A stretch of 64,000 bases of DNA, taken from the IMG/VR virus record IMGVR_UViG_3300044540_000246; one strand, written 5' to 3'. Within the stretch, counting starts at the first letter, position 1. Every line of letters starts with the position of its first letter. The notes beneath the pieces were generated by a model. The model made no database searches. It saw only the letters and a program-made list of their open reading frames with translations, and was not told the origin of the DNA. The stretch is from an uncultured virus (IMG/VR IMGVR_UViG_3300044540_000246). Taxonomy: Duplodnaviria > Heunggongvirae > Uroviricota > Caudoviricetes. Shown in pieces: positions 1 to 64,000 of the stretch. Made by a program: the position numbers and the translations under genes.

Positions 1-62
1 GTGATGAACAGTTTGTCGGCGTGAATGGCGGCGTTGTCAGCAAGGAAGGCGTCGATGCGCAT
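1..62 (-). CDS. Hypothetical protein, N-terminal fragment (runs off window edge)
   Basis: Manual translation MRIDAFLADNAAIHADKLFI from ATG at 62, co-oriented with the upstream minus-strand genes. Confidence 0.5.
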   Translation of the reverse strand, partial: MRIDAFLADNAAIHADKLFI

Positions 63-130
63 GAGCGGATCCGTTCAGAGGTCGAGGGGTCGGCTCCCTT
101 CATCGGGATCCCGCCATGTCGCCCCCCCCC

Positions 131-493
131 TTACCCGGTTGGCTCCGGCGCCGGGGTCTCCGTCGACGCCGGAGCGGGGATTCCGGTCGGAGCGGGAGAC
201 ACCGTCTCCGACGGGAACGTCAGTGGCGGCTCCCGCTCCCACCGCGCCATCACCGACGCGAACGCAAACAGGGCGATGGTCAGCAGTAAGCCGACCACAG
301 CAGCCAGCGCAAGGCGAGAACCCCACGACCAGCGTGTCTCCGACAGGCTGCGGCCCGTGCCGCCATGAAGCATCTCCATCACCGTCGGGGACCACTCCTC
401 GCCATCGAAGTAGCGACGGCCGCCAGTGTCGAGGTCGTCGTACCAGCCAGGTGGGAGCAACGGCTCCTCGGACTCGCGGCGACGGAAGGGCAT
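131..493 (-). CDS. DUF2510-like membrane protein
   Basis: PPGWYDD...RRYFDGEEWS motif, one TM helix, Pro/Thr-rich tail. Confidence 0.75.
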   Translation of the reverse strand: MPFRRRESEEPLLPPGWYDDLDTGGRRYFDGEEWSPTVMEMLHGGTGRSLSETRWSWGSRLALAAVVGLLLTIALFAFASVMARWEREPPLTFPSETVSPAPTGIPAPASTETPAPEPTG

Positions 494-526
494 GGCTGCG
501 TCATCGGCGTCCCCGCCGAGCTCCGC

Positions 527-1264
527 TTAGACTGCCGGCAACCCGATTTGCGGTCGGCCGTGAACGCGAGCCCAGCCGGCCGCAGTGACCGCCCGCAACG
601 CCTCGAACGCAACCTCGCTGGACATCTTCGACGCACCCGCGCGCCGGTCGGTGAACAGGACCGGGATCTCCTTCACCTGCGCGCCGAGCTGCTCCGCCCG
701 CGCCGCGAGATCGATCTGGAACGCGTAGCCCGACACCGCGACCGTGTCCAGATCGAGCCGGTCAAGCAGTGACGCCCGGTACACGCGGAACCCGCTGGTC
801 ATGTCCCGGATCCGGGACCGCAGCATGACGCGCGCATACGTGTTGCCCGACCGGGATAGGGCCTTGCGCCACCGCGGCCATCCGATGGTGCTGCCGCCGC
901 GACGCCACCTCGAGCCGAGGACCAGGCCGGCTCCGTCCGCGAGCGTGGCGCGCAGCTTCGGCAGGTCGGCCGGGTCGTGAGAACCGTCAGCGTCCATCGT
1001 GATGATGGCCCGATATCCGGCATGTAGCGCCCACGCGAAACCGTCCAGGTAGGCGCGCCCGAGCCCATCCTTGCCCGGGCGATGCAGCACATGAATGCGG
1101 GGATCGCCGGCGGCGTAGGAGTCGGCAAGGTCCCCGGTCCCGTCCGGGGATGCGTCATCAATGACAAGGATGTCCGCGTCCGGCGCCCAGCGGAGGACCA
1201 GCCCAAGCGTGACCGAGAGGCTGAGCGCCTCGTTGTACGTCGGAATGATGACCACAGTCCTCAT
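527..1264 (-). CDS. Polyprenol monophosphomannose synthase (GT2, Ppm1-like)
   Basis: VIIPTYNE, IDDASPDGTG, MDADGSH, DMTSGFRVY motifs; start trimmed to MRTVVIIP. Confidence 0.9.
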   Translation of the reverse strand: MRTVVIIPTYNEALSLSVTLGLVLRWAPDADILVIDDASPDGTGDLADSYAAGDPRIHVLHRPGKDGLGRAYLDGFAWALHAGYRAIITMDADGSHDPADLPKLRATLADGAGLVLGSRWRRGGSTIGWPRWRKALSRSGNTYARVMLRSRIRDMTSGFRVYRASLLDRLDLDTVAVSGYAFQIDLAARAEQLGAQVKEIPVLFTDRRAGASKMSSEVAFEALRAVTAAGWARVHGRPQIGLPAV

Positions 1265-1338
1265 CAGCAGGGCCCCTTCGTCGTTGCCGTCCCGTAGACC
1301 CCTCCCTATCGGGGTGGCTCGCCGCCCGCCGCACCGAC

Positions 1339-1947
1339 CTACAGGTACGACACCCAGTCCAGGCGCAGCTGCGCGACCAGCGCAACCAGTAGATACATGC
1401 CGACGACCACCAGCGGCGACCAGCGCAGCAGCACCCGCCCCGCCGCGCGCGCCCCTGCGCCGCCCAGCCACGCACCCGACGCCGCAGACCACGCCCACGC
1501 GACCACCATCACCGGAATGATCGCCGCCCACGTCGCCATACACCACGGGCACAGCGTCCCCAGCTCGAAGATCGACACGTACTGCAGCCACACAGTGAAC
1601 AGCCACGCACCAGACACCCCGACCGTGAAAGCGCGCCACCACCAGCGCGGGAACACCACCCCCGCCAGCACCGCAACCCCGACCGCGACCACAACCGGCC
1701 ATCCCGCCATCCCGATCAGCGGGTTCGGGAAGCCCAGCAGCGACCCCTGCCACGACGCGAGGTTCTTCCCGCACTGGACCAGCAGCGACAGGTCGCAGCT
1801 GGTCGGAACCTGAGGGTCGGCGAGCTGCCGCAACTTCTCCACCGTCAACGAGAACGCCGCCCACAGCCCAGCCAGGCCTCCGAGCAGCAGGACAGCACCG
1901 GCCACGAGCCGGGAGCGTGGCGAAGGGGAAGCGACCAGAACGTTCAT
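1339..1947 (-). CDS. Vitamin K epoxide reductase (VKOR) family disulfide-formation protein
   Basis: SCDLS...QC, GFPNPLIG, CPWC redox motif, several TM helices. Confidence 0.9.
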   Translation of the reverse strand: MNVLVASPSPRSRLVAGAVLLLGGLAGLWAAFSLTVEKLRQLADPQVPTSCDLSLLVQCGKNLASWQGSLLGFPNPLIGMAGWPVVVAVGVAVLAGVVFPRWWWRAFTVGVSGAWLFTVWLQYVSIFELGTLCPWCMATWAAIIPVMVVAWAWSAASGAWLGGAGARAAGRVLLRWSPLVVVGMYLLVALVAQLRLDWVSYL

Positions 1948-2181
1948 GCCGGAATCATCGGTCCGCCTCCGCCCGTGAACAGGCCCCTTTACCGGCCCCA
2001 GGCCCGGGAGTGGCGCGACTCCGACGACGACCACAGCAATCCCCGAGCACCGCCACCGCGGGCCAACGCCACGAATGCGGCAGCACGGCCACCCGAGAGG
2101 CCTGCGCGGACGGTCCACGCCTGCGATCTCGCACGTTAGGGCCCGAAGGCGACATCGCCCCTGACTGGAAGGCATCACCGC

Positions 2182-3207
2182 ATGGCAGGCAAGCAAGGCT
2201 TCAACGCCGCCAAGAAGGGCAGCGGCCAGGTCGGCTTCCAGCGGGTCCCCGTCCGCGCGCCGGCAGATCCCGGGAGCGCGCCGGTCCCATTCCCGTACAC
2301 CGCACTACCCAGCCCGGCTGAGCCCGCGACCGGGCTGCCAACGTTCGACGAGCTTCTCACCGAGGAGATGCGCGCCCAATGGGTCCACGAGCGCGCCCTG
2401 GTCATGGAAACCCTTGCCGAGGTCCCCGACACGACCGTCGACGCCTGGTACCTCACCCAGACCGCCGCCGGCCGGACCGAGTTCAACCTCGGCGTCGTCG
2501 CCGGGACCTACACCCAAAGCCAGGCCGGCCAGCTCGCCCAGCTCGCCGAGACGGTCACCAAGGGTCAGGAAGCGGTCCTGCGCCGCGCGGAGACCGTCTC
2601 CGCCGACCGAGTCCTGGACTTCCGCGCCCTCGTTGCCGACGCGCGGGAGAGTCCGTACGTGGCCACGACTCTGCAGAAGAACGCGACCAAGCAGAATATC
2701 CCCGAGAAGGTCGCCCATGCGTTCCTCGCCGACCGGACCGGCCTATCCGTCCTGCGGCTGCGAGACTCCGACACGCGACTGTCGGTCCGGTTCGACGACG
2801 ACGGGGTCGTCGGGGTGAACGTCCCCGCAACATCGGGGCAGTCCAAGGACGCCGACTTCATCATTGTCGTCCCCCGCCGCAACGGGACGACCCACGTCGT
2901 ACTCGCCTCCCACAAGCACGCCCGGGAGGGCGGCGGCCATCAGGATAACCAGAAGGCTGACGCGTTCCGGTTCCTCGCCAATGCTTCCGAAGCGGCGGCC
3001 GCCGGCCGCGACATCCCCGGCCTGGCCGACATAGTTGCCTGCACGATCGGACGGTCCGCCGGCCGGGTGACGTGGGAACCCGCCCTCATTCTCGACGGCC
3101 CGTACTTCGCCGGCGCTGCGGTCTACCCCGACGCGCGCCCGTCGATGCAGTCCCGGTTCGTCGGCAACAGCGAGCAGTTCGCCGCTTGGGTCACTGGCGG
3201 TAGGTAG
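2182..3207 (+). CDS. Putative PD-(D/E)xK restriction endonuclease-like protein
   Basis: KDADF...SHKHAREGGGHQDNQ resembles a type II REase active-site region; convergent with an adjacent MTase. Confidence 0.5.
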   Translation: MAGKQGFNAAKKGSGQVGFQRVPVRAPADPGSAPVPFPYTALPSPAEPATGLPTFDELLTEEMRAQWVHERALVMETLAEVPDTTVDAWYLTQTAAGRTEFNLGVVAGTYTQSQAGQLAQLAETVTKGQEAVLRRAETVSADRVLDFRALVADARESPYVATTLQKNATKQNIPEKVAHAFLADRTGLSVLRLRDSDTRLSVRFDDDGVVGVNVPATSGQSKDADFIIVVPRRNGTTHVVLASHKHAREGGGHQDNQKADAFRFLANASEAAAAGRDIPGLADIVACTIGRSAGRVTWEPALILDGPYFAGAAVYPDARPSMQSRFVGNSEQFAAWVTGGR

Positions 3208-3213
3208 CGGCCC

Positions 3214-4254
3214 TTACGCGGCAGCCGGCACGCCCGAGCCCGCCTCGCCGTGGGCGTGCCCCTCGACCTGGCAGAGGGCGTGGGACAGGATGATGCGCGC
3301 GTTCGCGAAGTCCAGGCGCCGGCGGAACTTCCCGTCCACTCGGACGCCCTTGAACGCAGTTAGGAGCACATCCTGTGTCCGGTCTCGCAGGCCGGCCAGG
3401 ATCGTGTTCGCCGCACCGATGACCGCAGCCGCATCCCGATGGCACAGGCCGTCGACCCGCACTCGCGACACTAGCCGAGCCGAGCTCTTCACCTTCGCGT
3501 CCGGGATCAGGTCCGGGTCGCAGAACCCGATTGTCGGCCCCGTGCTCGAGTCGATCGCTTTCAAGCCGACCTGCCCGTCGATGGCGTTGAACGTCAGCCG
3601 GTCCGCGCACGCGGTCGCTTCCAGTCCGCGTGCCAGGGCCGAGTATGGGCCCAGGGGCGCGCCCTGTCGCCACACCTGGAAGTCGCCGGTGCGCTCCCTG
3701 CCCCACAGGGCCAGGCACGTCGGCATGTCGGTGTCGTCGAACATCACGAACGGCAGCGACACGACCGCCTGCAGTCGATCGCGGAACTTCCCGCTGGTCA
3801 CGAACGACTCCGGGACGATCATCGCGACGTAATCGTGGGCGGCCAGCGCCAGCTCGATGCACGTCAGATACAGGCTCGCGTGGCCGCCGAACATGGCCCT
3901 GTTGACTTTGAGGCCCTTTCGCTTCGCGAAGTGGTAAGACAGGTACGGCGGGTTCGTGATGACGGCCGCGAACCCTGACGGGTAGTCCGCGATCGAGTCG
4001 CGGTGCTCGACCCCGGTCAGGGACGTGTCGATGTCGAATAGCGCCCACCGCGCGTCCAGGCCCGCATCGGCGACCAGCTTGGGGATCTGGCCAGTCCCGG
4101 CGAATGGCTCAGCGATCACCGCGCCGGCCGGCAGCTGCTCGAACCAGGCTCGGAACGGGGCGTAGATGAACGGGTTGCCTTGCGTGTAGAACGACCCGAG
4201 CTCGCGCTGCCGGTCGCCCGCTGTCGTTGTCCCCATCGCGGTCCGGTCCTTCAT
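3214..4254 (-). CDS. N6-adenine DNA methyltransferase
   Basis: GSFYT, EPFAGTG SAM-binding motif, ITNPPY catalytic motif. Confidence 0.85.
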   Translation of the reverse strand: MKDRTAMGTTTAGDRQRELGSFYTQGNPFIYAPFRAWFEQLPAGAVIAEPFAGTGQIPKLVADAGLDARWALFDIDTSLTGVEHRDSIADYPSGFAAVITNPPYLSYHFAKRKGLKVNRAMFGGHASLYLTCIELALAAHDYVAMIVPESFVTSGKFRDRLQAVVSLPFVMFDDTDMPTCLALWGRERTGDFQVWRQGAPLGPYSALARGLEATACADRLTFNAIDGQVGLKAIDSSTGPTIGFCDPDLIPDAKVKSSARLVSRVRVDGLCHRDAAAVIGAANTILAGLRDRTQDVLLTAFKGVRVDGKFRRRLDFANARIILSHALCQVEGHAHGEAGSGVPAAA

Positions 4255-4371
4255 CGCCGTGCCGCGGACTTCGCGGCGCCGGACCTGACATCGGCCCGCG
4301 CGGGGTGACGCACAGCAGCCCGATCGCCCCTCGGTGGTCGGCGCCTGTCGCGGATAGGGGACTGCACCTAG

Positions 4372-5283
4372 GTGCGCGTGAGAGCCGATGGCCTGCGCAT
4401 GATCTCCGCCGACGTCCTCGTGGTCGCGTCGCTGCGCCGCTGGGTCGCCGACGACTTCGCCGGCCCCGCGGCCGCCCGTGGCCTCCCCGTCCTGCACTCG
4501 TTCGGCCTTGACCTGCCCGACCTGTCCGGATACGCCGCCCCCGCCTGGTGGCTCCCGCTCGGGCACGCCGCAGTTCTGCGCCGTCACGGCGTCGACGTCC
4601 CCCTCGTGGCACCCGGCCCCGACTGGCTCGGCCGAGTCCCCACACCCGAGCTCGGCAGACGCGTCTGGTCCGGCACGCTCGCTGACCTCGCAGCCGGCAG
4701 CTCCGGATGGTCCGCCGGCTACGCCAAGCTCGCCGAAGCGAAAGCCGAAGACCTCCCTGCCGCATGGACCAACGACCTTGCTGGCTTTGTTGCCGACGCC
4801 CGCGCCGCCGGCGTCCCGGACGAGTCGTGGGTGCAGGTCTCCGACACCTACCTCGACCTCGACGTCGAAGTCCGCTGCTTCACTGTCGCCCGCGACGTGC
4901 TCACGACCTCCCCGTACCTGGTGCACACGGCCGCAGGCCCGGTGACCTGGAGCGAGCACATGGTCGACGACTCCCACGCCTTCGCCGCCGCCCGCGACGG
5001 TGCCCGGTACGCCGGCGAAGTCCTCGCTGCGCTGCCGACCGAGGTTGTCCCGCCCGCGATGACGCTTGACGTCGCACGTGACTCGACCGGCAGATGGCTG
5101 GTGCTCGAGGCGAACCCGGTGTCGAGCTCGGCCGCGTACGGCGCGGACATGGACGCGGTCCTCACCGCCACCCTCGCGGGGACCGACCTGGCTGCGGAGC
5201 ATCCACGTTGGGCGTGGCGGCCCGACCCGTACCTTGTTGAGCGCGCCGCCCGCCACCGCCCGCTGTACGCTCCGGTCCGCTGA
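4372..5283 (+). CDS. ATP-grasp domain protein (DUF4343/R2K-like)
   Basis: AKLAEAK, EVRCF, TLDVA...WLVLEANPVSSSAAYG. Confidence 0.75.
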   Translation: MRVRADGLRMISADVLVVASLRRWVADDFAGPAAARGLPVLHSFGLDLPDLSGYAAPAWWLPLGHAAVLRRHGVDVPLVAPGPDWLGRVPTPELGRRVWSGTLADLAAGSSGWSAGYAKLAEAKAEDLPAAWTNDLAGFVADARAAGVPDESWVQVSDTYLDLDVEVRCFTVARDVLTTSPYLVHTAAGPVTWSEHMVDDSHAFAAARDGARYAGEVLAALPTEVVPPAMTLDVARDSTGRWLVLEANPVSSSAAYGADMDAVLTATLAGTDLAAEHPRWAWRPDPYLVERAARHRPLYAPVR

Positions 5284-5459
5284 GCTCCCCTTGCGCTCCG
5301 GTCCGGCGAGAGCGCTGCCGCGCGTAGCGGTGCCGTAGCGCCGTGGTAACGGCGTTACGTGTGCGTGCCTCCGCCGTGTCGCAGTAGCGCCGTAATCCCG
5401 CCTTGCAGCAGGGCGATCGGGGCCCCTTCGATGTCGGCCCACTGCCGTACAGTAAGACT

Positions 5460-6482
5460 ATGCGCACCGAGAACGAGACCCAGCCGGAACGGCCTCAGCC
5501 GAACGCATACTCCCGCACTTGGGGCGGCTTCCGCCCCAGCCACGCCCAGCCCGGCGACAACGACCGCGTCGTGCTGCGCATCACCAACCCCGCCACCGGC
5601 GCGCACATCGAAGTGACCGACCCGCACACCGGCGACATCAGCCGCGTCGCCCTCCAGCACCTCGAGGCGCTCGGCTTCTACCACCAGCTCCTCAAGGACG
5701 AAGCTCTTGCCGCCCTCAACAGGACCCGGCGCGAGCCCGGAGCTCAGATGATCACCGCCGCAGGCCTCGCCCAGCACGGCGACCGCTACACCGCCGCATC
5801 AGGCACCCCCGGCGACGGCACCCCTTACCTGCGCTGGGTCCCCGCCCGGACCGTCATCGAGACACCCGTCTGGCAGCTCACCCTCCACGGCGCCGCCACC
5901 GTCACTCTCAACCAGGCCGCCTGGGACGACGCCACGGGTATTGCCGCTCTCGTCGGCCAGCTCGCCGACGAAGCAACCCTCCAGACGCTCCTTATCCTCA
6001 CCGACGCAGACGCCGGAGCCGCCATGGCCCGCCGTCTGAGCGTCCGCGCACTCCGCGCCGCCGGCACCCTCCCGACAATGAACCCCGCCACAATCTGGCA
6101 GGCGTTGAACGACGCCGGACTCGCCACCGGCGAAACGGAGTCCTGGAAGCGCGGCGTCGTCAAAGCGCTCCAAATCAACACCGGCGACTCCCGCGTCACC
6201 GTCGCCATCGCTGTCTCTAAACCGATCAGCGTCCACCGTTCCGAAAGGGGCGTGACATACCAGTCTCGCTGCGCCGAATGGGAAGCCGCCGTCGACGCAG
6301 CCGTCACCGCCGACAGCGCGTGGCGCACCCTCGACCTCCCGGCAGCGAACAAGTTCCGCCGGAACTCCACCCAGGCGTTCTGCCTGTACACCCGCATCCC
6401 CGCCGACCAGTGGCCCGCAGTCGACGCTGCCGCCCAGGACCGGCTCGCCACATTCGACCTGAAAGGAGGCCGAACCCTATGA
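5460..6482 (+). CDS. Hypothetical protein
   Basis: Long ORF with coding-like codon use; overlaps next gene start (ATGA). Confidence 0.7.
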   Translation: MRTENETQPERPQPNAYSRTWGGFRPSHAQPGDNDRVVLRITNPATGAHIEVTDPHTGDISRVALQHLEALGFYHQLLKDEALAALNRTRREPGAQMITAAGLAQHGDRYTAASGTPGDGTPYLRWVPARTVIETPVWQLTLHGAATVTLNQAAWDDATGIAALVGQLADEATLQTLLILTDADAGAAMARRLSVRALRAAGTLPTMNPATIWQALNDAGLATGETESWKRGVVKALQINTGDSRVTVAIAVSKPISVHRSERGVTYQSRCAEWEAAVDAAVTADSAWRTLDLPAANKFRRNSTQAFCLYTRIPADQWPAVDAAAQDRLATFDLKGGRTL

Positions 6483-7447
6483 GCCCCAGTACGATCGCGG
6501 CTGGCCCCAGCCGAGCCGTCCGCGCCCGCCTCGACAGGCTCACCGCCTCCCCCGAACCCCGCGACTGGCTCCTCGCCGCCCGGTCCAAGCACTGCACCAC
6601 CGAAGCTCTCACCGAGCTCGCTGACCGCATACAGACCCAAATCCGCAGCGCAGCCCAGATGGAATGGTCCGCCGCCCACATCCTCGCAGCCGTCCTGGCC
6701 CACCCCGCCTGCCCGCCCGCACTGCTCGACCAGGCCCTCGCCGAGGTCGACTCGACCGGCAGCTCGCTCGCCGGCGCGCTCTGGAACGGCGCGCTGTACG
6801 CTCACACGGCGTCCCGGAACCCGTCACTGACCCGAGCCCGGATCGTCTCAGCCCTCGACCGGCTCGCTTCCATCGACTTCTCGCAGCCGTACCGCCGCGC
6901 CCACGGCGAGCCCCGGTACGCCCGCATCCGCAGCAGCCGGCTCAACGCCCACGGGCTCTCCCAGACCCTCCTCGCGCACCCGAACACCCCCACCGACCTC
7001 CTTCGCGCCTGGCTCACCCCACCCGCCGCATGGGGCTCGTTCCGCGGCGGGGGCCCCTACGGCGTCGCCGGGAATCCGCACTGCCCGCCCGACCTCCAGC
7101 TCGAACTCGCCCGCCACCGGCTCGCGAAAGTCCGCAAAGCGCTCGCGGAGAACCTGAACCTCGCCGACGAAGCAGCAGCGATCCTCGTCGCCGACACCAC
7201 CGCCTCCGTCCGGGCGCGCATCATCCGGGCGGGCCGCGCCGACGCCGCGCTGCTCGCCGCATCCGTCGAGCACAACTCGACCTGGGTCCGCGCCGCAGTC
7301 GCCGCCACCACCGACGATCCCGAGACCCTCACCCGCCTCGCGATGGATCGCCGCCAGCGGATCCGTCGGCGTGCCGTCGCGAACGCGGCCGCCCCCGACG
7401 AGGCCCACGTCGCAGCCGCGCTCCTAGGTGACGCGAACAGCTGGTAG
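6479..7447 (+). CDS. Leucine-rich-variant/HEAT-like repeat protein
   Basis: Repeated AHPxxP, VRxAVA, NPxxP units; ends APDEAHVAAALL. Confidence 0.7.
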   Translation: MSPSTIAAGPSRAVRARLDRLTASPEPRDWLLAARSKHCTTEALTELADRIQTQIRSAAQMEWSAAHILAAVLAHPACPPALLDQALAEVDSTGSSLAGALWNGALYAHTASRNPSLTRARIVSALDRLASIDFSQPYRRAHGEPRYARIRSSRLNAHGLSQTLLAHPNTPTDLLRAWLTPPAAWGSFRGGGPYGVAGNPHCPPDLQLELARHRLAKVRKALAENLNLADEAAAILVADTTASVRARIIRAGRADAALLAASVEHNSTWVRAAVAATTDDPETLTRLAMDRRQRIRRRAVANAAAPDEAHVAAALLGDANSW

Positions 7448-7589
7448 CTCCTCCTCCATTGTAGCCCGAGCGTGACCGTCGTCGAGGCCTTCGGTGAACC
7501 GGCCGACAGGCTTAACCGCCAGTACTCATCCCGCGAACGCGGAAGCCCTTTGGTGAGGGCATGGAGCTTATGCGCGAGTGGTCGGAGGC

Positions 7590-9266
7590 TTAGGGCGTCG
7601 GCAGCGGGCTGACGGCCACGGGAACGAGCGAGCTTGTCATCGTCCCGTCGCCGAGCTCGCCACTGTCGCCGAGTCCCCAGCAGAAGAGGTCGCCGCTCGA
7701 CAGCGCACAGGTGTGGCTGGCGCCAGCACTGAGGGCATCCAAAGTCCGGGCGGCGAGCACTCCCGCGACGGATGTCTCTACTGGCGTACTCGATTCAGTC
7801 GTCGTACCATCCCCGAGCTGCCCTGTACTGTTCGCCCCCCAGCAGAAGGAGCGACTGTCAGCCAGCGCGCAAGCGTAGGACCCAGCCCCGTCTGCGGTTA
7901 CGGCGGTCACGATACGACCCGCGAGCACGCCAGCGGTGGATACCGAGACAGGGATGAGCGCGTTCGTTGTCGCGCCGTTGCCGAGGCGGCCGTTGGCACC
8001 CGACCCCCAGCAGAATGCTTGGCTGTCGGCAACCGCGCAGGTGAAGTTGGCGCCGGCTGCGATAGCGTTTACGGTGCGACCCGAGAGGACGCCCGCCACG
8101 GATACGGCGGTTGGTGTCGTTCGGTCAGTCAGAGCACCGTTGCCCAACCGTCCGTTGCCGCCACCGCCCCAGCAGAACGCGGCATCGTCAGCAACAACGC
8201 AAGTGTGGTTGCTTCCGACGGCGAGTGCTGTGACGGTGCGACCTGCAAGAGCCCCCGTCGTGTCGACCGCAACCGGGACGTTGGAGCTGGTGGTTGTTCC
8301 GTTGCCGAGACGACCATTGGTGCCCAATCCCCAGCAGAAGGCCTGACCGTCTGCGATGGCGCACGTGTGGCTGGTTCCTGCAGCTATTGCTGTCACTGTC
8401 TTGCCGGCGAGCACGCCCGCCGTGGAAACAGCAACGGGCGTGGACGAGTTCGTGGTTGTTCCATTGCCGAGGTTGCCGTTGGTGTTCGTTCCCCAGCAGA
8501 AGGCCAGGCCGTCTGCGACGGCGCACGTGTGGCCGGCGCCCGCTTCCACTGACGTCACAGTTCGTCCGACCAGGGCGCCTGGCGTCGCGGCCGCGATCGG
8601 GCTGGCTGCGACGCTTACCGCCCCGCCGGTGCCGAAAGAGCCTGCGACGTCAGCCCCCCAGCAGTACGGAGCACCTTGCGCGATCGTGCACGCCGCCGAC
8701 GGGAGGGATGTGAGGAGGTTCGGGATAGGTCCGGCAGGCACTACCGGGGTGATAGGCCCCAGGGGTGTCGTGCTTATGTCGCCGTTGACTTCGCAGCCGG
8801 CTGCCGCGGCCTGGTAGCCCGTCTCGGTGAACACGGCGACCTGCCCGTTGTTCGACGCGGCGAAGCACCACGTCAGGCCGGACATGCCCGACGCAACGAT
8901 CGTCGTCCCGCCGCTGACGGCGACCTGCTCGGTCAGGACAGCCGACGTTGACGGCGTCGGTGCATTCATCGTCACCGTCAGCGTCGCCTCGCCCGAGCTG
9001 GGTGCGCCGAGAGTGATAGCCGTGGTGGTGTTCGCGGGCGGGGTCCCGAAGTCGGTGTAGGAGCGCAGCTGCGTGGTGATGGTTGACGCCCAGGCGCGGC
9101 CGTCGCTGATGGCGACTGCGCGGCTGGCTTGACTTGTCTGGGACGCGAAGATGGGGATAGCGATGGCGGCGAGAAGTCCGACCACTGCGACCACGGCGAG
9201 GAGCTCGACGAGGGTGAAGCCGGCGCTGCGGCGAGGTCGGGTGAGCTTGACAAACATGTGGGGCAC
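7590..9266 (-). CDS. Prepilin-type (type IV pilin-like) protein with C-terminal RCC1 repeats
   Basis: GFTLVELLAVV class III signal; about six HTCA...AFCWG...GxLGNG repeats. Confidence 0.9.
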   Translation of the reverse strand: MPHMFVKLTRPRRSAGFTLVELLAVVAVVGLLAAIAIPIFASQTSQASRAVAISDGRAWASTITTQLRSYTDFGTPPANTTTAITLGAPSSGEATLTVTMNAPTPSTSAVLTEQVAVSGGTTIVASGMSGLTWCFAASNNGQVAVFTETGYQAAAAGCEVNGDISTTPLGPITPVVPAGPIPNLLTSLPSAACTIAQGAPYCWGADVAGSFGTGGAVSVAASPIAAATPGALVGRTVTSVEAGAGHTCAVADGLAFCWGTNTNGNLGNGTTTNSSTPVAVSTAGVLAGKTVTAIAAGTSHTCAIADGQAFCWGLGTNGRLGNGTTTSSNVPVAVDTTGALAGRTVTALAVGSNHTCVVADDAAFCWGGGGNGRLGNGALTDRTTPTAVSVAGVLSGRTVNAIAAGANFTCAVADSQAFCWGSGANGRLGNGATTNALIPVSVSTAGVLAGRIVTAVTADGAGSYACALADSRSFCWGANSTGQLGDGTTTESSTPVETSVAGVLAARTLDALSAGASHTCALSSGDLFCWGLGDSGELGDGTMTSSLVPVAVSPLPTP

Positions 9267-9379
9267 CTTGTCTTCGGGGCGGCGGACGGGTCCGAGATGC
9301 GCGGCGTTCCGCGTTGCGCGTCTATCGGCTTCCTGACGGCGGCGTTGGTCGTTGACCTGTTCCCGGCAGCTCTTCTACA

Positions 9380-9429
9380 GCACGACAGAAAGCCCCGACG
9401 CGAACTCGCGTCGGGGCTTTCTGTCGTGC
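9380..9429. terminator. Long inverted repeat, probable bidirectional terminator
   Basis: GCACGACAGAAAGCCCCGACGCGA-ac-TCGCGTCGGGGCTTTCTGTCGTGC just after the stop at 9439. Confidence 0.8.
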
Positions 9430-9438
9430 CGGGAACTC

Positions 9439-10950
9439 CTACTCGCTTGCGCGGCTCGTGAGCTCGTTAAGGATCGCTTCGGCCAGCTCGCGGAGCTGCT
9501 CGCTGGTCAGGTCGGACAGGTCGCTGTCGATGTCCGGGGTCTCGGTTCCTGGCATGCTCGGCTCCGCGCCCGCGCCGCTGGTGCGGGTGACCTCTTCGCC
9601 GTTCGCGTCGAACAGGACTGCGGAGCCGTCGGCGTCGATCACGGCGCGGTACACGACCGACTGCGACTGGCCGAGGCTCGCGACCCATGCACCGTCGGCG
9701 CCGGGCACGATCTCGAACACCCGCAGGCCGGAGGCCCAGTCCGGCATCCACGAGTATTCACTCTTCATCGACTGCACGATTGCGGTGTTCGCGACCCGTG
9801 ACTGCCCGTCGGGGTACCGGTACACGGTGACCGGGTTGCGTTCGCCGAACGTCGCCGTGGTCGAGTCGATCACCGACAGGGCGACGATGCTGGTCGAGTC
9901 GCCTCGCGGGGTCAGCGGGGTGACGTAGCCGCCGTCGCGCTGGCCAAGGAACCGCAGACCGAACTCGGCCGTGTTGCCGAAGTTCGGGTCGCCTTCGTCG
10001 CCGTCGGTTGTCTCGAATCCGGACCGGCCGAAGAGGTAGTCCCAGAAGTCGCTGGTCGCGTTCATCGCGGAACGCTGCGTCGCGGCGAGGCTGATCGGAT
10101 ACACCGGGCCGGGAAGGTCGCTGGTGTCGGTGACGATGTCGATGACGCCGGTCGAACCGTCGTAGACCGCAGCCCCGTACGCCGACCACGTGGGGAACCA
10201 GAAACCGTCGAGGGACTTGAGCGGGACCACGATGCGGGGCTCGCCGTCCTCGCAGTACGCGTAGAGGTCGCCGGCGTTGAACGTGACGTTGAGGGGCACG
10301 TTCGCCAGGACGAGGTAGTCAAGGCTGTTGTGCGGGAGCAGGCCGCCGGCCTTGTGGCGGGCCTGCGCGACGTCGAACTCGCACGACGACGTCTGCGCGC
10401 TTGTTACGTTGCCGTACAACGGCACGTCGTAGAGGCGGACCGCTTCGTACCCCTCGAGGAAGCCGCGGCGCTCGACCAGCGTCGACCAAACGCCGTGGGT
10501 GCTCTCGTCGACGAGGACCTTGCTGTTGGCTGCGGTTCCGGTCGTGTCGCCGAGGTTGCGAGTCGCGGACGCGACCGCGACGTCGTACGGGGCGCGGTCG
10601 GCGAAGTCGGGCACGGCTCGGTCGACGACCTCCACGTCGGCGGTGTAAATGAGGTCGGTGTTGTATGCGAACGCGGCACCGTGTCCGATGCCGACGATGA
10701 CGACGAGGGCGGCGAGGACGCCTGCGGCGAACCTGCCGGCGGACCCTCTGCTGGCGAACGCGTACCCGGCGAGGACGGCAATGGCGATGGCGAACGTGAA
10801 GAACGCCGCACCGCCGATGAGCGCCAGGGCGGCACCGTGCAGCAGCTGCGGACCCCACAGCCAGCCCAGTAGGGCGATCGCAGGGATGGCGACGGCGAAG
10901 AGGCCGAAGAGGCTGGACCTGCCGGAGGGTGATGAGCGGTAATACGTCAA
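9439..10950 (-). CDS. Hypothetical membrane protein with large soluble domain
   Basis: Three N-terminal TM helices followed by about 400 aa soluble region. Confidence 0.8.
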   Translation of the reverse strand: MTYYRSSPSGRSSLFGLFAVAIPAIALLGWLWGPQLLHGAALALIGGAAFFTFAIAIAVLAGYAFASRGSAGRFAAGVLAALVVIVGIGHGAAFAYNTDLIYTADVEVVDRAVPDFADRAPYDVAVASATRNLGDTTGTAANSKVLVDESTHGVWSTLVERRGFLEGYEAVRLYDVPLYGNVTSAQTSSCEFDVAQARHKAGGLLPHNSLDYLVLANVPLNVTFNAGDLYAYCEDGEPRIVVPLKSLDGFWFPTWSAYGAAVYDGSTGVIDIVTDTSDLPGPVYPISLAATQRSAMNATSDFWDYLFGRSGFETTDGDEGDPNFGNTAEFGLRFLGQRDGGYVTPLTPRGDSTSIVALSVIDSTTATFGERNPVTVYRYPDGQSRVANTAIVQSMKSEYSWMPDWASGLRVFEIVPGADGAWVASLGQSQSVVYRAVIDADGSAVLFDANGEEVTRTSGAGAEPSMPGTETPDIDSDLSDLTSEQLRELAEAILNELTSRASE

Positions 10951-11088
10951 GAGGTTCCTGTCTTTCGCGACTGTTGGTACAGGGGAACTCTACGCGAGTG
11001 GCGCGACATTCAGTCTCCTCATGCTTAACCGAGAAGGGTTGCTTTGCGCGGGATCAGCCTCACGGGGTTGACCTGGTGCCAGCTGCGC

Positions 11089-12303
11089 TCAGCGACGCGC
11101 CGCGACCGCAGCGCGCAGCGCGTCGACGAGCTCGTCGGACTCCCACGACGGGACGACCTGCAGGTCGACACGGCCCAGGTGTCCGTACGCGGCCAGCGGC
11201 CGGTACGTCGTGCGGGTCGGGTCGGTGAGGCCGAGCCGGTGGATGATCGCTGCGGGCCGCAGGTCGAACACGTCACCGATCGCGGCGGCGAGGAGCTCGT
11301 CTGCGACCATCCCCGTCCCGAACGTCGTCACGTACACGCCGACGGGCGCGGCCTGCCCGATCGCGTACGCGATCTGCACCTCGCACCGGGATGCGAGGTC
11401 GCCGGCGATGACGGTCCGGGCCACGTGCCGGGCTGCATACGCGGCCGACCGGTCCACCTTCGACGGATCCTTTCCGGAGAACGCGCCGCCGCCGTGGCGC
11501 GCTGCGCCGCCGTACGTGTCAACAATGATCTTCCGGCCGGTGAGACCGGCGTCGCCGGTTGGCCCGCCGATGACGAACCGGCCCGACGGATTGATGAGCA
11601 GCTCCGCGTTGATGCTGTCCAGCCGCGGGTAGCGGGCCAGGACGGGCACAATTACGTGGTCACGGACCGCGGTCACGATCTGCTCGTGGTCTATGCCGTC
11701 GTCGTGCTGGGTCGACACGACGACGGCGTGGACCGCGACGGGGACGTCGTCGTCGTACTCGACGGTCACCTGAGTCTTCCCGTCCGGGCGCAGCCACGGC
11801 ACGGTCCCGTCCTTGCGAACCTCGGTGAGCCGTCGCGCGAGGTCGTGCGAGAGCTGGATCGGGACAGGCATGAACGTCGCAGTCTCTGCGGTCGCATACC
11901 CGAACATCAGGCCCTGGTCGCCGGCGCCCTGGCCCGCGTATGGGTCCGTCGCCGCACCGGTCCGAGCTTCAAGGGAGGTGTCGACGCCGTCGGCGATGTC
12001 CGGCGACTGCCGTCCGACCGCGACGACGACGTCGCACGTCGCCCAGTTCAAGCCCTTCGCCTCATCGTCGTATCCGATGTCGGCGATGACGTTGCGCGCG
12101 ATCTGGGTCAGGTCGACGTTCGCGGTCGTGGTGATCTCCCCGCCGAGGAACACTCGGTTCCCGGTCAGGAGCACCTCGCACGCGACCCGTCCGGCCGGGT
12201 CCTGTGCGAGGACGGCGTCAAGGACCGCGTCGGAGATCTGGTCGGCGATCTTGTCCGGGTGGCCTTCGGTGACCGACTCGGACGTGAATAGGCGGCGGGT
12301 CAT
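11089..12303 (-). CDS. metK: S-adenosylmethionine synthetase
   Basis: [44 protein letters not shown]. Confidence 0.98.
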
Positions 12304-12440
12304 CGGGCCCTTCTTTACTGCTCGGCACCGCAGCAGAGCGCGCGGCGCAGGTTGAGTTCCTGGGGATGCGCCCATCGGCTCGTCACGCCAGTCCCGAGCC
12401 TTACGACAGTGCCACCCAGCCCGGGCCGATATGCGCTCCC

Positions 12441-13229
12441 GTGGAGCTCATCCCCACACCTGACCTGCCCGAGGAGAAACTCGTCGGCGGGAACGTGACC
12501 CCCGACATCGTCCGCGTCGGGAACACTGTCCGCAGGCCCGCCGGAGCGTGGACTGCTTCGGTCCACGCATTCCTCACTCACCTCGCCGATGTCGGCTACG
12601 AGCATTCTCCGCGCTCATACGGCCTCGACGAGAAGGGCCGGCACGTCCTCGAGTACGTGGACGGCGAACCGGGCGCCTTCGAGATCGCTGCACCTGCTGC
12701 AGATTGTACTGCCGTCGGGCGGATGATCCGTGACCTACATGACGCCGCCGAGTCCTTCCGCCCGCCCGTCGACGCGATCTGGAACGTCGTCATTCCGCCG
12801 CCAGGAGCCGATCTGGTCGTCCATCATGACCTCGCCCCCTGGAACACCGCCTGGGACTCCCGCGCCCGCCAGGGGAAGTTCTTCGACTTCGACAACGCAG
12901 GCCCCGGCACCCGCATCTGGGACCTGGCGTACGCCGCGCACGGCTTCGCCCGCCTCAGCCCGGCGAGCACTCCCGAGCAGGCCGCCGCTAAGCTCGCCGC
13001 CCTCGCCGACGGCTACCGTCTCGACGATGCGGGAAGAGGTGAGCTCATCGACACTATCCACGCCCGAATCTTGTCAATGTTCGAGCTCCTACGTCACGGC
13101 GGCGAAGTCGGGAACGAGCCGTGGGGCCGCCTGTGGGTTAAGGGCGAAGGTGTGGTCTGGAAGGCGAACGCCGACTTCTTCGCCACCCACTACGCGACAC
13201 TCCGCGACCGGGTCGTGAACGCAGCCTGA
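12441..13229 (+). CDS. Aminoglycoside phosphotransferase-family kinase
   Basis: GGN...[23 protein letters not shown]. Confidence 0.85.
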
Positions 13230-13270
13230 ACCACTTGCCGCACAGGGGACCTGTACGGTAGGCTAGGGGC

Positions 13271-13399
13271 ATGGACCTTCCCCTTGCCTTCCCGATCGCT
13301 CTCGCTGTCGCGTGGGTCACCCTCATTACGGTGAGCCTGCTCGCCACTCCCCCGATCGGACGCCATCGCGGCGTAGCCATGCACGGCCGCGGGAAGTAG
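13271..13399 (+). CDS. Possible small membrane peptide
   Basis: 42-aa hydrophobic ORF MDLPLAFPIALAVAWVTLITVSLL after an ACAGG promoter-like motif. Confidence 0.35.
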   Translation: MDLPLAFPIALAVAWVTLITVSLLATPPIGRHRGVAMHGRGK

Positions 13400-13436
13400 A
13401 CCTTCCGGCTCGACCGAGCACTCTGCGCGGGCGCCG

Positions 13437-14318
13437 ATGCACGACCCCGTGCCCATAAATGTCGCGACCTGGAACCTTCTCCACACGGACCTCGAACACC
13501 GCGATCGCCGGATAGCGGAAGCCGTCGCGCACCTGCGCGCCGCAGCTCCGGACATCATCCTGATCCAGGAAGCCGTCGTCCGGACGGAGCCGCCCATTGA
13601 CGCAGCCGCCGAGGTCGCTGACGCACTTGGGATGGCGGTCGCTTCTCGGGCGACGACGGGCTTCGCGACCACGCCTCACTCCACGACACGCAACAGGTCC
13701 GACACGGCAGTCCTCGCTCGATGGCCCTCCATCGACCGCTTCGAGGTCTCCGTCGATGAAGACTCCTCCGCCGCCGGCGCGACCATAAAGCACCCGACCG
13801 GACGGCCGATCGTCGCACTGTCCGCGCACCTTCCGTGGGGTGGTCGACGCGAAGGTGCTCGCCTGGCCGCGGCGCAGGCGCTCGAGGTGGCTGCCGCGGC
13901 GAAGGTGGCCGACCTCGAACGCGACCAGCCTGGCACCCCTGCGCCGCTGGTCGTCCTCGGCGGTGACTTCAACGCACTGCCCAGTTCATCCACCGTCCGC
14001 TATCTGACGGGCCAGCAGCCCGCGCTGGATGGGTCGAGCGCTTTCTGGGTCGACGCGTGGGCGACGGCTCGCGGAGAAGAGGTGGGCGCGACCATCGACC
14101 CGTCGAACCCTTGGGTTAGATGGACCGCCCTCAACTCCGGCGCCTCCGACCCGTCCGCGCTCCCCGCGCGGCGCATCGACTACCTGATGGTCCGGGACTG
14201 GGTTTATGGGCGGTTCGGTCACCCTGAACGGGTCGAGCTGCTCGGCGTCGACGCGCTGACTGGCGCGATCGCCTCCGACCATTATGGCCTCGTTGTCGAA
14301 CTAGCCGCCGACCGGTGA
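13437..14318 (+). CDS. Endonuclease/exonuclease/phosphatase (EEP) family protein
   Basis: ATWNL, LIQE, GGDFN, RIDY, SDHY; true start may be GTG 13449. Confidence 0.92.
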   Translation: MHDPVPINVATWNLLHTDLEHRDRRIAEAVAHLRAAAPDIILIQEAVVRTEPPIDAAAEVADALGMAVASRATTGFATTPHSTTRNRSDTAVLARWPSIDRFEVSVDEDSSAAGATIKHPTGRPIVALSAHLPWGGRREGARLAAAQALEVAAAAKVADLERDQPGTPAPLVVLGGDFNALPSSSTVRYLTGQQPALDGSSAFWVDAWATARGEEVGATIDPSNPWVRWTALNSGASDPSALPARRIDYLMVRDWVYGRFGHPERVELLGVDALTGAIASDHYGLVVELAADR

Positions 14319-14388
14319 CAGCAGCGTACGCCGTCACCCAGTAGGGGGTGCTGCAGGAGCTGCGCGAACGATGCCTCGCCGGCGACGA

Positions 14389-14697
14389 CTAAGACCGTGA
14401 GCGGACGAGCTCGGCGATAGCCGGCGGGGCGCCGTTGTCGAGCAGGTCCCGCACGACCCCCAAGGCGGCCTGGTATCCGCGGTCAACTTCGCCCGAGGCG
14501 CCGACCCATTGGCCCAGCAGCGTGAACCGTCCCAAGATCGCCGGCGAGTACACCAACGCGTCAACACAGTCGTCGATCGCGGTCAGGTAGCCGGCGCCAT
14601 ACTCCCCATCTAGCGCCCGGCTGGCATTGGTGCGCATCTCAGCTAGATGCTCGGCAAGCGTCTCTCGGGTCATCATTGGCGGCGGAACGTACGTCAT
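14389..14697 (-). CDS. Hypothetical protein
   Basis: 102-aa ORF filling the gap. Confidence 0.6.
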   Translation of the reverse strand: MTYVPPPMMTRETLAEHLAEMRTNASRALDGEYGAGYLTAIDDCVDALVYSPAILGRFTLLGQWVGASGEVDRGYQAALGVVRDLLDNGAPPAIAELVRSRS

Positions 14698-14783
14698 GGC
14701 TGAACGTATCGGCTCGCTCGCGATGGCCGTCGCCTGCCGATGACAGCCGCGCAGGGCTGACTATGCGCAGAAAGGGAAACGAC

Positions 14784-15098
14784 GTGCCGCTACTCAAATA
14801 CGAGAACAGGGTCCTCGCCGAGCTCGCCCGCCGTCCAGCTCCACCCCTGACGCCTCGTCGCGCCGTGGAGCCCGCGCTCACCGGCGTCGCCGGCGTCGCC
14901 GGAATGCTCGCCGCCGGCGACCAGTGCGCGGGGCCGCTGCTCGGCAAGGCATCCCCTCCCGCAGTTCCGCGCGCCCAGCCAGTTCCGCGGGCGACGCCGA
15001 AGCGCCCCGCGCTCGCTCCCCTCATCGAGGTCACTGTCGGCGTCGTGGTCCTGCCGTTCCTCCTGCTACTGCCGCTCGCGTCCTTGCGGGCTCTATGA
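14784..15098 (+). CDS. Hypothetical protein with C-terminal TM helix
   Basis: AAAGGG RBS before GTG; ATGA overlap with next gene. Confidence 0.5.
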   Translation: MPLLKYENRVLAELARRPAPPLTPRRAVEPALTGVAGVAGMLAAGDQCAGPLLGKASPPAVPRAQPVPRATPKRPALAPLIEVTVGVVVLPFLLLLPLASLRAL

Positions 15099-15754
15099 CC
15101 GCCGCAGCGGACGCTGGCGCCCCGCCGGTCGATGCCCCGTTCCAATACCTGTCGCTTTTGGAGTCGATCGAGTCGACCGCGGCGGCGCTCACCGCTCGCG
15201 CACGCGAAGCCGGATATGCCGAAGCGGCATCCCTGTTCGGCTACGCAGCGACTTTCTACCAGCAGGCGACCGGCGCACAGCGCGGTTGGTCTCGGATCGA
15301 GAAGCTGCTCGAGGACGGGGCTACGGTCTGCCGCGCAGCCGGCGATGAACGGCTCGCCCGGATTGCGGAGAACTTGGCTCGGACGGTTCGAATCAGCGAC
15401 GACGACGCCGCATGGCTACCCGCGGCACGGCCCGGCATGGAACCGCTCGGCTTCGAGCGCGGCCCCGGCCTGCCCGAGATATGGCTGCCGGTAGGGGCCC
15501 AGCCTACCGCTGGCTCACCCGCCGCCGGGCTGCTGGTGTCGACCTACCGACGCTACGACCACGTAACGTTGACGATCTCGGTCGCCGACTTCGCTAACCC
15601 CGGCCGGGCCGCGTTCTTCGGCACGGCCATCTGGCGCACCGTGACGCCGGCCGGGAAGATCCCTGACCACGTCCCCGCCATCCTCGCCATCCTCAACGAC
15701 CCGGACCTGCCAGTCCTGGCCATGCTGGCGCGAGGAGCTGCTCCGGCTGGCTGA
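15095..15754 (+). CDS. Hypothetical protein
   Basis: ORF coupled to upstream stop. Confidence 0.65.
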   Translation: MTAAADAGAPPVDAPFQYLSLLESIESTAAALTARAREAGYAEAASLFGYAATFYQQATGAQRGWSRIEKLLEDGATVCRAAGDERLARIAENLARTVRISDDDAAWLPAARPGMEPLGFERGPGLPEIWLPVGAQPTAGSPAAGLLVSTYRRYDHVTLTISVADFANPGRAAFFGTAIWRTVTPAGKIPDHVPAILAILNDPDLPVLAMLARGAAPAG

Positions 15755-15765
15755 GCAGCAGCTCG

Positions 15766-16296
15766 TCAGCGTCGACGGCTCCCAACCAGCGCCCAGACCA
15801 AAGACCAGCCGGCTGCGACCACTGTCATCGCGACGGTCGCAGCACCTGGAAGCAGACCCATCAGTAGGCCATACCCGGCTCCTTCTCGCGCAGTTCCGAT
15901 CGCGACGTTCCCGACCGTCCACGCAAGCAGCAGGCCGACCAGCGGCCACGGCAGCCACCACAGGTTCACCCTCCGGTTCGCAACCACCGCCGGAGGCGGG
16001 GCTCCGTCCCGAGGGCGCGGATAGGGCACGGTGGGTGCGGCTGCCGGTCGCGGCGGATCCCAACTGGATGCCGGCGTGGCGGCCGGTAGTGGCGCGCCGG
16101 GCGCCAGGAGAACGTCCCGCGCCTCGTTTAGCTGCGACATGAGGGTCTCCGCCGTCGCACGCGCCGGCGTCCCCTCCTCCTGCAAGTCGGGGTGGGCGAG
16201 CCGAGCGCGGCCGCGGTGAGCGCCGCGGATCTCGTCCTCGGTCGCGAAAGCGGGCACGCCCAGTAGCGCAGCCGCCGCCTCACGCGACATCGACAT
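15766..16296 (-). CDS. J-domain (DnaJ-like) membrane protein
   Basis: LLGV...EIRGA...AHPD...LNEARDVL, then two TM helices. Confidence 0.85.
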   Translation of the reverse strand: MSMSREAAAALLGVPAFATEDEIRGAHRGRARLAHPDLQEEGTPARATAETLMSQLNEARDVLLAPGAPLPAATPASSWDPPRPAAAPTVPYPRPRDGAPPPAVVANRRVNLWWLPWPLVGLLLAWTVGNVAIGTAREGAGYGLLMGLLPGAATVAMTVVAAGWSLVWALVGSRRR

Positions 16297-16497
16297 CCTG
16301 ACCTCCACACTCCGGGAGCTGACGCAGGGCGTCGGCATGACGCCCACCCGGGATGTGGTCAGCAAGTAGCGCGCGGCGGCCAGGGAACCTCGAGCGCTGC
16401 CTTCGAGCGTACCCCACCGACTGAACAGCTCATCTCGGACGGCATAGAAGAGGCCGATGTCGGCCGCCGGTCGATCACAAGCAGGGGGCCCTCCTAC

Positions 16498-17514
16498 ATG
16501 TCTTCGCACGCCGCAACGCTCACCGTCACCGGCGCCGCAGATCTGGCTGCCGTTGTCCCGCACATCCTCGGCTACCCGCCGAAGCGAGCCCTCACCGTCT
16601 GCCTCCTCTCAGGCGGGACGATGCGGGAAGTCGCCGCTTTCCCCTTGCTCGGGCTGCCTACTGCCGCAGATGGCCCCGCCGCAGCTGACGACGCAGCAGC
16701 GCAAATCGTTGACGTTATCGCAGGGCCGGACGAGACGTTCGGTGAAGTCGTCCCCCTCTGGTTCCTCGACTCCACCGATCAAGACCCCGGGCATATTTCC
16801 CGCGGCCTTGCGGCCGCCGCTCTGCTGCTCGCTGCGTTGCGCCGCCAGGTCGCGGCCACAGGGCCTGCCGTCGACCACGCCGGGCTGCTCGACGGCCGCA
16901 GATGGGTGACGTCGCTGTGTAGGACCGCCGACTGCTGCATCCCGTCTGGAGGAGCAACTGCCGACGCGGCGGCCGCGTTCCGGTTCCGCCGTCCGGCGCC
17001 GCTGCCGGATCGGAGCGCACTGCTGACCGAGCTCACCGAACTGTCGTTGGAATCGACCGCTGTCGCTGCCGCGCTGACGTCCGGGCTCGAACCGCTCGAC
17101 CCCGCCGCCGCCTTCGCGCTCCTCATCCGCCGCGCAAGGACCTCCGCCGACATCGCCGCTATCCTCGCCACCCTCCGCTGCGACCAGGCCCTCATCGCTG
17201 TTGCCGCTGCCGCGTCGTCTCCCGAGTCCGGCATTCCCGGACCGGCTGTCTATGAGCTCGTACGCGCCGCAGGGCCACTCCACCGTCCCGCGGCTGCGGT
17301 CGTCGCCGGCGCCGCCTTCTGGGCCGCTGGTGACGGGCCGCGCGCTCTCACTGCCCTCGACGTCGCCGGCGACGGCGCTGCCGCGCAGCTGCTCCGCGAG
17401 ATGGTCGAGGCCGGTGTGCCGCCCGCGCGAGTCGCGCGGAACCTGGTCGCTGTTGCGGCCGGGACCGGCAACATCCTCACAGCCTGCTGTACGCCGGCCC
17501 AGACCCGCCGATAA
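16498..17514 (+). CDS. DUF4192-family protein
   Basis: ADLAAVVPHILGYPP N-terminus; WAAGDGPRA...GVPP C-terminus. Confidence 0.8.
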   Translation: MSSHAATLTVTGAADLAAVVPHILGYPPKRALTVCLLSGGTMREVAAFPLLGLPTAADGPAAADDAAAQIVDVIAGPDETFGEVVPLWFLDSTDQDPGHISRGLAAAALLLAALRRQVAATGPAVDHAGLLDGRRWVTSLCRTADCCIPSGGATADAAAAFRFRRPAPLPDRSALLTELTELSLESTAVAAALTSGLEPLDPAAAFALLIRRARTSADIAAILATLRCDQALIAVAAAASSPESGIPGPAVYELVRAAGPLHRPAAAVVAGAAFWAAGDGPRALTALDVAGDGAAAQLLREMVEAGVPPARVARNLVAVAAGTGNILTACCTPAQTRR

Positions 17515-17573
17515 CGGCACCCATCCCACGCGGACGAGCAGCGCCCGCGGACGCATCCAGGAGGTCGCCACGC

Positions 17574-17816
17574 ATGCCGCAAAGCCCGGCCGCCGACGAC
17601 GACGTCCTGTACGACTACCGCGGGCGCACGTGGGATTCCGACGCGCTGGCTCGGTATCTGCTCGTCGAGTCAGGCGAGTTCGACGACGAAGACCGCGACT
17701 TCTACGCAGGTGCGCCCCTCGACGAACTGATCGGGACCCTCGCCGGGCGTTACGGCCTGAACCCCGCCGCCCTGGACGACTTCGACACCGACGTCGTCCC
17801 CCGCCCTACGGCGTAG
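17574..17816 (+). CDS. Hypothetical acidic protein
   Basis: GGAGG RBS, 80-aa ORF. Confidence 0.65.
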   Translation: MPQSPAADDDVLYDYRGRTWDSDALARYLLVESGEFDDEDRDFYAGAPLDELIGTLAGRYGLNPAALDDFDTDVVPRPTA

Positions 17817-18066
17817 GTCGCCGGGCCCGCTCGCCGGCGACCCAGGCCAGATACTCCTCGACGAGTCCGACTATCGATGCGTGACCTTGGTTCGCCTGAC
17901 ATTCCCAGCACCACCAGGGTCCGCCGGTGGCCTGCGCGACCTCTTCCGCGGAACGAGGATGGCGTCCGCACGCCCGGCAGCGGAACCCGCTTAAAGCCCC
18001 CAGGGCCTCACCGAGCTCCTCCTCATCCGCCGCGCCGTCCAGGGCCGATTGCGGCAGTGAGGTCAC
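17806..18066 (-). CDS. Hypothetical protein, possible Zn-binding (CxxC...CxxC)
   Basis: CRAC and CWEC; follows the RNA ligase gene. Confidence 0.55.
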   Translation of the reverse strand: MTSLPQSALDGAADEEELGEALGALSGFRCRACGRHPRSAEEVAQATGGPWWCWECQANQGHASIVGLVEEYLAWVAGERARRPTP

Positions 18067-18072
18067 GGCTGA

Positions 18073-19197
18073 CTAATCGGCGCCGTTGCTCGTCGTACGA
18101 AATGTGGTCAGCGCTGGCGGCTTCACTAGCTTCCATGCGGAGTCCGTCAACGCTTCGTCGCGGCCGTCCTCGACGAGGAACAGCAGCGACGCCCGCCGCG
18201 AGCTCGTCGCCGCGAGAGCGAAATCTTTACGGCTGTAGCCCGAGTCGAGGCTGGCGACGATCGCCGCATGCTCGTCGCGCGCCCCGCAAACGATCGCGGC
18301 ATGTTCGGCCTCGAGGCGGGCGACAACGTCACGCACCCAGCCGTGGAACTCATCTGGGGCGCCGGCGAATGCCTCCGCCGGCGCAATGCCCGCCGCGAGT
18401 GCCTCCCACACGTGACGCTCGTCCGTCTGAGTCAAGATGCGGTGCAGCTTCTTGTACTCGTCCCGCTTCCACTTCACCCGCACATCCCGATCCGGCTGCC
18501 ATAACACGTAGCCTTCGGTGTTCCCGCGGTCCGCCGCAGCGAGGACCTCCCGCAGCGTCGTGTACGGCAGCACCTCCACGACCGGGCCGGGCCAGCCTGC
18601 GGTAGCAGCATCGAGCGGGACGGTCCGGCCGGTGACGATATCAACCGCGCCAAGCAGGACGAGATCCTCGAAGGGGTAGTCGACCACGACCCTGTTGTTG
18701 TCGTAGACGATCTCGAACAGATACGTCCATGCCGGGTTCGGGATGAAACGGTCCGCGTACGCAGCTTTCCATCGCTCGGTCGCCCAGACGGCCTGCTCGG
18801 ACAGGAACCGGCTACGAGTCGCGAGCGCGTGACCGCCGTCCGGCAACGGGTGCAGAATGCCGAGCGACCCGTCAAGCTTGTCGAACACGACGATCTCCTC
18901 GTCCGGGTCCAGGACGGGCGCCTGCGGCTGGTCGACGTTGAAGAACTTCGGCCATGGCCGCGCGATTACCTCGCCGGTGCCCGCATCGATGATGAGTCCG
19001 CGGCAGGCGAGAGTCGCCGGGGTCCACACCTGATCCCAGACGGCAGCATCGGTGTAGTTCGCGATCCAGTAGGGCAGGTGCGGGTGCGTTTCGATCTTCA
19101 CCAGATGCCGCTCGACCGCGTCGCGAAAGTTGGCTTCCGGGATGACGTCGGAAAGCTTCGGCCGCGCAGGCGCGAGCTCGTGGGCGTGCAACGTCAT
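18073..19197 (-). CDS. RNA ligase, T4 Rnl1-like
   Basis: CRGLIID, ARPWPKFFN, motif I KLDGSLG, FEIV, EGYV, KWK; GGAAGGA RBS. Confidence 0.92.
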   Translation of the reverse strand: MTLHAHELAPARPKLSDVIPEANFRDAVERHLVKIETHPHLPYWIANYTDAAVWDQVWTPATLACRGLIIDAGTGEVIARPWPKFFNVDQPQAPVLDPDEEIVVFDKLDGSLGILHPLPDGGHALATRSRFLSEQAVWATERWKAAYADRFIPNPAWTYLFEIVYDNNRVVVDYPFEDLVLLGAVDIVTGRTVPLDAATAGWPGPVVEVLPYTTLREVLAAADRGNTEGYVLWQPDRDVRVKWKRDEYKKLHRILTQTDERHVWEALAAGIAPAEAFAGAPDEFHGWVRDVVARLEAEHAAIVCGARDEHAAIVASLDSGYSRKDFALAATSSRRASLLFLVEDGRDEALTDSAWKLVKPPALTTFRTTSNGAD

Positions 19198-19265
19198 CGG
19201 GTTCCTTCCATTCATTGGCCGTACAGTCCCCCTGTCACGCCCTACCAGGGCCGCAATGATGGCAG

Positions 19266-20225
19266 TCACGGGGTGGTGGGGATGAACGGTGGCATCCGTT
19301 CCGGCCAGACCCGGTCGTCTGGGGTCAGCGGCTCCAGCATGTACTGGATCCCGGTGCGCTCCTCCTCGAGGCCGAGCTTGATGCGCGCCTCCCGCAGGTC
19401 GTACGCGCGGATCACGACCGGCGGGTACGCCTGGTGCGCCGCCCTCATCGCATCCCGCGCCGGTCGCTCGCCCGGCCGGAAACCTTTCTCGCGTGTCTCC
19501 GCCATCGCTTCACGCTGCAACCGCCGCATGTCCGGGGCGCCGACCGGCGCGAACTCGAAGACGAACTCGCTGCGCGTCAGCTCCCGGGCGCAGCGCCCGA
19601 ACAGGTGGAGGAACTCCTCGAACGTCAGGATGCCCTGGATCGGGTCCCCGAAGTCGACCGCCCCGCTCCAATGTGGGTTGCCGACCGGGTTGCGGCCCTC
19701 GGCCGTCAATGACAGCGACGCCTGACCGTTTCGGTAGCGGAAATAGAACGGGTGGCCGTGCCATGACCCTTCGGCCTGGAACGGAACCGCGCCGCCGTAC
19801 TCCTGGAGCACCGCGCCCGGGAACAGTGCGGCGAACCTGGCTGAGTCATACATGGAGCGCACGTCACGGATCGCGCCCCGCAGCGCCCATACCTCAACCC
19901 CGCTGTCGACGCGGCCGTTGAGGTCGAACGGATTGTGGATCTCGTCCCCGGGACGCACATCGAACGTGGCCGACGGTTCAACGGTCGCAACGGCGACGGC
20001 GAGCAGCAGCTCGGCTCCGTCGCCGCGCGGTACCGCCCAGCCCTCGATGTTCCAACGGCCGTCACCGGGGCGAGCCCGAACCGCCACTCCCGCATTCTCC
20101 GAGACGAGCTCAACGCAGCCGTCGACGGCCCGAACAACCACCGTGCTGGCGCCATCCCACGCACGCACGATCTCGTCTGGGTCGTACGACCACCCTGACC
20201 GTGGCGACTGCGCTGCTGCTGACAT
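19266..20225 (-). CDS. Hypothetical protein within RNA-repair cluster
   Basis: About 320-aa ORF between PNK and ligase; contains PFQAEG...FYFRYR segment. Confidence 0.7.
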   Translation of the reverse strand: MSAAAQSPRSGWSYDPDEIVRAWDGASTVVVRAVDGCVELVSENAGVAVRARPGDGRWNIEGWAVPRGDGAELLLAVAVATVEPSATFDVRPGDEIHNPFDLNGRVDSGVEVWALRGAIRDVRSMYDSARFAALFPGAVLQEYGGAVPFQAEGSWHGHPFYFRYRNGQASLSLTAEGRNPVGNPHWSGAVDFGDPIQGILTFEEFLHLFGRCARELTRSEFVFEFAPVGAPDMRRLQREAMAETREKGFRPGERPARDAMRAAHQAYPPVVIRAYDLREARIKLGLEEERTGIQYMLEPLTPDDRVWPERMPPFIPTTP

Positions 20226-20248
20226 GCCCTCCGTCATCGGCCGCAGGG

Positions 20249-21589
20249 TCAGAACGCTCCGTCGGCGACCTGAAAGGTCGGTAGGCGCAGCTGACGACGC
20301 CAAAGGTCGATCATTTGGTCGCGGTCGTCGAGGGCGGCGACGATATAGTACTTTCCGGCGATGTGTTCCCGGAACAGCTCGTGCTTGACGATGAAGTCCG
20401 GGCGCACATCCCCTGCCGCACGCATGTGCAGCGGCAGTCCCGGGGCGACGTGCTCGGTCAACCAAGCGGCGGTCGCGTCGTACGCGGATCCGTCCCGGCC
20501 GGACATGACGGTGACGTGCTGCCCGGCCGCGAGCAGGGCGCGCACGACCGAGACGACCGCCGGGTTCGGCGCGTCCTCTCCGACACGCGCCCAGTCGAAC
20601 GGGCTCCGGTCCCCCATGAGGGCGAGGGTCCCGTCGATGTCGACGATGACGGTGCCGGGTAGGGTCGGGTCGTTGTCGTACGGGGCGAACTTCACCCCGA
20701 CGTGCTCGACGCCGTTCGGCGCCTGGTACGGGCGCCGGAGCTTCGCGGCCTGCCGGGCCATCCTGGCTAGCTCCTCAGCTCCGACGGTTCGTCCTCCGCA
20801 TCGTCCGCGACGCGCGTCGCGGACGATGCACTCCTCGACCGGCACGTCGAGGAACGTGTCGTCGACGATGAACTCAGCCCCTGCTGCTGCGGCGATCTTG
20901 TGCAGCTCGTGCACGGTCCGCAGCGCGAGGTTCGTGTTGTCGATGATGACCAGTCGGACGTTCGGGTCAGATAGTGCCGCGGTGAGCAGCGCGACCCGCA
21001 CGCCCGCGAGCAGGCCTGCGATGTTCCCTTCGCCGTGGCTGGGTCCGCCGAGCATCGACGTGACGAGGTCGTCGTTGTTGATGCGTACGACGGTCCCGGC
21101 CGGCGCGCCGGCGAGGGCCTTGATGGCCGCGGTGCTCTTCCCGGAGCCAGGCAGGCCGCGCAGGGCAACAACTCGCTTCGGCTGGTCGTCCGTGGGGACC
21201 GTCAACGCGGCTGGGATCGGGGTGGCAGCAGCCGCAGCGCGGGCGAGCGCACCGTCGACAAACGCAATGACGTCGGCCACTGCGCTGGTCTCTCCGGAGG
21301 CGGTCAGGGTTGAGCCGCCGCCGTCGAGGCGGACCGCGAACGCGTCATAGATGCCGGCGGGGCTCACTTCGACGACGGTGTGCTGAATCTCGGATAGCCA
21401 CTCGATCGACACGCCGCCATCCTCGATTGGGAACACGCTGGCTCGCTCGAGGCCATCGAGCTCGTCGAGGAGGACCCGCGTGGCGCGAATCGCAGCCGGA
21501 GCGACAGCGACACCTTCCCCTTCGAGCCAGCCGTCGGCGAGGCTGGCGAGGAAGTCGAGCCGGTCGGTGTAGTCGTGCTTGCTCGCCAT
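20249..21589 (-). CDS. Polynucleotide kinase/3'-phosphatase (T4 PseT-like) with N-terminal extra domain
   Basis: P-loop GLPGSGKST, DNTN; HAD motif DIDGTLA, SGR, DDRDQ, QVADG. Confidence 0.92.
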   Translation of the reverse strand: MASKHDYTDRLDFLASLADGWLEGEGVAVAPAAIRATRVLLDELDGLERASVFPIEDGGVSIEWLSEIQHTVVEVSPAGIYDAFAVRLDGGGSTLTASGETSAVADVIAFVDGALARAAAAATPIPAALTVPTDDQPKRVVALRGLPGSGKSTAAIKALAGAPAGTVVRINNDDLVTSMLGGPSHGEGNIAGLLAGVRVALLTAALSDPNVRLVIIDNTNLALRTVHELHKIAAAAGAEFIVDDTFLDVPVEECIVRDARRGRCGGRTVGAEELARMARQAAKLRRPYQAPNGVEHVGVKFAPYDNDPTLPGTVIVDIDGTLALMGDRSPFDWARVGEDAPNPAVVSVVRALLAAGQHVTVMSGRDGSAYDATAAWLTEHVAPGLPLHMRAAGDVRPDFIVKHELFREHIAGKYYIVAALDDRDQMIDLWRRQLRLPTFQVADGAF

Positions 21590-21633
21590 GAGAGGTGTCG
21601 GGTCCTTACTTGTCTGGTCGAGTCGGTACGGGG

Positions 21634-22317
21634 TCAGGGGAGGTGGGCGTTGCGGAACGCGACGAGGAACTCGTTGATGGCATCCAGGTCGGGCTGCTCA
21701 GGCAGGGGGCTGGGGGCGCCCGCGGCGGGAAATGCGGCCTCACGGGCGGCGTACTCGACTGCGATCGTGTCGATGTCCCAGGTGGACACGGCGGCGTAGA
21801 ACTCACGGTCGGCGACGCGTACGGTGAGACGCCCGGTGGTGTACAGCGCTTGCCCCTGCTCGATGAGGCGGAACAGGTGCCGGGCGTGCTTCGAGGTTCG
21901 TGCGCGGGTGTCTGAGGAGAACGAATCGCCGCGGGCGGACAGCTTCTTGAACTGGGCCTCGGCGTACCCGAGGTAGGCGTTGCGGACCTTCTCCCGGGAC
22001 AGGAACGCATCTCGGATCGAGATGAGGTCGGTGCCCCACTGCGTCTCGACGTCGTAGCTGTCGAGCCACAGCAGCTCGGAGACGGTCGGGTTGCACGCCA
22101 TTGCGAGGCGGACGAACTTGGCCAGTTCGTGGCGGGTGACGTCGGGCTCGTGGGACGCGAACGTCTCCGGGAGGACCCGGCCGACCTTCCACAGCTCCGA
22201 CGACGGGTAGGCGAACACGCCGAGGCGGTCCAGGTCCGACCCGGCGTGCGCGAGACCGTACGCGGTCGAGCCGACCACTCCGGTCAGCAGTTCGATCTGC
22301 TCCACTGTCTTCTCCAC
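21634..22317 (-). CDS. Pol-beta superfamily nucleotidyltransferase (RlaP-like)
   Basis: GSTAYGLA...SDLDRLGVF, NPTVSELLW, KHARHLFRL. Confidence 0.85.
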   Translation of the reverse strand: MEKTVEQIELLTGVVGSTAYGLAHAGSDLDRLGVFAYPSSELWKVGRVLPETFASHEPDVTRHELAKFVRLAMACNPTVSELLWLDSYDVETQWGTDLISIRDAFLSREKVRNAYLGYAEAQFKKLSARGDSFSSDTRARTSKHARHLFRLIEQGQALYTTGRLTVRVADREFYAAVSTWDIDTIAVEYAAREAAFPAAGAPSPLPEQPDLDAINEFLVAFRNAHLP

Positions 22318-22375
22318 ACCGAAGAGTATAGGCCCCCTGTACAGCATTCCGGACCGCGCTGTCGGCGCGGCGCGG

Positions 22376-22837
22376 TCAGTTCGAGGACACCCCTGTCGAT
22401 CCGAACCCGCCGTCCCCGCGCTCGGTCTCGTCGAGCTCCTCGACCTGAACCCATTCATCGAGCGCGACCGGCATCACCGCGAACTGCGCGATCCGGTCGC
22501 CGCGCTCGACCCAGGCAGTCTGCGACCCCAGGTTCACCAGGACGACCCCGACCTCACCGCGGTACCCGGCATCGACCAGCCCCGGCGCGTTCAGGACGGT
22601 CAGACCCTGCTTGGCCGCCAAACCCGATCGGGGCAGGACGAACCCGCCGTACCCGAACGGCACCGCGACAGCCAGGCCCGTAGGGACGACTGCACGCTCC
22701 CCAGGCGCGAGCTTCACCGAGACGCGGGCATGTAGGTCTACGGCGCCGTCGCCGGCCCGGGCGCGCCGCGGCGCTGGGAGGGTGGGATCTAGGAGGACGA
22801 AACGGGTCGCGGGGTCATGGTGCGTGCTGTTGGTCAC
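22376..22837 (-). CDS. dut: dUTPase
   Basis: PRSGLA, GLVDAGYRGE, GDRIAQ, RGDGGFGSTG. Confidence 0.97.
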   Translation of the reverse strand: MTNSTHHDPATRFVLLDPTLPAPRRARAGDGAVDLHARVSVKLAPGERAVVPTGLAVAVPFGYGGFVLPRSGLAAKQGLTVLNAPGLVDAGYRGEVGVVLVNLGSQTAWVERGDRIAQFAVMPVALDEWVQVEELDETERGDGGFGSTGVSSN

Positions 22838-22911
22838 GACGATGCCATCGGCCCCGGACTGGCCCGCCGGTTAGGGCCCCCTCGCACACCCACCACCGAA
22901 AGGCGCACCCG

Positions 22912-24594
22912 ATGGCTCACCGCGACCGCACCCTGCGCCACGCCCGCACCGGCCGTTTCGCCGGATCTCTGCCCGGCCCGGCGCCCACAGCACCGCCCGC
23001 CGCGCCGGTCCCCGCGCCTGCAAGCTTCGCCGCCATGATGCGGCTCAACCTCGACGCAGCCGCGCAGCACCTGGGCGTCGCAGATCGAACTCCGGCTGTC
23101 GACTGCCCCAACTGCGGCACCTCCCGCACTCGAGGCCAAGCCCACCGCTGCGCCGCGCTCGGCCTTGTCCCCGTCGACGGGCCGACCGGGAAGGTCCTCG
23201 CCGCGATTCGGCTGGCCGGCGGCCGCCCCCTCTTGGTCGGCGGCGCCGTCCGTGACGCGTTGCACGCACGACTCGGTGGGACCGCCCAGGCTGCGCCGAA
23301 GGACGTCGACATCGAAGTGTTCGACCTGCCATCGTTCGACCCCCTCATGCCCGCCCTGACCCGCCTGGCGCGCGTCGACGAAGCCGGACGCTCGTGGGGC
23401 GTCCTCAAGCTCGCCGTCGACGGGACCGACTTCGACATCTCCATGCCCCGCACCGAGACCAAGGACGGCGACGGGCACCGCGGGTTCGCTGTCTTTACTG
23501 ACCCGCACCTCGGCGAGGTCGAAGCAGCGGGCCGCCGCGACTTCACCATCAACGCGATGGGCTACGACCCCGAGACCGGCGAGCTCGTCGACCCGTACGG
23601 CGGCGCAGCGGACCTCGCCGCCGGCGCCCTGCGGCACACGACCAAACGGTTCGCCGAAGACCCGCTCCGCGTCCTGCGCGCCGCGATGTTCGCCGCCCGC
23701 TACAACCTCACCCTCGACCCCGCCACCGTCGAACTCGCCGCGTCGATCAGCGACCAGTTTGACACCATCGCAAAGGAACGCGTGTGGGGCGAACTGGTCA
23801 AACTGACCGGGAAAGGGACCCGCATCTCCGCCGGCCTCGACGTCCTCCACGCCACCGACTGGGAGCGGCACTTCCCCGAGCTCGCCGCCTGCCGCGACGT
23901 CCCCCAAGATCCAGCCCATCACGCCGAAGGGCCCGTCCACATCCATCTGGGCCTCGCCGCCGACGCTGCCGCCGCGATCGCCGAACGGGACGGCCTAGCT
24001 GAACAGGACAGGCACCTGCTCGTCCTCGCCGCCCTATGCCACGACTTCGGTAAAGCAGCGCCCGGCGGCACCCAGATCCACTACCGCGACAACGGGACGG
24101 TCGAGAAGATCACCAGTCGCGGTCACGCCCAGCTCGGCCGCGACGCCACCCGAGCGTTCCTGGTCCGCCTCGGCGCCCCTGAGAGGACAGTCCGCCGAGT
24201 CGTCGCGCTCGTCGGCGAGCACATGTCCCACGCCTCCGCAGACGGCACACCGACACCGACCGCTGTTCGTCGCCTCGCCCGCCGCCTCGACGCTGCCGAC
24301 CTGACCCTCCACGACTGGGCCCGCCTCGTCGAAGCGGACACATCAGGCCGGGGGCCGTCATCGAAGGCATCGCCCGCCGACGCGTGGCTCGCCGTCGCCG
24401 CACGCCTGCCCGCCGGCGGCCGCGCCGCTGCACCGCTACTGCGCGGGGAGGACCTTATCGCTGCCGGCCTGACGCCGGGCCGCTCATTCTCCAGCATCAT
24501 CTCCGCGTCGATCGCAGCACAGGACGCGGGCGAGTTCACCGACGCGGCAGGCGCCCGCGCCTGGCTTGCGCGGCATCTGGTAGGCAACGCATAA
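22912..24594 (+). CDS. cca: CCA-adding tRNA nucleotidyltransferase with HD domain
   Basis: VGGAVRD, KDVDIE, RRDFTINA, EDPLRVLR, CHDFGK. Confidence 0.92.
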   Translation: MAHRDRTLRHARTGRFAGSLPGPAPTAPPAAPVPAPASFAAMMRLNLDAAAQHLGVADRTPAVDCPNCGTSRTRGQAHRCAALGLVPVDGPTGKVLAAIRLAGGRPLLVGGAVRDALHARLGGTAQAAPKDVDIEVFDLPSFDPLMPALTRLARVDEAGRSWGVLKLAVDGTDFDISMPRTETKDGDGHRGFAVFTDPHLGEVEAAGRRDFTINAMGYDPETGELVDPYGGAADLAAGALRHTTKRFAEDPLRVLRAAMFAARYNLTLDPATVELAASISDQFDTIAKERVWGELVKLTGKGTRISAGLDVLHATDWERHFPELAACRDVPQDPAHHAEGPVHIHLGLAADAAAAIAERDGLAEQDRHLLVLAALCHDFGKAAPGGTQIHYRDNGTVEKITSRGHAQLGRDATRAFLVRLGAPERTVRRVVALVGEHMSHASADGTPTPTAVRRLARRLDAADLTLHDWARLVEADTSGRGPSSKASPADAWLAVAARLPAGGRAAAPLLRGEDLIAAGLTPGRSFSSIISASIAAQDAGEFTDAAGARAWLARHLVGNA

Positions 24595-24871
24595 GAGCCG
24601 GCGCCCACCCCTTACTGCGGGGTGAATGCCGGCTCTCCCGGAACCAGCATCCGCGTCACCGTCCAACACCCTTACCCACGTCGCGCCAGCGGGCGTTCAA
24701 TGCCAGCTGCGACGATCGAGGAGTGCGTTCAGGGCGGCGAAAGGAGTAGCTGCCCGGGGACTGCCGCAGCGCGGATGCTTCCCGACTGCTTACCTACGAC
24801 AATAGACACCTCCTCCGACATTCCCCTTGAGCCGATGGAAGGGCATGAAACTGGACCCCGGAGAGGACCCC

Positions 24872-25285
24872 ATGCCGACCGCACCCGCTCGTAGGACCCT
24901 GGCCGTCGTACCCCTGCTTACCATCGCAATCATGCTGGCTGGCTGTACCTCCACCCCCGAACCCGCACCGACCGCGGCACCCACCGAAACGGTTCCCGCC
25001 GATCGTTCCGTCACCGCCGACCTGAACACAGCCGACGGGAAGGTGTTCAGAATCTCGACCGACTTCGGCGCCCTCACTCTCCAAACCGACCCGTCCCAGT
25101 ACACCGACTGGACAGGCGTCACCGACAGTGAAGACTTCGTCTGGATCGAACCCGCCGGAAGCGACGGCGCCGGCGGCGGATGGCCCGCCCAAATCAAGGC
25201 GTACGGCGAACCGGGAACGACCACGGTCACTTTCACGCAAGCCAGCACCGGAACGACGGTGACCTTCACCGTTGTCGTGGAGTAG
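24872..25285 (+). CDS. Lipoprotein
   Basis: Signal peptide with LAGC lipobox; GGAGAGG RBS. Confidence 0.75.
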   Translation: MPTAPARRTLAVVPLLTIAIMLAGCTSTPEPAPTAAPTETVPADRSVTADLNTADGKVFRISTDFGALTLQTDPSQYTDWTGVTDSEDFVWIEPAGSDGAGGGWPAQIKAYGEPGTTTVTFTQASTGTTVTFTVVVE

Positions 25286-25366
25286 CAGCCACGAGCTATC
25301 TGGCCCTGATAGGGACGACGCCGGCCACGCAGCTTGGCCGGCCACTGACCTGGACCGAGACCTCAC

Positions 25367-25960
25367 ATGACCTCAACAAAACCCCCACGACCCACCCGCA
25401 ACCGGATGCGTGCAGCCAGCATCACAGTCATCGCAGCAATCGTCGCCGTCACCGGCCTCCCAGCCCAAGCGGCGGAAACTGAAACGCTCCCGCGCTCCGC
25501 AACCCCGATCCGTGGAATACAGAGCTTTGTCACTGCCGGAAGTGCCAACATCCCCGACGCGGAAGTCGCGACCTACACAGTCGAAACTCCGAAACTCGTA
25601 GCCAACCACTGGGTGGTTCCCGCCGAGACCGGTTCGGCCGCTTTCGACACTGCGCGCAGTCAGATCGGAACACCTTACGTCTTCGCCGGTTCGTCCCCGT
25701 CCGGGTTCGACTGCTCCGGCCTGGTGAAGTTCGCTTTCGCTGCAGTAGGCATTCAACTCCCCCACTCCGCCGGCGACCAAGCCCGCCTGGGAACGTCAAT
25801 TCCTCGCAGTGAAGCCCGCTACGGCGACCTGATCTACATGGCGGGCCACATTGGCTTCTGGGCAGGACCAGGACTCATCCTCGACGCACCCCAAGCAGGC
25901 GGAGTGGTCAGCATCCGCCCGCTGTGGACCGACGCCTACACCGTCATTCGGATCGGTTGA
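25367..25960 (+). CDS. NlpC/P60 (C40) peptidoglycan peptidase, secreted
   Basis: Signal peptide; GTPYVFAG...GFDCSGL, GHIG. Confidence 0.93.
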   Translation: MTSTKPPRPTRNRMRAASITVIAAIVAVTGLPAQAAETETLPRSATPIRGIQSFVTAGSANIPDAEVATYTVETPKLVANHWVVPAETGSAAFDTARSQIGTPYVFAGSSPSGFDCSGLVKFAFAAVGIQLPHSAGDQARLGTSIPRSEARYGDLIYMAGHIGFWAGPGLILDAPQAGGVVSIRPLWTDAYTVIRIG

Positions 25961-25969
25961 CCTCGGAGA

Positions 25970-26006
25970 CACGTACGGCGCCCGGTATGCGCGGGCGCCG
26001 TACGTG
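25970..26006. terminator. Hairpin terminator between convergent genes
   Basis: CACGTACGGCGCCCG...CGGGCGCCGTACGTG. Confidence 0.75.
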
Positions 26007-26017
26007 CGAGAGTCGAC

Positions 26018-26635
26018 CTAGGCGGCAGCGTCGAGGATCCGCTTACCTTCGTCTGTGATGCCGAACTCGATCAGAAGATCCACACCCCAGTCCGACCCCG
26101 CTTCCTGGATGAAGACCTGGACCGGCAGCCCCGTCGCCTTGGAGACCGTGAAGGTGAACTTCGCCCCGTCTGGGAGGCTTGTGATGACGACGGCGAAGTC
26201 GGCATCTTCGGCGACAACTTCGGACTCGAGCGTCGCTCCGGCATCGAGCGCAGCCTGAAGTCGGCCGAACTCGACGTACTGCAAAGCCGACTGGTCATCC
26301 TGCGTGGGGAGCGCGACCACGTTCGACGGGTCATCGAGGTAGCCCATCGCAACCTGCTTGCCTTGCGCGCGAGACGGGTCGTAAGCAACGACGGCGAGGC
26401 CGTTGCCGCCCTCGACCGGGGTGAACGTGATGCCGTTCTCTTGCAGTGACGCGATCGAGTCACCGACCAGTCGGCTGACGTCGCTGAGCTCGGCCGTGCT
26501 TGGGCTGTCCGACGGTTCGGCCGGGGCGGAGCTCGACGTGCCGGGAGCCTCGACCTGTCCGGGCGTGCAGCCGGTGAGGGCGAATACACCGGTCAGGGCT
26601 ACGGCGGTCAGGGCGGTGGCTGTACGGGCGCGCAT
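26018..26635 (-). CDS. Lipoprotein
   Basis: MRARTATA...LTGC lipobox; AAGGAG RBS. Confidence 0.8.
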   Translation of the reverse strand: MRARTATALTAVALTGVFALTGCTPGQVEAPGTSSSAPAEPSDSPSTAELSDVSRLVGDSIASLQENGITFTPVEGGNGLAVVAYDPSRAQGKQVAMGYLDDPSNVVALPTQDDQSALQYVEFGRLQAALDAGATLESEVVAEDADFAVVITSLPDGAKFTFTVSKATGLPVQVFIQEAGSDWGVDLLIEFGITDEGKRILDAAA

Positions 26636-26769
26636 GCGTTCTCCTTGAAGTGTGGGGTTCCGCTTCGTTATCGGCTCGAATGATGAAAGCGCGGTAACGC
26701 CGTACAGGTATGCTATACTCTTCGAGGCGGGATCTACCTGGGTCGCCGTCCAACACGAAAGGCACCGGC

Positions 26770-27282
26770 ATGGCACAACAGCGCAGCACATCCAGCGAGG
26801 AGACGACACCTCGCCGCCGCCCGCTGTTCGCCGCCGCCGTCGCCGCCGCGCTCGTCCTGCCGATCGTCAGCGTGCTTGTCACCGCAACTGTCCTCGCGGG
26901 TCAGCGTCCCGCAACTCAACTGGCTACACCCGGCCCGACGGTCACCAGGACCGCTACGCCCACGCCCGCCGAGACATCTCCTGCCCCCATCGTCACCGGC
27001 ATTCCCATCGAATCCCCGGACGACCCGCTGCTGGACCAGCTCACCACGGACCAGACGAAGATGCAGGCATGCAAGTTCTTCCTCGGCAACATCAACAGCG
27101 CCGAGTGGAGCACCACCATCGAACAGTTCGTATCCCTGTTCGCAACAGCCGCGACACTCACGACCGACGAGAAACTCAAGTCCATCTTCGACGCCCAGGT
27201 CGCCTACGCGACAAAGGCCGGCTTCCCCGACAACTCACTCACCGCCGACGCGGTAGATGCGTGCTCCTCCCCCGCATACTGA
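26770..27282 (+). CDS. Membrane-anchored hypothetical protein
   Basis: N-terminal TM, Pro/Thr linker, Cys pair. Confidence 0.7.
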   Translation: MAQQRSTSSEETTPRRRPLFAAAVAAALVLPIVSVLVTATVLAGQRPATQLATPGPTVTRTATPTPAETSPAPIVTGIPIESPDDPLLDQLTTDQTKMQACKFFLGNINSAEWSTTIEQFVSLFATAATLTTDEKLKSIFDAQVAYATKAGFPDNSLTADAVDACSSPAY

Positions 27283-27298
27283 CCCCCCCCTCCCCTCC

Positions 27299-27354
27299 GA
27301 GCGGACACAGCAAAGCCCTACCTCTCCACCGGTAGGGCTTTGCTGTGTCCGCTC
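27299..27354. terminator. 24-bp perfect inverted repeat, probable terminator
   Basis: GAGCGGACACAGCAAAGCCCTACC-8nt-GGTAGGGCTTTGCTGTGTCCGCTC. Confidence 0.8.
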
Positions 27355-27432
27355 ACGTGCCACGCCGATAGAGCAAGGAGGAATCCCGCCAACCGCGCCT
27401 AATGATGGACCACATTTCACACAGGAGAGAAC

Positions 27433-29556
27433 GTGCTGAACCGTAAGAATCGTGACAACGGCTTCACCCTCTTCGAGCTGCTCATCGCGATTGGTGTGGT
27501 TGCGCTGCTCGCTGGAATCACAATCCCGCTCGTACTCTCCCAAATGAATGCCGCAGCCCGCAGCATCGCAGTCCAGGACGGCGCTGCCGCCTCCTTCGCG
27601 ATCGCCACCATCACGACGGAGTACACCGACCTTGGCGACGCTCCCATAAACGACCAAACCGCTTTCACCTACTCCGCCGCCTCAAGGCAGCTGACCATGA
27701 CCTTGACGGGCAACGCCCGCCCGGCCAGCCCTCTCACGGCGACCGCCCGCCTCAATCTCACAGAAGGTTCAACGATCAAGTCCTCGGGACTGTCCGGAAC
27801 CGACTGGTGCATCACAATTGCCAACAACGGTCAGTACGCGACGTATACGGCAGCTGCAGGACTTATCGACGGAGCAAGCGACTGCGCCGTCGATGGCAAC
27901 GCGATCAGCGGCGGTGACACCTTCGGTCTCGGTCAGTACCTCGCCGACTCTTACCTGCCCAACAACATCTCACTGGACAGCGAAGGCAGCTTCGCCCCCT
28001 ACACCAGTAACCGAGTTACATGGGACGAGGGAGACCAATGCGATAACGGCAACAGCTACCAGGTCGCGCTGATGGAGAAAGACGGAGTAATCGGCACGTA
28101 CGCGGAGACCCCCGCCTTCCCCGGCGTCACCAATCTTTCCCTGCCCGCCGACTGGTTCGCAGACCAGATCTCACCAACGAACAGAGTTGGTACTTACGGA
28201 CTCCGTCTCCGAACCGTCTGCACCCTCGAAGGAGGGGAAACCGCAACCACGCAATGGACAGCAGTCCAACGATACTCGCCGGACCCCATCGTCGCGCCGC
28301 CCCTTTCCTCGGTCTCCCCATACGAGATCACCTGGCCGTCCTCGACGAGTTGCCCCACCAACTTCCCCGCGCAATACCGCGTTTCCCTCGTTCGAATTGA
28401 CGGCTCCACGGTCGGATCGCCATTCCAAACCTCGAGTTGGATTTCCGGGAACTCGTTCACCATTCCCACCAGCTGGATGCCGCAGTACGGCATCAACTAC
28501 GGCTTCACCGCCGTCGCCCGATGCCAGGACGCAGGCGGAACGACCACAAGCTACATCTCCGCACCCTCCGCCGAGCTCACCATTGGGCTCCCCTTCCGGC
28601 CCCCTCTCTCCCTGACCGGCGTAACCCTCGACAGCCTCGGAACAGGCGACTTCACCGCCGACCGCGTCAGATGGAACGCATCCACCTGCCCGGACGCCGG
28701 CGCCACCCCGTCATACTCCGCCACATTGACCACCCTCACACCCTCCCCGGTTGGCCAGTCCGGACCGCTCACCACAACTTCGTGGGACATGAGTGCGCTG
28801 CTAACAAAAGGAGCTGGCTACGGCGTGCAGGTTTCCGTGACCTGCACAGCATCGGGAGGCGTTGAAAGCGAATCCGTAACGACGCCGTTCCCCATCGACT
28901 GGATCAACGACCCCGATGGCGTCAGGACACTTGCTGTAACCATGTCAACGGTTACAAATCTGGGCGTTGACAACGATAAAATCGATCGCAATACCTCCGC
29001 GACCTGCGTCAATCTCTCCGTTCAGTACAGCGTTGCCGTCACCGATCTGGCGAACTCGGGCGCTACCGTCTACACGACATCGTGGCCGCAAGTTGACGAC
29101 GCGGTTGATCTCACCCACCCAACAGTCGGCCTTCTACAATCTGGCTACTACCAAGTGGAAGCACTCGCCCGATGCACTGATGGCAGCATCGTCTCCCCCG
29201 GCGCACCCTCAATCACTCCGCGCGTCTTCCTCACCCGCCCGTCCACTCCGGTCGCCTCACGACCCACCACTACGTCTATTCGCTTCGATTGGCCCAGTTC
29301 GGGGCCCGATGTCGTATTCGAATACTGCTGGCGCACGGCGTCTAACGTTGGTGCCATCACCGCCGGAAATGGCACCTCAAACAATTCTCTCACCATCACC
29401 GGACTTCCGGCCGGCGCGACCGCCGAACTCAAAGTGAGGGCGAACGTTCAGAACACAACCAACTACAGCACCATTTCGTACACCTCAACCATCGGTACAG
29501 ACACCGCGTCGTTGCGGCCGTGGAACACTCTCTCCGCCACGGCATGCAACCTCTAG
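27433..29556 (+). CDS. Prepilin-type protein with Cys-rich fibronectin III/Ig-like repeats
   Basis: GFTLFELLIAI class III signal; repeated W...C...Y.V...C beta-sandwich units; AGGAG RBS. Confidence 0.85.
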   Translation: MLNRKNRDNGFTLFELLIAIGVVALLAGITIPLVLSQMNAAARSIAVQDGAAASFAIATITTEYTDLGDAPINDQTAFTYSAASRQLTMTLTGNARPASPLTATARLNLTEGSTIKSSGLSGTDWCITIANNGQYATYTAAAGLIDGASDCAVDGNAISGGDTFGLGQYLADSYLPNNISLDSEGSFAPYTSNRVTWDEGDQCDNGNSYQVALMEKDGVIGTYAETPAFPGVTNLSLPADWFADQISPTNRVGTYGLRLRTVCTLEGGETATTQWTAVQRYSPDPIVAPPLSSVSPYEITWPSSTSCPTNFPAQYRVSLVRIDGSTVGSPFQTSSWISGNSFTIPTSWMPQYGINYGFTAVARCQDAGGTTTSYISAPSAELTIGLPFRPPLSLTGVTLDSLGTGDFTADRVRWNASTCPDAGATPSYSATLTTLTPSPVGQSGPLTTTSWDMSALLTKGAGYGVQVSVTCTASGGVESESVTTPFPIDWINDPDGVRTLAVTMSTVTNLGVDNDKIDRNTSATCVNLSVQYSVAVTDLANSGATVYTTSWPQVDDAVDLTHPTVGLLQSGYYQVEALARCTDGSIVSPGAPSITPRVFLTRPSTPVASRPTTTSIRFDWPSSGPDVVFEYCWRTASNVGAITAGNGTSNNSLTITGLPAGATAELKVRANVQNTTNYSTISYTSTIGTDTASLRPWNTLSATACNL

Positions 29557-29680
29557 GAACCCCACTTCCGGGCAGTGCGCCAGGCTTTACGAGAATGGCG
29601 CACTGCCCTGAAGTGGCCGGCCGGAGCACCACATCGAACATTCCCGGTCGGTGCGGCGGCAACCCCCAAGAAGCCCCCGC

Positions 29681-29995
29681 ATGAGCGACCCCGTCCTGGT
29701 CGTCATTACCGTCCCGAACGCCACCGCCGCCCACGAGCTGGCCGCCGCCATGGTTGAGCAGCGTCTCGCTGCTGCCGTGCACATCGCACCCGTCGCCACC
29801 GTCTACCGGTGGGAGGGCCGCGTCGTCCGAGACGACGAGCACACGGCGACCGTCCGCACCTTCGCTGACCGCATCGACGCGATCAATACCCTGATGCACA
29901 AGCTGCACCCCTACCAGGTGCCGCCCATCCTCGTGCACCCCGTCAACATCCCCTCACCCCAGTACGAGGACTGGATCCGCGCCTCCACCCGCTGA
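29681..29995 (+). CDS. cutA: CutA divalent-cation tolerance protein
   Basis: LAAAV, VYRWEG, LHPYQVP, YEDWI. Confidence 0.9.
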   Translation: MSDPVLVVITVPNATAAHELAAAMVEQRLAAAVHIAPVATVYRWEGRVVRDDEHTATVRTFADRIDAINTLMHKLHPYQVPPILVHPVNIPSPQYEDWIRASTR

Positions 29996-30123
29996 CCCCG
30001 AGGACCACAAGAGCCAACTCGGACGTGCCAACCGCTCCCCGCTCCCGGCCGTCCACCCGCCGCGACCGAGACCACGCCAGGATCCGCGGGAACTCGCGGC
30101 GACACGCCGGATTACCACCCCGT

Positions 30124-30420
30124 CGTACAGGGATGCTACACTCGGATAACCACGGGCCACTCCGACAACAAGCCGATAGGATGACCCAGCACCGCAACCC
30201 GCGGCGCACAGACTTCACGGAAGGAGGCAGCACCATGAGGACGAACTCCGTCACCATCACCGCAAGCGTCACCGCCTGCGCGATGAACGCTGCCGCCACC
30301 CAAACCCAGAACCTGGGATCGAAGCGCTTCCTCGGCACCTCCGGGCTCACGACCTGACCTGACCATCACACCAGGACAGTTCCAAGGGCCCCCGCCGACA
30401 GGCGACCGGGGCCCTTTCTC
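30124..30420 (+). promoter_or_regulatory. tRNA block 1 leader: promoter, 40-aa leader ORF (30235-30357), terminator hairpin (30384-30420)
   Basis: CGTACAGG-N5-TACACT; AAGGAGG RBS; AAGGGCCCC...GGGGCCCTTTCT; homologous to 39926-40205. Confidence 0.7.
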
Positions 30421-30678
30421 ATAGGTCCACCCAGTAGCACCCCTCAGACTTCACGGCCCTCCCGCGGGAGGCGCACTAGAACCACTTGACAACTCCACAG
30501 CGGACATGACGAATACGGGCCGACCCCACCGCGCCAACGGTGACCACGGGCAGGTCCGGCAACACACGTGGCACGCCAGACTCGACTCCCCACCATGGGG
30601 GGCGGGCGAGGGCGTTGCTCAACCGCACCCGCGGACGAGCACACCGAGACCTCGAGCGGACGGCCACTCTCGAGGCAC

Positions 30679-30747
30679 GCCTTCCGCGCCGGCGCGCGTC
30701 GGTCACTTGTAATGACTGGCTGCTCGGATCGACACCGAGGGGAGGCT
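30679..30747 (+). tRNA. tRNA-Thr(TGT)-like, degenerate D-arm and T-loop
   Basis: GCCTTCC/GGGAGGC acceptor; GGTCA-CTTGTAA-TGACT; CTCGG-ATCGACA-CCGAG. Confidence 0.55.
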
Positions 30748-30885
30748 CGACCCATAGACGCGTCTCGGTCCGAGCGCGATCGAACACGGGCAACTCTCAA
30801 AGCAGCAACCCGCCCACTACATCACCACCGGGAACAACGGGACAAGCAACGCGGAACCGCGAACCCGCGCATCGGACCAACACAT

Positions 30886-30961
30886 TGCCAGGTGCTCTGT
30901 TGGCAGGGGCAACCGGATTCTGACTCCGGGCACGACGCAGGTTCGATTCCTGCCCTGGCAG
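30886..30961 (+). tRNA. tRNA-Gln(CTG)
   Basis: CCGGA-TTCTGAC-TCCGG; GGTTCGATTCC. Confidence 0.85.
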
Positions 30962-31010
30962 CGGACCGGCGACGAGGTAAAGGCGCAGCCCCTCGTCGCC
31001 GCATCCCCAC

Positions 31011-31075
31011 AGCTCGCAGCGGATCGCACGGGACTCATAACCCCTACGCGCCAGGTTCGAATCCTGGGCGAGCTA
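31011..31075 (+). tRNA. tRNA-Met(CAT)-like, D-arm largely absent
   Basis: AGCTCGC/GCGAGCT acceptor; CTCATAA loop; CCAGG-TTCGAAT-CCTGG. Confidence 0.55.
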
Positions 31076-31076
31076 C

Positions 31077-31149
31077 GGTCGCATAGCTCAGTTGGTAGAG
31101 CATCTCGTTTACACCGAGCAGGTCGGGCGTTCAAGTCGTCCTGCGACCA
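31077..31149 (+). tRNA. tRNA-Val(TAC)
   Basis: Canonical cloverleaf, loop TTTACAC. Confidence 0.9.
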
Positions 31150-31160
31150 CTTCCGAGCGC

Positions 31161-31352
31161 CTGCAGCGCACAGGAGATAGAGGTTCGATTCCTCTCCACG
31201 TCAGCACGCCAACACCCCGCCTGAGAGGTAGCGCCCGGTTCAACTCCGGAACAGGCTCCGGAACCAGCAGCTGACGAGGTAGCTCAATGGCCCCAAGACC
31301 GCCCCCTGCCAGGGCGGACCCGCCCGCAGCGCGAGCGTACGCGAAGCTGCAG
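31161..31352 (+). ncRNA. Y-RNA (YrlA)-like circularly permuted tRNA mimic with insertions
   Basis: Order: closing stem, T-arm, closed acceptor-like helix, D-arm, closing stem with CGAAG bulge. Confidence 0.6.
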
Positions 31353-31388
31353 CCGAGAGGGATGGCAGGCACTCCCTCTCGGCAACTT

Positions 31389-31464
31389 GCCGCAATAGCT
31401 CAGTCGGTAGAGCACTTCCTTGGTAAGGAAGAGGCCTCGGGTTCAAGTCCCGATTGTGGCTCCA
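31389..31464 (+). tRNA. tRNA-Thr(GGT)
   Basis: Canonical, loop TTGGTAA, encoded CCA. Confidence 0.95.
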
Positions 31465-31465
31465 C

Positions 31466-31541
31466 GCTCGTGTGGCTCAGCTGGCAGAGCACCGCCTCGA
31501 CACGGCGGAGGCCCCTGGTTCAAGTCCAGGCGCGAGCACCA
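31466..31541 (+). tRNA. tRNA-Val(GAC)
   Basis: Canonical, loop TCGACAC, CCA. Confidence 0.92.
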
Positions 31542-31629
31542 CCCCGCCGACAGCGCCTCCGCCCACAGGAGACGCAGACAGCGGGACACCGCCGCCCGCA
31601 ACGCCGCCCAAGGGGTTGCGGGCGGCCCT

Positions 31630-31705
31630 GGGGATGTAGCTCAGCTGGTAGAGCGCGCGCTTCGCATGCGTGAGGTCAGGGGTTCGACTCCCCTCGTTTC
31701 CACCA
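31630..31705 (+). tRNA. tRNA-Ala(CGC)
   Basis: Canonical, loop TTCGCAT, G3:U70, CCA. Confidence 0.95.
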
Positions 31706-31739
31706 CCCGCCCGAGCGCAAGCCCGGACGGCGACCCAAC

Positions 31740-31812
31740 GGGGGCATAGCTCAGCCGGTAGAGCACCTGCATGGCATGCAGGGGGTCAAGGGTTCGAGTC
31801 CCTTTGCTTCCA
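31740..31812 (+). tRNA. tRNA-Ala(GGC)
   Basis: Canonical, loop ATGGCAT. Confidence 0.93.
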
Positions 31813-31909
31813 CTCCTTTGACCGGGCACGCGCCGCGACACGTAATCGCGGTCCAGGCGGCCAGGAGCGCAAACGGAAAGCCCCACCGTCCGAAGGGAAC
31901 GGGGCGCAT

Positions 31910-32000
31910 TCCGGTGTTGGTGCTGCTGGCAGGCACCACCTGACTGTTAATCAGGCGGGCGAGAGCCCCTCCGCAGGTTCGATTCCTGCCGCCGGAGCCA
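31910..32000 (+). tRNA. tRNA-Asn(GTT) with long variable arm
   Basis: CCTGA-CTGTTAA-TCAGG; variable hairpin GGGC-GAGA-GCCC; GCCA end. Confidence 0.85.
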
Positions 32001-32027
32001 CACCTCCGTTCGCCTCGGCGAACACAC

Positions 32028-32102
32028 GCCCGTCAAGCTCAGCGTTGGTGGAGCGCCCGGTTGAAGCCCGGGAGGTTGCCGGTTCGACCCCGGCGGTGGG
32101 CA
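32028..32102 (+). tRNA. tRNA-Phe(GAA)
   Basis: CCCGG-TTGAAGC-CCGGG. Confidence 0.85.
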
Positions 32103-32103
32103 C

Positions 32104-32190
32104 GGCTCTCTGGCGGAACAGGCAGACGCGCCGGCTTCAAATACCGGTGACCGTGAGGTCGTGCGGGTTCGACCCCCGCGAGAGCTACCA
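32104..32190 (+). tRNA. tRNA-Leu(CAA)
   Basis: Class II cloverleaf, loop TTCAAAT, CCA. Confidence 0.9.
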
Positions 32191-32215
32191 GTACCCTTGG
32201 CACGGGCGCGCATGA

Positions 32216-32301
32216 TCTCGAGTTGGTGCTGCTGGCAGGCACCACCTGACTGTTAATCAGGAGCCGCAAGGCCTTCGGAGGTTCGATTCCTCCCTCGAGA
32301 G
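32216..32301 (+). tRNA. tRNA-Asn(GTT) with long variable arm, second copy
   Basis: D and anticodon arms identical to 31910 copy; variable hairpin GCC-GCAA-GGC. Confidence 0.85.
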
Positions 32302-32354
32302 CGACCCGAGCTCCGGCTCGGACCCGCGGACCTCAGCGCGCACCCTGAGGGTAT

Positions 32355-32438
32355 GGCCCCTTGGCGGAACGGTAGACGCGCTGGTCTTAGGAACCAGTAT
32401 CGCAAGGTGTGCGGGTTCGAATCCCGTGGGGGCTACCA
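32355..32438 (+). tRNA. tRNA-Leu(TAG)
   Basis: CTGGT-CTTAGGA-ACCAG, CCA. Confidence 0.93.
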
Positions 32439-32511
32439 CCGTGCCGGCTCGCTGGCGCGAAGGATCGCAAGGTCCGACCGTTCGACGGCCCCGGCCGGCC
32501 GTCGAGCTTCC

Positions 32512-32583
32512 GCCTTCGTGGTCCAAGGGACACGACGCCGGTCTACGGAACCGGAGATTCAGGTTCGATTCCTGACGAGGGCG
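32512..32583 (+). tRNA. tRNA-Arg(ACG)
   Basis: CCGGT-CTACGGA-ACCGG. Confidence 0.9.
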
Positions 32584-32590
32584 CGCATTC

Positions 32591-32663
32591 GTCTCGTTAG
32601 CTCAATGGACAGAGCGCCACCCTCCGGAGGTGGAGGCTGCAGGTTCGACCCCTGCACGGGACA
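32591..32663 (+). tRNA. tRNA-Arg(CCG)
   Basis: CCACC-CTCCGGA-GGTGG. Confidence 0.92.
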
Positions 32664-32680
32664 CGCACGCCGCACCACGA

Positions 32681-32755
32681 TCCCCGCTGGTGTATTCGGC
32701 AGCACCCCTGCCTTTGGAGCAGGTAGACGAGGTTCGAACCCTCGACGGGGAGCCA
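32681..32755 (+). tRNA. tRNA-Gln(TTG)
   Basis: CCTGC-CTTTGGA-GCAGG, CCA. Confidence 0.9.
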
Positions 32756-32812
32756 CCCCACAGACCATCACGGCTCAGGCGCCACACGCCGGCCAGAACA
32801 GGAAGACTCACC

Positions 32813-33046
32813 ATGACCACCACCCAACCCCAGACGCGCGGCCGCGGCCGCCGCAACCACAGCTCGAAGCCCACCCAGGACGTCATCGTCGTCGGCGGTC
32901 AGAAGTTCAAGCTCGCCGACCTGCCTCTCGTCGCGTTCATCAAGACGTGCGGGCACCCCGGCCGCGACTTCGCCGTCCAGGCCGGCGACCTCGTCTTCTG
33001 CGACACCTGTCGCGAGCACACGAACGTCGCCCGCATCACCGCCTGA
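32813..33046 (+). CDS. Small putative Zn-binding protein inside tRNA array
   Basis: 77 aa, basic N-terminus, CGH...CDTC; AGGAAG RBS. Confidence 0.7.
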   Translation: MTTTQPQTRGRGRRNHSSKPTQDVIVVGGQKFKLADLPLVAFIKTCGHPGRDFAVQAGDLVFCDTCREHTNVARITA

Positions 33047-33089
33047 CCCGCCAGCGCTCACGCCAGGACGGGTCAGGCGCACCCATTCT

Positions 33090-33163
33090 GGCGTACTGGC
33101 CGAGCGGTCAGGCAGCGGCCTGCAAAGCCGTCCAGTCCGGTTCGACTCCGGAGTGCGCCTCCA
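33090..33163 (+). tRNA. tRNA-Cys(GCA)
   Basis: GCGGC-CTGCAAA-GCCGT, TCCA. Confidence 0.93.
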
Positions 33164-33164
33164 C

Positions 33165-33240
33165 GCGGATGCTGGGCGACTGGCCGCCCACCTGCCTTCC
33201 AAGCAGGCCCTAGCGGGTTCGAGTCCCGTCATCCGCTCCA
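33165..33240 (+). tRNA. tRNA-Gly(TCC)
   Basis: CCTGC-CTTCCAA-GCAGG, TCCA. Confidence 0.9.
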
Positions 33241-33331
33241 CCCCCGCACCACGCGCAGACCTCCGCGGAACGAGGTTAGGACGGCAACCTGCGCCCCCGC
33301 TCGACAGGGGAACCATGCGAACAGCCCCCAC

Positions 33332-33404
33332 CCCTCCGTAGCTCAGTTGGCAGAGCAGCCGGCTCTTACCCGGCGGGCCGCAGGTTCAAGTCCTGCCGGA
33401 GGGA
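33332..33404 (+). tRNA. tRNA-Lys(CTT)
   Basis: GCCGG-CTCTTAC-CCGGC. Confidence 0.9.
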
Positions 33405-33445
33405 CCGCCGTCGCGGGCGAGTGCGCTCGCCGATGAAAGACGATC

Positions 33446-33940
33446 ATGAAGACGTGCTCGCGATGCCGGCAGGACAAACCGCATTCGGACTTCCACCGAC
33501 ACTCCAGAATGCGAGATGGGCTGCAGCGCCAATGTAAGCAGTGCCGAGTGGAGATTAACCACGCGCACTACCTCAAGACGCGCGAAGCTCACCAAGCCGC
33601 GCGCCGCAGAGCCTCCCTGAAGGTTCGCGGCCGGAACAGGGCCATCGTCATGGAAGCCGCTCGAGATGGATGCGTGGAGTGCGGGGAGAAGGACTTCCGC
33701 GTCCTCGAGTTCGACCACGTGAGAGGCGTCAAGACGGCAGACATCTCGAAGATGATCAGCCACTCGGAGGAGCGACTCAGGGCGGAGCTTACCTTGTGCG
33801 AAGTACGATGCGCCAACTGCCACCGCCGTAAGACCGCCGAGAGAGCCGGCTGGTACAGGAACTGGACCGTAGGGGTCGAGGCGTTCGTTCCCTCCGATGG
33901 CAGTTCCACGCGATCACCCAACGTAGACGAGACGGGCTGA
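33446..33940 (+). CDS. HNH endonuclease with N-terminal Zn ribbon
   Basis: MKTCSRC...CKQC; CVECGE...LEFDHV...CANCHR. Confidence 0.9.
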   Translation: MKTCSRCRQDKPHSDFHRHSRMRDGLQRQCKQCRVEINHAHYLKTREAHQAARRRASLKVRGRNRAIVMEAARDGCVECGEKDFRVLEFDHVRGVKTADISKMISHSEERLRAELTLCEVRCANCHRRKTAERAGWYRNWTVGVEAFVPSDGSSTRSPNVDETG

Positions 33941-34010
33941 GAGCGGTCGATAGCTAGTAAGCCAGTTCTCCAGGCTGGCGGCGAGAGTTCGAATCTCGTC
34001 TTGTTGTTCC
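33941..34010 (+). pseudogene. Degenerate tRNA remnant
   Basis: Anticodon-like hairpin CCAGT-TCTCCAG-GCTGG and GAGTTCGAATCTC T-arm; no intact acceptor stem. Confidence 0.45.
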
Positions 34011-34039
34011 ACGCCATCTAGGGCCCCTGGGCGGCGCAT

Positions 34040-34115
34040 GCGGTCGTAGCTCAACTGGTAGAGCGTCGCCTTGCCATGGCGAAGGTTGCGGGTTCGAGTC
34101 CCGTCGACCGCTCCA
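34040..34115 (+). tRNA. tRNA-Gly(GCC)
   Basis: Canonical, loop TTGCCAT, CCA. Confidence 0.95.
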
Positions 34116-34174
34116 CGCCCTCCGCGGCCAAGCGGAGCGGTGACCGGTGCGGGATGCCCCTCGCGCCGCAACAT

Positions 34175-34247
34175 GCGGGCGTAGCTCAGCTGGCAGAGCG
34201 CGACCTTCCCAAGGTCGATGTCGCGAGTTCGACTCTCGTCGCCCGCT
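34175..34247 (+). tRNA. tRNA-Gly(CCC)
   Basis: Canonical, loop TTCCCAA. Confidence 0.95.
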
Positions 34248-34421
34248 CGCCCCGTGGCAGGTATCCGAGCACCTCAAGACCTCGGGATGCGTCACCCCGG
34301 CAGTCACGGGGTCATCAGCGGTCTGATGTAGCCATTGGAGCAGCTCGCCGGGCGGAGTACCGGAAGGAGCGCAGTGAGCGGCCGAGCAGGAGAGAGGGAG
34401 CCGACCTCGAGACCTGCGCAT

Positions 34422-34495
34422 GCCTCGTTAGCTCAACTGGTAGAGCAGGGAACTCATAGTTCACGGGCTTCCGGGTTCAAATCCCGGGCGGGGTA
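34422..34495 (+). tRNA. tRNA-Met/Ile2(CAT)
   Basis: Loop CTCATAG; Met versus lysidine-Ile not resolved by eye. Confidence 0.85.
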
Positions 34496-34554
34496 CGACG
34501 CCGGCAGCAGGGAACAGTCGGAGCGCACGCTCAGGCTCCTGTTGGTGGCGGCAT

Positions 34555-34631
34555 GCCGGGATAGCTCAGCAGGCCAGAGCGTCCCACTCGTAATGGGAAG
34601 GCCGCCGGTTCGACTCCGGCTCTCGGCTCCA
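34555..34631 (+). tRNA. tRNA-Thr(CGT)
   Basis: TCCCA-CTCGTAA-TGGGA, CCA. Confidence 0.93.
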
Positions 34632-34728
34632 CCCGACGCGCACCCAGGGTGCTGCGTCGGCCACTCTGACCCCACCGTCCGGTCGGAGGTTTCACCACCG
34701 CACGCACCACCGCGGGAGGACGGCACAC

Positions 34729-34811
34729 GTCGATGTGGCGGAATGGCAGACGCGCCAGCTTGAGGTGCTGGTATCTGAAAGGGTGTGAGAGTTCAAATCT
34801 CTCCTTCGACA
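34729..34811 (+). tRNA. tRNA-Leu(GAG)
   Basis: CCAGC-TTGAGGT-GCTGG, class II. Confidence 0.92.
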
Positions 34812-34840
34812 CGTAACACGCTCCGGCCAACGCCGGTATC

Positions 34841-34913
34841 GCCTCCGTAGCTCAGCTGGCAGAGCAGCTGACTTTTAATCAGCGGGTCGCAGGTTCGAAA
34901 CCTGCCGGGGGCA
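34841..34913 (+). tRNA. tRNA-Lys(TTT)
   Basis: GCTGA-CTTTTAA-TCAGC. Confidence 0.95.
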
Positions 34914-34961
34914 CCCCGAACCGATATAGCAACAGCCACGCGCACGGAAGAGAGCTAGTAG

Positions 34962-35126
34962 ATGACATCAGCCAGCCAATACGCCAGCGCTGCGCGGCCG
35001 CGGAAAGTAGCACGATTGACGTTGGCTGATGTTGCGCAGATCGTGTTGATGTTCGCTTTCGACCTCGCCGTCGCCGCCGGATTGTTTGCCGGCCTGGCTG
35101 TCATCGTCGCTACGGTTCTCCCGTGA
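34962..35126 (+). CDS. Small membrane protein inside tRNA array
   Basis: 54-aa ORF with hydrophobic C-half; GTGA overlap with next ORF. Confidence 0.5.
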   Translation: MTSASQYASAARPRKVARLTLADVAQIVLMFAFDLAVAAGLFAGLAVIVATVLP

Positions 35127-35326
35127 CCGGTCCTCGCATCGACGGCCGCACCAAGCACCTCATCTACTGCGAAGATTTCCACGATGCGGCGCGCGTAGCC
35201 GGCGCGATGGACCTGCACCTGAGCGCCTGGTGCTGGATCACCGACGTGAACGCACCCGCCGACCCGGTCGTGTTCACCCGCAACCCGAACCCGACAGCTG
35301 CGGCAGACACCACACTTCCCGCGTAG
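35123..35326 (+). CDS. Small hypothetical protein inside tRNA array
   Basis: 67-aa ORF coupled to the previous one. Confidence 0.55.
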   Translation: MTGPRIDGRTKHLIYCEDFHDAARVAGAMDLHLSAWCWITDVNAPADPVVFTRNPNPTAAADTTLPA

Positions 35327-35344
35327 CACCGCGCGGGACCCCTT

Positions 35345-35430
35345 GGAGAGTGAACCGGGCAGGGTCCCGGGACCGCCTCGAAAGCGGATCGAGCCGGCGA
35401 CGGTTTGGGTTTCGAGTACCTCGCTCTCCG
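35345..35430 (+). tRNA. tRNA-Ser(CGA), 8/4 type
   Basis: 8-bp acceptor GGAGAGTG/CGCTCTCC, 4-bp T-stem, long variable arm. Confidence 0.88.
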
Positions 35431-35437
35431 CGCACCG

Positions 35438-35526
35438 GGAGGATGAACCGACCAGGCGGTCGGGGCCGCCTTGAAAGCGGATCGAGCCGGCAACGGCTTG
35501 GGTTTCGAGTACTCCATCCTCCGCCA
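35438..35526 (+). tRNA. tRNA-Ser(TGA), 8/4 type
   Basis: GGAGGATG/CATCCTCC; loop CTTGAAA; GCCA. Confidence 0.88.
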
Positions 35527-35546
35527 CACCACAGCATCATCCCTTT

Positions 35547-35636
35547 GGAGAGTGAACCGGCCGGGGCGCCGGGCACGCCTGGAAAGCGTTGCGGACCCCA
35601 CGCGGGTCTGGGATTCGAGCTCCTCGCTCTCCGCCA
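35547..35636 (+). tRNA. tRNA-Ser(GGA), 8/4 type
   Basis: Loop CTGGAAA; GCCA. Confidence 0.88.
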
Positions 35637-35651
35637 CAGCATCATCCCTTT

Positions 35652-35738
35652 GGAGAGTGAACCGGCCAGGGTGCCGGCGCTCGTTGCTAGCGAGATGGGT
35701 CCTCCGGGACTGGGTTTCGACTACTCCGCTCTCCACCA
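35652..35738 (+). tRNA. tRNA-Ser(GCT), 8/4 type
   Basis: Loop TTGCTAG; ACCA end. Confidence 0.85.
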
Positions 35739-35836
35739 TGCACGTAGGGCAGGTAGCACGTTCGACTCGTGCGCGGGGGCGGTCCCCTAGACTGGCGGCA
35801 GCCGACCCTGGGAGTTCGACTCTCCAACGTGCAGCA
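35739..35836 (+). ncRNA. tRNA-like RNA with two T-arms and no canonical anticodon arm
   Basis: TGCACGT/ACGTGCA closing stem; GCACG-TTCGACT-CGTGC and GGAG-TTCGACT-CTCC. Confidence 0.55.
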
Positions 35837-35850
35837 GAACCTGGCTCAGC

Positions 35851-36046
35851 TCCCGTAGTGCCAGACGGGACGAGAGTCGCGCGGGCGCGAAGGCACTCCG
35901 CCGCGGTGCGATGCAGCACACCGACCAGCTGCACTGAGGTCGGCGGTCACCTTCCCGAGGCCGGGGAGATGACGCAGGAACACGGCAGTACCCGGCACGA
36001 GTGATGCATCTTCGGACTGCTCAACCCGGCAACCCCGACCGGCCTC
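35851..36046 (+). ncRNA. Candidate structured RNA with three tandem H-type pseudoknots
   Basis: Three stem-loops whose loops have perfect 6-nt downstream complements. Confidence 0.55.
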
Positions 36047-36050
36047 ACTT

Positions 36051-36122
36051 GCCTCGTTAGCTCAGCGGAAGAGCGTCCGGCTTCTAACCGGCGGGCCGCT
36101 GGTTCGACTCCAGCACGGGGCG
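36051..36122 (+). tRNA. tRNA-Arg(TCT)
   Basis: Loop CTTCTAA. Confidence 0.9.
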
Positions 36123-36157
36123 CTGACCGCCAAACGCCATGGGGCGGGCAACAGAAT

Positions 36158-36237
36158 GCGAGCGTATACCCTCACGCTGATAACGTGTCGAAAGGTTAGC
36201 TGGTGGCACGTGAGTTCGAATCTCACCGCTCGCACCA
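36158..36237 (+). tRNA. tRNA-Ile(GAT)-like, rearranged (no 5' D-arm, long segment after anticodon arm)
   Basis: GCGAGCG/CGCTCGC-ACCA; CACG-CTGATAA-CGTG; GTGAG-TTCGAAT-CTCAC. Confidence 0.7.
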
Positions 36238-36361
36238 CTCCGCAGATCCAGCAGTCAGACCACAGCCCCAGCGGAAGGGCAGCATGCAGTGGAGGTCTGA
36301 CCCCTGCGGTGGGCAGGGTCGCGCCAGGGCTCGGCGACAATCGGGCTCCCCACCACCTCAC

Positions 36362-36429
36362 GGGCTGCGCGCAGGGCGCGGGCCTCCCTTGCACGGAGGC
36401 CTTGAAGGGTTCGAGTCCCTTGCGGTCCA
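36362..36429 (+). tRNA. tRNA-Ala(TGC), short D-arm
   Basis: G3:U70 acceptor GGGCTGC/GCGGTCC; CCTCC-CTTGCAC-GGAGG. Confidence 0.7.
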
Positions 36430-36433
36430 CTCC

Positions 36434-36506
36434 GCCCGTGTAGCTCAGCGGAAGAGCTCCCGCCTCCTACGCGGGGAACGCCCCCGTTCGAACCGGGGCA
36501 CGGGCT
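36434..36506 (+). tRNA. tRNA-Arg(CCT)
   Basis: CCCGC-CTCCTAC-GCGGG. Confidence 0.88.
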
Positions 36507-36588
36507 CGAAAGTCGTCATGTCCGCTGCGGAGAAGTCGCCCTCCAGGTCTCGATGAATGCCGGTGCGAACAGGTATCCTGCACGGACG

Positions 36589-37575
36589 ATGATCCGTCAC
36601 CTGCCCACCCTTGCCGCACTGCTCGTCGCAGCCGTGCTGGCTTCTGCCGTGCCCGCGAACGCCGCCGGCGACAGCGGCAGCCGAGAGGGCGATGGCCGTG
36701 AGGGTCGCCCCAGCCCGCTCCTGCCCGGGTGGGCGCTGGACAGCATCGACGGGGCACTCGACGGCCGCTACGTGCTCGACCCGGCTTCGGCCGGGCAGGG
36801 CGTCGCCGTGTACGTCATCGACACCGGCGTCGACGCCAGCAGCACACAGCTCGCCAGACGGGTCTCGGGAGGGGTCTCGCTGCTTCCCGGCTCGGTCGGG
36901 ACGGGCGACTGTAACGGGCACGGCACCCGTGTCGCGCAGGCGATCGCAGGAACTACCGTCGGTGTAGCCCCGGCCGCGACCATCATCCCGGTCCGTGCGT
37001 TCGACTGCGCCGGCCGCGGCGACGGCGCCGGCATCGCGCCCGCCCTGAACTGGATCGTCGACCATCACCCTCCCGGTGAGCCCGGCGTGATCAACGTGTC
37101 CGCCGGCGGGTGGGCCGACCCGACCACCGACGCCGCTGCGCTCGCGGCGGTCCGCGCGGGGCTGGTCGTCGTCGTATCCGCCGGGAACACCGGCGGGGAC
37201 GCGTGCGACCGATCCCCTGCTCGCGTCCCCGCAGTCATTACTGTCGCCGCCGCTACGCCAGCAGGCGCTTACGCCGACTCCGCGACCGGCCGGTGCGTCG
37301 ACCTGTGGGCGCCGGGCGCGTCAGTCATCACCACGACCGACGCCGGCTACCGGCTTAGCTCCGGAACCAGTCTCGCGGCTGCATTCGTTGCAGGCGCGGC
37401 AGCTCGCTACCTGTCGGCGGACCCGGCGGCCTCCCCTGCCGACGTCGGCCGATGGCTGACCGACCAGGCGACGGCAGCGAGCGGGCCGACGGTCCCCGGC
37501 ACCGTCACTGCGACGCTGCAGCTCCCGGCAACGATCGCGCCCGTCCGCCACGACGTGCCCCGCGCTCGAATGTAG
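36589..37575 (+). CDS. Secreted S8 subtilisin-like serine protease
   Basis: Signal peptide; VIDTGV, NGHGT, SAGN, SGTSLA triad motifs. Confidence 0.92.
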   Translation: MIRHLPTLAALLVAAVLASAVPANAAGDSGSREGDGREGRPSPLLPGWALDSIDGALDGRYVLDPASAGQGVAVYVIDTGVDASSTQLARRVSGGVSLLPGSVGTGDCNGHGTRVAQAIAGTTVGVAPAATIIPVRAFDCAGRGDGAGIAPALNWIVDHHPPGEPGVINVSAGGWADPTTDAAALAAVRAGLVVVVSAGNTGGDACDRSPARVPAVITVAAATPAGAYADSATGRCVDLWAPGASVITTTDAGYRLSSGTSLAAAFVAGAAARYLSADPAASPADVGRWLTDQATAASGPTVPGTVTATLQLPATIAPVRHDVPRARM

Positions 37576-37703
37576 CGGCGCCTGCCGAGCGCGTCACGGG
37601 CATGCGACGCAGTGGCGGCGGCACAACTTCCGTCAGCCGATGTCGGCTCTGAGCAATAAAGTGAACCTGTACGCGCTTCGCGCGTCGGAACAGAAGAAGG
37701 ACC

Positions 37704-38585
37704 ATGAACGACACGCGCACCGCACTCCTCCCCACTGAGGCTATGCCGCGTCGTGTCGCGTTCGCCGGCGACTGGCACGGCAACACCATGTGGGCGCTCC
37801 ACTGCCTGCGCGAGCTCGCCGCCGCCGGCATTGACCGCATCTACCATGTCGGCGACTTCGGCCTGTGGCCCGGCGAGTCCGGCGCAGCATTCCTCCGCAA
37901 GGTCGACGCGCACGCCACCCGCTACGGCATCACCATCGACGTCACCCTCGGCAACCACGACGACTACGACCGGTTCGCGCAGCTTCGCGCCGACGAGGAC
38001 GGCTGGCTGCGAACCAAGCACACCCCCGCACTCCGGTTCGCTCCCCGCGGCCACACATGGGAGGACCACGGAGTCCGGTTCGCGTCCCTCGGCGGCGCCG
38101 GCAGCATCGACCGGAACCTCCGCACCGCCGGCCGCGACTGGTGGCCCGACGAAGCGATCGGTCGCGACGACGTCCGGACCCTCGCCGCCAACGTGACTGC
38201 GCGAGGCTGGGACCGAGTCGACGTCCTCATCACCCACGAAGCACCCGCCGGCCTGACCCGCCGCGGGTTCGCCGTCATGCCCCGCTGGGCAACCCCCGAC
38301 GTTCAGCAGTACTGCTGGGAGCAACGAGTCCGACTCCGCCACGCAACCGACCTGGTGATGCCGCACACCCTCGTCCACGGCCACTGGCACGAATGGCACC
38401 ACGACGAGCTCCACGGTGTCGGCCCCGGCGACTCAGGCGCAGAGTACGTCACCGACGTGTTCTCCCTGTCCGCCGACGGCGACGTCCGCAACCTCATCAC
38501 CGCTGAGCTCATCCCGTACGTCGGCGTGACCGACCCGCAGCTGCCGCTCATCTCGAGCGGCCGCGCCGCCCGCCGAACCGCATGA
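37704..38585 (+). CDS. Calcineurin-like metallophosphoesterase
   Basis: GDWHG, VGDFG, GNHD, THEAP, HGHWH. Confidence 0.92.
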   Translation: MNDTRTALLPTEAMPRRVAFAGDWHGNTMWALHCLRELAAAGIDRIYHVGDFGLWPGESGAAFLRKVDAHATRYGITIDVTLGNHDDYDRFAQLRADEDGWLRTKHTPALRFAPRGHTWEDHGVRFASLGGAGSIDRNLRTAGRDWWPDEAIGRDDVRTLAANVTARGWDRVDVLITHEAPAGLTRRGFAVMPRWATPDVQQYCWEQRVRLRHATDLVMPHTLVHGHWHEWHHDELHGVGPGDSGAEYVTDVFSLSADGDVRNLITAELIPYVGVTDPQLPLISSGRAARRTA

Positions 38586-39085
38586 CGACCGGCCAAACGG
38601 GCAGCGCCGACCGCCTCATGGACCTCGTCTGCGGCAGCGACCCCGCCGACCTTGCCGTCGTCGTCCAACGCGGTGACCTGCGGACCGAGCACCTCGAAGC
38701 CCTCGCCGAACGCATCGTGTCTACCTGGGCCACGGTCGACGCCACCGAAGGCGCCTACATCTGGCTCGCCGGCAGCCGGCTCACCCAACGCGGGAGCCTA
38801 CCCCCAGCCGCCATCGAGACCCTCGCCCGGCACCCCGACCCGAGCATCCGCGCCCGCATCGCCGACCGACCCGACCTGCCGGGAGCGCTCGCTCGCCAGC
38901 TCGCAGGCGACGACGACCCGAAGGTCGCCCGCTACATCGCCAACAACGCCGCCGTCGCCGAAGAGATCCGCATCCTCGCCGCCCTAAACGCAGCCAGCGG
39001 CGACAGACCCCGAGCCGGGACGCCATCAGGGGCACCTGCAACGCCGAGGCGCGCGCACCCACAGCCGACCGGAAATCAACCATGA
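38582..39085 (+). CDS. LRV/HEAT-like repeat protein
   Basis: LARHPDPSIRARIA, IANNAAVAEEIRILAAL. Confidence 0.7.
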   Translation: MTTGQTGSADRLMDLVCGSDPADLAVVVQRGDLRTEHLEALAERIVSTWATVDATEGAYIWLAGSRLTQRGSLPPAAIETLARHPDPSIRARIADRPDLPGALARQLAGDDDPKVARYIANNAAVAEEIRILAALNAASGDRPRAGTPSGAPATPRRAHPQPTGNQP

Positions 39086-39201
39086 CCATCAACCATGACC
39101 CGGATGACGCCCGCAACCTCATAGCCGCCGTACTCATCCCCTACGTCGGCGTGACCAACCCGCGGCCGCCCCTCCTCGCCCCTCCCGCGAAAGATCGATA
39201 G
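39082..39201 (+). pseudogene. Duplicated C-terminal fragment of the metallophosphoesterase gene
   Basis: DDARNLIAAVLIPYVGVTNPRPPL matches GDVRNLITAELIPYVGVTDPQLPL (about 38478-38550). Confidence 0.65.
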
Positions 39202-39203
39202 GC

Positions 39204-39659
39204 ATGCTCCGCCGCGCGCTCGACGCCCTACTCGCCCGCCCGCCCGCAGAGCAGGAGGGGGACTGGCTGTCGCCCCTCATCCGAACGGCGCCCTTCGCCG
39301 ACCTGGTTGAATGCGCCAACCGGGACGACCTCGAGCCCCACCACTACATCCTGCTCGCCGAGCGTTTCGCGACCCAACGAGCCGAAAGCGAAACGGAGAC
39401 CTACGAGGGCTGGTACTTCGCGATGCTGCTCCTCGACGACCCGAAGACCCCCGAAGAAGCGCTCCGCACCATCGCCAAGCGCGCCGACAGCACCCTCCTG
39501 CTCATGCTCGCCGGACGGAACGACATCCCCGACGACCTCGCCCTCGAGCTCGCCGCGCACCCCCTCTACGCCATCCCGGCCGCGATCGTCGCGAACCCGG
39601 CAACCAGCGACGACGCACGAACCATCGCCACCCTCAACCTCGGCGCCAACCAAACGTAA
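39204..39659 (+). CDS. LRV/HEAT-like repeat protein, paralog of 38582-39085
   Basis: DLEPHH..LAER; IVANPATSDDARTIATL. Confidence 0.7.
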   Translation: MLRRALDALLARPPAEQEGDWLSPLIRTAPFADLVECANRDDLEPHHYILLAERFATQRAESETETYEGWYFAMLLLDDPKTPEEALRTIAKRADSTLLLMLAGRNDIPDDLALELAAHPLYAIPAAIVANPATSDDARTIATLNLGANQT

Positions 39660-39925
39660 GAGCACATGAGGGCAGGTCCCCAGCAGAAAGCCACTCGGGG
39701 CACCACAGCGTTCGCCGACCGCATCGAGACGGAAGCGCGCGCCAACGACGCCGGCAAGAACTCCAGCCAGATGCGCCGCGCGCCGAACATGCGAAGCTGA
39801 TACCGGACATGACCGAGCGCCTCACCGAAGCGACCCCGGCCGCCACCAACCCAGCCCTCGGACGTGCCAACTCAACCCAGCTGCGCACGTCCGACGACAC
39901 GGCCTAAACTCGCAGGAACACAAGC

Positions 39926-40205
39926 CGTACAGGTGTGCTATACTCGTACCAGAGGCGAATGTGACGGGCCACCCGCAACAGACGCCGATAGAGCACCAGC
40001 ACATCAGCACCCCGAACCGCAGGAAAGGAGAACCGAGATGACCGAACGCTACGCCCACGTCATCCCGGCCTTCGTCGATCCTGCGCACGAGTGGCCCTAC
40101 TCGGCCGTCCCGAACGGGAGCTGCATGTGAAAGCCTGACCACCAGGCTCACCATGAAGCCGCCTCGCACGGGACCACACCCCGAGCAGGCGGCTTCAGTC
40201 GTTTC
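39926..40205 (+). promoter_or_regulatory. tRNA block 2 leader: promoter, 30-aa leader ORF (40038-40130), terminator hairpin (40154-40197)
   Basis: CGTACAGG-N5-TATACT; AAAGGAG RBS; TGAAGCCGCCT...AGGCGGCTTCA-GTCGTTT. Confidence 0.7.
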
Positions 40206-40226
40206 CGGACCACAACACAACAACGA

Positions 40227-40311
40227 ATGGGCGTCGCGTAGCGGCTATCGCAGCGGTCTCCAAAACCGCCGACCTAGGTCACCGTGGGTTCGAGTCCCAC
40301 CGCCCATGCCA
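40227..40311 (+). tRNA. tRNA-Trp(CCA) with long variable arm
   Basis: GCGGT-CTCCAAA-ACCGC; variable GACC-TA-GGTC; GCCA. Confidence 0.85.
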
Positions 40312-40336
40312 CACAACTAAACACGCACCACCACCC

Positions 40337-40413
40337 GCCGTGAGCGCTGGGACGCAAGGGAGGCTGTAACCCTCTCCCCACTGGGTAGACGAGTTCGATT
40401 CTCGGGCACGGCA
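40337..40413 (+). tRNA. tRNA-Tyr(GTA), short atypical D-arm
   Basis: GGAGG-CTGTAAC-CCTCT; variable arm; GAGTTCGATTCTC. Confidence 0.65.
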
Positions 40414-40434
40414 CGCACCACAACACAACACCGA

Positions 40435-40509
40435 CTGGCTGTAGCTCAGAGGAAGAGCGCCCACCTTGGGAGTGGGAGGCCCCCGACTCGAACTCGGGCA
40501 GCCGGACCA
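40435..40509 (+). tRNA. tRNA-Pro(TGG)
   Basis: CCCAC-CTTGGGA-GTGGG; atypical T-loop CTCGAAC. Confidence 0.82.
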
Positions 40510-40538
40510 CCCCCGAATGGGACATAACTCAACAACGA

Positions 40539-40612
40539 CTGGCTGTAGCTCAGCAGGAAGAGCGCTAGCTCGGGGAGCTAGAGGCCCGGCGGTTCGAGCC
40601 CGCCCAGCCAGA
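40539..40612 (+). tRNA. tRNA-Pro(GGG)
   Basis: CTAGC-TCGGGGA-GCTAG. Confidence 0.88.
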
Positions 40613-40645
40613 CGCACCACCAACAACTCAACACGCACCACATGA

Positions 40646-40721
40646 CCGGGTGTGGGGAAGCTTGGCCATCCCGCCTGCCTCGGACGCAGGAGTATCGCAG
40701 GTTCAAATCCTGCCATCCGGA
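40646..40721 (+). tRNA. tRNA-Pro(CGG)
   Basis: CCTGC-CTCGGAC-GCAGG. Confidence 0.9.
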
Positions 40722-40762
40722 CTCAACAACTCAACAATGAATAGCGCGCAACGCGCACGCAT

Positions 40763-40840
40763 GGTGGCCGTAGCTCAGATGGTTAGAGCGTCCGACTGTG
40801 ACTCGGAAGGTCGCGAGTTCGAGCCTCGTCGGTCACCCCA
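40763..40840 (+). tRNA. tRNA-His(GTG)
   Basis: G-1:C73, loop CTGTGAC, CCA. Confidence 0.95.
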
Positions 40841-40841
40841 T

Positions 40842-40914
40842 GCCCCCATCGTTTAGAGGCCAAGGACACCGCCCTTTCACGGCGGCGGCGCCGGTTCGAA
40901 TCCGGCTGGGGGTA
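40842..40914 (+). tRNA. tRNA-Glu(TTC)
   Basis: CCGCC-CTTTCAC-GGCGG. Confidence 0.93.
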
Positions 40915-40939
40915 CGAACAACTCAATAGTGAATGTCTT

Positions 40940-41013
40940 GGTCCCGTGGAGCAGTTGGAGTGCTCGCCACCCTGTCACGGTGGAGGTCGCCGGTTCGAGT
41001 CCGGTCGGGATCG
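40940..41013 (+). tRNA. tRNA-Asp(GTC)
   Basis: CCACC-CTGTCAC-GGTGG. Confidence 0.95.
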
Positions 41014-41044
41014 CAAGGCTCTTGGCAGGCGTGCTGGGAGCTCA

Positions 41045-41228
41045 GAGCAGAGACGCAAGGACGGTGGTCGCGCGACCGTCCGGCTCCTCCGGGGGTCGTG
41101 GTGTAAGGCGCTGGTCGAGGACGACGCATCCTCGGCCTGGCGGCACGGCGCCTCTGTTCGAAACCAAATTCTCAGGTAGGTGTGAGTAGAGATGCATTCC
41201 TGAGAAAGCGGGCGGTGGCTACTCACAC
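41045..41228 (+). ncRNA. Candidate structured RNA: multibranch domain plus strong pseudoknot
   Basis: GAGCAGAGACGC/GCGCCTCTGTTC closing helix; TTCTCAGG/CCTGAGAA crossed with GTGTGAGTAG/CTACTCACAC. Confidence 0.6.
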
Positions 41229-41242
41229 GCGGTTCGCGCTTT

Positions 41243-41313
41243 GGTTCGTTAGCTCAGCGGTAGAGCGCTCCCCCGTCAAGGGAGAGGTCGCGGGTTCGAG
41301 CCCCGTACGGATC
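41243..41313 (+). tRNA. tRNA-Asp(GTC), second divergent copy (C at position 33)
   Basis: CTCCC-CCGTCAA-GGGAG. Confidence 0.85.
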
Positions 41314-41397
41314 GCGCTCCATCCCGGCTGCGGATAGTGGGCGTGTCTCAGTTTCGAGGCGCGCCAGAAGGAGGGATGACTCTCGCGCAGCCGCTTT

Positions 41398-41474
41398 GCC
41401 CCCTTGGTCTAGTGGTCTACGACGCCCGGTTCTCAGCCGGGAGGTCACCGGTTCAAATCCGGTAGGGGGTACCA
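41398..41474 (+). tRNA. tRNA-Glu(CTC)
   Basis: CCCGG-TTCTCAG-CCGGG, CCA. Confidence 0.92.
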
Positions 41475-41484
41475 CTTGTGGCGA

Positions 41485-43386
41485 TCAGGCTTGCTCGTCT
41501 TCGTTTCCGGCCGGCGGGGTGAGCTGTTCGAGGGTGAGCCCGTATGCTGCGGCGATGAGGGCGTCGCGCTCTTGGCTGGTGCCTGCTTCGCGCAGCGCCG
41601 CGATCTGGTCGTTGGTGAGCTCGGGGATGGTGAAGCTGCCGATCTGCGGCTTCTGGTAGGCGAAGTAGCCGCCGTTGATCGGCGTGGATGTGTGGGTGAC
41701 GTAGAACCGGCATGCGGATGAGTTCAGGAACCAGCCGAGCACGTCGGCGGAGATCTGTCGTGGTGCGATTGCGACTCCGTTGATGAACAGGCTGTCCGGG
41801 TCGTCGTCACGGAGGAACCGAGGCGTCTTGGCGTACATGGGGGTGAGTAGCGTCGTTCCGAGCGGGGCGAGGGACTGCGTCCGGGCGTATGCGTACCAGG
41901 CCGCGTAGGTCTTCTTCCCCTTATCGCGGTCGGCGAGCTCATCGCGGCATGCGGTCAGGTATGCGTACGCGTTCGGGTACAGGTTCTGCAGGGTCGCTTC
42001 GTCGAGGATGACGGGGCCGGCGTCGGTGAGCTCGTACGGATACACGATTCGGGTCTGGTCCGTGTCGAGCTGCGCTTGGCTGGTCAGTCCGGCTACTTTC
42101 ACGCACCGGCGGGTGATGCCAGCTTCGAGGGCGTACGTGACTCCGTCGCGGACCTTGATGTAGGTGCCGTCCGGGTTGCGGGCGCCGTCGAGGAGGTAGA
42201 CGTCGTTGAGGTTGGTTGTGACGCCGTAGCGGATGTCAGCGAGGGCGGTGAGGGGCGTGTGCGCGGATAGCGCTGCGAGTGCGGCGGCGGCTGATGGCCC
42301 GGCGAGCCGCCACGGCTTCCCGTCCGGGAGGTCCGAGACGTGGTACGTCTGGGTCCGCGACGTCGCCCAGTTCGCGGGGAGGGTTGCTAGGTCAGGTAGT
42401 CCGGCGACATCGGCGTACCGCAGCTCGCCCTCTTCTCTGGCCTCGGGCGCTGCGAGGAATGTGACCGCCGTGTACGTCATCGCGTCGAACACTCGATGGT
42501 GGCCGAAGTCGACGATGTCGCGGACAGCGTCTGCGGTCTTCATCCAGCTGCGGAGACCCGACGCGGCGAACCCGCCCAGCCACGAGTTCGGGGTAATGAG
42601 TGCGACCTGTCCGCCGTCGGCTGCGGCCGCGTAGGCGAGAGGAAAGAACGGAAAGTACAGGTTGAAGTTGCCCGACCCGCACACGGCCGGGAATAGGCGC
42701 GCGAGACGAGCACGCTCGTCGACGGGCAGCTGTTGGTAGCGGACGTAGGGAGGGTTGCCGACGACGAGATCGAATCGGCGTTCGTGGGCGACGGTCAAGG
42801 CGTCGCCGACGGTGAGGTGCGGTGCGGGGATGACGGGGTCGCCGAGGGTCAAGCACATCAGCTCGAGCAAGGTCCGCGCCCGCCGGACCGAACCGGGTGA
42901 GATGTCGACGCCGTGGAGGCGGTTCGCGACTTCGTGCGGACGCTGCCCGGTCGCTGCGGTGAGCTGGGTGAGTGCCGCGGCGAGGATCGCGCCGGCGCCG
43001 ACGGTCGGGTCCAGGACGGTCACGTCCGCCAGGTCCCGTCCGGGGTTCGTCGCCGACCATCGGTGGACCGCTTCGCTGACAAGGAACGCGGTCACGGGCG
43101 CGGGGGTGAACACGGCACCGTACCTGGCTGCTTCGTTCGCCGGGACGAGCGTCTCGAACGCCATCACGACACCGTCGACCTCCCACGCTTCGACCGCCGA
43201 GAACGCAGCAGTTAGCTGTGGGTTCGCGGCGCTGACCGCGGCATGTACGGCGCCGCCGGGGGTCGGCGTGAGGCCGTGCGCAGCGCACCAGGCGGCGACG
43301 AGCGCCGCCTCTACTGCGTCGATCGGGCGACCGTCTGCGAGCAGCGCGCGCGTCGCCGAAAGCGGGGAAGCGGTCGCGCGAGTCAC
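41485..43386 (-). CDS. N6-adenine DNA methyltransferase (Eco57I/TaqI-like) with target recognition domain
   Basis: GAVFTP, LDPTVGAG, VGNPPYVR, WYAYARTQ. Confidence 0.9.
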   Translation of the reverse strand: MTRATASPLSATRALLADGRPIDAVEAALVAAWCAAHGLTPTPGGAVHAAVSAANPQLTAAFSAVEAWEVDGVVMAFETLVPANEAARYGAVFTPAPVTAFLVSEAVHRWSATNPGRDLADVTVLDPTVGAGAILAAALTQLTAATGQRPHEVANRLHGVDISPGSVRRARTLLELMCLTLGDPVIPAPHLTVGDALTVAHERRFDLVVGNPPYVRYQQLPVDERARLARLFPAVCGSGNFNLYFPFFPLAYAAAADGGQVALITPNSWLGGFAASGLRSWMKTADAVRDIVDFGHHRVFDAMTYTAVTFLAAPEAREEGELRYADVAGLPDLATLPANWATSRTQTYHVSDLPDGKPWRLAGPSAAAALAALSAHTPLTALADIRYGVTTNLNDVYLLDGARNPDGTYIKVRDGVTYALEAGITRRCVKVAGLTSQAQLDTDQTRIVYPYELTDAGPVILDEATLQNLYPNAYAYLTACRDELADRDKGKKTYAAWYAYARTQSLAPLGTTLLTPMYAKTPRFLRDDDPDSLFINGVAIAPRQISADVLGWFLNSSACRFYVTHTSTPINGGYFAYQKPQIGSFTIPELTNDQIAALREAGTSQERDALIAAAYGLTLEQLTPPAGNEDEQA

Positions 43387-43540
43387 GACCAGTCGTATCG
43401 GGGCCCTGCACGCCTCGTAGAGCGCCTGGCGCGCTCGCCCCCGCCTCAGCCCCGCGACGCCGCCGAAGGTCCGTTAGAGCATCGTCAGCGGCCCGCCAGA
43501 GCCGCATCCAGCCCCTCCGACAACAGGAAGCAGGCCATCC

Positions 43541-44116
43541 ATGGGCGCGACCCGCCACATCCAAGGCCCGGACGGGAAGATGGCCGGCTCGATCGGCGCC
43601 GGCAAGGACGGGGCACCCGTCTCGATGGACACGGCGGTTCTGCGCCACGTTCTGGACACCAGCGGCCTGAACCGCCGCGCCGCGGTCACCCTCAACGAGC
43701 TATATGAAGCCTACGTGGCGGAGGAAGCCCGGGTCGCCGTTCTCGAAGCCGCCCGAGCTGCCGAATCCGAGGCTGCTGAACGCGCCCGAACCGGGAGGGA
43801 AGCATTCTGGGCTGCGTTCACGCCCACACCCGGCACCCGCATCCCGCCGACGTACGAGTCCCACGAGCACTTGCCGATCGGGACAATCGTCAAGCTCGTC
43901 GAAGCAAACGCGGACAAGTACTGGAACGGAACCGCCCATGTGAAGACCGGCCCGTCGACGTGGGGCCTGCTCGCCCGGGGGCGTGTCGACGAGCTGCTTG
44001 ACGGCGACGTTGAAGACGCCATGGGGTTGGTCGCCCGCCGGGTAAACAATGTCTCCCCGTGCCCGTCCCGCCGGGACGGCGAATGGCAGATCCTCGCAGT
44101 CGTCCCCGAGCGCTGA
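43541..44116 (+). CDS. Hypothetical protein with N-terminal GKMAGS peptide
   Basis: 191-aa ORF, AGGAAG RBS region. Confidence 0.7.
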   Translation: MGATRHIQGPDGKMAGSIGAGKDGAPVSMDTAVLRHVLDTSGLNRRAAVTLNELYEAYVAEEARVAVLEAARAAESEAAERARTGREAFWAAFTPTPGTRIPPTYESHEHLPIGTIVKLVEANADKYWNGTAHVKTGPSTWGLLARGRVDELLDGDVEDAMGLVARRVNNVSPCPSRRDGEWQILAVVPER

Positions 44117-44146
44117 TCGGCTCCGGCATGGTTCGGGGCTTCAGTC

Positions 44147-45292
44147 CTACTTTCGGCGCCGGACCGTCAGCTTCGGAACCGTGGGGACCGGCGCGGTCGG
44201 AGTGTCGGTCAAGGCGGCGGCGATCTTCTCGGAGTCGCGCAGCAGCGACCCGGCGAGCAGTAGAGGCTGGGTCGCGTCGAGGTCCTTCACCTGAGCTGTC
44301 GCGCTGGCGTGCGCTTCGGCGAGGTTGAGCGCTTTCGTTGTCGTGTCGTCCAGTGGCGCGGCCGGCGCGGTCTCCGCGGAGACAGCTTGTCCGGTCAGCG
44401 CGGTCGCGGTCGCGGACAGGACCTGAGCGAGGCCGGAAGCAACGGTTTGAGGTAGACCGGCGACGTTCTTCTCAGCTGCGACCAGTAGGTCGCGAGCGAT
44501 GCTGTACGACGTCCGCGCAGCGACCTGCGCGACCTGAACCTGCGCAACAACCGCCGCAGCCTCCTCCTGGTCGACGAGCGGCGACCACAACGACGAACGC
44601 AACGCCGACTCGGCCCTGTCGCGCACGTCTGCGAGAGACCGCATGAGCTTCTCCGCCCGTTCGACCCACCCTCGAGCTCGCGTCTCGTCGAGCGCGTCAC
44701 CGGCATGCAGCGCCTCGGAGATCTCTTCAAGTAACTGCGCGGCATCTCGTGACGCCGTCACCGCTGCGGTCAGGGCACGTCGGTGCGGTTTGCCAGGTAG
44801 GACCCACAACGAAGCGACAACCGCGACTGCGGCACCGACCAGCGCGCCAAGGAAACGGGTCTCCACTAGCTCGGGGTCGAACGTCGGGCCGACGACCAGG
44901 ATGACTGTCACGCCCATCGCGGCGGCGCCCTCCTCTCCGAGGCGCAGCAGCCGCGCGAGAGCGAAGCTCGCCGCCACCAGAACCAAGATGACCCACGGCG
45001 AGTATCCGAAATGCACCGTCAGAATCATTCCCAGTGCGGCGCCCAGCAGGACTCCGACGACCTGCCGCGACGACTCCGCAGCGGTCTCGTGAAACGTCGG
45101 CCGGATCGAAACCAGCGCAATGATCGCTGCGACGGCGGAGTTCACATGCTCGAACGGCTCCGCGATCGCGTACGCGGCGGCGGCCGCGACGCTCGACCAC
45201 GCTGCCAGACGTAAGTAGGGCCGCCGCATCCACTGGCGGGCGCCGTCGACAGGGCGGCGAACCCAGGAGTGTCTAGGGGTTGAGGTTGTCAT
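44147..45292 (-). CDS. FUSC/aromatic-acid-exporter family membrane protein
   Basis: AAIIALVSIRPT...RQVVGVLLG; TM bundle then helical domain. Confidence 0.82.
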   Translation of the reverse strand: MTTSTPRHSWVRRPVDGARQWMRRPYLRLAAWSSVAAAAAYAIAEPFEHVNSAVAAIIALVSIRPTFHETAAESSRQVVGVLLGAALGMILTVHFGYSPWVILVLVAASFALARLLRLGEEGAAAMGVTVILVVGPTFDPELVETRFLGALVGAAVAVVASLWVLPGKPHRRALTAAVTASRDAAQLLEEISEALHAGDALDETRARGWVERAEKLMRSLADVRDRAESALRSSLWSPLVDQEEAAAVVAQVQVAQVAARTSYSIARDLLVAAEKNVAGLPQTVASGLAQVLSATATALTGQAVSAETAPAAPLDDTTTKALNLAEAHASATAQVKDLDATQPLLLAGSLLRDSEKIAAALTDTPTAPVPTVPKLTVRRRK

Positions 45293-45447
45293 AGCGGACC
45301 CCGACATCGGCCCTGCCTCGGACTCAGACGGGGCGCTGACCGCCGGATCTGAGCGGGTCGCGACCCCCGAAACCCGCCGATGGCCTCCCCAGACGCGCGC
45401 GGTGCCAACCGCACGCACCCCGGGACGAAGAAGAGACGAGACCCCCG

Positions 45448-47976
45448 ATGACCTGGAACGAGCGTGCGACCCGGATCGCTTCCCGGCGTGCCGCCCGCAA
45501 AGCCTCCCACCATGTGGCGGCCGTCCGTGCCGCCGGCGGCGAGCTCGCGGACCTACCCAGGCGTGAGCTCAATGCTCGCGCCGCCGCCCTCCGCACCCAA
45601 CTCGCAGCCGGAACCACCGTCGACGAGCTCCTCCCGCAGCTGCTCGCCCTCGCCGCAGAAGCGTCCACTCGAACTCTGAGTCTGACCCCGTACGACGAGC
45701 AAATCCTCGCCGCGGCCCTCCTGCATGGCGGCGCCATCGCGGAGATGAAGACCGGTGAGGGGAAGACCCTCGCCGCCGGCCTCGCCGCAGCCGCGAACGC
45801 ACTCGCCGGCGTCGGAGTCCACGTCATCACCGCGAACGACTACCTCGCCGCACGCGACGCCGTCACGCTACGACCGCTGTACGATCTGCTGGGCCTCACC
45901 GTCGCCGTCCTCACCCCCGGCGAACCAGACACCGACCGGCGCGCCGCGTACACCGCCGACATCACCTACGGCACCCAGGGGCAGTTCGGCCTGGACTACC
46001 TGCGTGACCGGTGCGTCCTCCGCCTTGACCAGCGACTCCAGCGGCCACTGCACTACGCGATCGTTGACGAAGCCGACTCGGTCCTCATCGACGGAGCACG
46101 TTCCCCCTACCAGCTCACCGGACCGTCCGACCTGCCCGACATCGACTACGGCATGTACGCCGGCATTGCCGCGACTCTCGACCGAGCCCTGCACGTAGAC
46201 ATCGACGACAAGACCCAGGCTCTGACGTTCACCGAGGACGGCATCACCCATCTCGAGCAGCAGCTCAGCGTCGACAACCTCTACGACATCGACCACGCCC
46301 ACCACCTGCGGTTCCTGACCAACGCAGCGACCGCGCAGCTGCTGTTCATTCGCGACCGCGACTACCTCGCCACCGACACCGACATCATTCCGATCGACCC
46401 GTTGACCGGCCGCCCAGGCCGCGGACGTCTCGGCAGCGGCCTACACCAGGCGCTCGAAGCGAAAGAAGGCCTCCCCGTCCGGCCGGAGACTGAACCGTAC
46501 GCGTCGATGAGTCCGCAGGACTTCTTCTCCTGCTACCCGAAGCTCGCAGGCACTACCGGCACCGCACTCGGCGACGCGGACGAGTTCTCCCGCATGTACC
46601 GCCTCGACGTCGCCGCAGTCCCCACCCACCGGCCCATGATCCGCACCGACCGAACCGACCTGGTGTACGCGACCACGCGCGCGAAGTTCGCCGCCGTCCT
46701 CGACGACATCGCTACCAGGCACGCCGCCGGGCAGCCGGTCCTGGTCGGCACGACCAGCGTCGCGAAGAGCGAGTACCTATCCCGCCAGCTGACCGAGCGC
46801 GGCATCACGCACGACGTCCTCAACGCCAAGAACCACGCCCGCGAAGCCGACATCATCGCCGACGCTGGCCGGCACGGGAAGGTCACCATCGCCACGTCGA
46901 TGGCCGGCCGCGGCGTCGACATCCTCCTCGGCGGCGACCCCTCCCGCCGAGCCCGGACGATGCTCACCGAAGCAGGCCTCGACCCCGACACCCTTCCCGA
47001 CGACGCACCCGAACGGACCGGCATCGAAGTTATCGCCCGGGCCGCTTGCGCCGACGAGCGAGAGAAAGTCATCGCCGCCGGCGGCCTTTACGTCCTCGGC
47101 ACCGAAAGGCACGACGCACGCCGCATCGACGACCAGCTCCGCGGCCGAGCCGGACGGCAGGGGGACCCCGGCGAGTCCCGGTTCTACGTAGCCCTCGACG
47201 ACGACATGATGCGCGCGTTCGGCAACGCCCGCCTGCTCGCGAAGGCCCTGACGACGCTGCAGACCAGTGACGAGGCCCGCCCGCTCGAATCGCCGGCCAT
47301 CGCCCGGACCATCGCCGCAGCCCAGAATGAGATCGAAGCCGCAGCCCGCAAGTCCCGCGCGTCAATGGTCGCGTTCGACCAGGTCCTGGCCACCCAGCGC
47401 GACCTCATCTACGGCACCCGCGAGCAGCTCCTCACCGCCGACCTCGACGGCCTGCGCGACGCGTGGAAGCAGATGCTGACCCGCGCCCTGGCCGCGCACC
47501 TCAACACCGCCGACCTCGACGACGACACGCAGGTCCTCGCCGGCGCGGCAGAGCTGTACCCGTCGACCCTGACCTCGGTCCACGTCGAAGCAGCCCGCGC
47601 CGCAACCCGCCGCACCGAGCAGCGCCGAGACCTTCTCGTCGACCTGTTCATCGACGATGCCGAGCAGCTCCTCGACCAGCGCTTCGCCGCCCTGGACCTC
47701 AATGAGCACGCGCAGGCAGCATTCCTGCGCCGCGCCCTGCTGCTGGCGATCGACCGCCGCTGGCACCGCCACCTCGACGAGATGCGGCAGCTGCGCGACG
47801 GCATCAGCCTCCGGTCCTACGCGAAACGGTCCCCGATCGCGGACTACAGCCGTGAGGGGTTCGACGCGTTCGTTGCGATGACCGACACTGCCGCAGCCGA
47901 CGGAGCCGCCGCCCCGTTCCAGCTCGCTCCCGCCCAAGCTCCGGCGCCCGCCATGCCGGCCGAGGCGACCGTCTGA
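45448..47976 (+). CDS. secA: Preprotein translocase ATPase SecA (divergent)
   Basis: EMKTGEGKT, IVDEADSVLID, GLHQALEAKE, MAGRGVDI, QLRGRAGRQGDPG. Confidence 0.95.
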   Translation: MTWNERATRIASRRAARKASHHVAAVRAAGGELADLPRRELNARAAALRTQLAAGTTVDELLPQLLALAAEASTRTLSLTPYDEQILAAALLHGGAIAEMKTGEGKTLAAGLAAAANALAGVGVHVITANDYLAARDAVTLRPLYDLLGLTVAVLTPGEPDTDRRAAYTADITYGTQGQFGLDYLRDRCVLRLDQRLQRPLHYAIVDEADSVLIDGARSPYQLTGPSDLPDIDYGMYAGIAATLDRALHVDIDDKTQALTFTEDGITHLEQQLSVDNLYDIDHAHHLRFLTNAATAQLLFIRDRDYLATDTDIIPIDPLTGRPGRGRLGSGLHQALEAKEGLPVRPETEPYASMSPQDFFSCYPKLAGTTGTALGDADEFSRMYRLDVAAVPTHRPMIRTDRTDLVYATTRAKFAAVLDDIATRHAAGQPVLVGTTSVAKSEYLSRQLTERGITHDVLNAKNHAREADIIADAGRHGKVTIATSMAGRGVDILLGGDPSRRARTMLTEAGLDPDTLPDDAPERTGIEVIARAACADEREKVIAAGGLYVLGTERHDARRIDDQLRGRAGRQGDPGESRFYVALDDDMMRAFGNARLLAKALTTLQTSDEARPLESPAIARTIAAAQNEIEAAARKSRASMVAFDQVLATQRDLIYGTREQLLTADLDGLRDAWKQMLTRALAAHLNTADLDDDTQVLAGAAELYPSTLTSVHVEAARAATRRTEQRRDLLVDLFIDDAEQLLDQRFAALDLNEHAQAAFLRRALLLAIDRRWHRHLDEMRQLRDGISLRSYAKRSPIADYSREGFDAFVAMTDTAAADGAAAPFQLAPAQAPAPAMPAEATV

Positions 47977-48626
47977 TGCCAGCCGTCGACCCGACCCTCG
48001 ACACCGAGACGCGCCTGTTCGCCGCCGGAGCGAGCTGGGTCCTCGGAATTGACGAATGCGGGCGCGGCGCCATCGCCGGGCCCGCCACCGTGTCCGTCGT
48101 CGCCGTCCATCCCGACCAGGCCGCCGCACCGGACGGGATCCGCGACTCCAAGGCGCTCAGCGCTCGCAAGCGCGACGCTCTCGACCCCGCCATCCGCGCC
48201 TGGGCGCCCATCCACGGCGTCGGCCACGCCTCAGCAGCCGACGTCGACGAGCACGGCATCAGCGCCGCCCTCGCGCTCGCCGCCGTGCGCGCCATCACCC
48301 AGGCTCGCGCGCGTGCCGACCACGCCCTCGTCGACCTGACTCACGCGACAGTCTTATTGGACGGCACCCAGAACTGGCTCGCCCACGCCGACATCCCGTA
48401 CCCGATCGTGCTGCAGGAGAAAGCCGACCGGGACTGCTTGTCCGTCGCCGCGGCCAGCGTTATTGGGAAGGTTGAACGGGACCGCGATATGACGTCGCTC
48501 GCCGCCACCCACCCCGGCTACGGGTTCGAAGGCCACAAGGGGTACGGCGCCGCCGGACACTACGCAGCAATCGCTGAGCTCGGCCTACTTCCCGGCATTC
48601 ACCGGGCCACCTGGATCCGTCGCTGA
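47976..48626 (+). CDS. rnhB: Ribonuclease HII
   Basis: GIDECGRG, RDSKAL, VAAASVIGKVERD, HKGYG. Confidence 0.93.
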   Translation: MPAVDPTLDTETRLFAAGASWVLGIDECGRGAIAGPATVSVVAVHPDQAAAPDGIRDSKALSARKRDALDPAIRAWAPIHGVGHASAADVDEHGISAALALAAVRAITQARARADHALVDLTHATVLLDGTQNWLAHADIPYPIVLQEKADRDCLSVAAASVIGKVERDRDMTSLAATHPGYGFEGHKGYGAAGHYAAIAELGLLPGIHRATWIRR

Positions 48627-48649
48627 CCAACGCCGTTAGGCATGCCCGC

Positions 48650-48889
48650 ATGCCAGCTAAGCGCAATGCCAAAGGCCAGTTCACGGCCAACCCGTCCGGG
48701 GCGAAGACCACCCCGGCGGCGAACAGGCGCGCGCCCGTGGAATTCACCCCGACCGCGAACCCCGCCTACGCCGAAGGGATGCGCCAGCTGCGCTCCTCCG
48801 GCGCCGCGGGCGCACACCTCGACGGGCGTCAGCGGCGCGCTCGCACCCGTTCTGCGGCGCTCAGCCGGGCGTTGCGCGAACAGAACTGA
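48650..48889 (+). CDS. Small basic protein with N-terminal RNAKGQF peptide
   Basis: 79 aa; LRSSGAAGAH...RTRSA. Confidence 0.65.
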   Translation: MPAKRNAKGQFTANPSGAKTTPAANRRAPVEFTPTANPAYAEGMRQLRSSGAAGAHLDGRQRRARTRSAALSRALREQN

Positions 48890-48916
48890 CACCCCCCCCC
48901 GGCCGATGAGGCCGGC

Positions 48917-49252
48917 ATGAATGGCAAGCCGCCCGGGGCGGGGCAGGTGAACACCCCGCGTGGACGCCGTCTCGTGCAGCTGCATTACGAGCTCGCGACC
49001 GGACGCTGGTTCATTCGCCGGCCGTGGCTGCCTCAGGTTGTCGGCATCGTTCTCGTCGCAGCCGTCGCACTGTCCACGGCTATCTTCGTCGGCTTCGGTG
49101 CCGCGTACGACGCGCGACTGTTCATCCTCGCCGCCCTGTTTGGGACTGTTCTGCTCCCGTTGAGCGCGTACTGGCTCAAGCGCGCGATTCGGTTCCGACG
49201 CGCGATCGTCCGCGCCTACCGACGTGATGGGATCGACCTTGCCCGCCGGTGA
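48917..49252 (+). CDS. Hypothetical membrane protein
   Basis: Two TM helices. Confidence 0.65.
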   Translation: MNGKPPGAGQVNTPRGRRLVQLHYELATGRWFIRRPWLPQVVGIVLVAAVALSTAIFVGFGAAYDARLFILAALFGTVLLPLSAYWLKRAIRFRRAIVRAYRRDGIDLARR

Positions 49253-49303
49253 GTATGTGTTCCCGGCGTCGCCCCAACGGACCCCGAGGTCGATGAGTTC
49301 CCT

Positions 49304-49852
49304 ATGACCGCCTACCCATCCGCTCGCCGGTGGTCGGCGCGCGCGGTCCTTATCCTCAACGCCTCGTATGAGCCGCTGCACGTCGTCAGCGTCACCAAGA
49401 GCATTACAATGCTGCACCGCGGCGTCGCGGTAATAGAAGAAGCCGACCCGGGGCGCGCGTTCGGCCCTTACCCGACCCCGCGGGTCCTGCGCCTAACCCG
49501 CTACGTTCACGTCAAGCGCGCGCCGCTGGCATGGTCACGCGTCAGGGTCCTCGCCCGCGACGGCAGCCAGTGCGCGTACTGCGGCAACAGGGCGTCCACG
49601 GTCGACCACATCATCCCCCGCTCCCGCGGCGGGCATCCTACGTCGTACCTGAATACCGTCGCTTGCTGCGGGCGCTGCAACAACCGCAAAGGGTCGAAGA
49701 CGCCGGAAGAAGCCGGCATGCAACTGCGATACGCGCCCTACGAGCCATCTCTCGCCGACCTCTTCCAGGTGCAGCTTTCCGTCCCGGCCGGATCGGAGCG
49801 CCTGGCGCCCGAGAGTGTCACAGCGCCGTCGTTCGTCACCTGCGCCGCCTGA
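49304..49852 (+). CDS. HNH endonuclease (McrA-like)
   Basis: LILNASYEPL, RDGSQCAYC, TVDHIIPRSRGG, CCGRCNNRKG. Confidence 0.92.
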   Translation: MTAYPSARRWSARAVLILNASYEPLHVVSVTKSITMLHRGVAVIEEADPGRAFGPYPTPRVLRLTRYVHVKRAPLAWSRVRVLARDGSQCAYCGNRASTVDHIIPRSRGGHPTSYLNTVACCGRCNNRKGSKTPEEAGMQLRYAPYEPSLADLFQVQLSVPAGSERLAPESVTAPSFVTCAA

Positions 49853-49882
49853 CGCCACACCGGGAACATAGGAGACCTCAAG

Positions 49883-50575
49883 ATGCCCCTTCACCGACTC
49901 GGCGACCCTGCTGCCGCGATCGCGCCCGACCGACGGGCTGAACATCCGCGCCCAACCCCGGCTCCCGCCGAGCTCGCTCCGTGGGAGCTTCCCACTGACT
50001 CCGCCCCGCCGAAGGAGGGTAACGAGAACGGCCGCCGGCGCCGTCGGACACCCATCGAGGACATGTCCCACGATGAGCAGGTTGAGCACGCAAAGACCAT
50101 CTGCCTGAACACCCTTACGATGGTCGCCCGCACCCGCTCGCAGCTCGCAGACAAGCTTGCCGAGAAAGGCGTCCCGGACGACGTCGCCGAGGAAGCGCTC
50201 AACCGCCTCTCCGAGGTCGGCCTCATCGATGACGCCGCGTACGCGCGCACCTACGCCGCATCCAGACATTCAGGGCGCGGTCTCGCCGCCGGCGCCATCC
50301 GCCGCGAACTGTCCCGCAAAGGCGTCGACGCTGAGCTCATCGACGACGCCGTCGAAACGATCGACTCGGACGCGGAACAGAGCCGCGCCATCGAGCTCGT
50401 CCGACGCAAAGCCCCCTCGACCCGCAACCTGGAACGGCAAGTCCGCACCCGCCGGCTCGTCGGAATGCTGGCCCGGAAGGGATACAACGGATCGATCGCT
50501 TACGGCGCTGTGCGGACCGTCCTCGACGAGGAACACGGCCAGTCCGACGACTATCTCGAATCAGGGGAGGACTAA
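49883..50575 (+). CDS. recX: Regulatory protein RecX
   Basis: RTRSQL, GLIDDAAYA, IRRELSRKGV, LARKGY. Confidence 0.92.
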   Translation: MPLHRLGDPAAAIAPDRRAEHPRPTPAPAELAPWELPTDSAPPKEGNENGRRRRRTPIEDMSHDEQVEHAKTICLNTLTMVARTRSQLADKLAEKGVPDDVAEEALNRLSEVGLIDDAAYARTYAASRHSGRGLAAGAIRRELSRKGVDAELIDDAVETIDSDAEQSRAIELVRRKAPSTRNLERQVRTRRLVGMLARKGYNGSIAYGAVRTVLDEEHGQSDDYLESGED

Positions 50576-50580
50576 CAGCA

Positions 50581-50910
50581 ATGCCCAACAGGACCTACAC
50601 GCTACGATTCCCCGACAAAACCCCGCCGCTAACCCTCGACCAGCGGCAGCTCGACACCCTGCTCGACCGCGGCCAAACGCACCTGTCAGCGAACCGTGGG
50701 GCGGTGAACTCGACCCGCCTCGAAGTCGCCGACGACGGCGACGACGGCGAGAGCGTGGTGCTCGCCATCCTGACCGCGGACGATGCGGGCCCTGTCGAGC
50801 ACAGCGCCCGGTCACTGACGACCGAGGAGGGTGGCATGCTACTGTCTGCCGCGCTCCGCGCCGCCATCGCCCGGCCCATCGAGGGGGAGAACCGGTCGCC
50901 AGTGCTTTGA
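50581..50910 (+). CDS. Hypothetical protein
   Basis: 109-aa ORF with GGAGG RBS. Confidence 0.65.
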   Translation: MPNRTYTLRFPDKTPPLTLDQRQLDTLLDRGQTHLSANRGAVNSTRLEVADDGDDGESVVLAILTADDAGPVEHSARSLTTEEGGMLLSAALRAAIARPIEGENRSPVL

Positions 50911-50981
50911 CACCGGATCGGCGCACTCCTACCCTCCTTAAGACAGCCCTCATGTCCGAGCTCTGGAAGGCGCCCCCCGCG

Positions 50982-51503
50982 ATGGCACAGCGAACAGTGA
51001 CCGTGTCCGACCTATCCGGGAAGCCGGGAGCCGAGGCGGTGACCTTCGCTTTCGACGGCACCGCCTATGTCATGGAAATCACCGCGGCCGAGAAGCGCGC
51101 TTTCGCCTCCGTCCTTAAGCCCTACCTCGGCATCGCGCGCCCAGTACCAGCCGCCCGTGCCGGCGTACGGCCTCGCGGCCAGGCCCCTAAGCCCGTCGTG
51201 CAGCGCCTTGGCCGTCCCGTGCCCGCACACCTCGAAGGTGACGCGCCGGCCCCTGCCCCCACGCGAGCAACGAAGAAGACCGCCGTAAAGAAGACGCCGG
51301 CAAAGAAGACGCCGGCAAAGAAGACGCCGGCAAAGAAGTCCGCAGCCAACCGGCCCGCCCCCACCGCCGGCATTCCCGCGCCCGCCGCGACCGTCCGCGC
51401 CTGGGCCGTCAGCAAGAAGATTCCCGTGCCCGACCGGGGCCGGATCCCCGCCGACGTGATGGTGAAGTTCGAAGCAGCTCACCCGGTCCGCGCCGGCCGC
51501 TGA
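50982..51503 (+). CDS. lsr2: Lsr2-family nucleoid-associated protein with KKTPA repeat insertion
   Basis: MAQRT...FAFDGTAY N-domain; VRAWA...RGRIP AT-hook C-domain. Confidence 0.88.
   Translation: MAQRTVTVSDLSGKPGAEAVTFAFDGTAYVMEITAAEKRAFASVLKPYLGIARPVPAARAGVRPRGQAPKPVVQRLGRPVPAHLEGDAPAPAPTRATKKTAVKKTPAKKTPAKKTPAKKSAANRPAPTAGIPAPAATVRAWAVSKKIPVPDRGRIPADVMVKFEAAHPVRAGR
51288..51338 (+). repeat. 15-bp tandem repeat encoding KKTPA x3
   Basis: AAGAAGACGCCGGCA repeated three times. Confidence 0.9.
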
Positions 51504-51566
51504 CCGCGCCCCAGTACACCCTCCCTCTCTGCTGGGCGGCCACCCCGCCAGCCCGATAAGTGAGAG

Positions 51567-52607
51567 GTGCCCGAACCTGACCGCCGAGACCGACCGCCGC
51601 TGACCCGCGCGCAGGCCCTGCGCGACGTCACGTTCGACGTCGGTTGGGTGCTGGGCAACCTGGCCGCATGGACCGTCATGGGCCTGCTTGCCGGCCTGCC
51701 GGCGCTCACAGTCGAGTCCCAGCTCCGCACATTCATCGCGCTCGCAGCCGACGCCATCGCAGAGTCCAGCCTCGGCTCGTTCGACGCGACCGCCCGCGTC
51801 GGCCTATCAGTCACACTGGCGCTGACGACGATGACCCTAACCCCGCTGCTCTGGCGGGTCGTGTCGCAGCCCCTCATCCTGCGCGCCCTGCTTGCCGCGA
51901 CCGTCCAGCTCCTCGCCGTCAGCGCCGCACTCCTATTCCCGGCTCCCGGCGTCGGGTCCGTCGTCGCGCTTACCCTCGCAGGAACCGGCAGCATCGGATG
52001 GATCCTGTGGTCAAAGAAGTGGAGGGGCGCCGGCGTCGCACCCAGCCCTCTCGCGGGTGTCCTGCGACCGGAGATCCGGCCCGGCCAGATTTGGTTCGCC
52101 GTCGTCGTCGGCACCGCAACGACCAAGGTCCGACCCGTCATCGTCCTGGGCCGACCAGAAGGCTCAAGCCGGTGGACAGTGGCGTACCTGACCACCCAAG
52201 AGCCCCGCCCTCACCTCGCCGAGCACTACATCGAAGTCCCCCCGGGCGACTTGCGCGGCCTGCCGAAGGGTAACTGGGTCTCGCTACGCGACCCGCGCAC
52301 CCTACCCCGCCCAAAGTTCCGCTCCTACAACGGACTCGCGCCGGCATGGCTGTACGAAGCCGTCTGCTCGGCGGTCGGCGTCGACGCGAGCTCGGCCGCC
52401 CTAACCATCCCCGAAGCGCACGCCGGCGAGCAGGCGGGCCCGGTCGAGCGGTTCCTGCGCCGTGGGCTCATGCTCGGCAGCGCGGAGTCGCGCGACGTCC
52501 TCGCGGCGATGAACGAGAACCTCCGCGCGCTCCTTACCCAGGATGTATTCGGCGACCGGCCCGGACGGGCGACCCCGGCGCGGCGGGCCGGCCAACGCCG
52601 CCCGTAA
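51567..52607 (+). CDS. Multi-TM protein with C-terminal PemK/MazF-like domain
   Basis: About four TM helices then IRPGQIWFAVV...KVRPVIVLG...VAYLTTQ. Confidence 0.6.
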   Translation: MPEPDRRDRPPLTRAQALRDVTFDVGWVLGNLAAWTVMGLLAGLPALTVESQLRTFIALAADAIAESSLGSFDATARVGLSVTLALTTMTLTPLLWRVVSQPLILRALLAATVQLLAVSAALLFPAPGVGSVVALTLAGTGSIGWILWSKKWRGAGVAPSPLAGVLRPEIRPGQIWFAVVVGTATTKVRPVIVLGRPEGSSRWTVAYLTTQEPRPHLAEHYIEVPPGDLRGLPKGNWVSLRDPRTLPRPKFRSYNGLAPAWLYEAVCSAVGVDASSAALTIPEAHAGEQAGPVERFLRRGLMLGSAESRDVLAAMNENLRALLTQDVFGDRPGRATPARRAGQRRP

Positions 52608-52624
52608 CCCGTCCGACTCGCAGC

Positions 52625-54970
52625 TCAGGCGGCGTTCGCGACCACGACCTGCCGGCGGGCGAAGATCAGCGACGCGTCACCGTCCGCACCTACCGCGTCG
52701 ACAACTACGGATGACCCCGGCCCGTACTCCCCCGACAGGATCCGGTCAGCGAGCTGGTCCTCGAGCTCACGCTGGATAACCCGGCGCAACGGACGCGCAC
52801 CCATCACCGGGTCGTAGCCGACCGCGGCGAGGTGCAGCTTCGCCGCGGTGCTTACTTCCAGCGTGACACCACGGTCCGCGAGACGCTCAGCGAGCGAGGC
52901 CAGGAACAGATCCACGATCTCGGTGACCTGCTCCTGTGTCAGCGGGCTGAACACGACGACCTCGTCGATGCGGTTGAGGAACTCCGGACGGAACGAGACC
53001 TTTAGGTCCGCATCCACCTTCGCCCGCATCCGCTCATAGTCGGCCACGTCGTCGCCAGCAGCGGCGAAGCCGACCGGGACGCCGCGGGACAGGTCTCTCG
53101 ACCCCAGGTTCGTCGTCATGATCACGACGGTGTTCTTGAAGTCGACGACCCGGCCCGCCGAGTCCGTCAGCCGGCCCTCGTCGAAGACCTGCAGGAGCGC
53201 GTTGAACACGTCCGGGTGGGCCTTCTCGATCTCGTCGAGGAGGACGACGCTGAAAGGCCGCCGGCGGACTTTCTCCGTCAGCTGGCCTCCTTCCTCGAAG
53301 CCGACGTAGCCGGGAGGAGCGCCGAACAGCCGAGCAACGGTGTGCTTCTCCCCATACTCGCTCATGTCGACGGCAATGAGGGCGTCGTCTGACCCGAACA
53401 GCTGCTCGGCCAGCGCCTTCGCCAGCTCTGTCTTTCCGACCCCGGTCGGCCCGGCGAAGATGAATGAGCCCGTCGGACGTTTCGGGTCTTTGAGTCCGGA
53501 CCGGGACCGCCGGATCGCGCGAGCGAGCGCCGACACGGCCTGCTGCTGCCCGATCACGCGCCCGTGCAGCTCGTCCTCGAGTGCGAGCAGACGCAGCGAC
53601 TCCGCCTCGGTCATCTGCGCGACCGGGACGCCGGTCGCCTCAGCTAGGACTGCTGCGACATCGCCAGCGCCGAGCTCGACCGGGGTCCCGTCCGACGCGG
53701 CGAGCGCAGCGCGCGCGGCCGCCTCGTCAAGCAGGTCGAACGCCTTGTCGGGCAGGAAACGGTCGGAGATGTAGCGGTCGGAGAGCCGGACCGCGGCCTC
53801 GATCGCGTTGTCGGAGATCCGCAGCTCGTGGTGCTCCTCGTACGCGCGGCGCAGCCCCGAAAGGATCGCGACGGACTCTTCAACCGTCGGCGGGGCGACC
53901 TTCACTGGCTGGAAGCGCCGTTCGAGCGCGGCGTCCTTCTCGATGTACTTGCGGTACTCAGCCAGAGTCGTGGCCCCGACCGCGCGAAGCTGGCCGCGGG
54001 CGAGCAGCGGCTTGAGGATGTTCGCTGCGTCCATCTGACCCTCCTGGCCGCCGGCGCCGACGAGGGTGTGAAGCTCGTCGATGAACACGATTGCGGCAGG
54101 GTGAGTGAGCAGCTCGGCGACGACCTTCTTGAGCCGCTCCTCGAAGTCTCCGCGGAACCGGGTCCCGGCGACCATCGCAGCGAGGTCGAGCGCGAACACC
54201 TCCGCCTTCGCGAGCTTCGTCGGCACCTGTCCGGCGACGATACGCTGAGCGAGCCCTTCGACGATCGCCGTCTTCCCGACGCCGGGCTCCCCGACCAGGA
54301 CCGGGTTGTTCTTCGTCCGCCGAACCAGGGTGCGGATCACCCGGTCGAGGACGTCGTCACGGCCGATCACGGGGTCGAGCTCGCCGGCCTTCGCGCGCGC
54401 GGTCAGGTTCGTCGCGTACTGCTCAAGCATCGATTTCGTCCCCGACGGCCGCTGCTGGCGGGCGGGGCGCGCGGCTGCGGTCCGCTCCTCGGACTGGCCG
54501 GCTGGAAGGGTCTCCCCGTGAGCGGCCGCGCCGCTGCGCTCAGCGAGCACTCGAAGCGTGGCCTCCCGGACCGCGCCCGCGTCGACGCCCCACGCGGTGA
54601 GGAGCTGGCGCACTAGGCCGTCCGGGTCGCGAAGCAGCCCAAGGAGGAGGTGCTCGGTCCCGATATAGCCGTGCCCGAGGCCGAGAGCCTCACGCAGCGA
54701 AAGCTCGAGGATCTTCTTCGCCCGAGGGGTGAACGGGCGGGCATCTTCGCCGGTCGCCTCGCCGGGGCCGATCAGTTCGGCGACGGCTTCAAGCGCCGCC
54801 GTGTGCGTGATGTCGCACTGGGCGAGGGCGGCGCCGGCGACCGAGTCCGGGTCGTTCAGAAGGCCGAGGAATAGATGTTCGGTTCCGATGTATTCGTGCC
54901 CGAGCGCTCGTGCGCTCTCCTGTGCGGCGACGATGACGGACCGGGCGGAGTCAGTGAAGCGCTCGAACAA
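52625..54970 (-). CDS. clpC: Clp protease ATPase (ClpC-like N-domain, no middle coiled-coil)
   Basis: (M)[37 protein letters not shown] start after GAAAGG. Confidence 0.93.
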
Positions 54971-55121
54971 GTCGGACCAGCCTTTCGTTCCTGCGGCCAT
55001 ATGCGCAGCCGCGACGGCCCCCCTATCGGGGCCGACCCCCGTTCGACGGCGGGTCGGAAACGCCGATGCCAGCCTCGTGACAGCCCCGGATCGTGTTCAG
55101 AATCCAGCCGGTCGCGCAGCG

Positions 55122-55376
55122 ATGAGACGCTCTGTCGCCGCGGCCGTCTGGTCGTTCTTCCTGCCTCCTGTCGGGGTGGCGCTCGGAGTTCGGGCGCTCC
55201 GCGCCGCCGGTGACGGGCCGGCAAACGGACCTGTCCGCGCCGCCGCGTGGACGGCGATCGTCAACGGCGCGATCTCGTGCGTGACGTGGGCTGTCATCGC
55301 CGCCGGGGCATGGTGGGCGGTGGGCTCGGGATGGTTCCAGCGACTTGCCGACGAGCTGAGTCGGCTGTACTCCTGA
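55122..55376 (+). CDS. Small membrane protein (DUF4190-like)
   Basis: Two TM helices, LPPVGVALG..AL. Confidence 0.55.
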   Translation: MRRSVAAAVWSFFLPPVGVALGVRALRAAGDGPANGPVRAAAWTAIVNGAISCVTWAVIAAGAWWAVGSGWFQRLADELSRLYS

Positions 55377-55382
55377 CCGGGG

Positions 55383-56273
55383 TCAGGCCGCCGCCGTTGC
55401 GGCGGGCCGCGCCGGCGAGACGAAGTTGGTGACGAGCACCTCGCGCACCTGATGGACCGTCGTGCCGCGCCCGGCGGTGTACGTTGCCGTCATGTCCCAG
55501 ATGCGCTCGTCGGGGAAATGGCGAGCATAGAACCCGTCCCCGATGTCCTTGTTCGAGTATGCAAACGGGCCGTCGTGGGCGCGCAGATGGTCAATAAGGC
55601 GCACCTGGTCCGCTTCTGTAAACCCGCCCTGGTAGTCCACTACGGAGTCCCGGTACGGCGGGTCCGCATACACGAAGTCGCCCGGGCGGAGTGGGACGTC
55701 ACCGAAGTCGCCGGCGAGCAGCGTCGCCCGACGCAGCAAGACCGCGACCGCTCGCACACGGCCTTCGTCGAAGAAGCCCGCCTTCTGTAGGCAGGTGCCC
55801 GGCGGTGTCGAGTACCGCCCGTTGCACTTGATGTACGCCTTCCACATCCCGTTGAAGTTCGTCTGCAGCATGAACAGCAGCACGCCGGCCAGCCTGGACG
55901 GTGCCGTGGCTTCATGCCGCTGCGTGTACTCCTCGCGCAGTTCGTAGTAGAACGCCTTGCGCTCTTCCGGCGTCTTCGGTAGCCAGGCCTGGACGCAGCT
56001 CCTCCATGCCGCGATGGTCGCTTCCTCTTCGTCGGCGAGCGAGCGGTACAGCAGCATTAGCTCGTCGTTCCCGTCGTTGATGACCAGCTCAGCGTCCGGG
56101 AACCGCTCCGCGACCCATAGGACCATCGTTAGCCCGCCGGCGAACAGGTCCACGAAACGAGTGACCCGCTCGGGGAAGAAATGAGCCTCGTACCCGGCCA
56201 GCATTCGCTGCTTCGAACCCGCCCACTTGAATAGCGGAGAGATTTGCGTGCGTGTCGCCAACGGTCTGACCAT
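55383..56273 (-). CDS. Dam-family (D12 class) DNA adenine methyltransferase
   Basis: KWAGSK, DLFAGG, YADPPY, EVLVTN. Confidence 0.92.
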   Translation of the reverse strand: MVRPLATRTQISPLFKWAGSKQRMLAGYEAHFFPERVTRFVDLFAGGLTMVLWVAERFPDAELVINDGNDELMLLYRSLADEEEATIAAWRSCVQAWLPKTPEERKAFYYELREEYTQRHEATAPSRLAGVLLFMLQTNFNGMWKAYIKCNGRYSTPPGTCLQKAGFFDEGRVRAVAVLLRRATLLAGDFGDVPLRPGDFVYADPPYRDSVVDYQGGFTEADQVRLIDHLRAHDGPFAYSNKDIGDGFYARHFPDERIWDMTATYTAGRGTTVHQVREVLVTNFVSPARPAATAAA

Positions 56274-56404
56274 GGCGACGCCATCGGCTTCGGAGCTGCT
56301 CTCCGCGCCAACGCAAGTACGTCAGGAATGTCGGACAGGGGAACTATCCTGAATGGGTTGTCGCAATCCGCGACGCCTCAACGTCACCTACGCAGGAGGT
56401 ATCA

Positions 56405-56551
56405 GTGACCGACCGCAACCCCGTCACCAGCGCCGGCGATGCCGCGGCACGCAGCAACGAGCTGTACGCCCAGTACTCGCCCCGAACGGCAGAGCAGGCT
56501 GCCCCTCTCGACCCGGCGAACGAGTCGAACTGGGGTCCGGCGCCCTTCTAA
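56405..56551 (+). CDS. 48-aa peptide ending NWGPAPF
   Basis: Strong AGGAGGT RBS before GTG; promoter ACAGG-N5-TATCCT at 56335-56350. Confidence 0.55.
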   Translation: MTDRNPVTSAGDAAARSNELYAQYSPRTAEQAAPLDPANESNWGPAPF

Positions 56552-56636
56552 GTCGAAGGACTGCCGTCAGCCGTCCGAACCTGCCCGTACCGTCGGAGCT
56601 CCACAAGCTCCGATAAAGGGCTCCGAGGTGAGATCA

Positions 56637-57284
56637 ATGGCCGACATGACCGCCGCTGCGGGCGACGCTTTGCCGCGCCCCCACGCCGTACTGCACTCGT
56701 CGAAAGTGGAAGCCCTCCTTAGCGCTGTCGGCTCCAAGGACCAAGACGCGCTTGATCGGCTCGGCTCGCCCGCAGCGTTCGACCTCACCCTCGCCCCCGG
56801 CTGGCATATCTCCCTACACCCTCTTCAAGCGTCCGCGGCCGACTACGCGATCGCTTGGAACCAGTACGAGCTGCTTCTCGTCGCGGCGATCGAGAGCGGC
56901 GCGCTCGCGCTCCCGGACGGCACTGAGGTCGACATCGAAGAGATCGAGCCCGGACGAGCCCGACTCCTTATCCGTCCGACGGCGCCGCTCGCCGTCACAC
57001 TCGCGACCGATCCGTTCACCGTCGCCGACATCGCCGCCTCGGCCGCCCCGGACGGCGACGGGGCGGAACACGCTTTACTTGTTGACGCGGCCTGGCGGCT
57101 CGGCTCCGCCCTTGTTGAGCTTTACGCCGCCGCACTGCCCCTGCTTGCCGACTACTCCACTGACCCGAACTTGCTTGCCGCGATCGCGGACACGAACGAT
57201 GCTGGCATCCGCGCCGCTGCCCTGCGTAACCCGCACACGCCTGAGCGCGCCCGCATCATGGCGGCGCTGCGCACGGAGGTCTGA
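56637..57284 (+). CDS. Hypothetical protein with C-terminal LRV-like repeats
   Basis: GAGGTG RBS; ends ALRNPHTPERARIMAAL. Confidence 0.7.
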   Translation: MADMTAAAGDALPRPHAVLHSSKVEALLSAVGSKDQDALDRLGSPAAFDLTLAPGWHISLHPLQASAADYAIAWNQYELLLVAAIESGALALPDGTEVDIEEIEPGRARLLIRPTAPLAVTLATDPFTVADIAASAAPDGDGAEHALLVDAAWRLGSALVELYAAALPLLADYSTDPNLLAAIADTNDAGIRAAALRNPHTPERARIMAALRTEV

Positions 57285-57345
57285 CTGCCCGGCGAATCAG
57301 TAGCCACTGTGGCTGCTGCCGCAAGTCCGGGCCGATGAGCGGGCT

Positions 57346-57768
57346 ATGGACGCGCCCGCCGGCCCCGAGAGAGGCGCACTGCGCGCCCTACGCGCCGCTT
57401 GTAGCCTCTCCGCGTGGTCTGGTAATGACGGGGAGTGCCAGTGGTGCTCATCGCCTCTGCCGGCCGGACGGCGTCGGACGTGGTGCTCAGATGGCTGCCG
57501 GCGAGCGTTCGAGCGCAACCACGTCTGGTCGATAGCCCGCGCCGCCGCTCGCCGCCGCGACCGTTATGCCTGCCGTTCGTGCGGAACGGGAAAGGCGGAC
57601 GCCGCCATCGAGGTAAACCATGTGGTTCCGGTTGCTGGGGCCGGGTACGGAGTGTCGTGCCGGCACCATTTGACGGGGCTCGAGACGTTGTGCCACGACT
57701 GCCATGTGCGGGTGACTGCAATGCAGCGGGCCGCCGGCTTGCTTCGCAGCGCCGCAGGCCCGACCTGA
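57346..57768 (+). CDS. HNH endonuclease
   Basis: CQWC...WCSDGC; RDRYACRSC, EVNH, LCHDCH. Confidence 0.88.
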   Translation: MDAPAGPERGALRALRAACSLSAWSGNDGECQWCSSPLPAGRRRTWCSDGCRRAFERNHVWSIARAAARRRDRYACRSCGTGKADAAIEVNHVVPVAGAGYGVSCRHHLTGLETLCHDCHVRVTAMQRAAGLLRSAAGPT

Positions 57769-57868
57769 GGAAACCTCACCCATTGGGGCTTCGGCGAAGA
57801 CACGTCAGCCCCCGCAGCCGTAGGTGAGGCGTGCGGGGGCTGGTCGGACCATCGGCCCGACCCGAGCC

Positions 57869-58921
57869 TCAGAGCACCGCGCCTCGGTTGATTTCCAGCT
57901 GCGCGGCTTCCCGCCCCGCCGCTGTCGCGACCGACCCCCACGTCTCCGGGTCGATCCGGGTGAAATACCGCACGCCGCGAGGTGCCTCGTAGTCATACCT
58001 GCCGGTGAACCCGCGAGGAAGCGGCAGGTCCACCTTCCGCCAGCCCGCTCCGACGAGCGCAGCCGTGACCTGTTCGTGCCACTCCTCGTTCCAGTGGCGG
58101 AGCACGTCATTCTGGAGCGGCGTGCTTCTGTTCGTGCGGGTGCCGGGGATGCGCGGCGCGCCGACGACCGCGACGGCGACCGGCACCTGCACGCCTTCGG
58201 ACTTGATCGTCAGGACGCGGCCACGCGGCGCGCCGTACTTGTCGTCCTCGAACCCACGCGACGCCGCATCGAGGCGGTTGGCCTGCAGCACTCGTCGGAC
58301 CTTGCCCAGGTCGATGCCGGGAAGCTGTCGGCCGCGCCGCAGTTCGCGGGCGAGGATGCGGGAGCTGAGCGCGGCGATGCTGTCCCCGTCGATGAGGCCG
58401 CCGAGGGCGAACAGGCTCTCCGGGTCGTCCATCGCCTGAACCAGGGTGGTCAGCCCCTCCGGGTCATCCCAGGCGGCGAAGCCGAGCTGGGCGGGCGAGC
58501 CGTGCAGCTGTAGAGCCCAGCCGCCCTCGGCAGCCTGGTGCCGCACCGACTTCAACTGGAACGGCATCCAGGTCAGGACGGGGGTGCCGTCCTCCGGGCT
58601 GCCTTCGTGGCTGCCTGAGACGTAGGCGGTGAGGTAGTTGCCGCCTACTTCGAGCTTCCGCAGGCCGAGGGCGGTGGGGTTGAGTGCGGCGAGCCGGATC
58701 TCGTTCAGGGCCGTGTTCAGGGCCTGGTTGGCGCGGGCAGAGTGCGTTGCGAGCGCCTCGAGGAACTTCTGCGGGATGGCAAGGGTCATCCCGTCGTCGG
58801 TGACGATCTCGATGCCGCGCTCGCCGGTGCGGGGGTCGTTGATGACGGGGGTGATGGCGAACGGGGTTTCCTGCTGGGGGTTCAGGGGCAGCGGTCCGGC
58901 GGGGATGTTCAGCTCGAGCAT
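57869..58921 (-). CDS. Hypothetical protein
   Basis: 350-aa ORF with coding-like composition. Confidence 0.7.
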   Translation of the reverse strand: MLELNIPAGPLPLNPQQETPFAITPVINDPRTGERGIEIVTDDGMTLAIPQKFLEALATHSARANQALNTALNEIRLAALNPTALGLRKLEVGGNYLTAYVSGSHEGSPEDGTPVLTWMPFQLKSVRHQAAEGGWALQLHGSPAQLGFAAWDDPEGLTTLVQAMDDPESLFALGGLIDGDSIAALSSRILARELRRGRQLPGIDLGKVRRVLQANRLDAASRGFEDDKYGAPRGRVLTIKSEGVQVPVAVAVVGAPRIPGTRTNRSTPLQNDVLRHWNEEWHEQVTAALVGAGWRKVDLPLPRGFTGRYDYEAPRGVRYFTRIDPETWGSVATAAGREAAQLEINRGAVL

Positions 58922-59040
58922 GACCCCAATCTACGGGGGACCTCCGACACTCGGATGCCTGTAAATCGTTGGGCTGTAAGGGGTTTCGGCCCCACCCTCC
59001 CCCTGGGCTGATATTTGCTCAGTTCTGGCCTGGCGGCCGT

Positions 59041-59787
59041 TCACCGACCCGGAGCCGGCGCGGCGGGCTCCCCGAAGCGGGCGTTGAGATCCCGCAGCAT
59101 CGCCGCGATCAGACGCAGGTCCTCAGCCACGTCACCCTCCCGTCTGCCGCCTTCACTATCTGAGATCGTCCAACGACCCTGCTCGAGCCGGTGCGCGCAC
59201 GCCTCGAAGAACCGCGCCGTGTACGCCGACGCCGCCTGCGGCACCGACGCGAACGGACCGCGCACCTCGACCGGGCCGCTCTGCCCGCGGAGCGTCAACG
59301 TCTCCTCCCCCTTCGCCGGCGCCGTAACAGCGAGCAGCGTGGACAGGCGCCCCGTGTAGCCCGCAGTGAGCAGCGTCGCGTGCAACGCCCAACGGTCGGC
59401 GCTGTTCGCGAACGCGACCGTCGAACACATCACCAGCGTGTGCGCCACCATCGTCGCGACCGCGACCGGCAGCGGAATTCGGTTCTCGTGCTCCCACGGA
59501 TCCGAACCCGGCCGCTCCTCCGCGATGCCCAGCAGCAGCTCCGCAACCACCCCGTCCGCATGCTCATCCATCCGCCCTTCGGAGGCAGCGATGAACTCTT
59601 CCAGCGAGGTGAATCCGGACGCGCGCGCGGTGCGCGCGACCCACTTCGTGATCGCGCCGACGGCATCGCCCGCCGGGTAGAACACGTCCCAGTCCCGCAA
59701 CCGTTCGTCGACGAGGTCGTTCAGGTCGGAGACGAACCGGGCCTGCGGGCTGAGGTACTCGCGGCGGGCGCTGCTCTGAGTCGTCAT
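59041..59787 (-). CDS. Hypothetical protein
   Basis: ORF from MTTQSSARR. Confidence 0.7.
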   Translation of the reverse strand: MTTQSSARREYLSPQARFVSDLNDLVDERLRDWDVFYPAGDAVGAITKWVARTARASGFTSLEEFIAASEGRMDEHADGVVAELLLGIAEERPGSDPWEHENRIPLPVAVATMVAHTLVMCSTVAFANSADRWALHATLLTAGYTGRLSTLLAVTAPAKGEETLTLRGQSGPVEVRGPFASVPQAASAYTARFFEACAHRLEQGRWTISDSEGGRREGDVAEDLRLIAAMLRDLNARFGEPAAPAPGR

Positions 59788-59871
59788 GCCCTCATCCATA
59801 GGCGCGCCCGCACCTCCACCCGCCCCCGTTAGGTACCTCGCCGACCCGGAACGCGGCAGCGGAGGTGACCC

Positions 59872-60372
59872 ATGGGGACAGCTGAGCGTCTCCGCGACGA
59901 GCGGACCGGCCAGTTCCGCGGGTCCCGCGCCGGCGCGGGAGGGCTCCCGCTGGCCCCGTCCCCGGCACCGCTCCTGTTCCCGTCCGCGCCGCAGGCCGCC
60001 TCGCCCGGCATTGAGCTCCCAGCCCTGGACGACACCGCCAGGGTTCAGGGCCTGCGCACGCTCCTGAAGGCCGAGCATCCCGGACTGGTTCTTGACCTGA
60101 GCGGGCCCGACCGGGGCGGTTTCGTCACCCTGTCGCTCATCTCGGTCCCCCGCACCCTGCGCGGCACAGGTGTTGCGACCGCCGTCATGGGCCGGCTGAC
60201 GGCCGAAGCGGACCGGCACGGCTGGACTCTCGCTCTCAGCCCGGACTCGTCGTTCGGGTCGTCGAAGGCGCGCCTGGTCGGCTTCTACGGCCGGTTCGGG
60301 TTCACCCCGAACCGGGGTGGCACTCGCGACTTCGCCACCCGCGAAACGATGATCCGACGCCCTTCTCGGTGA
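59872..60372 (+). CDS. GNAT-family acetyltransferase with N-terminal TGQFRGS peptide
   Basis: VPRTLRGTGVAT AcCoA motif, LVGFYGRFGF; GGAGG RBS. Confidence 0.8.
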   Translation: MGTAERLRDERTGQFRGSRAGAGGLPLAPSPAPLLFPSAPQAASPGIELPALDDTARVQGLRTLLKAEHPGLVLDLSGPDRGGFVTLSLISVPRTLRGTGVATAVMGRLTAEADRHGWTLALSPDSSFGSSKARLVGFYGRFGFTPNRGGTRDFATRETMIRRPSR

Positions 60373-60378
60373 CCGACG

Positions 60379-61014
60379 TCAGCGGACCTCGGCGCGGAGC
60401 AGGGCAACCATGACTCGCACATCGTCGGGCAGGTGAATGCTCCCGGCGGCGGCCGCGAGCACCTCGGGGAAGTCCGCGTAGCTGGCGACGGCGTGCTGCG
60501 CCGCACCACCGGGGCATGCCGGGTTCTCCAACGCGACGGCTACCACTCTCATGGCCATCACCCGGAGGGTCTCCGTCTCTTCGGATGCGACGGCCGACGC
60601 AAGGACGACGTCGAGCAGCTCTGGGTCGCGGGTATGCGCGACTGCGAGCATCCGCACGTACGGATGGAAGTCCGTTCCGGTCGCGAACGCGGCCAGCGCC
60701 CACTCGGGGCAGCCCGGCGCCACGATCGACGGGACCGGGTCCGCAACCACCCGAGCGGGAAGCGTCCGGGCCGGTCGAGCTCGCCACCAGCCCCACGACC
60801 GCCACGACGTTCGCGGACCCTGCGCGGGGACCGCGCCGCTCTGCTCGCGCGCGTCGCGGGCGCGGGCGTACCACTTCGCTTCGTTGTACCAAAGGGCCGG
60901 GACCGACGATCTGCGGACGTGGTCCCCCTGCTGCTTCACCCACGCCTCAAGCTGGCTCCGTCGCCGTTTCGCGGCATGCCGGGCAAGAGCCGCCAGCTGC
61001 GCGTCGACCGTCAT
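60379..61014 (-). CDS. LRV-like repeat protein (tandem paralog A)
   Basis: GCPEWALAAFA...YVRML..AHTRD; ends HLPDDVRVMVALL. Confidence 0.75.
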   Translation of the reverse strand: MTVDAQLAALARHAAKRRRSQLEAWVKQQGDHVRRSSVPALWYNEAKWYARARDAREQSGAVPAQGPRTSWRSWGWWRARPARTLPARVVADPVPSIVAPGCPEWALAAFATGTDFHPYVRMLAVAHTRDPELLDVVLASAVASEETETLRVMAMRVVAVALENPACPGGAAQHAVASYADFPEVLAAAAGSIHLPDDVRVMVALLRAEVR

Positions 61015-61637
61015 TCGGCTTGCGAGAGCAGCGCGGCCATCACCCGCGCCTCTTCCGGCAGGTGCGGGCTCGCCGCAGCCGCGGCAAGGACGTTCCGGTT
61101 ATCGCTGTGGAGGGAGATGGCGCGCAACGCGACGTCTGACGGGCAGGCCGGGTTCTCCACGACGACCGACGCGACCCGCGCCGCGGAACGCGAACAGTCG
61201 CCGACAAGCCGTGCGAGCAGTCCCCGATCTCGGGTGTGCGCAGCGGTGAGCATCCGCACATACGTGGGGCCGTCCGTGTCGAGCGCGAACGCTGCCAGCA
61301 CCCACTCCGGGCAGCCTGCAGCGAGGATCGCCCAAACCGGGTTAGTCGCCACATCCCGCGGCAGCTTCTTACGGGGGTGCGAGTTCCATCGGGTCCAGCG
61401 CCGCGGCCGGTCCATGCCGGGAGCGGACCCGATCGTCACCATCGCACGTGGCGCGGTCGCGCTGTGGTAGGAGCGGGCTTCGGCATGCCAGAGATGCTGG
61501 TTCGCCGAACGGAGCACGTGCTCACCCTGACCGGCCAACCAGCTCTCGAACTCGGCCCGCTCATGTTCCGCGATGTGCTTCGCGATCTCCTGGAACCAAC
61601 GACTCTGCGGGTTCACCGCGAGCCGCCCCATGCCCAT
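61011..61637 (-). CDS. LRV-like repeat protein (tandem paralog B)
   Basis: GCPEWVLAAFA...YVRML..AHTRD; ends HLPEEARVMAALL. Confidence 0.75.
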   Translation of the reverse strand: MGMGRLAVNPQSRWFQEIAKHIAEHERAEFESWLAGQGEHVLRSANQHLWHAEARSYHSATAPRAMVTIGSAPGMDRPRRWTRWNSHPRKKLPRDVATNPVWAILAAGCPEWVLAAFALDTDGPTYVRMLTAAHTRDRGLLARLVGDCSRSAARVASVVVENPACPSDVALRAISLHSDNRNVLAAAAASPHLPEEARVMAALLSQAE

Positions 61638-61722
61638 GTCCGGCGAGCGCAGCTCCCGACGGATGCGGCCAGGAATGAAGCGCTCATGGTAGACCTATGG
61701 GCGCCCGCCGCCGGTCACCGCA

Positions 61723-62364
61723 TCAGACGGCATCAAGTGCCGGGAACGGGTAGCGCTTGCGGGTGATCGTTTCCTTCTCGACCACATCCAGGTGCACCCC
61801 GTCGGCCCACTCCGGGAACTCGCGCCCGTCGAAGGCGACATCGCGCAAGTAGGAGGCGTTCACGAGCACCAGGTGGACGTTCGCCGCAATCGAGCCGTCG
61901 GACCGCTCGAGCGGCCCATACAGGCACGGGTAGCCGGTCAGCAGCCGGACTGCCTGCTCGTCGTGTAGACGCACGCCACACTTCTCCACAAGGTACGGCT
62001 TGAGGATCTTCTCGGCGTAGTCCTTCATCAGCCAGTGCGCCTCGTCATACTGCTGCTGCTTCGGCCCGCTGAACACCAACCCGGTCCAGACCAGCCACGG
62101 CAGCGCGCCAAGGGCGAGAACCAGCGCCGGAAGCTCCCACAGCTCCAGCTCGGTACGGTTCCCGAGCACGAACGGGATCGGGTCTAGGGTGACGAGGAAC
62201 TCCCCAAGGCCCCACAGGGCCCCGATGACCAGCAGCGACGCCAGCCACGCACCCAAGCGCAGACGGCCCCGCTCGGCGCCGTAGTTCACTGCGGGCAGCC
62301 GCAGACCGTCCCGGGCCGTCTTCCCCGACAGGTACGCCGGCAGCGCCTCAGTCGTCTCGGTCAT
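61723..62364 (-). CDS. Hypothetical membrane protein
   Basis: Two TM helices, GAAGGG RBS. Confidence 0.7.
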   Translation of the reverse strand: MTETTEALPAYLSGKTARDGLRLPAVNYGAERGRLRLGAWLASLLVIGALWGLGEFLVTLDPIPFVLGNRTELELWELPALVLALGALPWLVWTGLVFSGPKQQQYDEAHWLMKDYAEKILKPYLVEKCGVRLHDEQAVRLLTGYPCLYGPLERSDGSIAANVHLVLVNASYLRDVAFDGREFPEWADGVHLDVVEKETITRKRYPFPALDAV

Positions 62365-62448
62365 CGGAACCGCCCTTCGCTCTGGAACGACTCCAAAGTA
62401 GCGCCCTGCTCGGACATTCCCCCTGTCCAGCGAGCACGGCGACGAGCC

Positions 62449-64000
62449 CTACACCGCGTCCGGTCCGAGCAGCGCGCGGATCTCCGCCGCGAGATGTCCG
62501 GTCCCAGCCACCTTGAACTGGTCGCCGAGCGCCATCCGGACCACCGCACCGCCCTCACGCGCCATGACCAGGTGAACCGGACGCGACCCGGGGAACTGCT
62601 CGAGCAGCTCCTTGAACGCTTCGACAACCTCGACGGTCAGCGCCGTCTCCGCGACCTGGACCACGATCGGGTCCGTCCGGCCGTCGTCGGCGACGGCCGC
62701 CGCGGGAGCGTCCACCGGGGCCGGCTTACCCTCCGCGACCGCAGCCGCGGCCCGGTCGTGCTTGCGCTGCGCCGCAGCGAGGTCCGGCTGCGACACCGAC
62801 TTCACCGCGAACGTCGTCGACCCGTCGTCGCGCTTCTCGACCCGTCCGGTGAACGTCAGAACCGCGTCACGGACCAGCAGCTCCGACACCTCCGCGTACG
62901 TGCGCGGGAACACGAACACCTGCATCGAAGCGTCCAGATCCTCGACCGTCACGATCGCCCACGGGTCGCCGGACGCCTTCGTCGTCTTCTTCTCCACCGC
63001 CGAGATGAGACCCGCGATCTTCACCTGGTCGGTCGGAGGGTGCTCCGCGTCCCGTAGGTATGCGATCGGATGCGACGACAGCTGCTCGACAGCGCCCGCG
63101 AACTTCGCCAGCGGATGCCCCGACACGTACAGGCCCAGGACCTCACGCTCGCGCGCGAGCTTCTCCCGTTCGTCCCATTCCGGGATGTCCGGGATCGTCA
63201 GCTCGAACGCCGGCATCTCGACCGCGTCGTCGCCGTCGAACATCGACAGGAGATCTTCGCCCTTGCCCAGGCCGGCCTTCTTCGCCTTCCGAGCCTTCTC
63301 GCACGCCTCCTCCAGCACGAACGACAGCGACGACCGCGTCAGGCCGAACGAGTCGAACGCTCCCGCGAGGTTCAGCGCCTCGACCGCCTTCTTCCCCGCC
63401 AGTTGCGTGTCCGCGCGCATGAGTAAGTCGACCAGGTCCTTCGCTTTCCCATCAGTGCGCCGCTCGACCAGCCACGCGCTGATGCCGCCCTCGCCGACGC
63501 CCTTCACCCCGATCAGGCCCGTGCGGATGGCGTCACCGACGGCGGTGTAGTTCAGCTCCGACTCGTTCACGTCCGGGACGAGGACCTCGATCCCCATCCG
63601 GCGGCACTCCCCCAGATACAGCGCGAGCTTGTCCTTGTTGTCCGCGTTCGTCGTCAGCAGCGCAGCCATGTACTCCGCCGGGAAGTTCGCCTTCAAATAC
63701 GCCGTCTGGTACGAGATGAGCCCGTATGCCGCCGAGTGGCTCAAGTTGAAAGCATAATCCGAGAAGGGGACCAGGATCTCCCACAGCGCTTCGATCGCGT
63801 TGTCGGAGAACCCGTTCGCGCGCATTCCGTCCCGGAAACCCTCGAACTCCTTCGCGAGTTTGACCTTGTCCTTCTTGCCCATCGCACGCCGCAGCAGGTC
63901 AGCCTTACCCAGCGAGTACCCCGCCAGGTCCTGCGCGATCTTCATCACCTGCTCCTGATACACGATCAGCTGATGCGTCTTGCCTAAGATTGGGGCGAGC
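62449..64000 (-). CDS. dnaE: DNA polymerase III alpha subunit, C-terminal part (5' end outside window)
   Basis: YQEQVM, ADLLRRAMGKK, YAFNLSHSAAY, EREVLGLYVSGHPL, OB-fold. Confidence 0.96.
   Translation of the reverse strand, partial: LAPILGKTHQLIVYQEQVMKIAQDLAGYSLGKADLLRRAMGKKDKVKLAKEFEGFRDGMRANGFSDNAIEALWEILVPFSDYAFNLSHSAAYGLISYQTAYLKANFPAEYMAALLTTNADNKDKLALYLGECRRMGIEVLVPDVNESELNYTAVGDAIRTGLIGVKGVGEGGISAWLVERRTDGKAKDLVDLLMRADTQLAGKKAVEALNLAGAFDSFGLTRSSLSFVLEEACEKARKAKKAGLGKGEDLLSMFDGDDAVEMPAFELTIPDIPEWDEREKLAREREVLGLYVSGHPLAKFAGAVEQLSSHPIAYLRDAEHPPTDQVKIAGLISAVEKKTTKASGDPWAIVTVEDLDASMQVFVFPRTYAEVSELLVRDAVLTFTGRVEKRDDGSTTFAVKSVSQPDLAAAQRKHDRAAAAVAEGKPAPVDAPAAAVADDGRTDPIVVQVAETALTVEVVEAFKELLEQFPGSRPVHLVMAREGGAVVRMALGDQFKVAGTGHLAAEIRALLGPDAV

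Follow-up and report, generated by a model that had tools for sequence, protein, structure and literature searches.

This locus raises the question of why five unrelated proteins carry a similar N-terminal peptide and why a similar short DNA word precedes their genes. The window, that is, the whole 64,000-nucleotide stretch that was analysed, belongs to a contig whose length is at least 124 kb. The five ATG starts with their peptides and the five (C/G)GTTAG(G/A) sites (SGTTAGR) reported in the initial annotation were all found at the positions listed in Table 1.

Table 1. Tagged genes, upstream words and context features of the window. Distances run from the end of the word to the ATG.
Feature	Position	Strand	Remarks
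CGTTAGG, T-variant word	2134..2140	+	41 nt before start of gene 2182
Gene 2182, 341-aa protein	2182..3207	+	Distant link to Tsp45I-like restriction enzyme
Loosely tag-like KKGSGQVGFQ of gene 2182	nt 2212-2241	+	
GGTTAGG, T-variant word	22869..22875	+	Ends 36 nt before CCA-enzyme start
CCA-adding/HD enzyme, 560 aa	22912..24594	+	Pfam PolyA_pol and HD, NCBIfam CCA models
Tag LRHARTGRFAGSLPG of CCA enzyme	residues 8-22, nt 22933-22977	+	Followed by Pro/Ala linker
CGTTAGA, T-variant word	43472..43478	+	62 nt before ATG 43541
g43541, 191-aa protein, fold unassigned	43541..44116	+	
Tag IQGPDGKMAGSIGAG of g43541	residues 7-21, nt 43559-43603	+	Met at hydrophobic position
CGTTAGG, T-variant word	48634..48640	+	9 nt before ATG 48650
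g48650, basic protein, 79 aa	48650..48889	+	Weak coding signal
Tag KRNAKGQFTANPSG of g48650	residues 4-17, nt 48659-48700	+	
CGTTAGG, T-variant word	59827..59833	+	38 nt before GNAT-fold gene start; RBS GGAGGTG
GNAT-fold protein, 166 aa	59872..60372	+	Residues 1-49 disordered
Tag LRDERTGQFRGSRAG of GNAT-fold protein	residues 7-21, nt 59890-59934	+	
Array of 35 tRNA genes, two blocks	30886..41474	+	Defines kind of element
ClpC-like unfoldase, two Clp_N repeats	52628..55000	-	Sole Clp_N domain in window

The pattern G-[RKQ]-[FM]-x-[GA]-[SN] has four matches in the six frames of the window, all of them at residues 9-19 of four of the named open reading frames. The corresponding regular expression, G[RKQ][FM].[GA][SN], was taken from the initial annotation and is therefore fitted to these peptides, so that its specificity, and not the number of matches, constitutes the evidence. 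The claim that five proteins share the tag holds for the four that fit this strict expression, while the peptide of gene 2182 ('GQV', 'GKQGF') fits the pattern loosely. The local dialect of the five N-termini can be written as [RK]-x-x-[TDKS]-G-[RKQ]-[FML]-x-[GA]-[SN]-x-x-G. The hydrophobic residue is found at a distance of 11-17 residues from the start, and behind it come a variable linker and an unrelated enzyme domain. The carriers comprise a CCA/HD enzyme, a GNAT fold, a member of a family distantly linked to Tsp45I and two proteins without known family; a fold search with g43541 gave no match at E ≤0.001. In the predicted structures, pLDDT is below 50 over residues 1-49 of the GNAT-like protein and residues 1-27 of g43541. 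The tag is a portable, intrinsically disordered N-terminal peptide on unrelated folds.

Related loci were taken from viral (n=3), metagenome (n=80) and genome contigs (n=80), and were mostly distant (identity of 46% or less, except L086 and L118 at 47%). A version of the tag is present in about 52 of the 119 homologs of the CCA enzyme: 56 matched an anchor regular expression within the first 70 residues, and four of these were dropped by eye. The GNAT-like homolog P0122 (64% identical) keeps the tag, which is absent from P0123 and P0124. P0126, with 51% overall identity to g43541, retains 20 of the first 26 residues as counted from the alignment, and P0129, 37% identical to gene 2182, has a canonical tag at its start; none of the 35 other listed relatives of gene 2182 has one, according to N-termini read by eye. 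Across homologs the tag is conserved and the linkers are divergent, and this conservation, together with the RBS-like purine runs at the genes, indicates that the tag is translated.

In Arthrobacter-like genomes, the tagged CCA homologs are found on megaplasmid records of about 400 kb or in islands beside other tagged genes. Chromosomal homologs with the same N-terminus, which the initial annotation had counted against its proposal, do partly occur, and the location of tagged CCA copies on megaplasmid records and islands favours the proposal. The viral copies L001 and L003 (translated) and the copy L086 start without the tag, as judged by eye, and L086 lies among ABC-transporter and other ordinary-looking open reading frames. 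When viral contigs were scanned with the GNAT-like protein, 46 pattern matches but no relatives were obtained, and a tblastn search of phages with a tagged 292-aa island protein gave no match.

No Pfam match was obtained with the five 50-residue N-termini (E up to 10), and no N-terminal family with seven tagged or variant homologs (E up to 5). The tag is likewise not described in Pfam or in the published literature searched (capsid targeting, packaged-protein motifs, pACHL01, Arthrobacter megaplasmids). The HMM scan suggested in the initial annotation was unsuccessful, as real open reading frames of the window could not be told from reversed ones (top scores 5.4 and 6.1, respectively) with a profile of 52 CCA-family N-termini; HMMER is ill-suited to so short a motif, and regular expressions were therefore used for the tag instead. 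A general tag expression was not enriched at N-termini in the 83 viral and metagenome loci (33/651 N-termini versus 350/4125 internal windows), and SGTTAGR is not enriched in the window (13 sites versus 11.3 expected, a number reached by 34 of 100 shuffles). These results, with the loose fifth peptide, are what would be seen if the peptides were chance look-alikes among Gly/Arg-rich high-GC N-termini, GTTAG being an ordinary promoter variant and no function being shared. Such an absence of a shared function is very improbable, because the tag is conserved in homologs whose linkers have diverged, 45 near-identical 30-residue tags occur on a single plasmid contig, and the association with a promoter variant appears in two lineages.

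The window also encodes a complete SecA with all its domains (45448-47973), which lies between g43541, 1.3 kb before it, and g48650, 0.7 kb after it, and the N-terminal, basic tags could be conceived as export signals read by this homolog. The five tagged N-termini have no hydrophobic core, their maximum Kyte-Doolittle 12-residue mean being -0.04 to 1.20 where two true signal peptides encoded in the window reach 2.65 and 2.68, and no twin arginine was present in their first 25 residues, so that both Sec and Tat signal peptides were rejected. In addition, plasmid SecA is absent from both tag-rich megaplasmid contigs searched, and the likelihood of a SecA-read export signal is close to negligible.

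The upstream word was analysed with our own list of 52 gene starts, each with 80 nt upstream. Open reading frames were left out if their GC3 pattern was poor or if they coincided with tRNA genes, as were two genes located at the window edge. GTTAG was found upstream of 5 of the 52 starts, exactly the five named genes, and it is the sole 5-mer common to the four strict-tag genes and present before at most one other gene (2182); an exclusive shared 5-mer of that kind was obtained in 38 of 20000 random four-gene sets, a test that rests on four to five genes and a self-made gene list. The sequence [GCA]ATAG[GA] occurs within 100 nt upstream of nine other genes, and as a second site before gene 59872, and the remaining ten upstream [AT]TAG[GA] sites in the window all have A before TAG. 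ATAGR and TTAGR show an enrichment of about 5-6 times in front of genes, whereas GTAGR and CTAGR show none. A single base separates CCGTTAGAGCA, at the 43472 site, from CCGATAGAGCA at 27366 and 39986, as well as CGTTAGGCATGC, at the 48634 site, from CGATAGGCATGC at 39196. GTTAG is not a motif of its own but differs by a single base from [GC]ATAGG, a promoter-like word of general occurrence. The tagged genes nevertheless form their own cis-regulatory class, with G-T-TAGG in the window versus [GC]-A-TAGG at other genes. The proposal of a motif dedicated to a co-expressed class is thus retained as regards the exclusive position of GTTAG before the five genes, and has to be amended in that the word is a variant of a general one, [GCA]ATAG[GA] preceding nine others.

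ECF-sigma promoters, to which the initial annotation had related the word, have a conserved GGAAC-like -35 located 16-18 nt upstream of the CGT/GTT -10. No -35 shared by the five upstream regions was detected by reading, and their alignment revealed no similarity beyond the word, so that this assignment is not supported. At g48650, 7 nt separate the end of TAGGCA from the ATG, an arrangement that resembles a leaderless start. GTTAG is absent upstream of the tagged CCA copy L166, which indicates that the DNA word is lineage-specific.

Other dialects of the tag stand at the N-termini of proteins, both homologous and non-homologous, of giant actinobacterial plasmid-like elements with tRNA arrays, and are uniform within an element and different between lineages. 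One relative, G247:C2, is a megaplasmid contig of 426,858 bp with the same gene coordinates as pACHL01 (NC_011879.1) of Pseudarthrobacter chlorophenolicus A6, and it carries 45 near-identical N-terminal tags in a 30-residue dialect. Pfam matches were obtained for 7 of the 44 tagged proteins scanned, corresponding to Fic, DUF2958 (twice), DUF7007 and NAD-dependent DNA ligase, with weak ParB-like nuclease and LPD29 matches. About 20 tagged genes of NC_011879.1 form a run in the same orientation downstream of FtsK/SpoIIIE and type IV coupling-protein genes; all five matching megaplasmids are typed as non-mobilizable in PLSDB.

In G247:C2 the start-associated word is CCGCACACA, which has a fixed spacing of 0 or 9 nt to the ATG and is continued at tagged genes by A or G, not T. 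T follows the word at 93 untagged and 4 tagged genes, and A, C or G follows it at 16 tagged and 5 untagged genes, bearing out in this relative the replicon-wide association of tag and motif that had been predicted. With four tagged genes having T and five untagged genes lacking it, the rule is not absolute in this contig, and 16 of the 45 tagged genes have no word. The split in four related islands was 15+1 versus 7+1, counts that include orthologs and correspond to about 4 tagged and 8 untagged families (counted by eye). The association of the tag with a promoter-word variant holds in two lineages with different words.

The explanation that we consider best, to which a probability of roughly 40% is given, is that the tag serves as address or docking label for a jointly regulated set of enzymes that travels or acts with mobile DNA. 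The label would mark jointly regulated nucleic-acid enzymes and conflict-type effectors, the set comprising the CCA enzyme, the GNAT and a nuclease-like protein and, in the megaplasmid relative, also DNA ligase, Fic and DUF2958. Its reader would be a single partner, common to the tagged proteins and changing along with the dialect of each lineage, and the most likely route would be hand-over to a transfer or packaging machinery, followed by entry into the next cell with the DNA.

The ClpC-like unfoldase of the window is a weak candidate for the reader. It has a P-V-G-F motif, presumably at the position of the ClpP-docking loop of ClpC, and only a short stretch between its two ATPase modules; the A-variant word CCCGATAGGG lies 26 nt upstream of its gene. 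The peptide could alternatively be a stability tag that docks on Clp N-terminal domains, whether those of the ClpC-like unfoldase, of stand-alone Clp_N proteins or of the host ClpC, by which potentially harmful enzymes would be short-lived or released only at a set time. Consistent with this, the unfoldase combines two Clp_N repeats with the P-V-G-F motif, the peptide is disordered and basic with one hydrophobic anchor, Fic, GNAT and nuclease-like proteins are among the cargo, and a Clp_N domain is among the just 8 of 54 window proteins that match G247:C2. Both megaplasmid contigs, without SecA, have four Clp_N matches each, which in NC_011879.1 are annotated stand-alone Clp N-terminal-domain genes and in G251:C2 include two interrupted by stops. 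This stability tag is, however, rather unlikely, since Clp_N is linked to the tag only by co-occurrence, in three elements, and the known Clp degrons of actinobacteria are mostly C-terminal.

The uniformity of the dialect within an element and its change between lineages would be expected of a co-evolving hub, and the tag might tether enzymes to the replication, partition or nucleoid hub of the element, with no transfer involved. DNA ligase and the CCA enzyme are among the tagged proteins and both the window element and the megaplasmid encode their own Pol III alpha, in agreement with such docking. Many tagged proteins are, however, conflict-type modules and not replisome parts, no hub candidate was found, and the tag is unlike the clamp-binding motifs known to us, which makes hub docking quite unlikely.

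A more specific version of the address-label explanation is that a regulon of about 45 co-expressed proteins is handed by the N-terminal label to the transfer machinery and enters the recipient with the DNA. That machinery would be a coupling protein or an FtsK-like ATPase, perhaps acting via stand-alone Clp_N adaptors. Like type IV secretion signals, the tag is an unstructured terminal signal on diverse proteins, and a coupling-protein gene is close to the main tagged cluster in NC_011879.1. Known type IV signals are, however, usually C-terminal, or else internal, which counts against the transfer of N-terminally tagged proteins, as does the non-mobilizable type of all five matching megaplasmids, and no transfer genes were present among the scanned open reading frames of the window. 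Forty-five tagged proteins including DNA ligase and the CCA enzyme would also be a large and odd cargo list. This transfer regulon is a tentative possibility, on the doubtful side.

A T4-type targeting signal presupposes a phage whose capsid, scaffold and prohead protease recognise and cleave it. As regards packaging, Pfam on 58 open reading frames and PHROGs on 28 revealed no capsid, portal, terminase, relaxase or coupling-protein genes in the 64-kb window, and no prohead protease was found among the scanned frames. A secreted protein (25367-25957) matches virion/tail PHROGs, and the PNKP of the window is phage-like (2153 phage records versus 3 plasmid records). The core of the GNAT-fold protein matches a module of DarB-like/PLxRFG phage proteins of 3,696 and 3,868 aa, a homology that recalls P1 DarB; the tag was not seen ahead of this module in the two giant proteins read.

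According to the part of PMC9024508 available to us, a reporter reaches the capsid when it is given no more than the 30 N-terminal residues of P1 DarB. The tag resembles these and the T4 capsid targeting signals in being a short N-terminal peptide ahead of unrelated proteins, and the cargo in being of the anti-host or early-effector kind (PMC9024508). It differs in that no consensus is reported there for the P1 Dar N-termini, whereas the tag has a clear one with lineage dialects, and in that capsid genes were not detected in the window and the best-sampled carriers are megaplasmid contigs, not phages.

The repertoire of GNAT, Fic, ParB-like nuclease, LPD29 and DUF2958 is shared with the polyvalent or escort proteins (Iyer et al. 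2017, PMC5512222, in the passages available), in which modules are fused in one polypeptide, while the tagged modules are separate genes with their own tag and promoter word. Classification as a polyvalent protein, with 2 to 15 fused effector domains, was rejected because CCA plus HD is a single enzyme and the GNAT a single-domain protein; the peptide is not mentioned in the passages of PMC5512222 on motif, peptide, cleavage and linker.

The DNA word was also compared with the start-associated sequence (SAS) found in Cluster K mycobacteriophages (Pope et al. 2011, PMC3203893, partly available), a 13-bp word 3-7 bp upstream of the start that overlaps the ribosome-binding site. Both are short asymmetric words that recur ahead of numerous non-structural genes within a single mobile element of actinobacteria, the SAS contains GATAGG, the core of the general word of the window, and the word of G247:C2 also has fixed spacing. 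The window words are, however, 6-78 nt from the starts, and with only the GATAGG core in common, identity with the SAS was rejected. SAS variants tied to a protein tag are not mentioned in the part of PMC3203893 available.

Should the tag prove to be an address label, it would show by what means an entire class of enzymes is sorted by very large mobile elements of actinobacteria, and would provide a simple sequence rule for finding proteins that accompany DNA into a new cell. It is of note that tagged genes differ from their neighbours by one base of the element's own promoter-like word, and do so in two lineages. As the contig with 45 tags matches pACHL01 of P. chlorophenolicus A6, which we take to be a cultivable soil bacterium, ordinary experiments would be possible. 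If the transfer reading is true, Actinobacteria would have in this tag their first protein-transfer signal that is both N-terminal and defined by sequence.

The coordinates that the initial annotation had given for genes, peptides and GTTAG sites were all found to be right. A six-frame search of the window with the pattern G-[RKQ]-[FM]-x-[GA]-[SN] returned four matches, each at the N-terminus of a named ORF (the CCA enzyme at 22912, the GNAT-like protein at 59872 and the genes at 43541 and 48650), which bears out the claim that unrelated proteins share a peptide; of the five proteins proposed, these four fit the strict pattern and the fifth (2182) fits it loosely only. The N-terminal peptide is real. 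The carriers in the window are a CCA/HD enzyme, a GNAT protein, a protein with a distant Tsp45I-like link and two proteins of unknown family, and the starts of the five genes are preceded by purine-rich, RBS-like runs. AlphaFold models of the GNAT-like protein and of the 43541 product showed pLDDT below 50 at residues 1-49 and 1-27, respectively, with a folded core behind. The GNAT fold was confirmed by matches to GCN5, AcrVA5 and TacT chains, and the model of the 43541 product gave no fold match.

The analysis of homologs has revealed that this disordered N-terminal tag is portable and occurs in lineage dialects. Among 119 CCA-enzyme homologs (45-58% identical), 56 matched the anchor regular expression in the first 70 residues, 52 being kept and 4 dropped by eye. 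The window type, T-G-[RK]-F-A-G-S, is also present on the homolog P0002, a second dialect reads R-Q-P-[KR]-G-[IV]-P-x-G-G-[QE]-[FY]-A...H-x-E and a third H-P-E-[VI]-R-x-D-x-N-G-[KN]-[FL]-V. In the closest GNAT-like relative (P0122, 64% identical) the tag persists, its Phe replaced by Leu, and two more distant relatives are without it. The sole relative of the 43541 product (P0126, 51% identical) keeps 20 of the 26 first residues by our own count from the alignment, and in the 2182 family one protein (P0129), alone among the 36 relatives listed, begins with a canonical window-type tag, the N-termini being read by eye. A second portable N-terminal module, M-C-Q-S-K-x-x-G-G-x-R-C, was observed instead of the G-[RKQ]-F tag on P0016, P0025 and P0056 of the CCA family and on P0137 and P0147 of the 2182 family; judging from these sequences, the two families apparently swap N-terminal modules. 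The membrane protein encoded just after the 48650 gene, in which two hydrophobic stretches can be read, starts M-N-G-K-P-P-G-A-G-Q-V, possibly a degenerate tag with Val as in 2182.

The motif that had been called dedicated to the tagged genes was examined in the upstream regions of the window. SGTTAGR by itself is not enriched (13 sites versus 11.3 expected). Within 80 nt upstream of the 52 gene starts of our own list, GTTAG was found before five, precisely the named ones, and it is the only 5-mer common to the four strict-tag genes and present before at most one other gene. Random four-gene sets shared such an exclusive 5-mer in 38 of 20000 draws. A k-mer screen of all upstream regions placed GTTAGG and CGTTAG at the top, followed by CCGATA and GCCGAT, with ATAGG high among 5-mers. 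Fifteen upstream [AT]TAG[GA] sites were found: the five at tagged genes are all T-TAG, and the remaining ten (nine other genes and a second site at 59872) are all A-TAG. Window-wide, the copies lying in upstream regions were 10 of 43 for ATAGR, 5 of 26 for TTAGR, 6 of 155 for GTAGR and 1 of 31 for CTAGR. Two pairs of sites differ solely at the variant base, CCGATAGAGCA (27366, 39986) versus CCGTTAGAGCA (43472) and CGATAGGCATGC (39196) versus CGTTAGGCATGC (48634). GTTAG is thus restricted to the named genes among the 52 starts, but from these pairs and the T/A split it is a one-base variant of the general promoter-like word of the element rather than a motif apart. Neither similarity beyond the word nor a common -35 was seen in the five upstream regions, so that the proposed ECF-type promoter is not supported. 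GATAGG, at the core of the window word, likewise forms the core of the start-associated sequences in Cluster K mycobacteriophages (PMC3203893). A sixth T-variant site (GGTTAGG) lies in a tRNA spacer, not ahead of a protein gene. The A-variant word CCGATAGAGCA was also noticed 67 nt upstream of a gene whose 707-aa product has an N-terminal methylation motif like that of type IV pilins; G+C is lower in this region (62-64%).

The association was then considered replicon-wide in a relative, the megaplasmid contig G247:C2 (426,858 bp), which agrees in size and gene coordinates with the pACHL01 record NC_011879.1; the host of pACHL01 is a harmless soil bacterium that can be cultivated. GG[QE][FYW] occurs 74 times in six frames, 48 of the sites lie at most 25 residues after a Met in ORFs of at least 60 residues, and 45 are full tags of the pattern M-x(4-6)-R-Q-P-[KRQ]-G-[IV]-P-x-G-G-Q-F-A-x-T-x-H-x-E-P. 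CGCACAC is present at 210 sites, where base composition would predict about 94, and for 130 of the sites an ORF start is no more than 40 nt away. The word CCGCACAC is present in 186 copies (loci L189-L210), exactly 0 or 9 nt before ATG: 46 untagged genes have it at 0 nt and 29 at 9 nt, and 17 of 22 tagged genes at 9 nt. Another conserved block, cGgggA, has its end 15 nt before the word; the arrangement resembles a promoter specific to the element that would give leaderless or near-leaderless mRNAs. A-T follows the word in 93 untagged and 4 tagged genes, and A-A, A-C or A-G in 16 tagged and 5 untagged genes; this split argues that in a second lineage, with another dialect and another word, a one-base variant is again characteristic of tagged genes. 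The expected association of tag and upstream motif is therefore also found in this relative, and tagged genes form a separate cis-regulatory class. With at most one mismatch, the word precedes 29 of the 45 tagged genes; among the remaining 16, many were read to have RBS-like purine runs ahead of them, as is the case for genes within operons.

The distribution of the CCA family is patchy: of the genomes sampled, 2 of 151 in the family of genome G001 and 16 of 301 in its genus have a member. The G001 copy (locus L086) starts without the tag and is surrounded by ABC-transporter ORFs and others that look ordinary, and seven further copies align to the query only from about residue 31-35. The islands that hold tagged copies also encode a fusion of sigma-70 with an HA domain, dUTPase, Thg1, BaxI, a methylase and further tagged proteins. 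Across four related islands the word variants split 15+1 versus 7+1, counts inflated by orthologs. For one tagged protein of an island, matches were obtained to five plasmid records of 375-440 kb from Pseudarthrobacter, Paenarthrobacter and Arthrobacter, all typed as non-mobilizable.

The window (G+C 62-72%) is present in DNA runs labelled freshwater metagenomes, and its CCA-enzyme protein is recorded on a contig of up to 124,169 bp. Pfam on 58 ORFs and PHROG on 28 ORFs identified RNA-repair genes (RNA ligase, PNKP, RlaP), dUTPase, SAM synthetase, RNase HII, RecX, the C-terminal part of Pol III alpha, DUF4192, three DNA methylases and HNH nucleases, together with the SecA and ClpC-like genes in the table; no capsid, portal or terminase gene was seen among these ORFs, and the secreted protein is the only virion-like match. 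The PNKP is phage-like (2153 phage versus 3 plasmid records). Eight of 54 window proteins have a counterpart on G247:C2 (dUTPase, CCA enzyme, HNH, Clp_N, Pol III alpha, metallophosphatase, EEP nuclease and a membrane protein), a contig with 41 tRNA genes and a tmRNA gene of its own (tag peptide ANATRSDLALAA); the source of the window is therefore a large tRNA-rich actinobacterial mobile element, phage or plasmid.

Features of the window and of the related megaplasmid contig, with their coordinates
Feature	Location	Strand	Remarks
Secreted protein, 197 aa	window 25367-25957	+	signal peptide; C-terminal part matches PHROGs virion structural protein, minor tail protein
707-aa protein	window 27433-29553	+	
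35 tRNA genes	window 30886-41474		two blocks
tRNA-Gly	window 33165-33240		
T-variant site	window 33274-33280	+	between tRNA-Gly and tRNA-Lys
tRNA-Lys	window 33332-33406		
SecA homolog, complete	window 45448-47973	+	all five Pfam domains; only 42-45% identical to actinobacterial SecA
Membrane protein	window 48917-49249	+	
ClpC-like ATPase	window 52628-55000	-	two Clp_N repeats, P-V-G-F motif
40 tRNA genes and tmRNA in one array	L190 7520-16918 (G247:C2 27.5-37 kb)		one more tRNA near contig end

The SecA gene raises the question of export of the tagged proteins. The tag has neither hydrophobic core nor twin arginine, so a Sec or Tat signal was rejected; SecA was absent from the two megaplasmid contigs searched, and export by SecA is scarcely credible. 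The ClpC-like ATPase brings in stability control of the tagged proteins through Clp_N. Four Clp_N matches were found on each of the two related megaplasmid contigs; those of NC_011879.1 bear the annotation of stand-alone Clp N-terminal-domain genes, and in the second contig (G251:C2) stops interrupt two of the four. The window ATPase, as read from its sequence, has a short stretch only between the ATPase modules, without a long middle domain. Such control is judged unlikely. About 20 tagged genes of NC_011879.1 form one run on the minus strand (201-228 kb), downstream of an FtsK/SpoIIIE gene, a type IV coupling-protein gene and the four Clp N-terminal-domain genes. This run ends near parA. Docking of the tagged proteins on a replication or partition hub is regarded as quite unlikely, and chance as an explanation is considered very improbable.

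For the GNAT core, matches were found to a 3925-position PHROG profile (positions 2688-2797) and to a module in 3,696- and 3,868-aa 'DarB-like antirestriction' or 'PLxRFG' proteins of three phages. Pfam (E ≤0.001) matched 7 of 44 tagged G247:C2 proteins scanned, including Fic, NAD-dependent DNA ligase, DUF2958 (twice) and DUF7007, with ParB-like nuclease and LPD29 matches below the cutoff; the CCA enzyme, as the 45th, was omitted since it spans two pieces. The tag has no Pfam family, and no description of it was found in the mainly open-access literature searched, so that an earlier one is possible. The single-base promoter-variant rule in two lineages, the named record pACHL01 with the coordinates of the 45-tag contig, and the Clp_N and coupling-protein neighbourhood of the tagged genes are new. 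Since the tag is uniform within an element and changed between elements, a co-evolving reader is proposed: a single shared partner would recognise the tag, and the tagged proteins would be handed over to transfer or packaging machinery, a statement to which, as a whole, a probability of about 0.4 is assigned. Transfer or packaging itself is doubtful, and is favoured because of the type of cargo, the location of the main cluster next to transfer genes of the relative and the precedent of P1 DarB, whose N-terminal 30 residues suffice to send a reporter into the capsid (PMC9024508); the tag may mark proteins that such an element would take along.

What the first reader, a model, noticed from the sequence alone, without database searches (positions are those of the whole stretch)
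30124..40205. Two homologous leader-peptide/terminator cassettes gate the two tRNA blocks (putative translation-sensing attenuators)
Seen: 30124-30420 and 39926-40205 share, in order, CGTACAGG-N5-TA(C/T)ACT, ACGGGCCAC...CAACA...GCCGATAG, a strong AAGGAG RBS, a short ORF (40 and 30 aa, unrelated sequences), CCTGACCA just after the stop, then a GC hairpin followed by T-rich bases, directly before tRNAs. The ORF 3' ends can pair with the 5' terminator arm (GGGCTC with GGGCCC; GCTGCATG with CATGAAGC). Established: actinobacterial whiB7/wblC is controlled by uORF-dependent attenuation, and some bacterial tRNA arrays are induced by translational stress. Inference: ribosome stalling on the leader allows antitermination and turns on a backup tRNA set.
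Basis: partly seen in the sequence, partly recalled or inferred. Interest (0 to 1): 0.85.

Follow-up and report, generated by a model that had tools for sequence, protein, structure and literature searches.

The report
Translation-sensing gates before tRNA gene blocks
Two related control cassettes on an uncultured high-GC mobile element (large phage or megaplasmid) each put a tiny translated gene and a stop/anti-stop RNA hairpin ahead of a block of tRNA genes, and each tiny gene is spelled in the codons its own block reads, so they probably switch tRNA production on when ribosomes stall.

Summary
Both cassettes (about 30018-30416 and 39857-40197) carry, in the same order, a shared 15-mer, a promoter motif, a leader motif, a strong ribosome-binding site, a short ORF (40 and 30 codons), a CCTGACCA hairpin and a strong GC hairpin. 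Correction 1: the "promoter" motif is a dyad, GTACAG-N5-CTNTAC, found at 8 sites in the window (0.17 expected). One of them heads an RNA-repair operon, so it is an element-wide operator/promoter. Correction 2: cassette B ends 29 nt before tRNA-Trp, but cassette A ends 469 nt before the first ARAGORN tRNA and 660 nt before the first Rfam-supported one.

New evidence for the attenuator reading is that the leaders mirror their tRNA blocks. Leader A has 35 of 40 codons readable by block-1 tRNAs and none by block-2, and engages 22 of 25 block-1 anticodons (0 of 12918 control windows reach both). Leader B engages 8 of 8 block-2 anticodons, and its heptapeptide DPAHEWP holds all five block-2 amino acids (71 of 13318 windows hold such a 7-mer). 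An antiterminator pairing exists but is not statistically exceptional. No relatives and no RNA data were found. Verdict: probable whiB7-like attenuators of tRNA genes (about 0.55). I found no published account of this control for tRNA genes.

The parts
30018..30032 (+). Shared 15-mer CTCGGACGTGCCAAC upstream of promoter A
   Evidence: Identical 15-mer in both cassettes.
30124..30142 (+). Operator/promoter A: dyad GTACAG-N5-CTACAC at 30125-30141, with TGc and the -10 hexamer TACACT at 30137-30142
   Evidence: No conserved -35 element.
30152..30179 (+). Leader motif A: ACGGGCCAC-N11-GCCGATAG
30221..30227 (+). Ribosome-binding site AAGGAGG, 7 nt before ATG
30235..30357 (+). Leader ORF A, 40 codons (MRTNSVTITASVTACAMNAAATQTQNLGSKRFLGTSGLTT). 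It has no D, E, P, H, W or Y.
   Evidence: 35 of 40 codons readable by block-1 tRNAs, 0 by block-2. GC3 is 0.88.
30343..30392 (+). Candidate antiterminator A: GGGCUC (30343-30348) pairs with GGGCCC (30387-30392), enclosing the post-stop hairpin CCUG/CAGG (30355-30378)
   Evidence: -19.2 kcal/mol for 30336-30396. It is the minimum-energy fold when the terminator's 3' arm is absent.
30384..30416 (+). Terminator-like hairpin A, tail TTTCTCAT
   Evidence: -25.6 kcal/mol. Not listed by the consensus scan.
30886..36507 (+). tRNA block 1: 26 ARAGORN tRNAs for Q, V, T, A, N, F, L, R, C, G, K, M. It is interrupted by a 77-aa ORF (32813-33046) and an HNH endonuclease (33446-33940).
39857..39871 (+). Shared 15-mer upstream of promoter B
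39926..39944 (+). Operator/promoter B: dyad at 39927-39943, -10 hexamer TATACT at 39939-39944
39964..39991 (+). Leader motif B: ACGGGCCAC-N11-GCCGATAG, predicted to lie within a 5' stem-loop
40025..40030 (+). Ribosome-binding site AAGGAG, 7 nt before ATG
40038..40130 (+). Leader ORF B, 30 codons (MTERYAHVIPAFVDPAHEWPYSAVPNGSCM). Codons 14-20 (DPAHEWP) hold all five block-2 amino acids.
40120..40158 (+). Candidate antiterminator B: GCUGCAUG (40120-40127) pairs with CAUGAAGC (40151-40158), enclosing the post-stop hairpin 40132-40148
   Evidence: -22.4 kcal/mol for 40108-40168.
40154..40197 (+). Terminator-like hairpin B, tail GTCGTTTCC, 29 nt before tRNA-Trp
   Evidence: -31.0 kcal/mol. Not listed by the consensus scan.
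40227..41474 (+). tRNA block 2: Trp, Pro x3, His, Glu, Asp, Asp, Glu (9 tRNAs, 8 distinct anticodons)
22326..22342 (-). The same dyad/promoter, ahead of the RNA-repair operon: RlaP-type nucleotidyltransferase, polynucleotide kinase-phosphatase, an unknown 399-aa protein and a T4 Rnl1-like RNA ligase (22305 down to 18073)
26702..26718 (+). The same dyad/promoter, ahead of ORF170 (26770-27282), hairpin 27303-27350, a pilin-like gene and CutA1
27353..27371 (+). Third, partial copy of the leader motif (ACGTGCCAC directly followed by GCCGATAG), downstream of the 27303-27350 hairpin and upstream of the pilin-like gene (27433)

Best explanation
The two cassettes are paralogous, whiB7-like leader-peptide transcription attenuators in front of the two tRNA blocks of a large uncultured high-GC mobile element (phage or megaplasmid) from fresh water.

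Proposed mechanism:
1. Transcription starts at an operator-overlapped promoter that the element also uses for its RNA-repair operon and other units.
2. The transcript carries a short, efficiently initiated ORF.
3. The last codons of that ORF form the 5' strand of an antiterminator helix. This helix ties up the 5' arm of a strong GC hairpin.
4. A ribosome that reaches the stop codon covers that strand. The terminator hairpin then folds and most transcripts end before the tRNAs.
5. A ribosome that stalls earlier leaves the antiterminator in place, and RNA polymerase runs on into the tRNA genes.
6. Leader A is written only in codons read by block-1 tRNAs, plus Ser and Ile. Leader B carries a cluster of all five block-2 amino acids. 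Each gate would therefore respond to shortage of the tRNAs (or amino acids) that its own block supplies.

Shown here: the shared anatomy, the coding signature of the ORFs, the codon/tRNA match, and the existence of the alternative pairing.
Inferred: termination at the hairpins, the switch itself, its direction, and what causes stalling (for example host tRNA cleavage during infection).
For: 1. Two cassettes share the same ordered elements at similar spacing.
2. The ORFs look translated. Each has AAGGAG(G) 7 nt before ATG, and GC at codon positions 1/2/3 is .41/.63/.88 (A) and .58/.52/.87 (B).
3. Codon match for leader A. 35 of 40 codons are readable by block-1 tRNAs, 0 by block-2, and 5 by neither. 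It engages 22 of 25 block-1 anticodons. Among 12918 39-codon windows drawn from 40 ORFs of the window, 32 reach 22 or more anticodons, 13 have no block-2 codon, and 0 do both; 0 of 200000 random codon draws do both.
4. Codon match for leader B. It engages 8 of 8 block-2 anticodons (277 of 13318 windows do). The heptapeptide DPAHEWP holds all five block-2 amino acids (5 of 14198 7-mers do; 71 of 13318 29-aa windows hold such a 7-mer).
5. When the terminator's 3' arm is left off, the minimum-energy fold pairs the last ORF codons with the terminator's 5' arm in both cassettes. The antiterminators are -19.2 and -22.4 kcal/mol against terminators of -25.6 and -31.0. A ribosome at the stop codon would cover exactly that strand; this follows from the geometry and is an inference.
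6. Only 29 nt separate hairpin B from tRNA-Trp, so block 2 must be transcribed through the hairpin.
7. The leader regions fold better than shuffles (z = -3.83 and -5.82).
8. Leader peptide A has no homologue among 1.84 billion cluster representatives other than itself, as expected for a leader whose sequence as such is not conserved.
9. There is precedent for the logic. In whiB7, efficient uORF translation gives a Rho-independent terminator and stalling gives an antiterminator. The amino-acid content of the uORF decides what is sensed, and knock-down of tRNAs or tRNA synthetases activates it (passages of 10.1101/2023.06.02.543512).
Against: 1. No RNA data exist for this DNA and no relative was found, so termination, read-through and covariation are all untested.
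2. The complementarity between ORF end and terminator arm is ordinary for this GC-rich DNA: 13.6% (A) and 15.5% (B) of genomic 24-mers pair as well.
3. At equilibrium the terminator stays formed whatever the ribosome position (probability 0.75-0.97 for A, about 0.98 for B). Only a kinetic switch is possible.
4. Hairpin A is 469 nt from an ARAGORN-only tRNA and 660 nt from the first Rfam-supported tRNA, with unassigned sequence in between.
5. The U-tracts are weak, and the consensus terminator scan listed neither hairpin.
6. The same layout of promoter, first ORF, strong hairpin and distal genes occurs at 26701-27350 with a 170-aa ORF. A 77-aa ORF plus hairpin also precedes tRNA-Cys inside block 1. 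Such hairpins may therefore be generic.
7. Both leaders also contain Ser, Ile and (B only) Tyr codons for which the window holds no tRNA, and 15 of leader B's 30 codons are block-1 codons.
8. The codon statistics were devised after looking at the peptides.
9. Three cultured Streptomyces phages that turned up through the RlaP protein match show no such cassette at their array heads (0 of 3).
Confidence: 0.55

Rival explanations
1. These are ordinary transcription units of the element. A repressor-controlled promoter (the dyad operator overlapping the -10 hexamer) drives a small protein gene followed by a leaky terminator or stabilising hairpin, and the tRNAs are made by constitutive read-through. 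Regulation, if any, acts at the operator, as TrcR does on the Anabaena trn tRNA operon and rtcB.
For: - The dyad GTACAG-N5-CTNTAC occurs at 8 sites against 0.17 expected. Seven of the 8 lie in intergenic DNA no more than 95 nt upstream of an ORF start. The sites include the RNA-repair operon and units without tRNAs.
- The same layout of promoter, ORF and hairpin occurs at 26701-27350, and ORF77 plus a hairpin precedes tRNA-Cys.
- In Anabaena a long tRNA array and a tRNA-repair ligase share an operator overlapping the -10 box and are de-repressed under translational stress (passages of PMC8421152; abstract and passages of PMC10272220).
- The antiterminator pairing is not exceptional, and the terminator is dominant at equilibrium.
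Against: - It does not explain why leader A avoids every block-2 amino acid while sampling 22 of 25 block-1 anticodons, nor why leader B clusters all five block-2 amino acids.
- It does not explain why a -31 kcal/mol hairpin sits between the promoter and tRNA-Trp.
- No ribbon-helix-helix or helix-turn-helix regulator was found among the ORFs scanned, although the window is only part of the element.
- This rival is compatible with the attenuator reading as a second layer of control.
Confidence: 0.3
2. The hairpins are RNA processing or stability elements rather than terminators. The small mRNA and the tRNAs are co-transcribed, the tRNAs are cut out, and the hairpin protects the 3' end of the upstream mRNA.
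For: - The U-tracts are weak and neither hairpin was called by the terminator scan.
- Strong hairpins without T tails recur between tRNAs and after ORFs in this region (27303-27350, 29566-29612, 31582-31630, 33040-33079).
- Satis and Frankenweenie have a hairpin, without any ORF, between a promoter-like TAGAGT and tRNA-Trp.
Against: - It does not explain the codon/tRNA match, or that a hairpin beginning CCTGACCA sits just after the stop codon in both cassettes and is enclosed by the predicted antiterminator pairing.
- Hairpin A has a TTTCTCAT tail and an A-rich 5' flank, as intrinsic terminators do.
Confidence: 0.1
3. The cassettes are decaying duplicates of one promoter/leader module. The short ORFs are chance open frames, and the codon match is coincidence.
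For: - The ORF sequences are unrelated and differ in length.
- Fragments of the module lie elsewhere: GCCGATAG at 27364, and CAGACTTCACGG at both 30209 and 30445.
Against: - GC3 is 0.87-0.88 with much lower GC1 and GC2 in both frames, and both have strong ribosome-binding sites.
- Conservation is block-wise rather than uniform.
- The codon statistics argue against chance.
Confidence: 0.05

Closest known systems
whiB7/wblC uORF transcription attenuator of actinobacteria
   Same: Both have a promoter-proximal uORF of tens of diverse codons, followed by an antiterminator/terminator pair. In whiB7, efficient translation gives termination and stalling gives read-through. The uORF's amino-acid content decides what is sensed, and depletion of tRNAs or tRNA synthetases activates it (passages of 10.1101/2023.06.02.543512).
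   Different: Here the regulated genes are tRNAs, not a WhiB-family regulator, and no WhiB gene lies downstream. There is no sequence homology (Rfam found nothing in the cassettes). Leader A is 17.5% Ala against a 15.1% background, so it is not Ala-tuned. There are two copies, each with a codon set matched to its own tRNA block, and the promoter carries a dyad operator.
Classical leader-peptide attenuators of amino-acid operons (trp, his, leu, and the multivalent thr and ilv leaders)
   Same: The leader codons name the product of the controlled genes. Stalling selects an antiterminator over a terminator. (Recalled knowledge; the parallel is also drawn in the Discussion passage of 10.1101/2023.06.02.543512.)
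   Different: The product here is the tRNA itself, not the amino acid. The leaders are longer (30-40 codons), with sensing codons spread along the ORF (A) or in a mixed cluster (B). No segment-1-type pairing inside the ORF was identified. The model relies on the terminating ribosome melting the antiterminator.
Anabaena sp. PCC 7120 trn operon (long tRNA array) under the TrcR repressor
   Same: A long accessory tRNA array on a mobile replicon is co-regulated with a tRNA-repair ligase gene through a shared operator overlapping the -10 box, and is induced by translational stress (PMC8421152 passages; PMC10272220 abstract and passages).
   Different: The operator sequence differs (TGTAGTAT-type repeats there, the GTACAG-N5-CTNTAC dyad here). 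No ribbon-helix-helix gene was found in this window. Anabaena has no reported leader ORF or terminator between the promoter and the tRNAs; ours has both.
Phage T4 tRNA region with polynucleotide kinase and RNA ligase repair of cleaved tRNA
   Same: A tRNA cluster with an inserted homing-type endonuclease, plus kinase-phosphatase and Rnl1-like ligase genes on the same element. The T4 repair paradigm is as cited in PMC10264068 passages.
   Different: I know of no leader-peptide gate in T4 (recalled). The element here is high-GC and carries 35 tRNAs in two gated blocks.

Membership tests
Leader-peptide (uORF) transcription attenuator | A short translated ORF between the promoter and the regulated genes | tested here: met
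   AAGGAG(G) lies 7 nt before ATG. The ORFs are 40 and 30 codons with GC3 of 0.88 and 0.87. Translation itself was not measured.
Leader-peptide (uORF) transcription attenuator | An intrinsic terminator between the leader ORF and the regulated genes | tested here: inconclusive
   There are strong GC hairpins of -25.6 and -31.0 kcal/mol. The U-tracts are weak, neither hairpin was listed by the consensus scan, and hairpin A lies 469-660 nt from the tRNAs.
Leader-peptide (uORF) transcription attenuator | An antiterminator, mutually exclusive with the terminator, that overlaps the leader ORF | tested here: inconclusive
   It is present as the minimum-energy fold of the truncated transcripts in both cassettes. 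The complementarity is not exceptional (13.6% and 15.5% of genomic 24-mers), and the terminator dominates at equilibrium.
Leader-peptide (uORF) transcription attenuator | Leader codons related to the function of the controlled genes | tested here: met
   Leader A: 35 of 40 codons are block-1, 0 are block-2, and it engages 22 of 25 anticodons (0 of 12918 windows match both). Leader B: 8 of 8 block-2 anticodons, and the DPAHEWP cluster (71 of 13318 windows).
Leader-peptide (uORF) transcription attenuator | Read-through responds to leader translation | not testable with these tools
   No RNA run holds the sequence. The organism is uncultured.
whiB7/wblC leader (homologous family) | A WhiB7-family gene downstream and an alanine-enriched uORF | tested here: not met
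   The downstream genes are tRNAs. Leader A has 7 Ala in 40 codons against a 15.1% background. There is no Rfam or sequence match.
TrcR-type repressor control of a long tRNA array | An operator overlapping the -10 box, shared by the tRNA array and tRNA-repair gene promoters | tested here: met
   The dyad overlaps TAYACT at 22326(-), 26702, 30125 and 39927. There are 8 sites against 0.17 expected.
TrcR-type repressor control of a long tRNA array | A TrcR (ribbon-helix-helix) repressor and its TGTAGTAT-type site | tested here: not met
   No ribbon-helix-helix or helix-turn-helix regulator was found among the ORFs scanned against Pfam. The motif differs from the published site. The window is only part of the element, so a repressor elsewhere is not excluded.
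Any curated RNA family (Rfam 15) | A covariance-model match in the cassettes | tested here: not met
   Among the 49 matches at E<=1 in 21000-43000, none falls in 30018-30416 or 39857-40197.

The most novel reading that the evidence does not exclude
Each tRNA block of this element is under its own homeostatic, block-specific decoding sensor. The sensor is a leader mini-gene that works as a test track, sampling just the codons that the block's tRNAs read. The element would then replace exactly those tRNA species that have become limiting (for example after cleavage by host anticodon nucleases) and shut the block off again once decoding recovers. A shared dyad operator would tie both gates to the tRNA-repair operon as one translation-rescue regulon.
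Probability: 0.35. Interest if true: 0.85.

Novelty: new variant of a known kind. Interest (0 to 1): 0.72.

Why it matters
Why phages and megaplasmids carry large tRNA sets, and when they express them, is still debated. The main ideas are codon compensation and replacement of host tRNAs destroyed by defence nucleases (PMC10264068 passages).

A leader peptide written in the codons of the downstream tRNAs would be a direct, cis-encoded read-out of decoding capacity. It would extend the attenuation principle of the amino-acid operons and whiB7 to tRNA genes themselves. It would also predict that accessory tRNA arrays are inducible, and that the two blocks can be induced separately.

My full-text searches found no description of leader-peptide attenuation of tRNA genes: searches returned no such paper among the 12, 15 and 3 papers listed, judged from titles and abstracts.

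The cassettes are compact (about 300 nt) and easy to test with reporters. They could also serve as sensors of tRNA-targeting defence or of translation stress.

Tried and rejected
**Search for relatives (all without result)**
- Promoter pattern in viral contigs: 52 loci. None shows blastn similarity to the window, and only 1 has GC above 0.6.
- 20-mer promoter pattern in genome contigs: 4 loci in non-actinobacterial genomes, with no relation beyond one 22-nt match.
- The same pattern in metagenome contigs: 10 loci, no blastn hit. The window itself is not in that collection.
- Leader-motif pattern in viral contigs: 18 loci, all apparently chance matches inside coding DNA.
- Protein-guided scans with the CCA-adding enzyme (3 loci, 37-39% identity, one tRNA each, no motif) and the metallophosphatase (1 locus, 31%).
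- Megablast against phages found only isolated tRNA matches. Against plasmids, one search found nothing and the other only tRNA-sized matches.
- Distant blastn of each cassette against phages: no match.
- No whole genome is held for the window.

**Sequencing runs**
- No RNA holder is listed. Seven runs are listed and 5 hold the DNA or part of it.
- Laying contigs of 4 runs gave identical sequence over both cassettes (X1 and X3 long pieces with 0 other letters; X4 and X5 151-nt pieces identical). There were therefore no variants to analyse.

**Other searches**
- Rfam found nothing in the cassettes.
- Leader peptide A against 1.84 billion representatives returned only itself and two long low-complexity proteins.

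**Tests of the mechanism**
- Equilibrium folding with a masked ribosome footprint gave no switch. I treat this as uninformative about a kinetic switch.

**Generalisation to cultured phages**
- BRock's array head has a canonical TTGACA-N16-TATAAT promoter and no leader, and its small intra-array proteins show no composition match.
- Satis and Frankenweenie have a promoter-like site plus a hairpin but no ORF before tRNA-Trp.
- A mycobacterial plasmid array has a divergent helix-turn-helix gene and a 93-aa ORF upstream, and no obvious cassette.

**Readings rejected**
- GCCGATAG as a -10 promoter element: TAGAGC lacks the final T in 2 of the 3 leader-context copies.
- A separate promoter between hairpin B and tRNA-Trp: only 29 nt are available.

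Full report
**Setting.**
- The window has about 69% GC. It carries 35 plus-strand tRNA genes in two blocks: 26 in 30886-36507 and 9 in 40227-41474. Rfam confirms most of them, adds one at 36158-36234, and does not list the first, tRNA-Gln at 30886.
- Around the blocks lie:
  - a minus-strand RNA-repair operon: RlaP-type nucleotidyltransferase, polynucleotide kinase-phosphatase, a 399-aa unknown protein and a T4 Rnl1-like ligase (22305 down to 18073);
  - a dUTPase;
  - a CCA-adding enzyme with an HD domain;
  - pilin-like proteins, CutA1, an S8 protease and a metallophosphatase;
  - DNA methylases;
  - an HNH endonuclease inside block 1;
  - cellular-type genes: SecA-like, Clp ATPase, MetK, RecX, RNase HII and the C-terminal part of DnaE.
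- The RlaP protein is closest to those of large Streptomyces phages (up to 58% identity; 154 phage records matched). The SecA-like protein is only about 44% identical to actinobacterial SecA.
- The DNA is held by freshwater and freshwater-sediment metagenome runs, and no whole genome is held for it.
- I read it as part of a large phage or megaplasmid of a high-GC, probably actinobacterial, host. Which of the two it is remains open.

**Check of the observation.**
The two regions fold better than shuffles (z = -3.83 and -5.82).
- The promoter-like motif needs correcting. CGTACAGG-N5-TAYACT is also exact at 26701 and has one mismatch at 22325 on the minus strand.
  - It reads better as a dyad, GTACAG-N5-CTNTAC. 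This gives 13 strand matches at 8 sites (5447, 10977, 13240, 22326, 26702, 30125, 37656, 39927) against 0.17 expected, and 0 of 100 shuffles reach 13.
  - Seven of the 8 sites lie in intergenic DNA no more than 95 nt upstream of an ORF start. The eighth lies 5 nt from one.
  - At four sites the 3' half-site plus T forms a TAYACT -10 hexamer, preceded by TGc in three of the four. There is no conserved -35 element.
  - It is therefore an element-wide operator/promoter. One copy heads the RNA-repair operon.
- The distance to the tRNAs also needs correcting. Hairpin B ends 29 nt before tRNA-Trp, but hairpin A ends 469 nt before an ARAGORN-only tRNA and 660 nt before the first Rfam-supported one.
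- Smaller points:
  - The homology starts further upstream, with a shared 15-mer at 30018 and 39857.
  - A partial copy of the leader motif (ACGTGCCAC directly followed by GCCGATAG) lies at 27353-27371 before the pilin-like gene.
  - The consensus terminator scan listed neither hairpin.

**Are the short ORFs real?**
- Both have AAGGAG(G) 7 nt before ATG. GC by codon position is .41/.63/.88 (A) and .58/.52/.87 (B), the coding signature of this genome.
- Peptide A has no relative among 1.84 billion cluster representatives except itself, which shows that the gene was called in a metagenome. There is no Pfam match.

**The new evidence: leaders mirror their tRNA blocks.**
- The two blocks serve disjoint amino-acid sets: block 1 serves Q, V, T, A, N, F, L, R, C, G, K and M; block 2 serves W, P, H, E and D.
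- Leader A:
  - It has no D, E, P, H, W or Y.
  - 35 of its 40 codons are readable by block-1 tRNAs, none by block-2, and 5 (Ser x4, Ile) by no tRNA in the window.
  - It uses all four Ala codons, three Gly codons and both Gln codons, and so engages 22 of 25 distinct block-1 anticodons.
  - Among 12918 39-codon windows from 40 ORFs of this window, 32 reach 22 or more anticodons, 13 have no block-2 codon, and none does both. None of 200000 random codon draws does both.
- Leader B:
  - It engages 8 of 8 block-2 anticodons (277 of 13318 windows do).
  - Codons 14-20, D-P-A-H-E-W-P, hold all five block-2 amino acids. Only 5 of 14198 7-mers do so, and 71 of 13318 29-aa windows hold such a 7-mer.
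- These tests were devised after I had read the peptides.
- Against a perfect match, 15 of B's 30 codons are block-1 codons, and both leaders contain Ser, Ile or Tyr codons that nothing in the window reads.

**RNA structure.**
- The hairpins are strong: -25.6 kcal/mol (A) and -31.0 kcal/mol (B).
- A small hairpin beginning CCTGACCA follows each stop codon.
- When the terminator's 3' arm is left off, the minimum-energy fold pairs the last ORF codons (A 30343-30348, B 40120-40127) with the terminator's 5' arm and encloses the small hairpin. These folds are -19.2 and -22.4 kcal/mol.
- A ribosome at the stop codon would cover exactly this 5' strand. A ribosome stalled eight or more codons upstream, such as on B's sensor cluster, would not. 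This is geometry and inference.
- Two results go against the structure carrying weight on its own:
  - The complementarity is ordinary for this DNA: 13.6% and 15.5% of genomic 24-mers pair as well.
  - At equilibrium the terminator stays formed wherever a footprint is masked (A 0.75-0.97, B about 0.98).
- The structure is therefore compatible with a kinetic switch but does not prove one.

**Generic features that weaken the case.**
- The unit at 26701 has the same layout with a 170-aa first ORF and a -40.9 kcal/mol hairpin.
- A 77-aa ORF followed by a hairpin precedes tRNA-Cys inside block 1.
- Strong hairpins recur between tRNAs.

**Comparison with known systems.**
- whiB7. Passages of bioRxiv 10.1101/2023.06.02.543512 state that efficient uORF translation gives a Rho-independent terminator and stalling gives an antiterminator. 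They also state that the uORF's amino-acid content decides which starvation is sensed, and that knock-down of tRNAs and tRNA synthetases activates the system. The cassettes work like this on paper. They are not members of that family: no WhiB gene lies downstream, there is no homology, and there is no Ala enrichment.
- Anabaena trn array. [quoted passage not shown] This is the best analogue of the shared dyad operator, and it is the main rival or complement to the attenuator reading.
- Literature on tRNA-gene attenuation. My searches for it listed no paper describing it, judged by titles and abstracts.

**Relatives.**
- None was found by DNA pattern, protein-guided or BLAST searches.
- Contigs of four runs are identical over the cassettes.
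- Three cultured Streptomyces phages and one mycobacterial plasmid with tRNA arrays lack such cassettes at the array head.

**Earlier notes of this scan.**
- I consulted them only after my own codon analysis.
- They describe leader-ORF/terminator gates before tRNA blocks in several other uncultured, mostly lake-water, phages. Some have leaders built from the amino acids of their array.
- I did not check those claims. I use them only as a sign that this may be a recurrent design.

**Verdict.** The two cassettes are real paralogous regulatory modules. The most likely reading (about 0.55) is a whiB7-like, translation-sensing attenuator gating each tRNA block, layered on an element-wide operator-controlled promoter. 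The main rival (about 0.3) is that they are ordinary small-gene units with leaky hairpins, regulated only at the operator.

Noticed in passing
window 31910-32000 and 32216-32302: Two tRNA-like genes have a GUU (Asn) anticodon loop but a long variable arm and an unusually long D stem. They share identical D and anticodon arms. Rfam scores them weakly (33 bits as tRNA-Sec, 32.2 bits as tRNA). They may be hybrid-identity tRNAs.
   Followed up: partly
window 30963-31076 and 36158-36234: 30963-31076 is a tRNA-like stretch with a canonical T arm and a CAU-containing loop that neither ARAGORN nor Rfam called. At 36158-36234 Rfam calls a tRNA (32.3 bits) that ARAGORN missed; its structure is irregular.
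   Followed up: partly
window 33446-33940; L090 10733-11227: An HNH endonuclease gene (phrog_2255, E = 1.2e-32) sits inside tRNA block 1. A gene annotated as an HNH endonuclease sits inside the 28-tRNA array of a Mycobacterium intracellulare plasmid in the same way.
   Followed up: partly
window 18073-24594: A full RNA-repair set is present: an RlaP-type nucleotidyltransferase, a kinase-phosphatase, an unknown 399-aa protein and an Rnl1-like ligase in one minus-strand operon. A dUTPase and a divergent CCA-adding enzyme with an HD domain lie next to it. The operon is headed by the same dyad operator as the tRNA cassettes.
   Followed up: partly
L071 3285-3407 (Streptomyces phage Frankenweenie): An annotated 40-aa CDS ends in K-D-D-R-Q-N, 7 nt before a run of tRNA-Lys, Arg, Asp, Phe, Gln and Asn. 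There is no hairpin in between, and the ORF is absent from the equivalent spacer of phage Satis.
   Followed up: partly
L071 about 2440-2510; L095 about 1330-1400: In Frankenweenie and Satis, a conserved promoter-like GCGGTAGAGT is followed by a CCGGGAGG...CCCGG hairpin directly before tRNA-Trp at the head of the array. No ORF is involved.
   Followed up: no
window 27433-29556 and 7590-9266: Two large proteins have an N-terminal prepilin-type methylation motif: one of 707 aa, and one of 558 aa with RCC1 repeats. This is unusual on a putative phage or plasmid of a high-GC host.
   Followed up: no
window 30209-30220 and 30445-30456: The 12-mer CAGACTTCACGG lies just before the ribosome-binding site of leader A. 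It recurs 29 nt after terminator A, where a CCCTCCCGCGGGAGG hairpin follows. It may be a remnant of a duplicated leader in the 469-nt unassigned spacer.
   Followed up: no
window 45448-47976, 52625-55000, 11089-12375, 49883-50575, 47976-48626, 62449-63963, 1339-2196: The element carries divergent copies of cellular genes: SecA-like (about 44% identity to actinobacterial SecA), a Clp ATPase, MetK, RecX, RNase HII, the C-terminal part of DnaE, and VKOR.
   Followed up: partly
window 51567-52607: A 346-aa ORF has a PemK/MazF-like toxin domain in residues 172-270 (E = 5.8e-07), fused to an unassigned N-terminal part.
   Followed up: no
window 13240-13256: This is the most symmetric copy of the dyad (GCACAG-GGGAC-CTGTAC). 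It lies 15 nt upstream of a 42-aa hydrophobic ORF (13271-13399) that precedes an endonuclease/exonuclease/phosphatase-family gene.
   Followed up: no

Follow-up and report, generated by a model that had tools for sequence, protein, structure and literature searches.

An isoleucine tRNA gene with exchanged D-stem and anticodon-arm blocks on a contig classed as viral, very likely encoding a tRNA whose backbone topology is new

To our knowledge, the order acceptor, D, anticodon, variable, T is treated as fixed for tRNAs with a full elbow, and the exceptions we know of lack arms, have altered stem lengths or are permuted at the gene level alone. Circularly permuted tRNA genes occur in red algae and archaea, their products maturing to normal cloverleaves; in the bacterial Y RNA YrlA, the tRNA-like domain begins with the T-arm and does not serve as a decoding tRNA. 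Non-canonical phage and metagenome tRNAs missed by standard tools have been reported as allo-tRNAs or irregular tRNAs (Mukai et al., PMC5389517); those in the available part of that paper differ in acceptor/T ratio (8/4, 9/3) or have an extra E-loop, and their D-arm stays 5' of the anticodon arm. D-armless mitochondrial tRNAs, such as mammalian mt-tRNA-Ser(AGY) and nematode mt-tRNAs, have a short acceptor-anticodon connector (PMC7609411, available part).

The gene described here, a tRNA-Ile(GAU) gene of 80 nt, lies in the window, that is, the whole stretch of DNA analysed, which makes up the first 64 kb of a linear IMG/VR virus record (124,169 nt; 68% GC; completeness estimate, 77%). With canonical bacterial and phage tRNA-Ile(GAU) and tRNA-Arg (RF00005) it shares a 7-bp acceptor with discriminator and CCA, a 5-bp T-stem with a TTCRANY loop, a 7-nt anticodon loop, U8, A14, R15/Y48, G18, G19, the major identity elements (PMC9976931, available part) and location in a tRNA array. 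Unlike them, it has no D hairpin between acceptor and anticodon arms, which are joined by a 7-nt connector only; the D-stem strands are reversed around the anticodon arm, the D-loop would form a junction strand of a three-way junction, and a U27.U43 mismatch marks subfamily 1. The window copy has neither the 8- or 9-bp acceptor with a 4- or 3-bp T-stem nor the long variable arm of allo-tRNAs, its ratio being 7/5. Whereas the D-armless mitochondrial tRNAs lose the D-arm, the family to which this gene belongs keeps all the elements: they lie 3' of the anticodon arm, where D-stem pairing and D-loop contacts are preserved, and still covary with the T-loop. Permuted genes and YrlA also present tRNA modules in altered order, but here the ends are normal, with the acceptor strands terminal and in normal order (no T-arm and acceptor 3' strand ahead of the 5' half), and two internal blocks are exchanged.

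A full-text literature search, whose coverage left subscription journals mostly and bioRxiv supplements wholly outside, gave no description of such a topology, and none was found in the available parts of PMC12803027 and PMC9897764. Four motifs of subfamily 1 were absent from the supplement text of PMC5389517 in a term search of its available part. The family was not found in part of the supplements of PMC10690425, and may be an unnamed candidate in the remaining three files; its absence from print is not proven.

Anatomy and setting of the gene

The earlier note on this DNA had described the acceptor stem, T-arm and ACCA end as perfect, and had pointed to only seven nucleotides between acceptor and anticodon arm and to a long segment after the anticodon arm with a GGT able to pair with the upstream ACC and a D-loop-like stretch, all of which were found as described (Table 1). 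The D-loop-like T-A-G-C-T-G-G-T (36197-36204) directly follows the GGT. The acceptor stem is 99.3% paired across 63 relatives, and the connector begins with T-A in 238/238 genes, the T being required by the filter used to collect them and partly fixed by the search patterns. Since the outer pair of the anticodon stem is U.U, this stem has 4 bp, compared with 5 bp in subfamily 2, and the loop itself is a standard 7-nt one with U33 and R37. The mismatch is T/T in 158/158 subfamily-1 genes, its 3' T being set by the search patterns and its 5' T by the subfamily filter.

In the numbering used here, the connector is U8, A and 22-26, and the 3' segment runs 44, 45, linker, 10-20, linker and 48. Connector positions 22-26 would correspond to what is normally the D-stem 3' strand, and the last A of the linker may take the place of A9. 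Sequence and covariation show that, in this numbering, block 22-46 (D-stem 3' strand and anticodon arm) precedes block 10-20 (D-stem 5' strand and D-loop). With the block order swapped, a 3-bp D-helix would enclose the anticodon arm, and the predicted secondary structure is therefore a three-way junction, not a cloverleaf.

Table 1. Features of the swapped tRNA gene and of its surroundings in the window (tRNA numbering inferred).
Feature	Position	Strand	Basis or remark
Whole gene, predicted tRNA-Ile(GAU), D-arm strands swapped, CCA encoded	36158..36237	+	Anatomy, Rfam alignment, family comparison
Acceptor stem 5' strand (positions 1-7)	36158..36164	+	7/7 Watson-Crick with 36227-36233
Connector, 7 nt (U8, A, then 22-26)	36165..36171	+	Register test
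ACC of the connector (positions 23-25)	36168-36170	+	Complementary to GGT 36194-36196
Anticodon arm: U27.U43 mismatch, 4-bp stem, 7-nt loop CTGATAA	36172..36188	+	28:42, 29:41, 30:40 and 31:39 covary
Anticodon G34-A35-U36 (GAT), followed by A37, A38	36179-36181	+	Sequence
21-nt segment after the anticodon arm	36189-36209	+	Contains the displaced D-arm elements
Linker: 44, 45, then three A	36189..36193	+	Role inferred
Displaced D-stem 5' strand (G10, G11, U12)	36194..36196	+	Pairs with 36168-36170
Displaced D-loop: U13, A14, G15 (36199), G18-G19 (36202-36203), U20 (36204), into C48 (36209)	36197..36209	+	Covariation 15/48, 18/55, 19/56, 20/35
T-arm, loop TTCGAAT	36210..36226	+	5/5 Watson-Crick, sequence pairing
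Acceptor 3' strand, discriminator A73 (36234), CCA (ACCA, 36234-36237)	36227..36237	+	Sequence
tRNA array, 35 ARAGORN calls and several uncalled non-canonical tRNAs	30886..41474	+	
T4-type RNA ligase, predicted	18073-19269	-	Pfam
PNKP-like enzyme, predicted	20249-21589	-	Pfam
CCA-adding-like enzyme (PolyA_pol+HD), predicted	22912-24594	+	Pfam

The gene was not called by ARAGORN and was also missed by Rfam at gathering settings; under laxer filters it scored 32.3 bits with RF00005, in an alignment with the D-arm deleted and the 3' segment inserted. The same stretch without differences was present in run X3, a near-identical sequence possibly not independent of the window. In the relatives from runs X4 and X5, no change falls within the gene among the differences listed, unlike the 5' spacer (36118-36156), which shows many substitutions and indels. 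A chance or assembly artefact is excluded. An overlapping open reading frame (36156-36443, 95 aa) was set aside because the relatives keep the RNA pairing. No sigma-70 promoter was found in 30300-36700. A long hairpin lies directly 3' of the gene (36240-36325, + strand) and is near-unchanged in X4 and X5 (2 listed changes); its GGAA-containing loop recalls SRP RNA, with no Rfam SRP match and a folding z that is not significant.

The gene had been noted as the sole Ile(GAT) of the array, and ARAGORN and a GAT-to-T-loop regular expression found no other on the entire contig of 124,169 nt. ATC is the main isoleucine codon here (741/850 in a rough set of long open reading frames). The ligase, PNKP-like and CCA-adding-like genes are predicted tRNA repair genes, whose tie to the swapped tRNA is one of context only. 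The window also encodes SecA, Clp ATPase and DnaE (Pfam), and gyrase, primase and a sigma factor are encoded beyond it; capsid, terminase and tail families had no match among 76 scanned ORFs, a subset of all ORFs. The contig is classed as virus, yet no virion gene was seen among those 76, and the element may be a large phage or a megaplasmid. The closest relatives of the CCA-adding-like enzyme are on Micrococcales megaplasmids (38-48% identity), and the host of the element is inferred to be actinobacterial. The megaplasmids closest by this enzyme were seen to carry 33-38 tRNAs; in five of them, picked from the closest matches, each array has a normal Ile(GAT), and no swapped Ile(GAT) was found in those five.

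Several other unusual tRNAs were noticed in the array, all on the + strand. Four Ser tRNAs (CGA, TGA, GGA and GCT, at approximately 35344-35430, 35439-35527, 35547-35638 and 35651-35738), missed by ARAGORN and Rfam, have by eye an 8-bp acceptor and a 4-bp T-stem, resembling the (8/4) tRNA-Ser in the available part of PMC5389517. A CAT-anticodon tRNA (31011-31081), also missed by ARAGORN, has a tiny D-arm (3 bp, 3-nt loop) and A73 followed by CGG, and is possibly Ile2 or initiator. In a tRNA-Ala(TGC) (36362-36430; z -2.2), a 4-bp D hairpin is stacked straight onto the acceptor and a D-loop with GG is missing, and two tRNA-Asn(GTT) (31910-32000 and 32216-32302; 91 and 87 nt) have long variable arms, unusual for Asn. 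A tRNA-like element (35739-35836) holds two T-loop-like hairpins within a 7-bp closing stem, with a weak tRNA-Sec score (20.7 bits). Another (31179-31296) presents a T-arm, then a 7-bp helix, then a D-loop-like motif, a module order which we take to resemble that of the YrlA domain; no Ro-like gene was found among the 76 scanned ORFs. Inside the array there is also a 164-aa ORF (33446-33940) with HNH-like Cys/His spacing by eye and no Pfam match.

Relatives in phages and mobile tRNA arrays

To collect relatives, viral, metagenome and genome contigs were scanned with sequence patterns, and the matches were passed through a structural filter. Before counting, matches that lacked the acceptor and T stems (54/282, 10/31, 87/169 and 2/64) and two non-tRNA rows (L133, L231) were removed; the filter then gave 243 matches in 683 loci, from which 5 mis-parsed normal tRNAs were removed, leaving 238. 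The family thus comprises at least 238 distinct genes in at least 300 loci, spans 24-68% GC and has only Ile or Arg anticodons. For the subfamily-1 patterns, some 380 viral and 740 metagenome stretches are estimated, chance matches included. The filter required a 7-nt anticodon loop, U33 and purine 37, and some patterns fixed the T-loop or GG, which inflates the common classes, so that the invariance of the subfamily-1 motif is partly built in. Among the matches listed, the pattern-biased anticodon counts were GAT 85, TAT 68, ACG 43, TCT 26, CAT 8, TCG 5, CCT 2 and CCG 1. C74 is present in 235/238 genes.

The carriers include cultured Streptomyces, Microbacterium and Rhodococcus phages; among Streptomyces phages, the query is covered to 80% or more by 77 records. 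In 166 of the 173 loci of at least 2.5 kb, other tRNAs were called by ARAGORN. One GTDB scan gave nine matches, seven of them real and all seven on metagenome-assembled contigs with tRNA clusters; the other two (L268, L270) were chance matches. No full-length match was found in PLSDB by blastn.

Three anticodon-blind scans, each covering 1-5/64 of the collection, retrieved 25 new genes, all of the Ile or Arg class, and no swapped tRNA for another amino acid; the restriction to Ile and Arg is sampled, not proven. The 121 loci with a TCAG-type D-loop held no swapped gene. Inspection by eye of the long Ile, Arg and Met calls of ARAGORN turned up no convincing intermediate in which a displaced D-loop accompanies a normal one. 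Two further kinds of phage tRNA-Ile were observed in these collections. Seven tRNA-Ile(TAT) genes (L168, L181, L346, L540, L646, L655, L681) combine a normal D-arm with a long hairpin in the variable region, the loop of which resembles a second Ile anticodon loop (CAGATTA or CAGATAA), and nine tRNA-Ile(GAT) genes (L134, L240, L315, L372, L403, L406, L415, L419, L435; 82-86 nt) have class II-like long variable regions.

That the gene is a decayed or scrambled tRNA pseudogene has only the slimmest chance of being right. Its U27.U43 mismatch would fit such a reading, as would the failure of annotation: none of the 238 swapped genes was called by ARAGORN when placed in neutral padding (0/238), and among the matches listed the gene is unannotated in 19/20 Streptomyces phage records, with the BE-cluster phage EGole (MK494112.1, 75265-75341) labelling it tRNA-Leu. 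Likewise, it is unannotated in Microbacterium phage A3Wally (MZ150783.1, near 93609-93688; an Arg member) and labelled 'tRNA-OTHER' in Rhodococcus phage Trina. Against decay, compensatory changes keep the stems across the whole GC range, the gene is without listed change in relatives whose spacer diverged, and two to four swapped genes that differ in anticodon are present together in some phages. The alignment of homologs, for which the earlier note had named lack of conservation as telling against its reading, shows the gene conserved, and the pseudogene reading is largely refuted by this conservation.

It is exceedingly unlikely that the gene is permuted at the DNA level only, with cutting and rejoining of its transcript, perhaps through the RNA ligase and kinase that the element encodes, restoring a normal cloverleaf. 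The presence of RNA ligase and PNKP-like genes within the window is in keeping with this, and genes of permuted order are found in red algae and archaea. Nevertheless, an exchange of two internal blocks takes three cuts and three joins, no splice-type motif was seen by eye, and linker lengths vary by subfamily (18-33 nt in the 3' segment), which a normal cloverleaf could not absorb.

Pairing and predicted elbow contacts of the displaced D-arm

Comparison of the relatives argues for the displaced D-helix (23-25/10-12). Across 66 core haplotypes, 185/198 cells pair (93%), and pairing falls to 16-37% when the helix is slid by 1-3 nt. Across the 88 genes outside the window's motif, 14 other 3-nt combinations take the place of ACC/GGT, most of them still pairing; 15 helix types are found with 39/45 cells Watson-Crick (shuffle control: mean 20.3, with 0/20,000 shuffles reaching the observed value), and of 28 registers tried on these genes, this one was the best (0.95; next, 0.71). 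Genes with the window's own scaffold likewise show replacements on both sides of the helix (L291, L375, L460).

The elbow was tested in 158 subfamily-1 genes aligned without reference to the T-loop, and the independence of changes on a weak 70-column tree built without the tested columns. At the Levitt pair 15/48, 105 genes have A-U, 34 have G-C and 19 have other combinations, R15-Y48 matching being broken in the latter 19/158; the link persists within the GAT class and within the TAT class, and the two positions change jointly in about 7/8 independent tree pairs (median p 0.016). At 18/55, G/U occurs in 154 genes and A/G in 4, and at 19/56, G-C in 155 and A-U in 3; every A18 gene has G55 and every A19 gene has U56, with no unmatched case, although on the weak tree only 2 independent pairs support each (p 0.5). 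A further A19/U56 was found in another subfamily (L055). An all-against-all APC-MI scan gave 48, 55, 56 and 35 as the best partners of 15, 18, 19 and 20, respectively, at each of three redundancy cut-offs, with 35/20 and 15/48 ranking level with or directly after the stem pairs. As far as these comparisons go, the displaced loop is shown to keep the 15/48, 18/55 and 19/56 partnerships. The proposal that an alternative fold rebuilds the elbow from the variable-region side is thus supported by covariation of the D-helix and of these three contacts.

The proposed model was not recovered by single-sequence folding: the lowest-energy fold is a different one (-25.9 vs -20.9 kcal/mol), the pair probabilities of the proposed D-helix and anticodon stem are only 0.01-0.02, and the folding z is -0.62. 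This would be expected of a D-armless tRNA with a long, loose variable loop, like animal mitochondrial tRNA-Ser(AGY), in which the likeness to a D-loop is incidental; the 7 nt before the anticodon arm allow no D-hairpin, and pairing of the D-helix is just 60-71% in a MAFFT alignment. However, the MAFFT value is low because that alignment mixes two registers offset by one column, and structure-anchored counts give 93-95% pairing with many two-sided changes. Together with the covariation of 15/48, 18/55 and 19/56 and the way A20 tracks the Arg class, this makes a D-armless tRNA highly improbable. The rewired fold, as judged from the family comparison, is highly likely to be correct, and the feature is very likely to be a tRNA whose backbone topology is new.

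Identity marks, proposed use and meaning

The marks that synthetases read point to a functional molecule. In bacteria, A20 is the main ArgRS determinant, and the Ile set comprises the anticodon, A37, A38 and A73, with C4-G69, U12-A23, C29-G41, G16, U20 and U21 as minor elements (PMC9976931, available part). Against Table 1 of that source, the window copy has all the major Ile determinants (G34-A35-U36, A37, A38, A73) and, among the minor ones, U12-A23 and U20, while C4-G69, C29-G41, G16 and U21 are absent; among the 98 subfamily-1 Ile genes, C4-G69 is found in 42 and C29-G41 in 40. A73 is present in 98/98 of these and in 161/161 Ile-class genes pooled. A20 occurs in 54/54 Arg genes vs 1/98 Ile genes of subfamily 1, and in 77/77 vs 2/161 pooled over subfamilies. 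On the weak tree this association amounts to 3 independent pairs (p 0.25) with 7 class changes; shared ancestry accounts for part of it, yet the position is one that ArgRS reads.

We propose that the gene encodes a working isoleucine tRNA of predicted L shape that is charged by the host IleRS and reads AUC and AUU, a reading which we consider likely as a whole; by part, charging is strongly to be expected and use in translation is likely. Positions 8/9, 21/22 and 45-48 lie close together in the tRNA core, so that the strands could be joined differently at this point with every helix left in place. The helices would then keep their usual places in space, with only the strand links crossing at those positions differing, and the D-helix would keep its orientation while enclosing the anticodon arm. 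The tRNA would be cut from the array transcript, charged and passed by EF-Tu to the ribosome. The swap may have arisen once, through internal duplication and deletion, and then spread among phage tRNA arrays with Ile/Arg switches at position 35 plus position 20; UAU to UCU is one step.

The weakest step of the proposal is the benefit, which could be that of a spare tRNA poorly recognised by host tRNA-cutting defences. Resistance to such defences fits a suggestion made for BE1 phage tRNA sets (PMC5764925, available part), and the neighbouring predicted repair genes would fit an anti-defence benefit as well. Among records carrying a swapped Ile(GAT), many of them partial, 8/28 also carry a normal Ile(GAT), vs 9/22 controls, so that no mutual exclusion of the two was found; these figures are compatible with a spare-tRNA benefit but do not show it.

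The same rewired fold, probably charged, might instead serve as a tRNA mimic or decoy for anticodon nucleases or tRNA-sensing proteins, with no decoding, and charged but non-translating irregular tRNAs are known (PMC5389517, available part). The frequent coexistence with a normal Ile(GAT) would suit a decoy, as would the confinement of the family to two amino acids and its occurrence only in mobile arrays, including the GTDB contigs. Against it, the isoacceptor range is a sensible one (GAT, TAT and CAT for Ile; ACG, TCG, CCG, TCT and CCT for Arg), the standard 7-nt loop, U33 and purine 37 (all three required by the filter) and the 7/5 acceptor branch are kept, and the gene is the sole Ile(GAT) in the window's array, 20/28 records having no normal copy called by ARAGORN. 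A decoy is, on balance, unlikely, and we retain the working isoleucine tRNA as the preferred reading.

For the family at large, we incline, with some reserve, to the view that phages use a second, three-way-junction tRNA topology whose kept surface is accepted by host synthetases, EF-Tu and ribosomes; it would be restricted to Ile and Arg, widespread, mostly invisible to annotation and kept by escaping host enzymes that read the core, and the cloverleaf would not be needed for a full elbow-bearing tRNA. The swapped family shows that the annotation of phage tRNA sets is incomplete, and its cultured carriers, which grow on harmless laboratory strains, make these tRNAs open to experiment. A family that swaps two internal blocks yet keeps the elbow contacts and synthetase marks would separate tRNA shape from strand order and, if the proposal is true, would make it possible to test directly which features modification enzymes, nucleases, EF-Tu and the ribosome recognise, and would also provide a new scaffold for engineered tRNAs.
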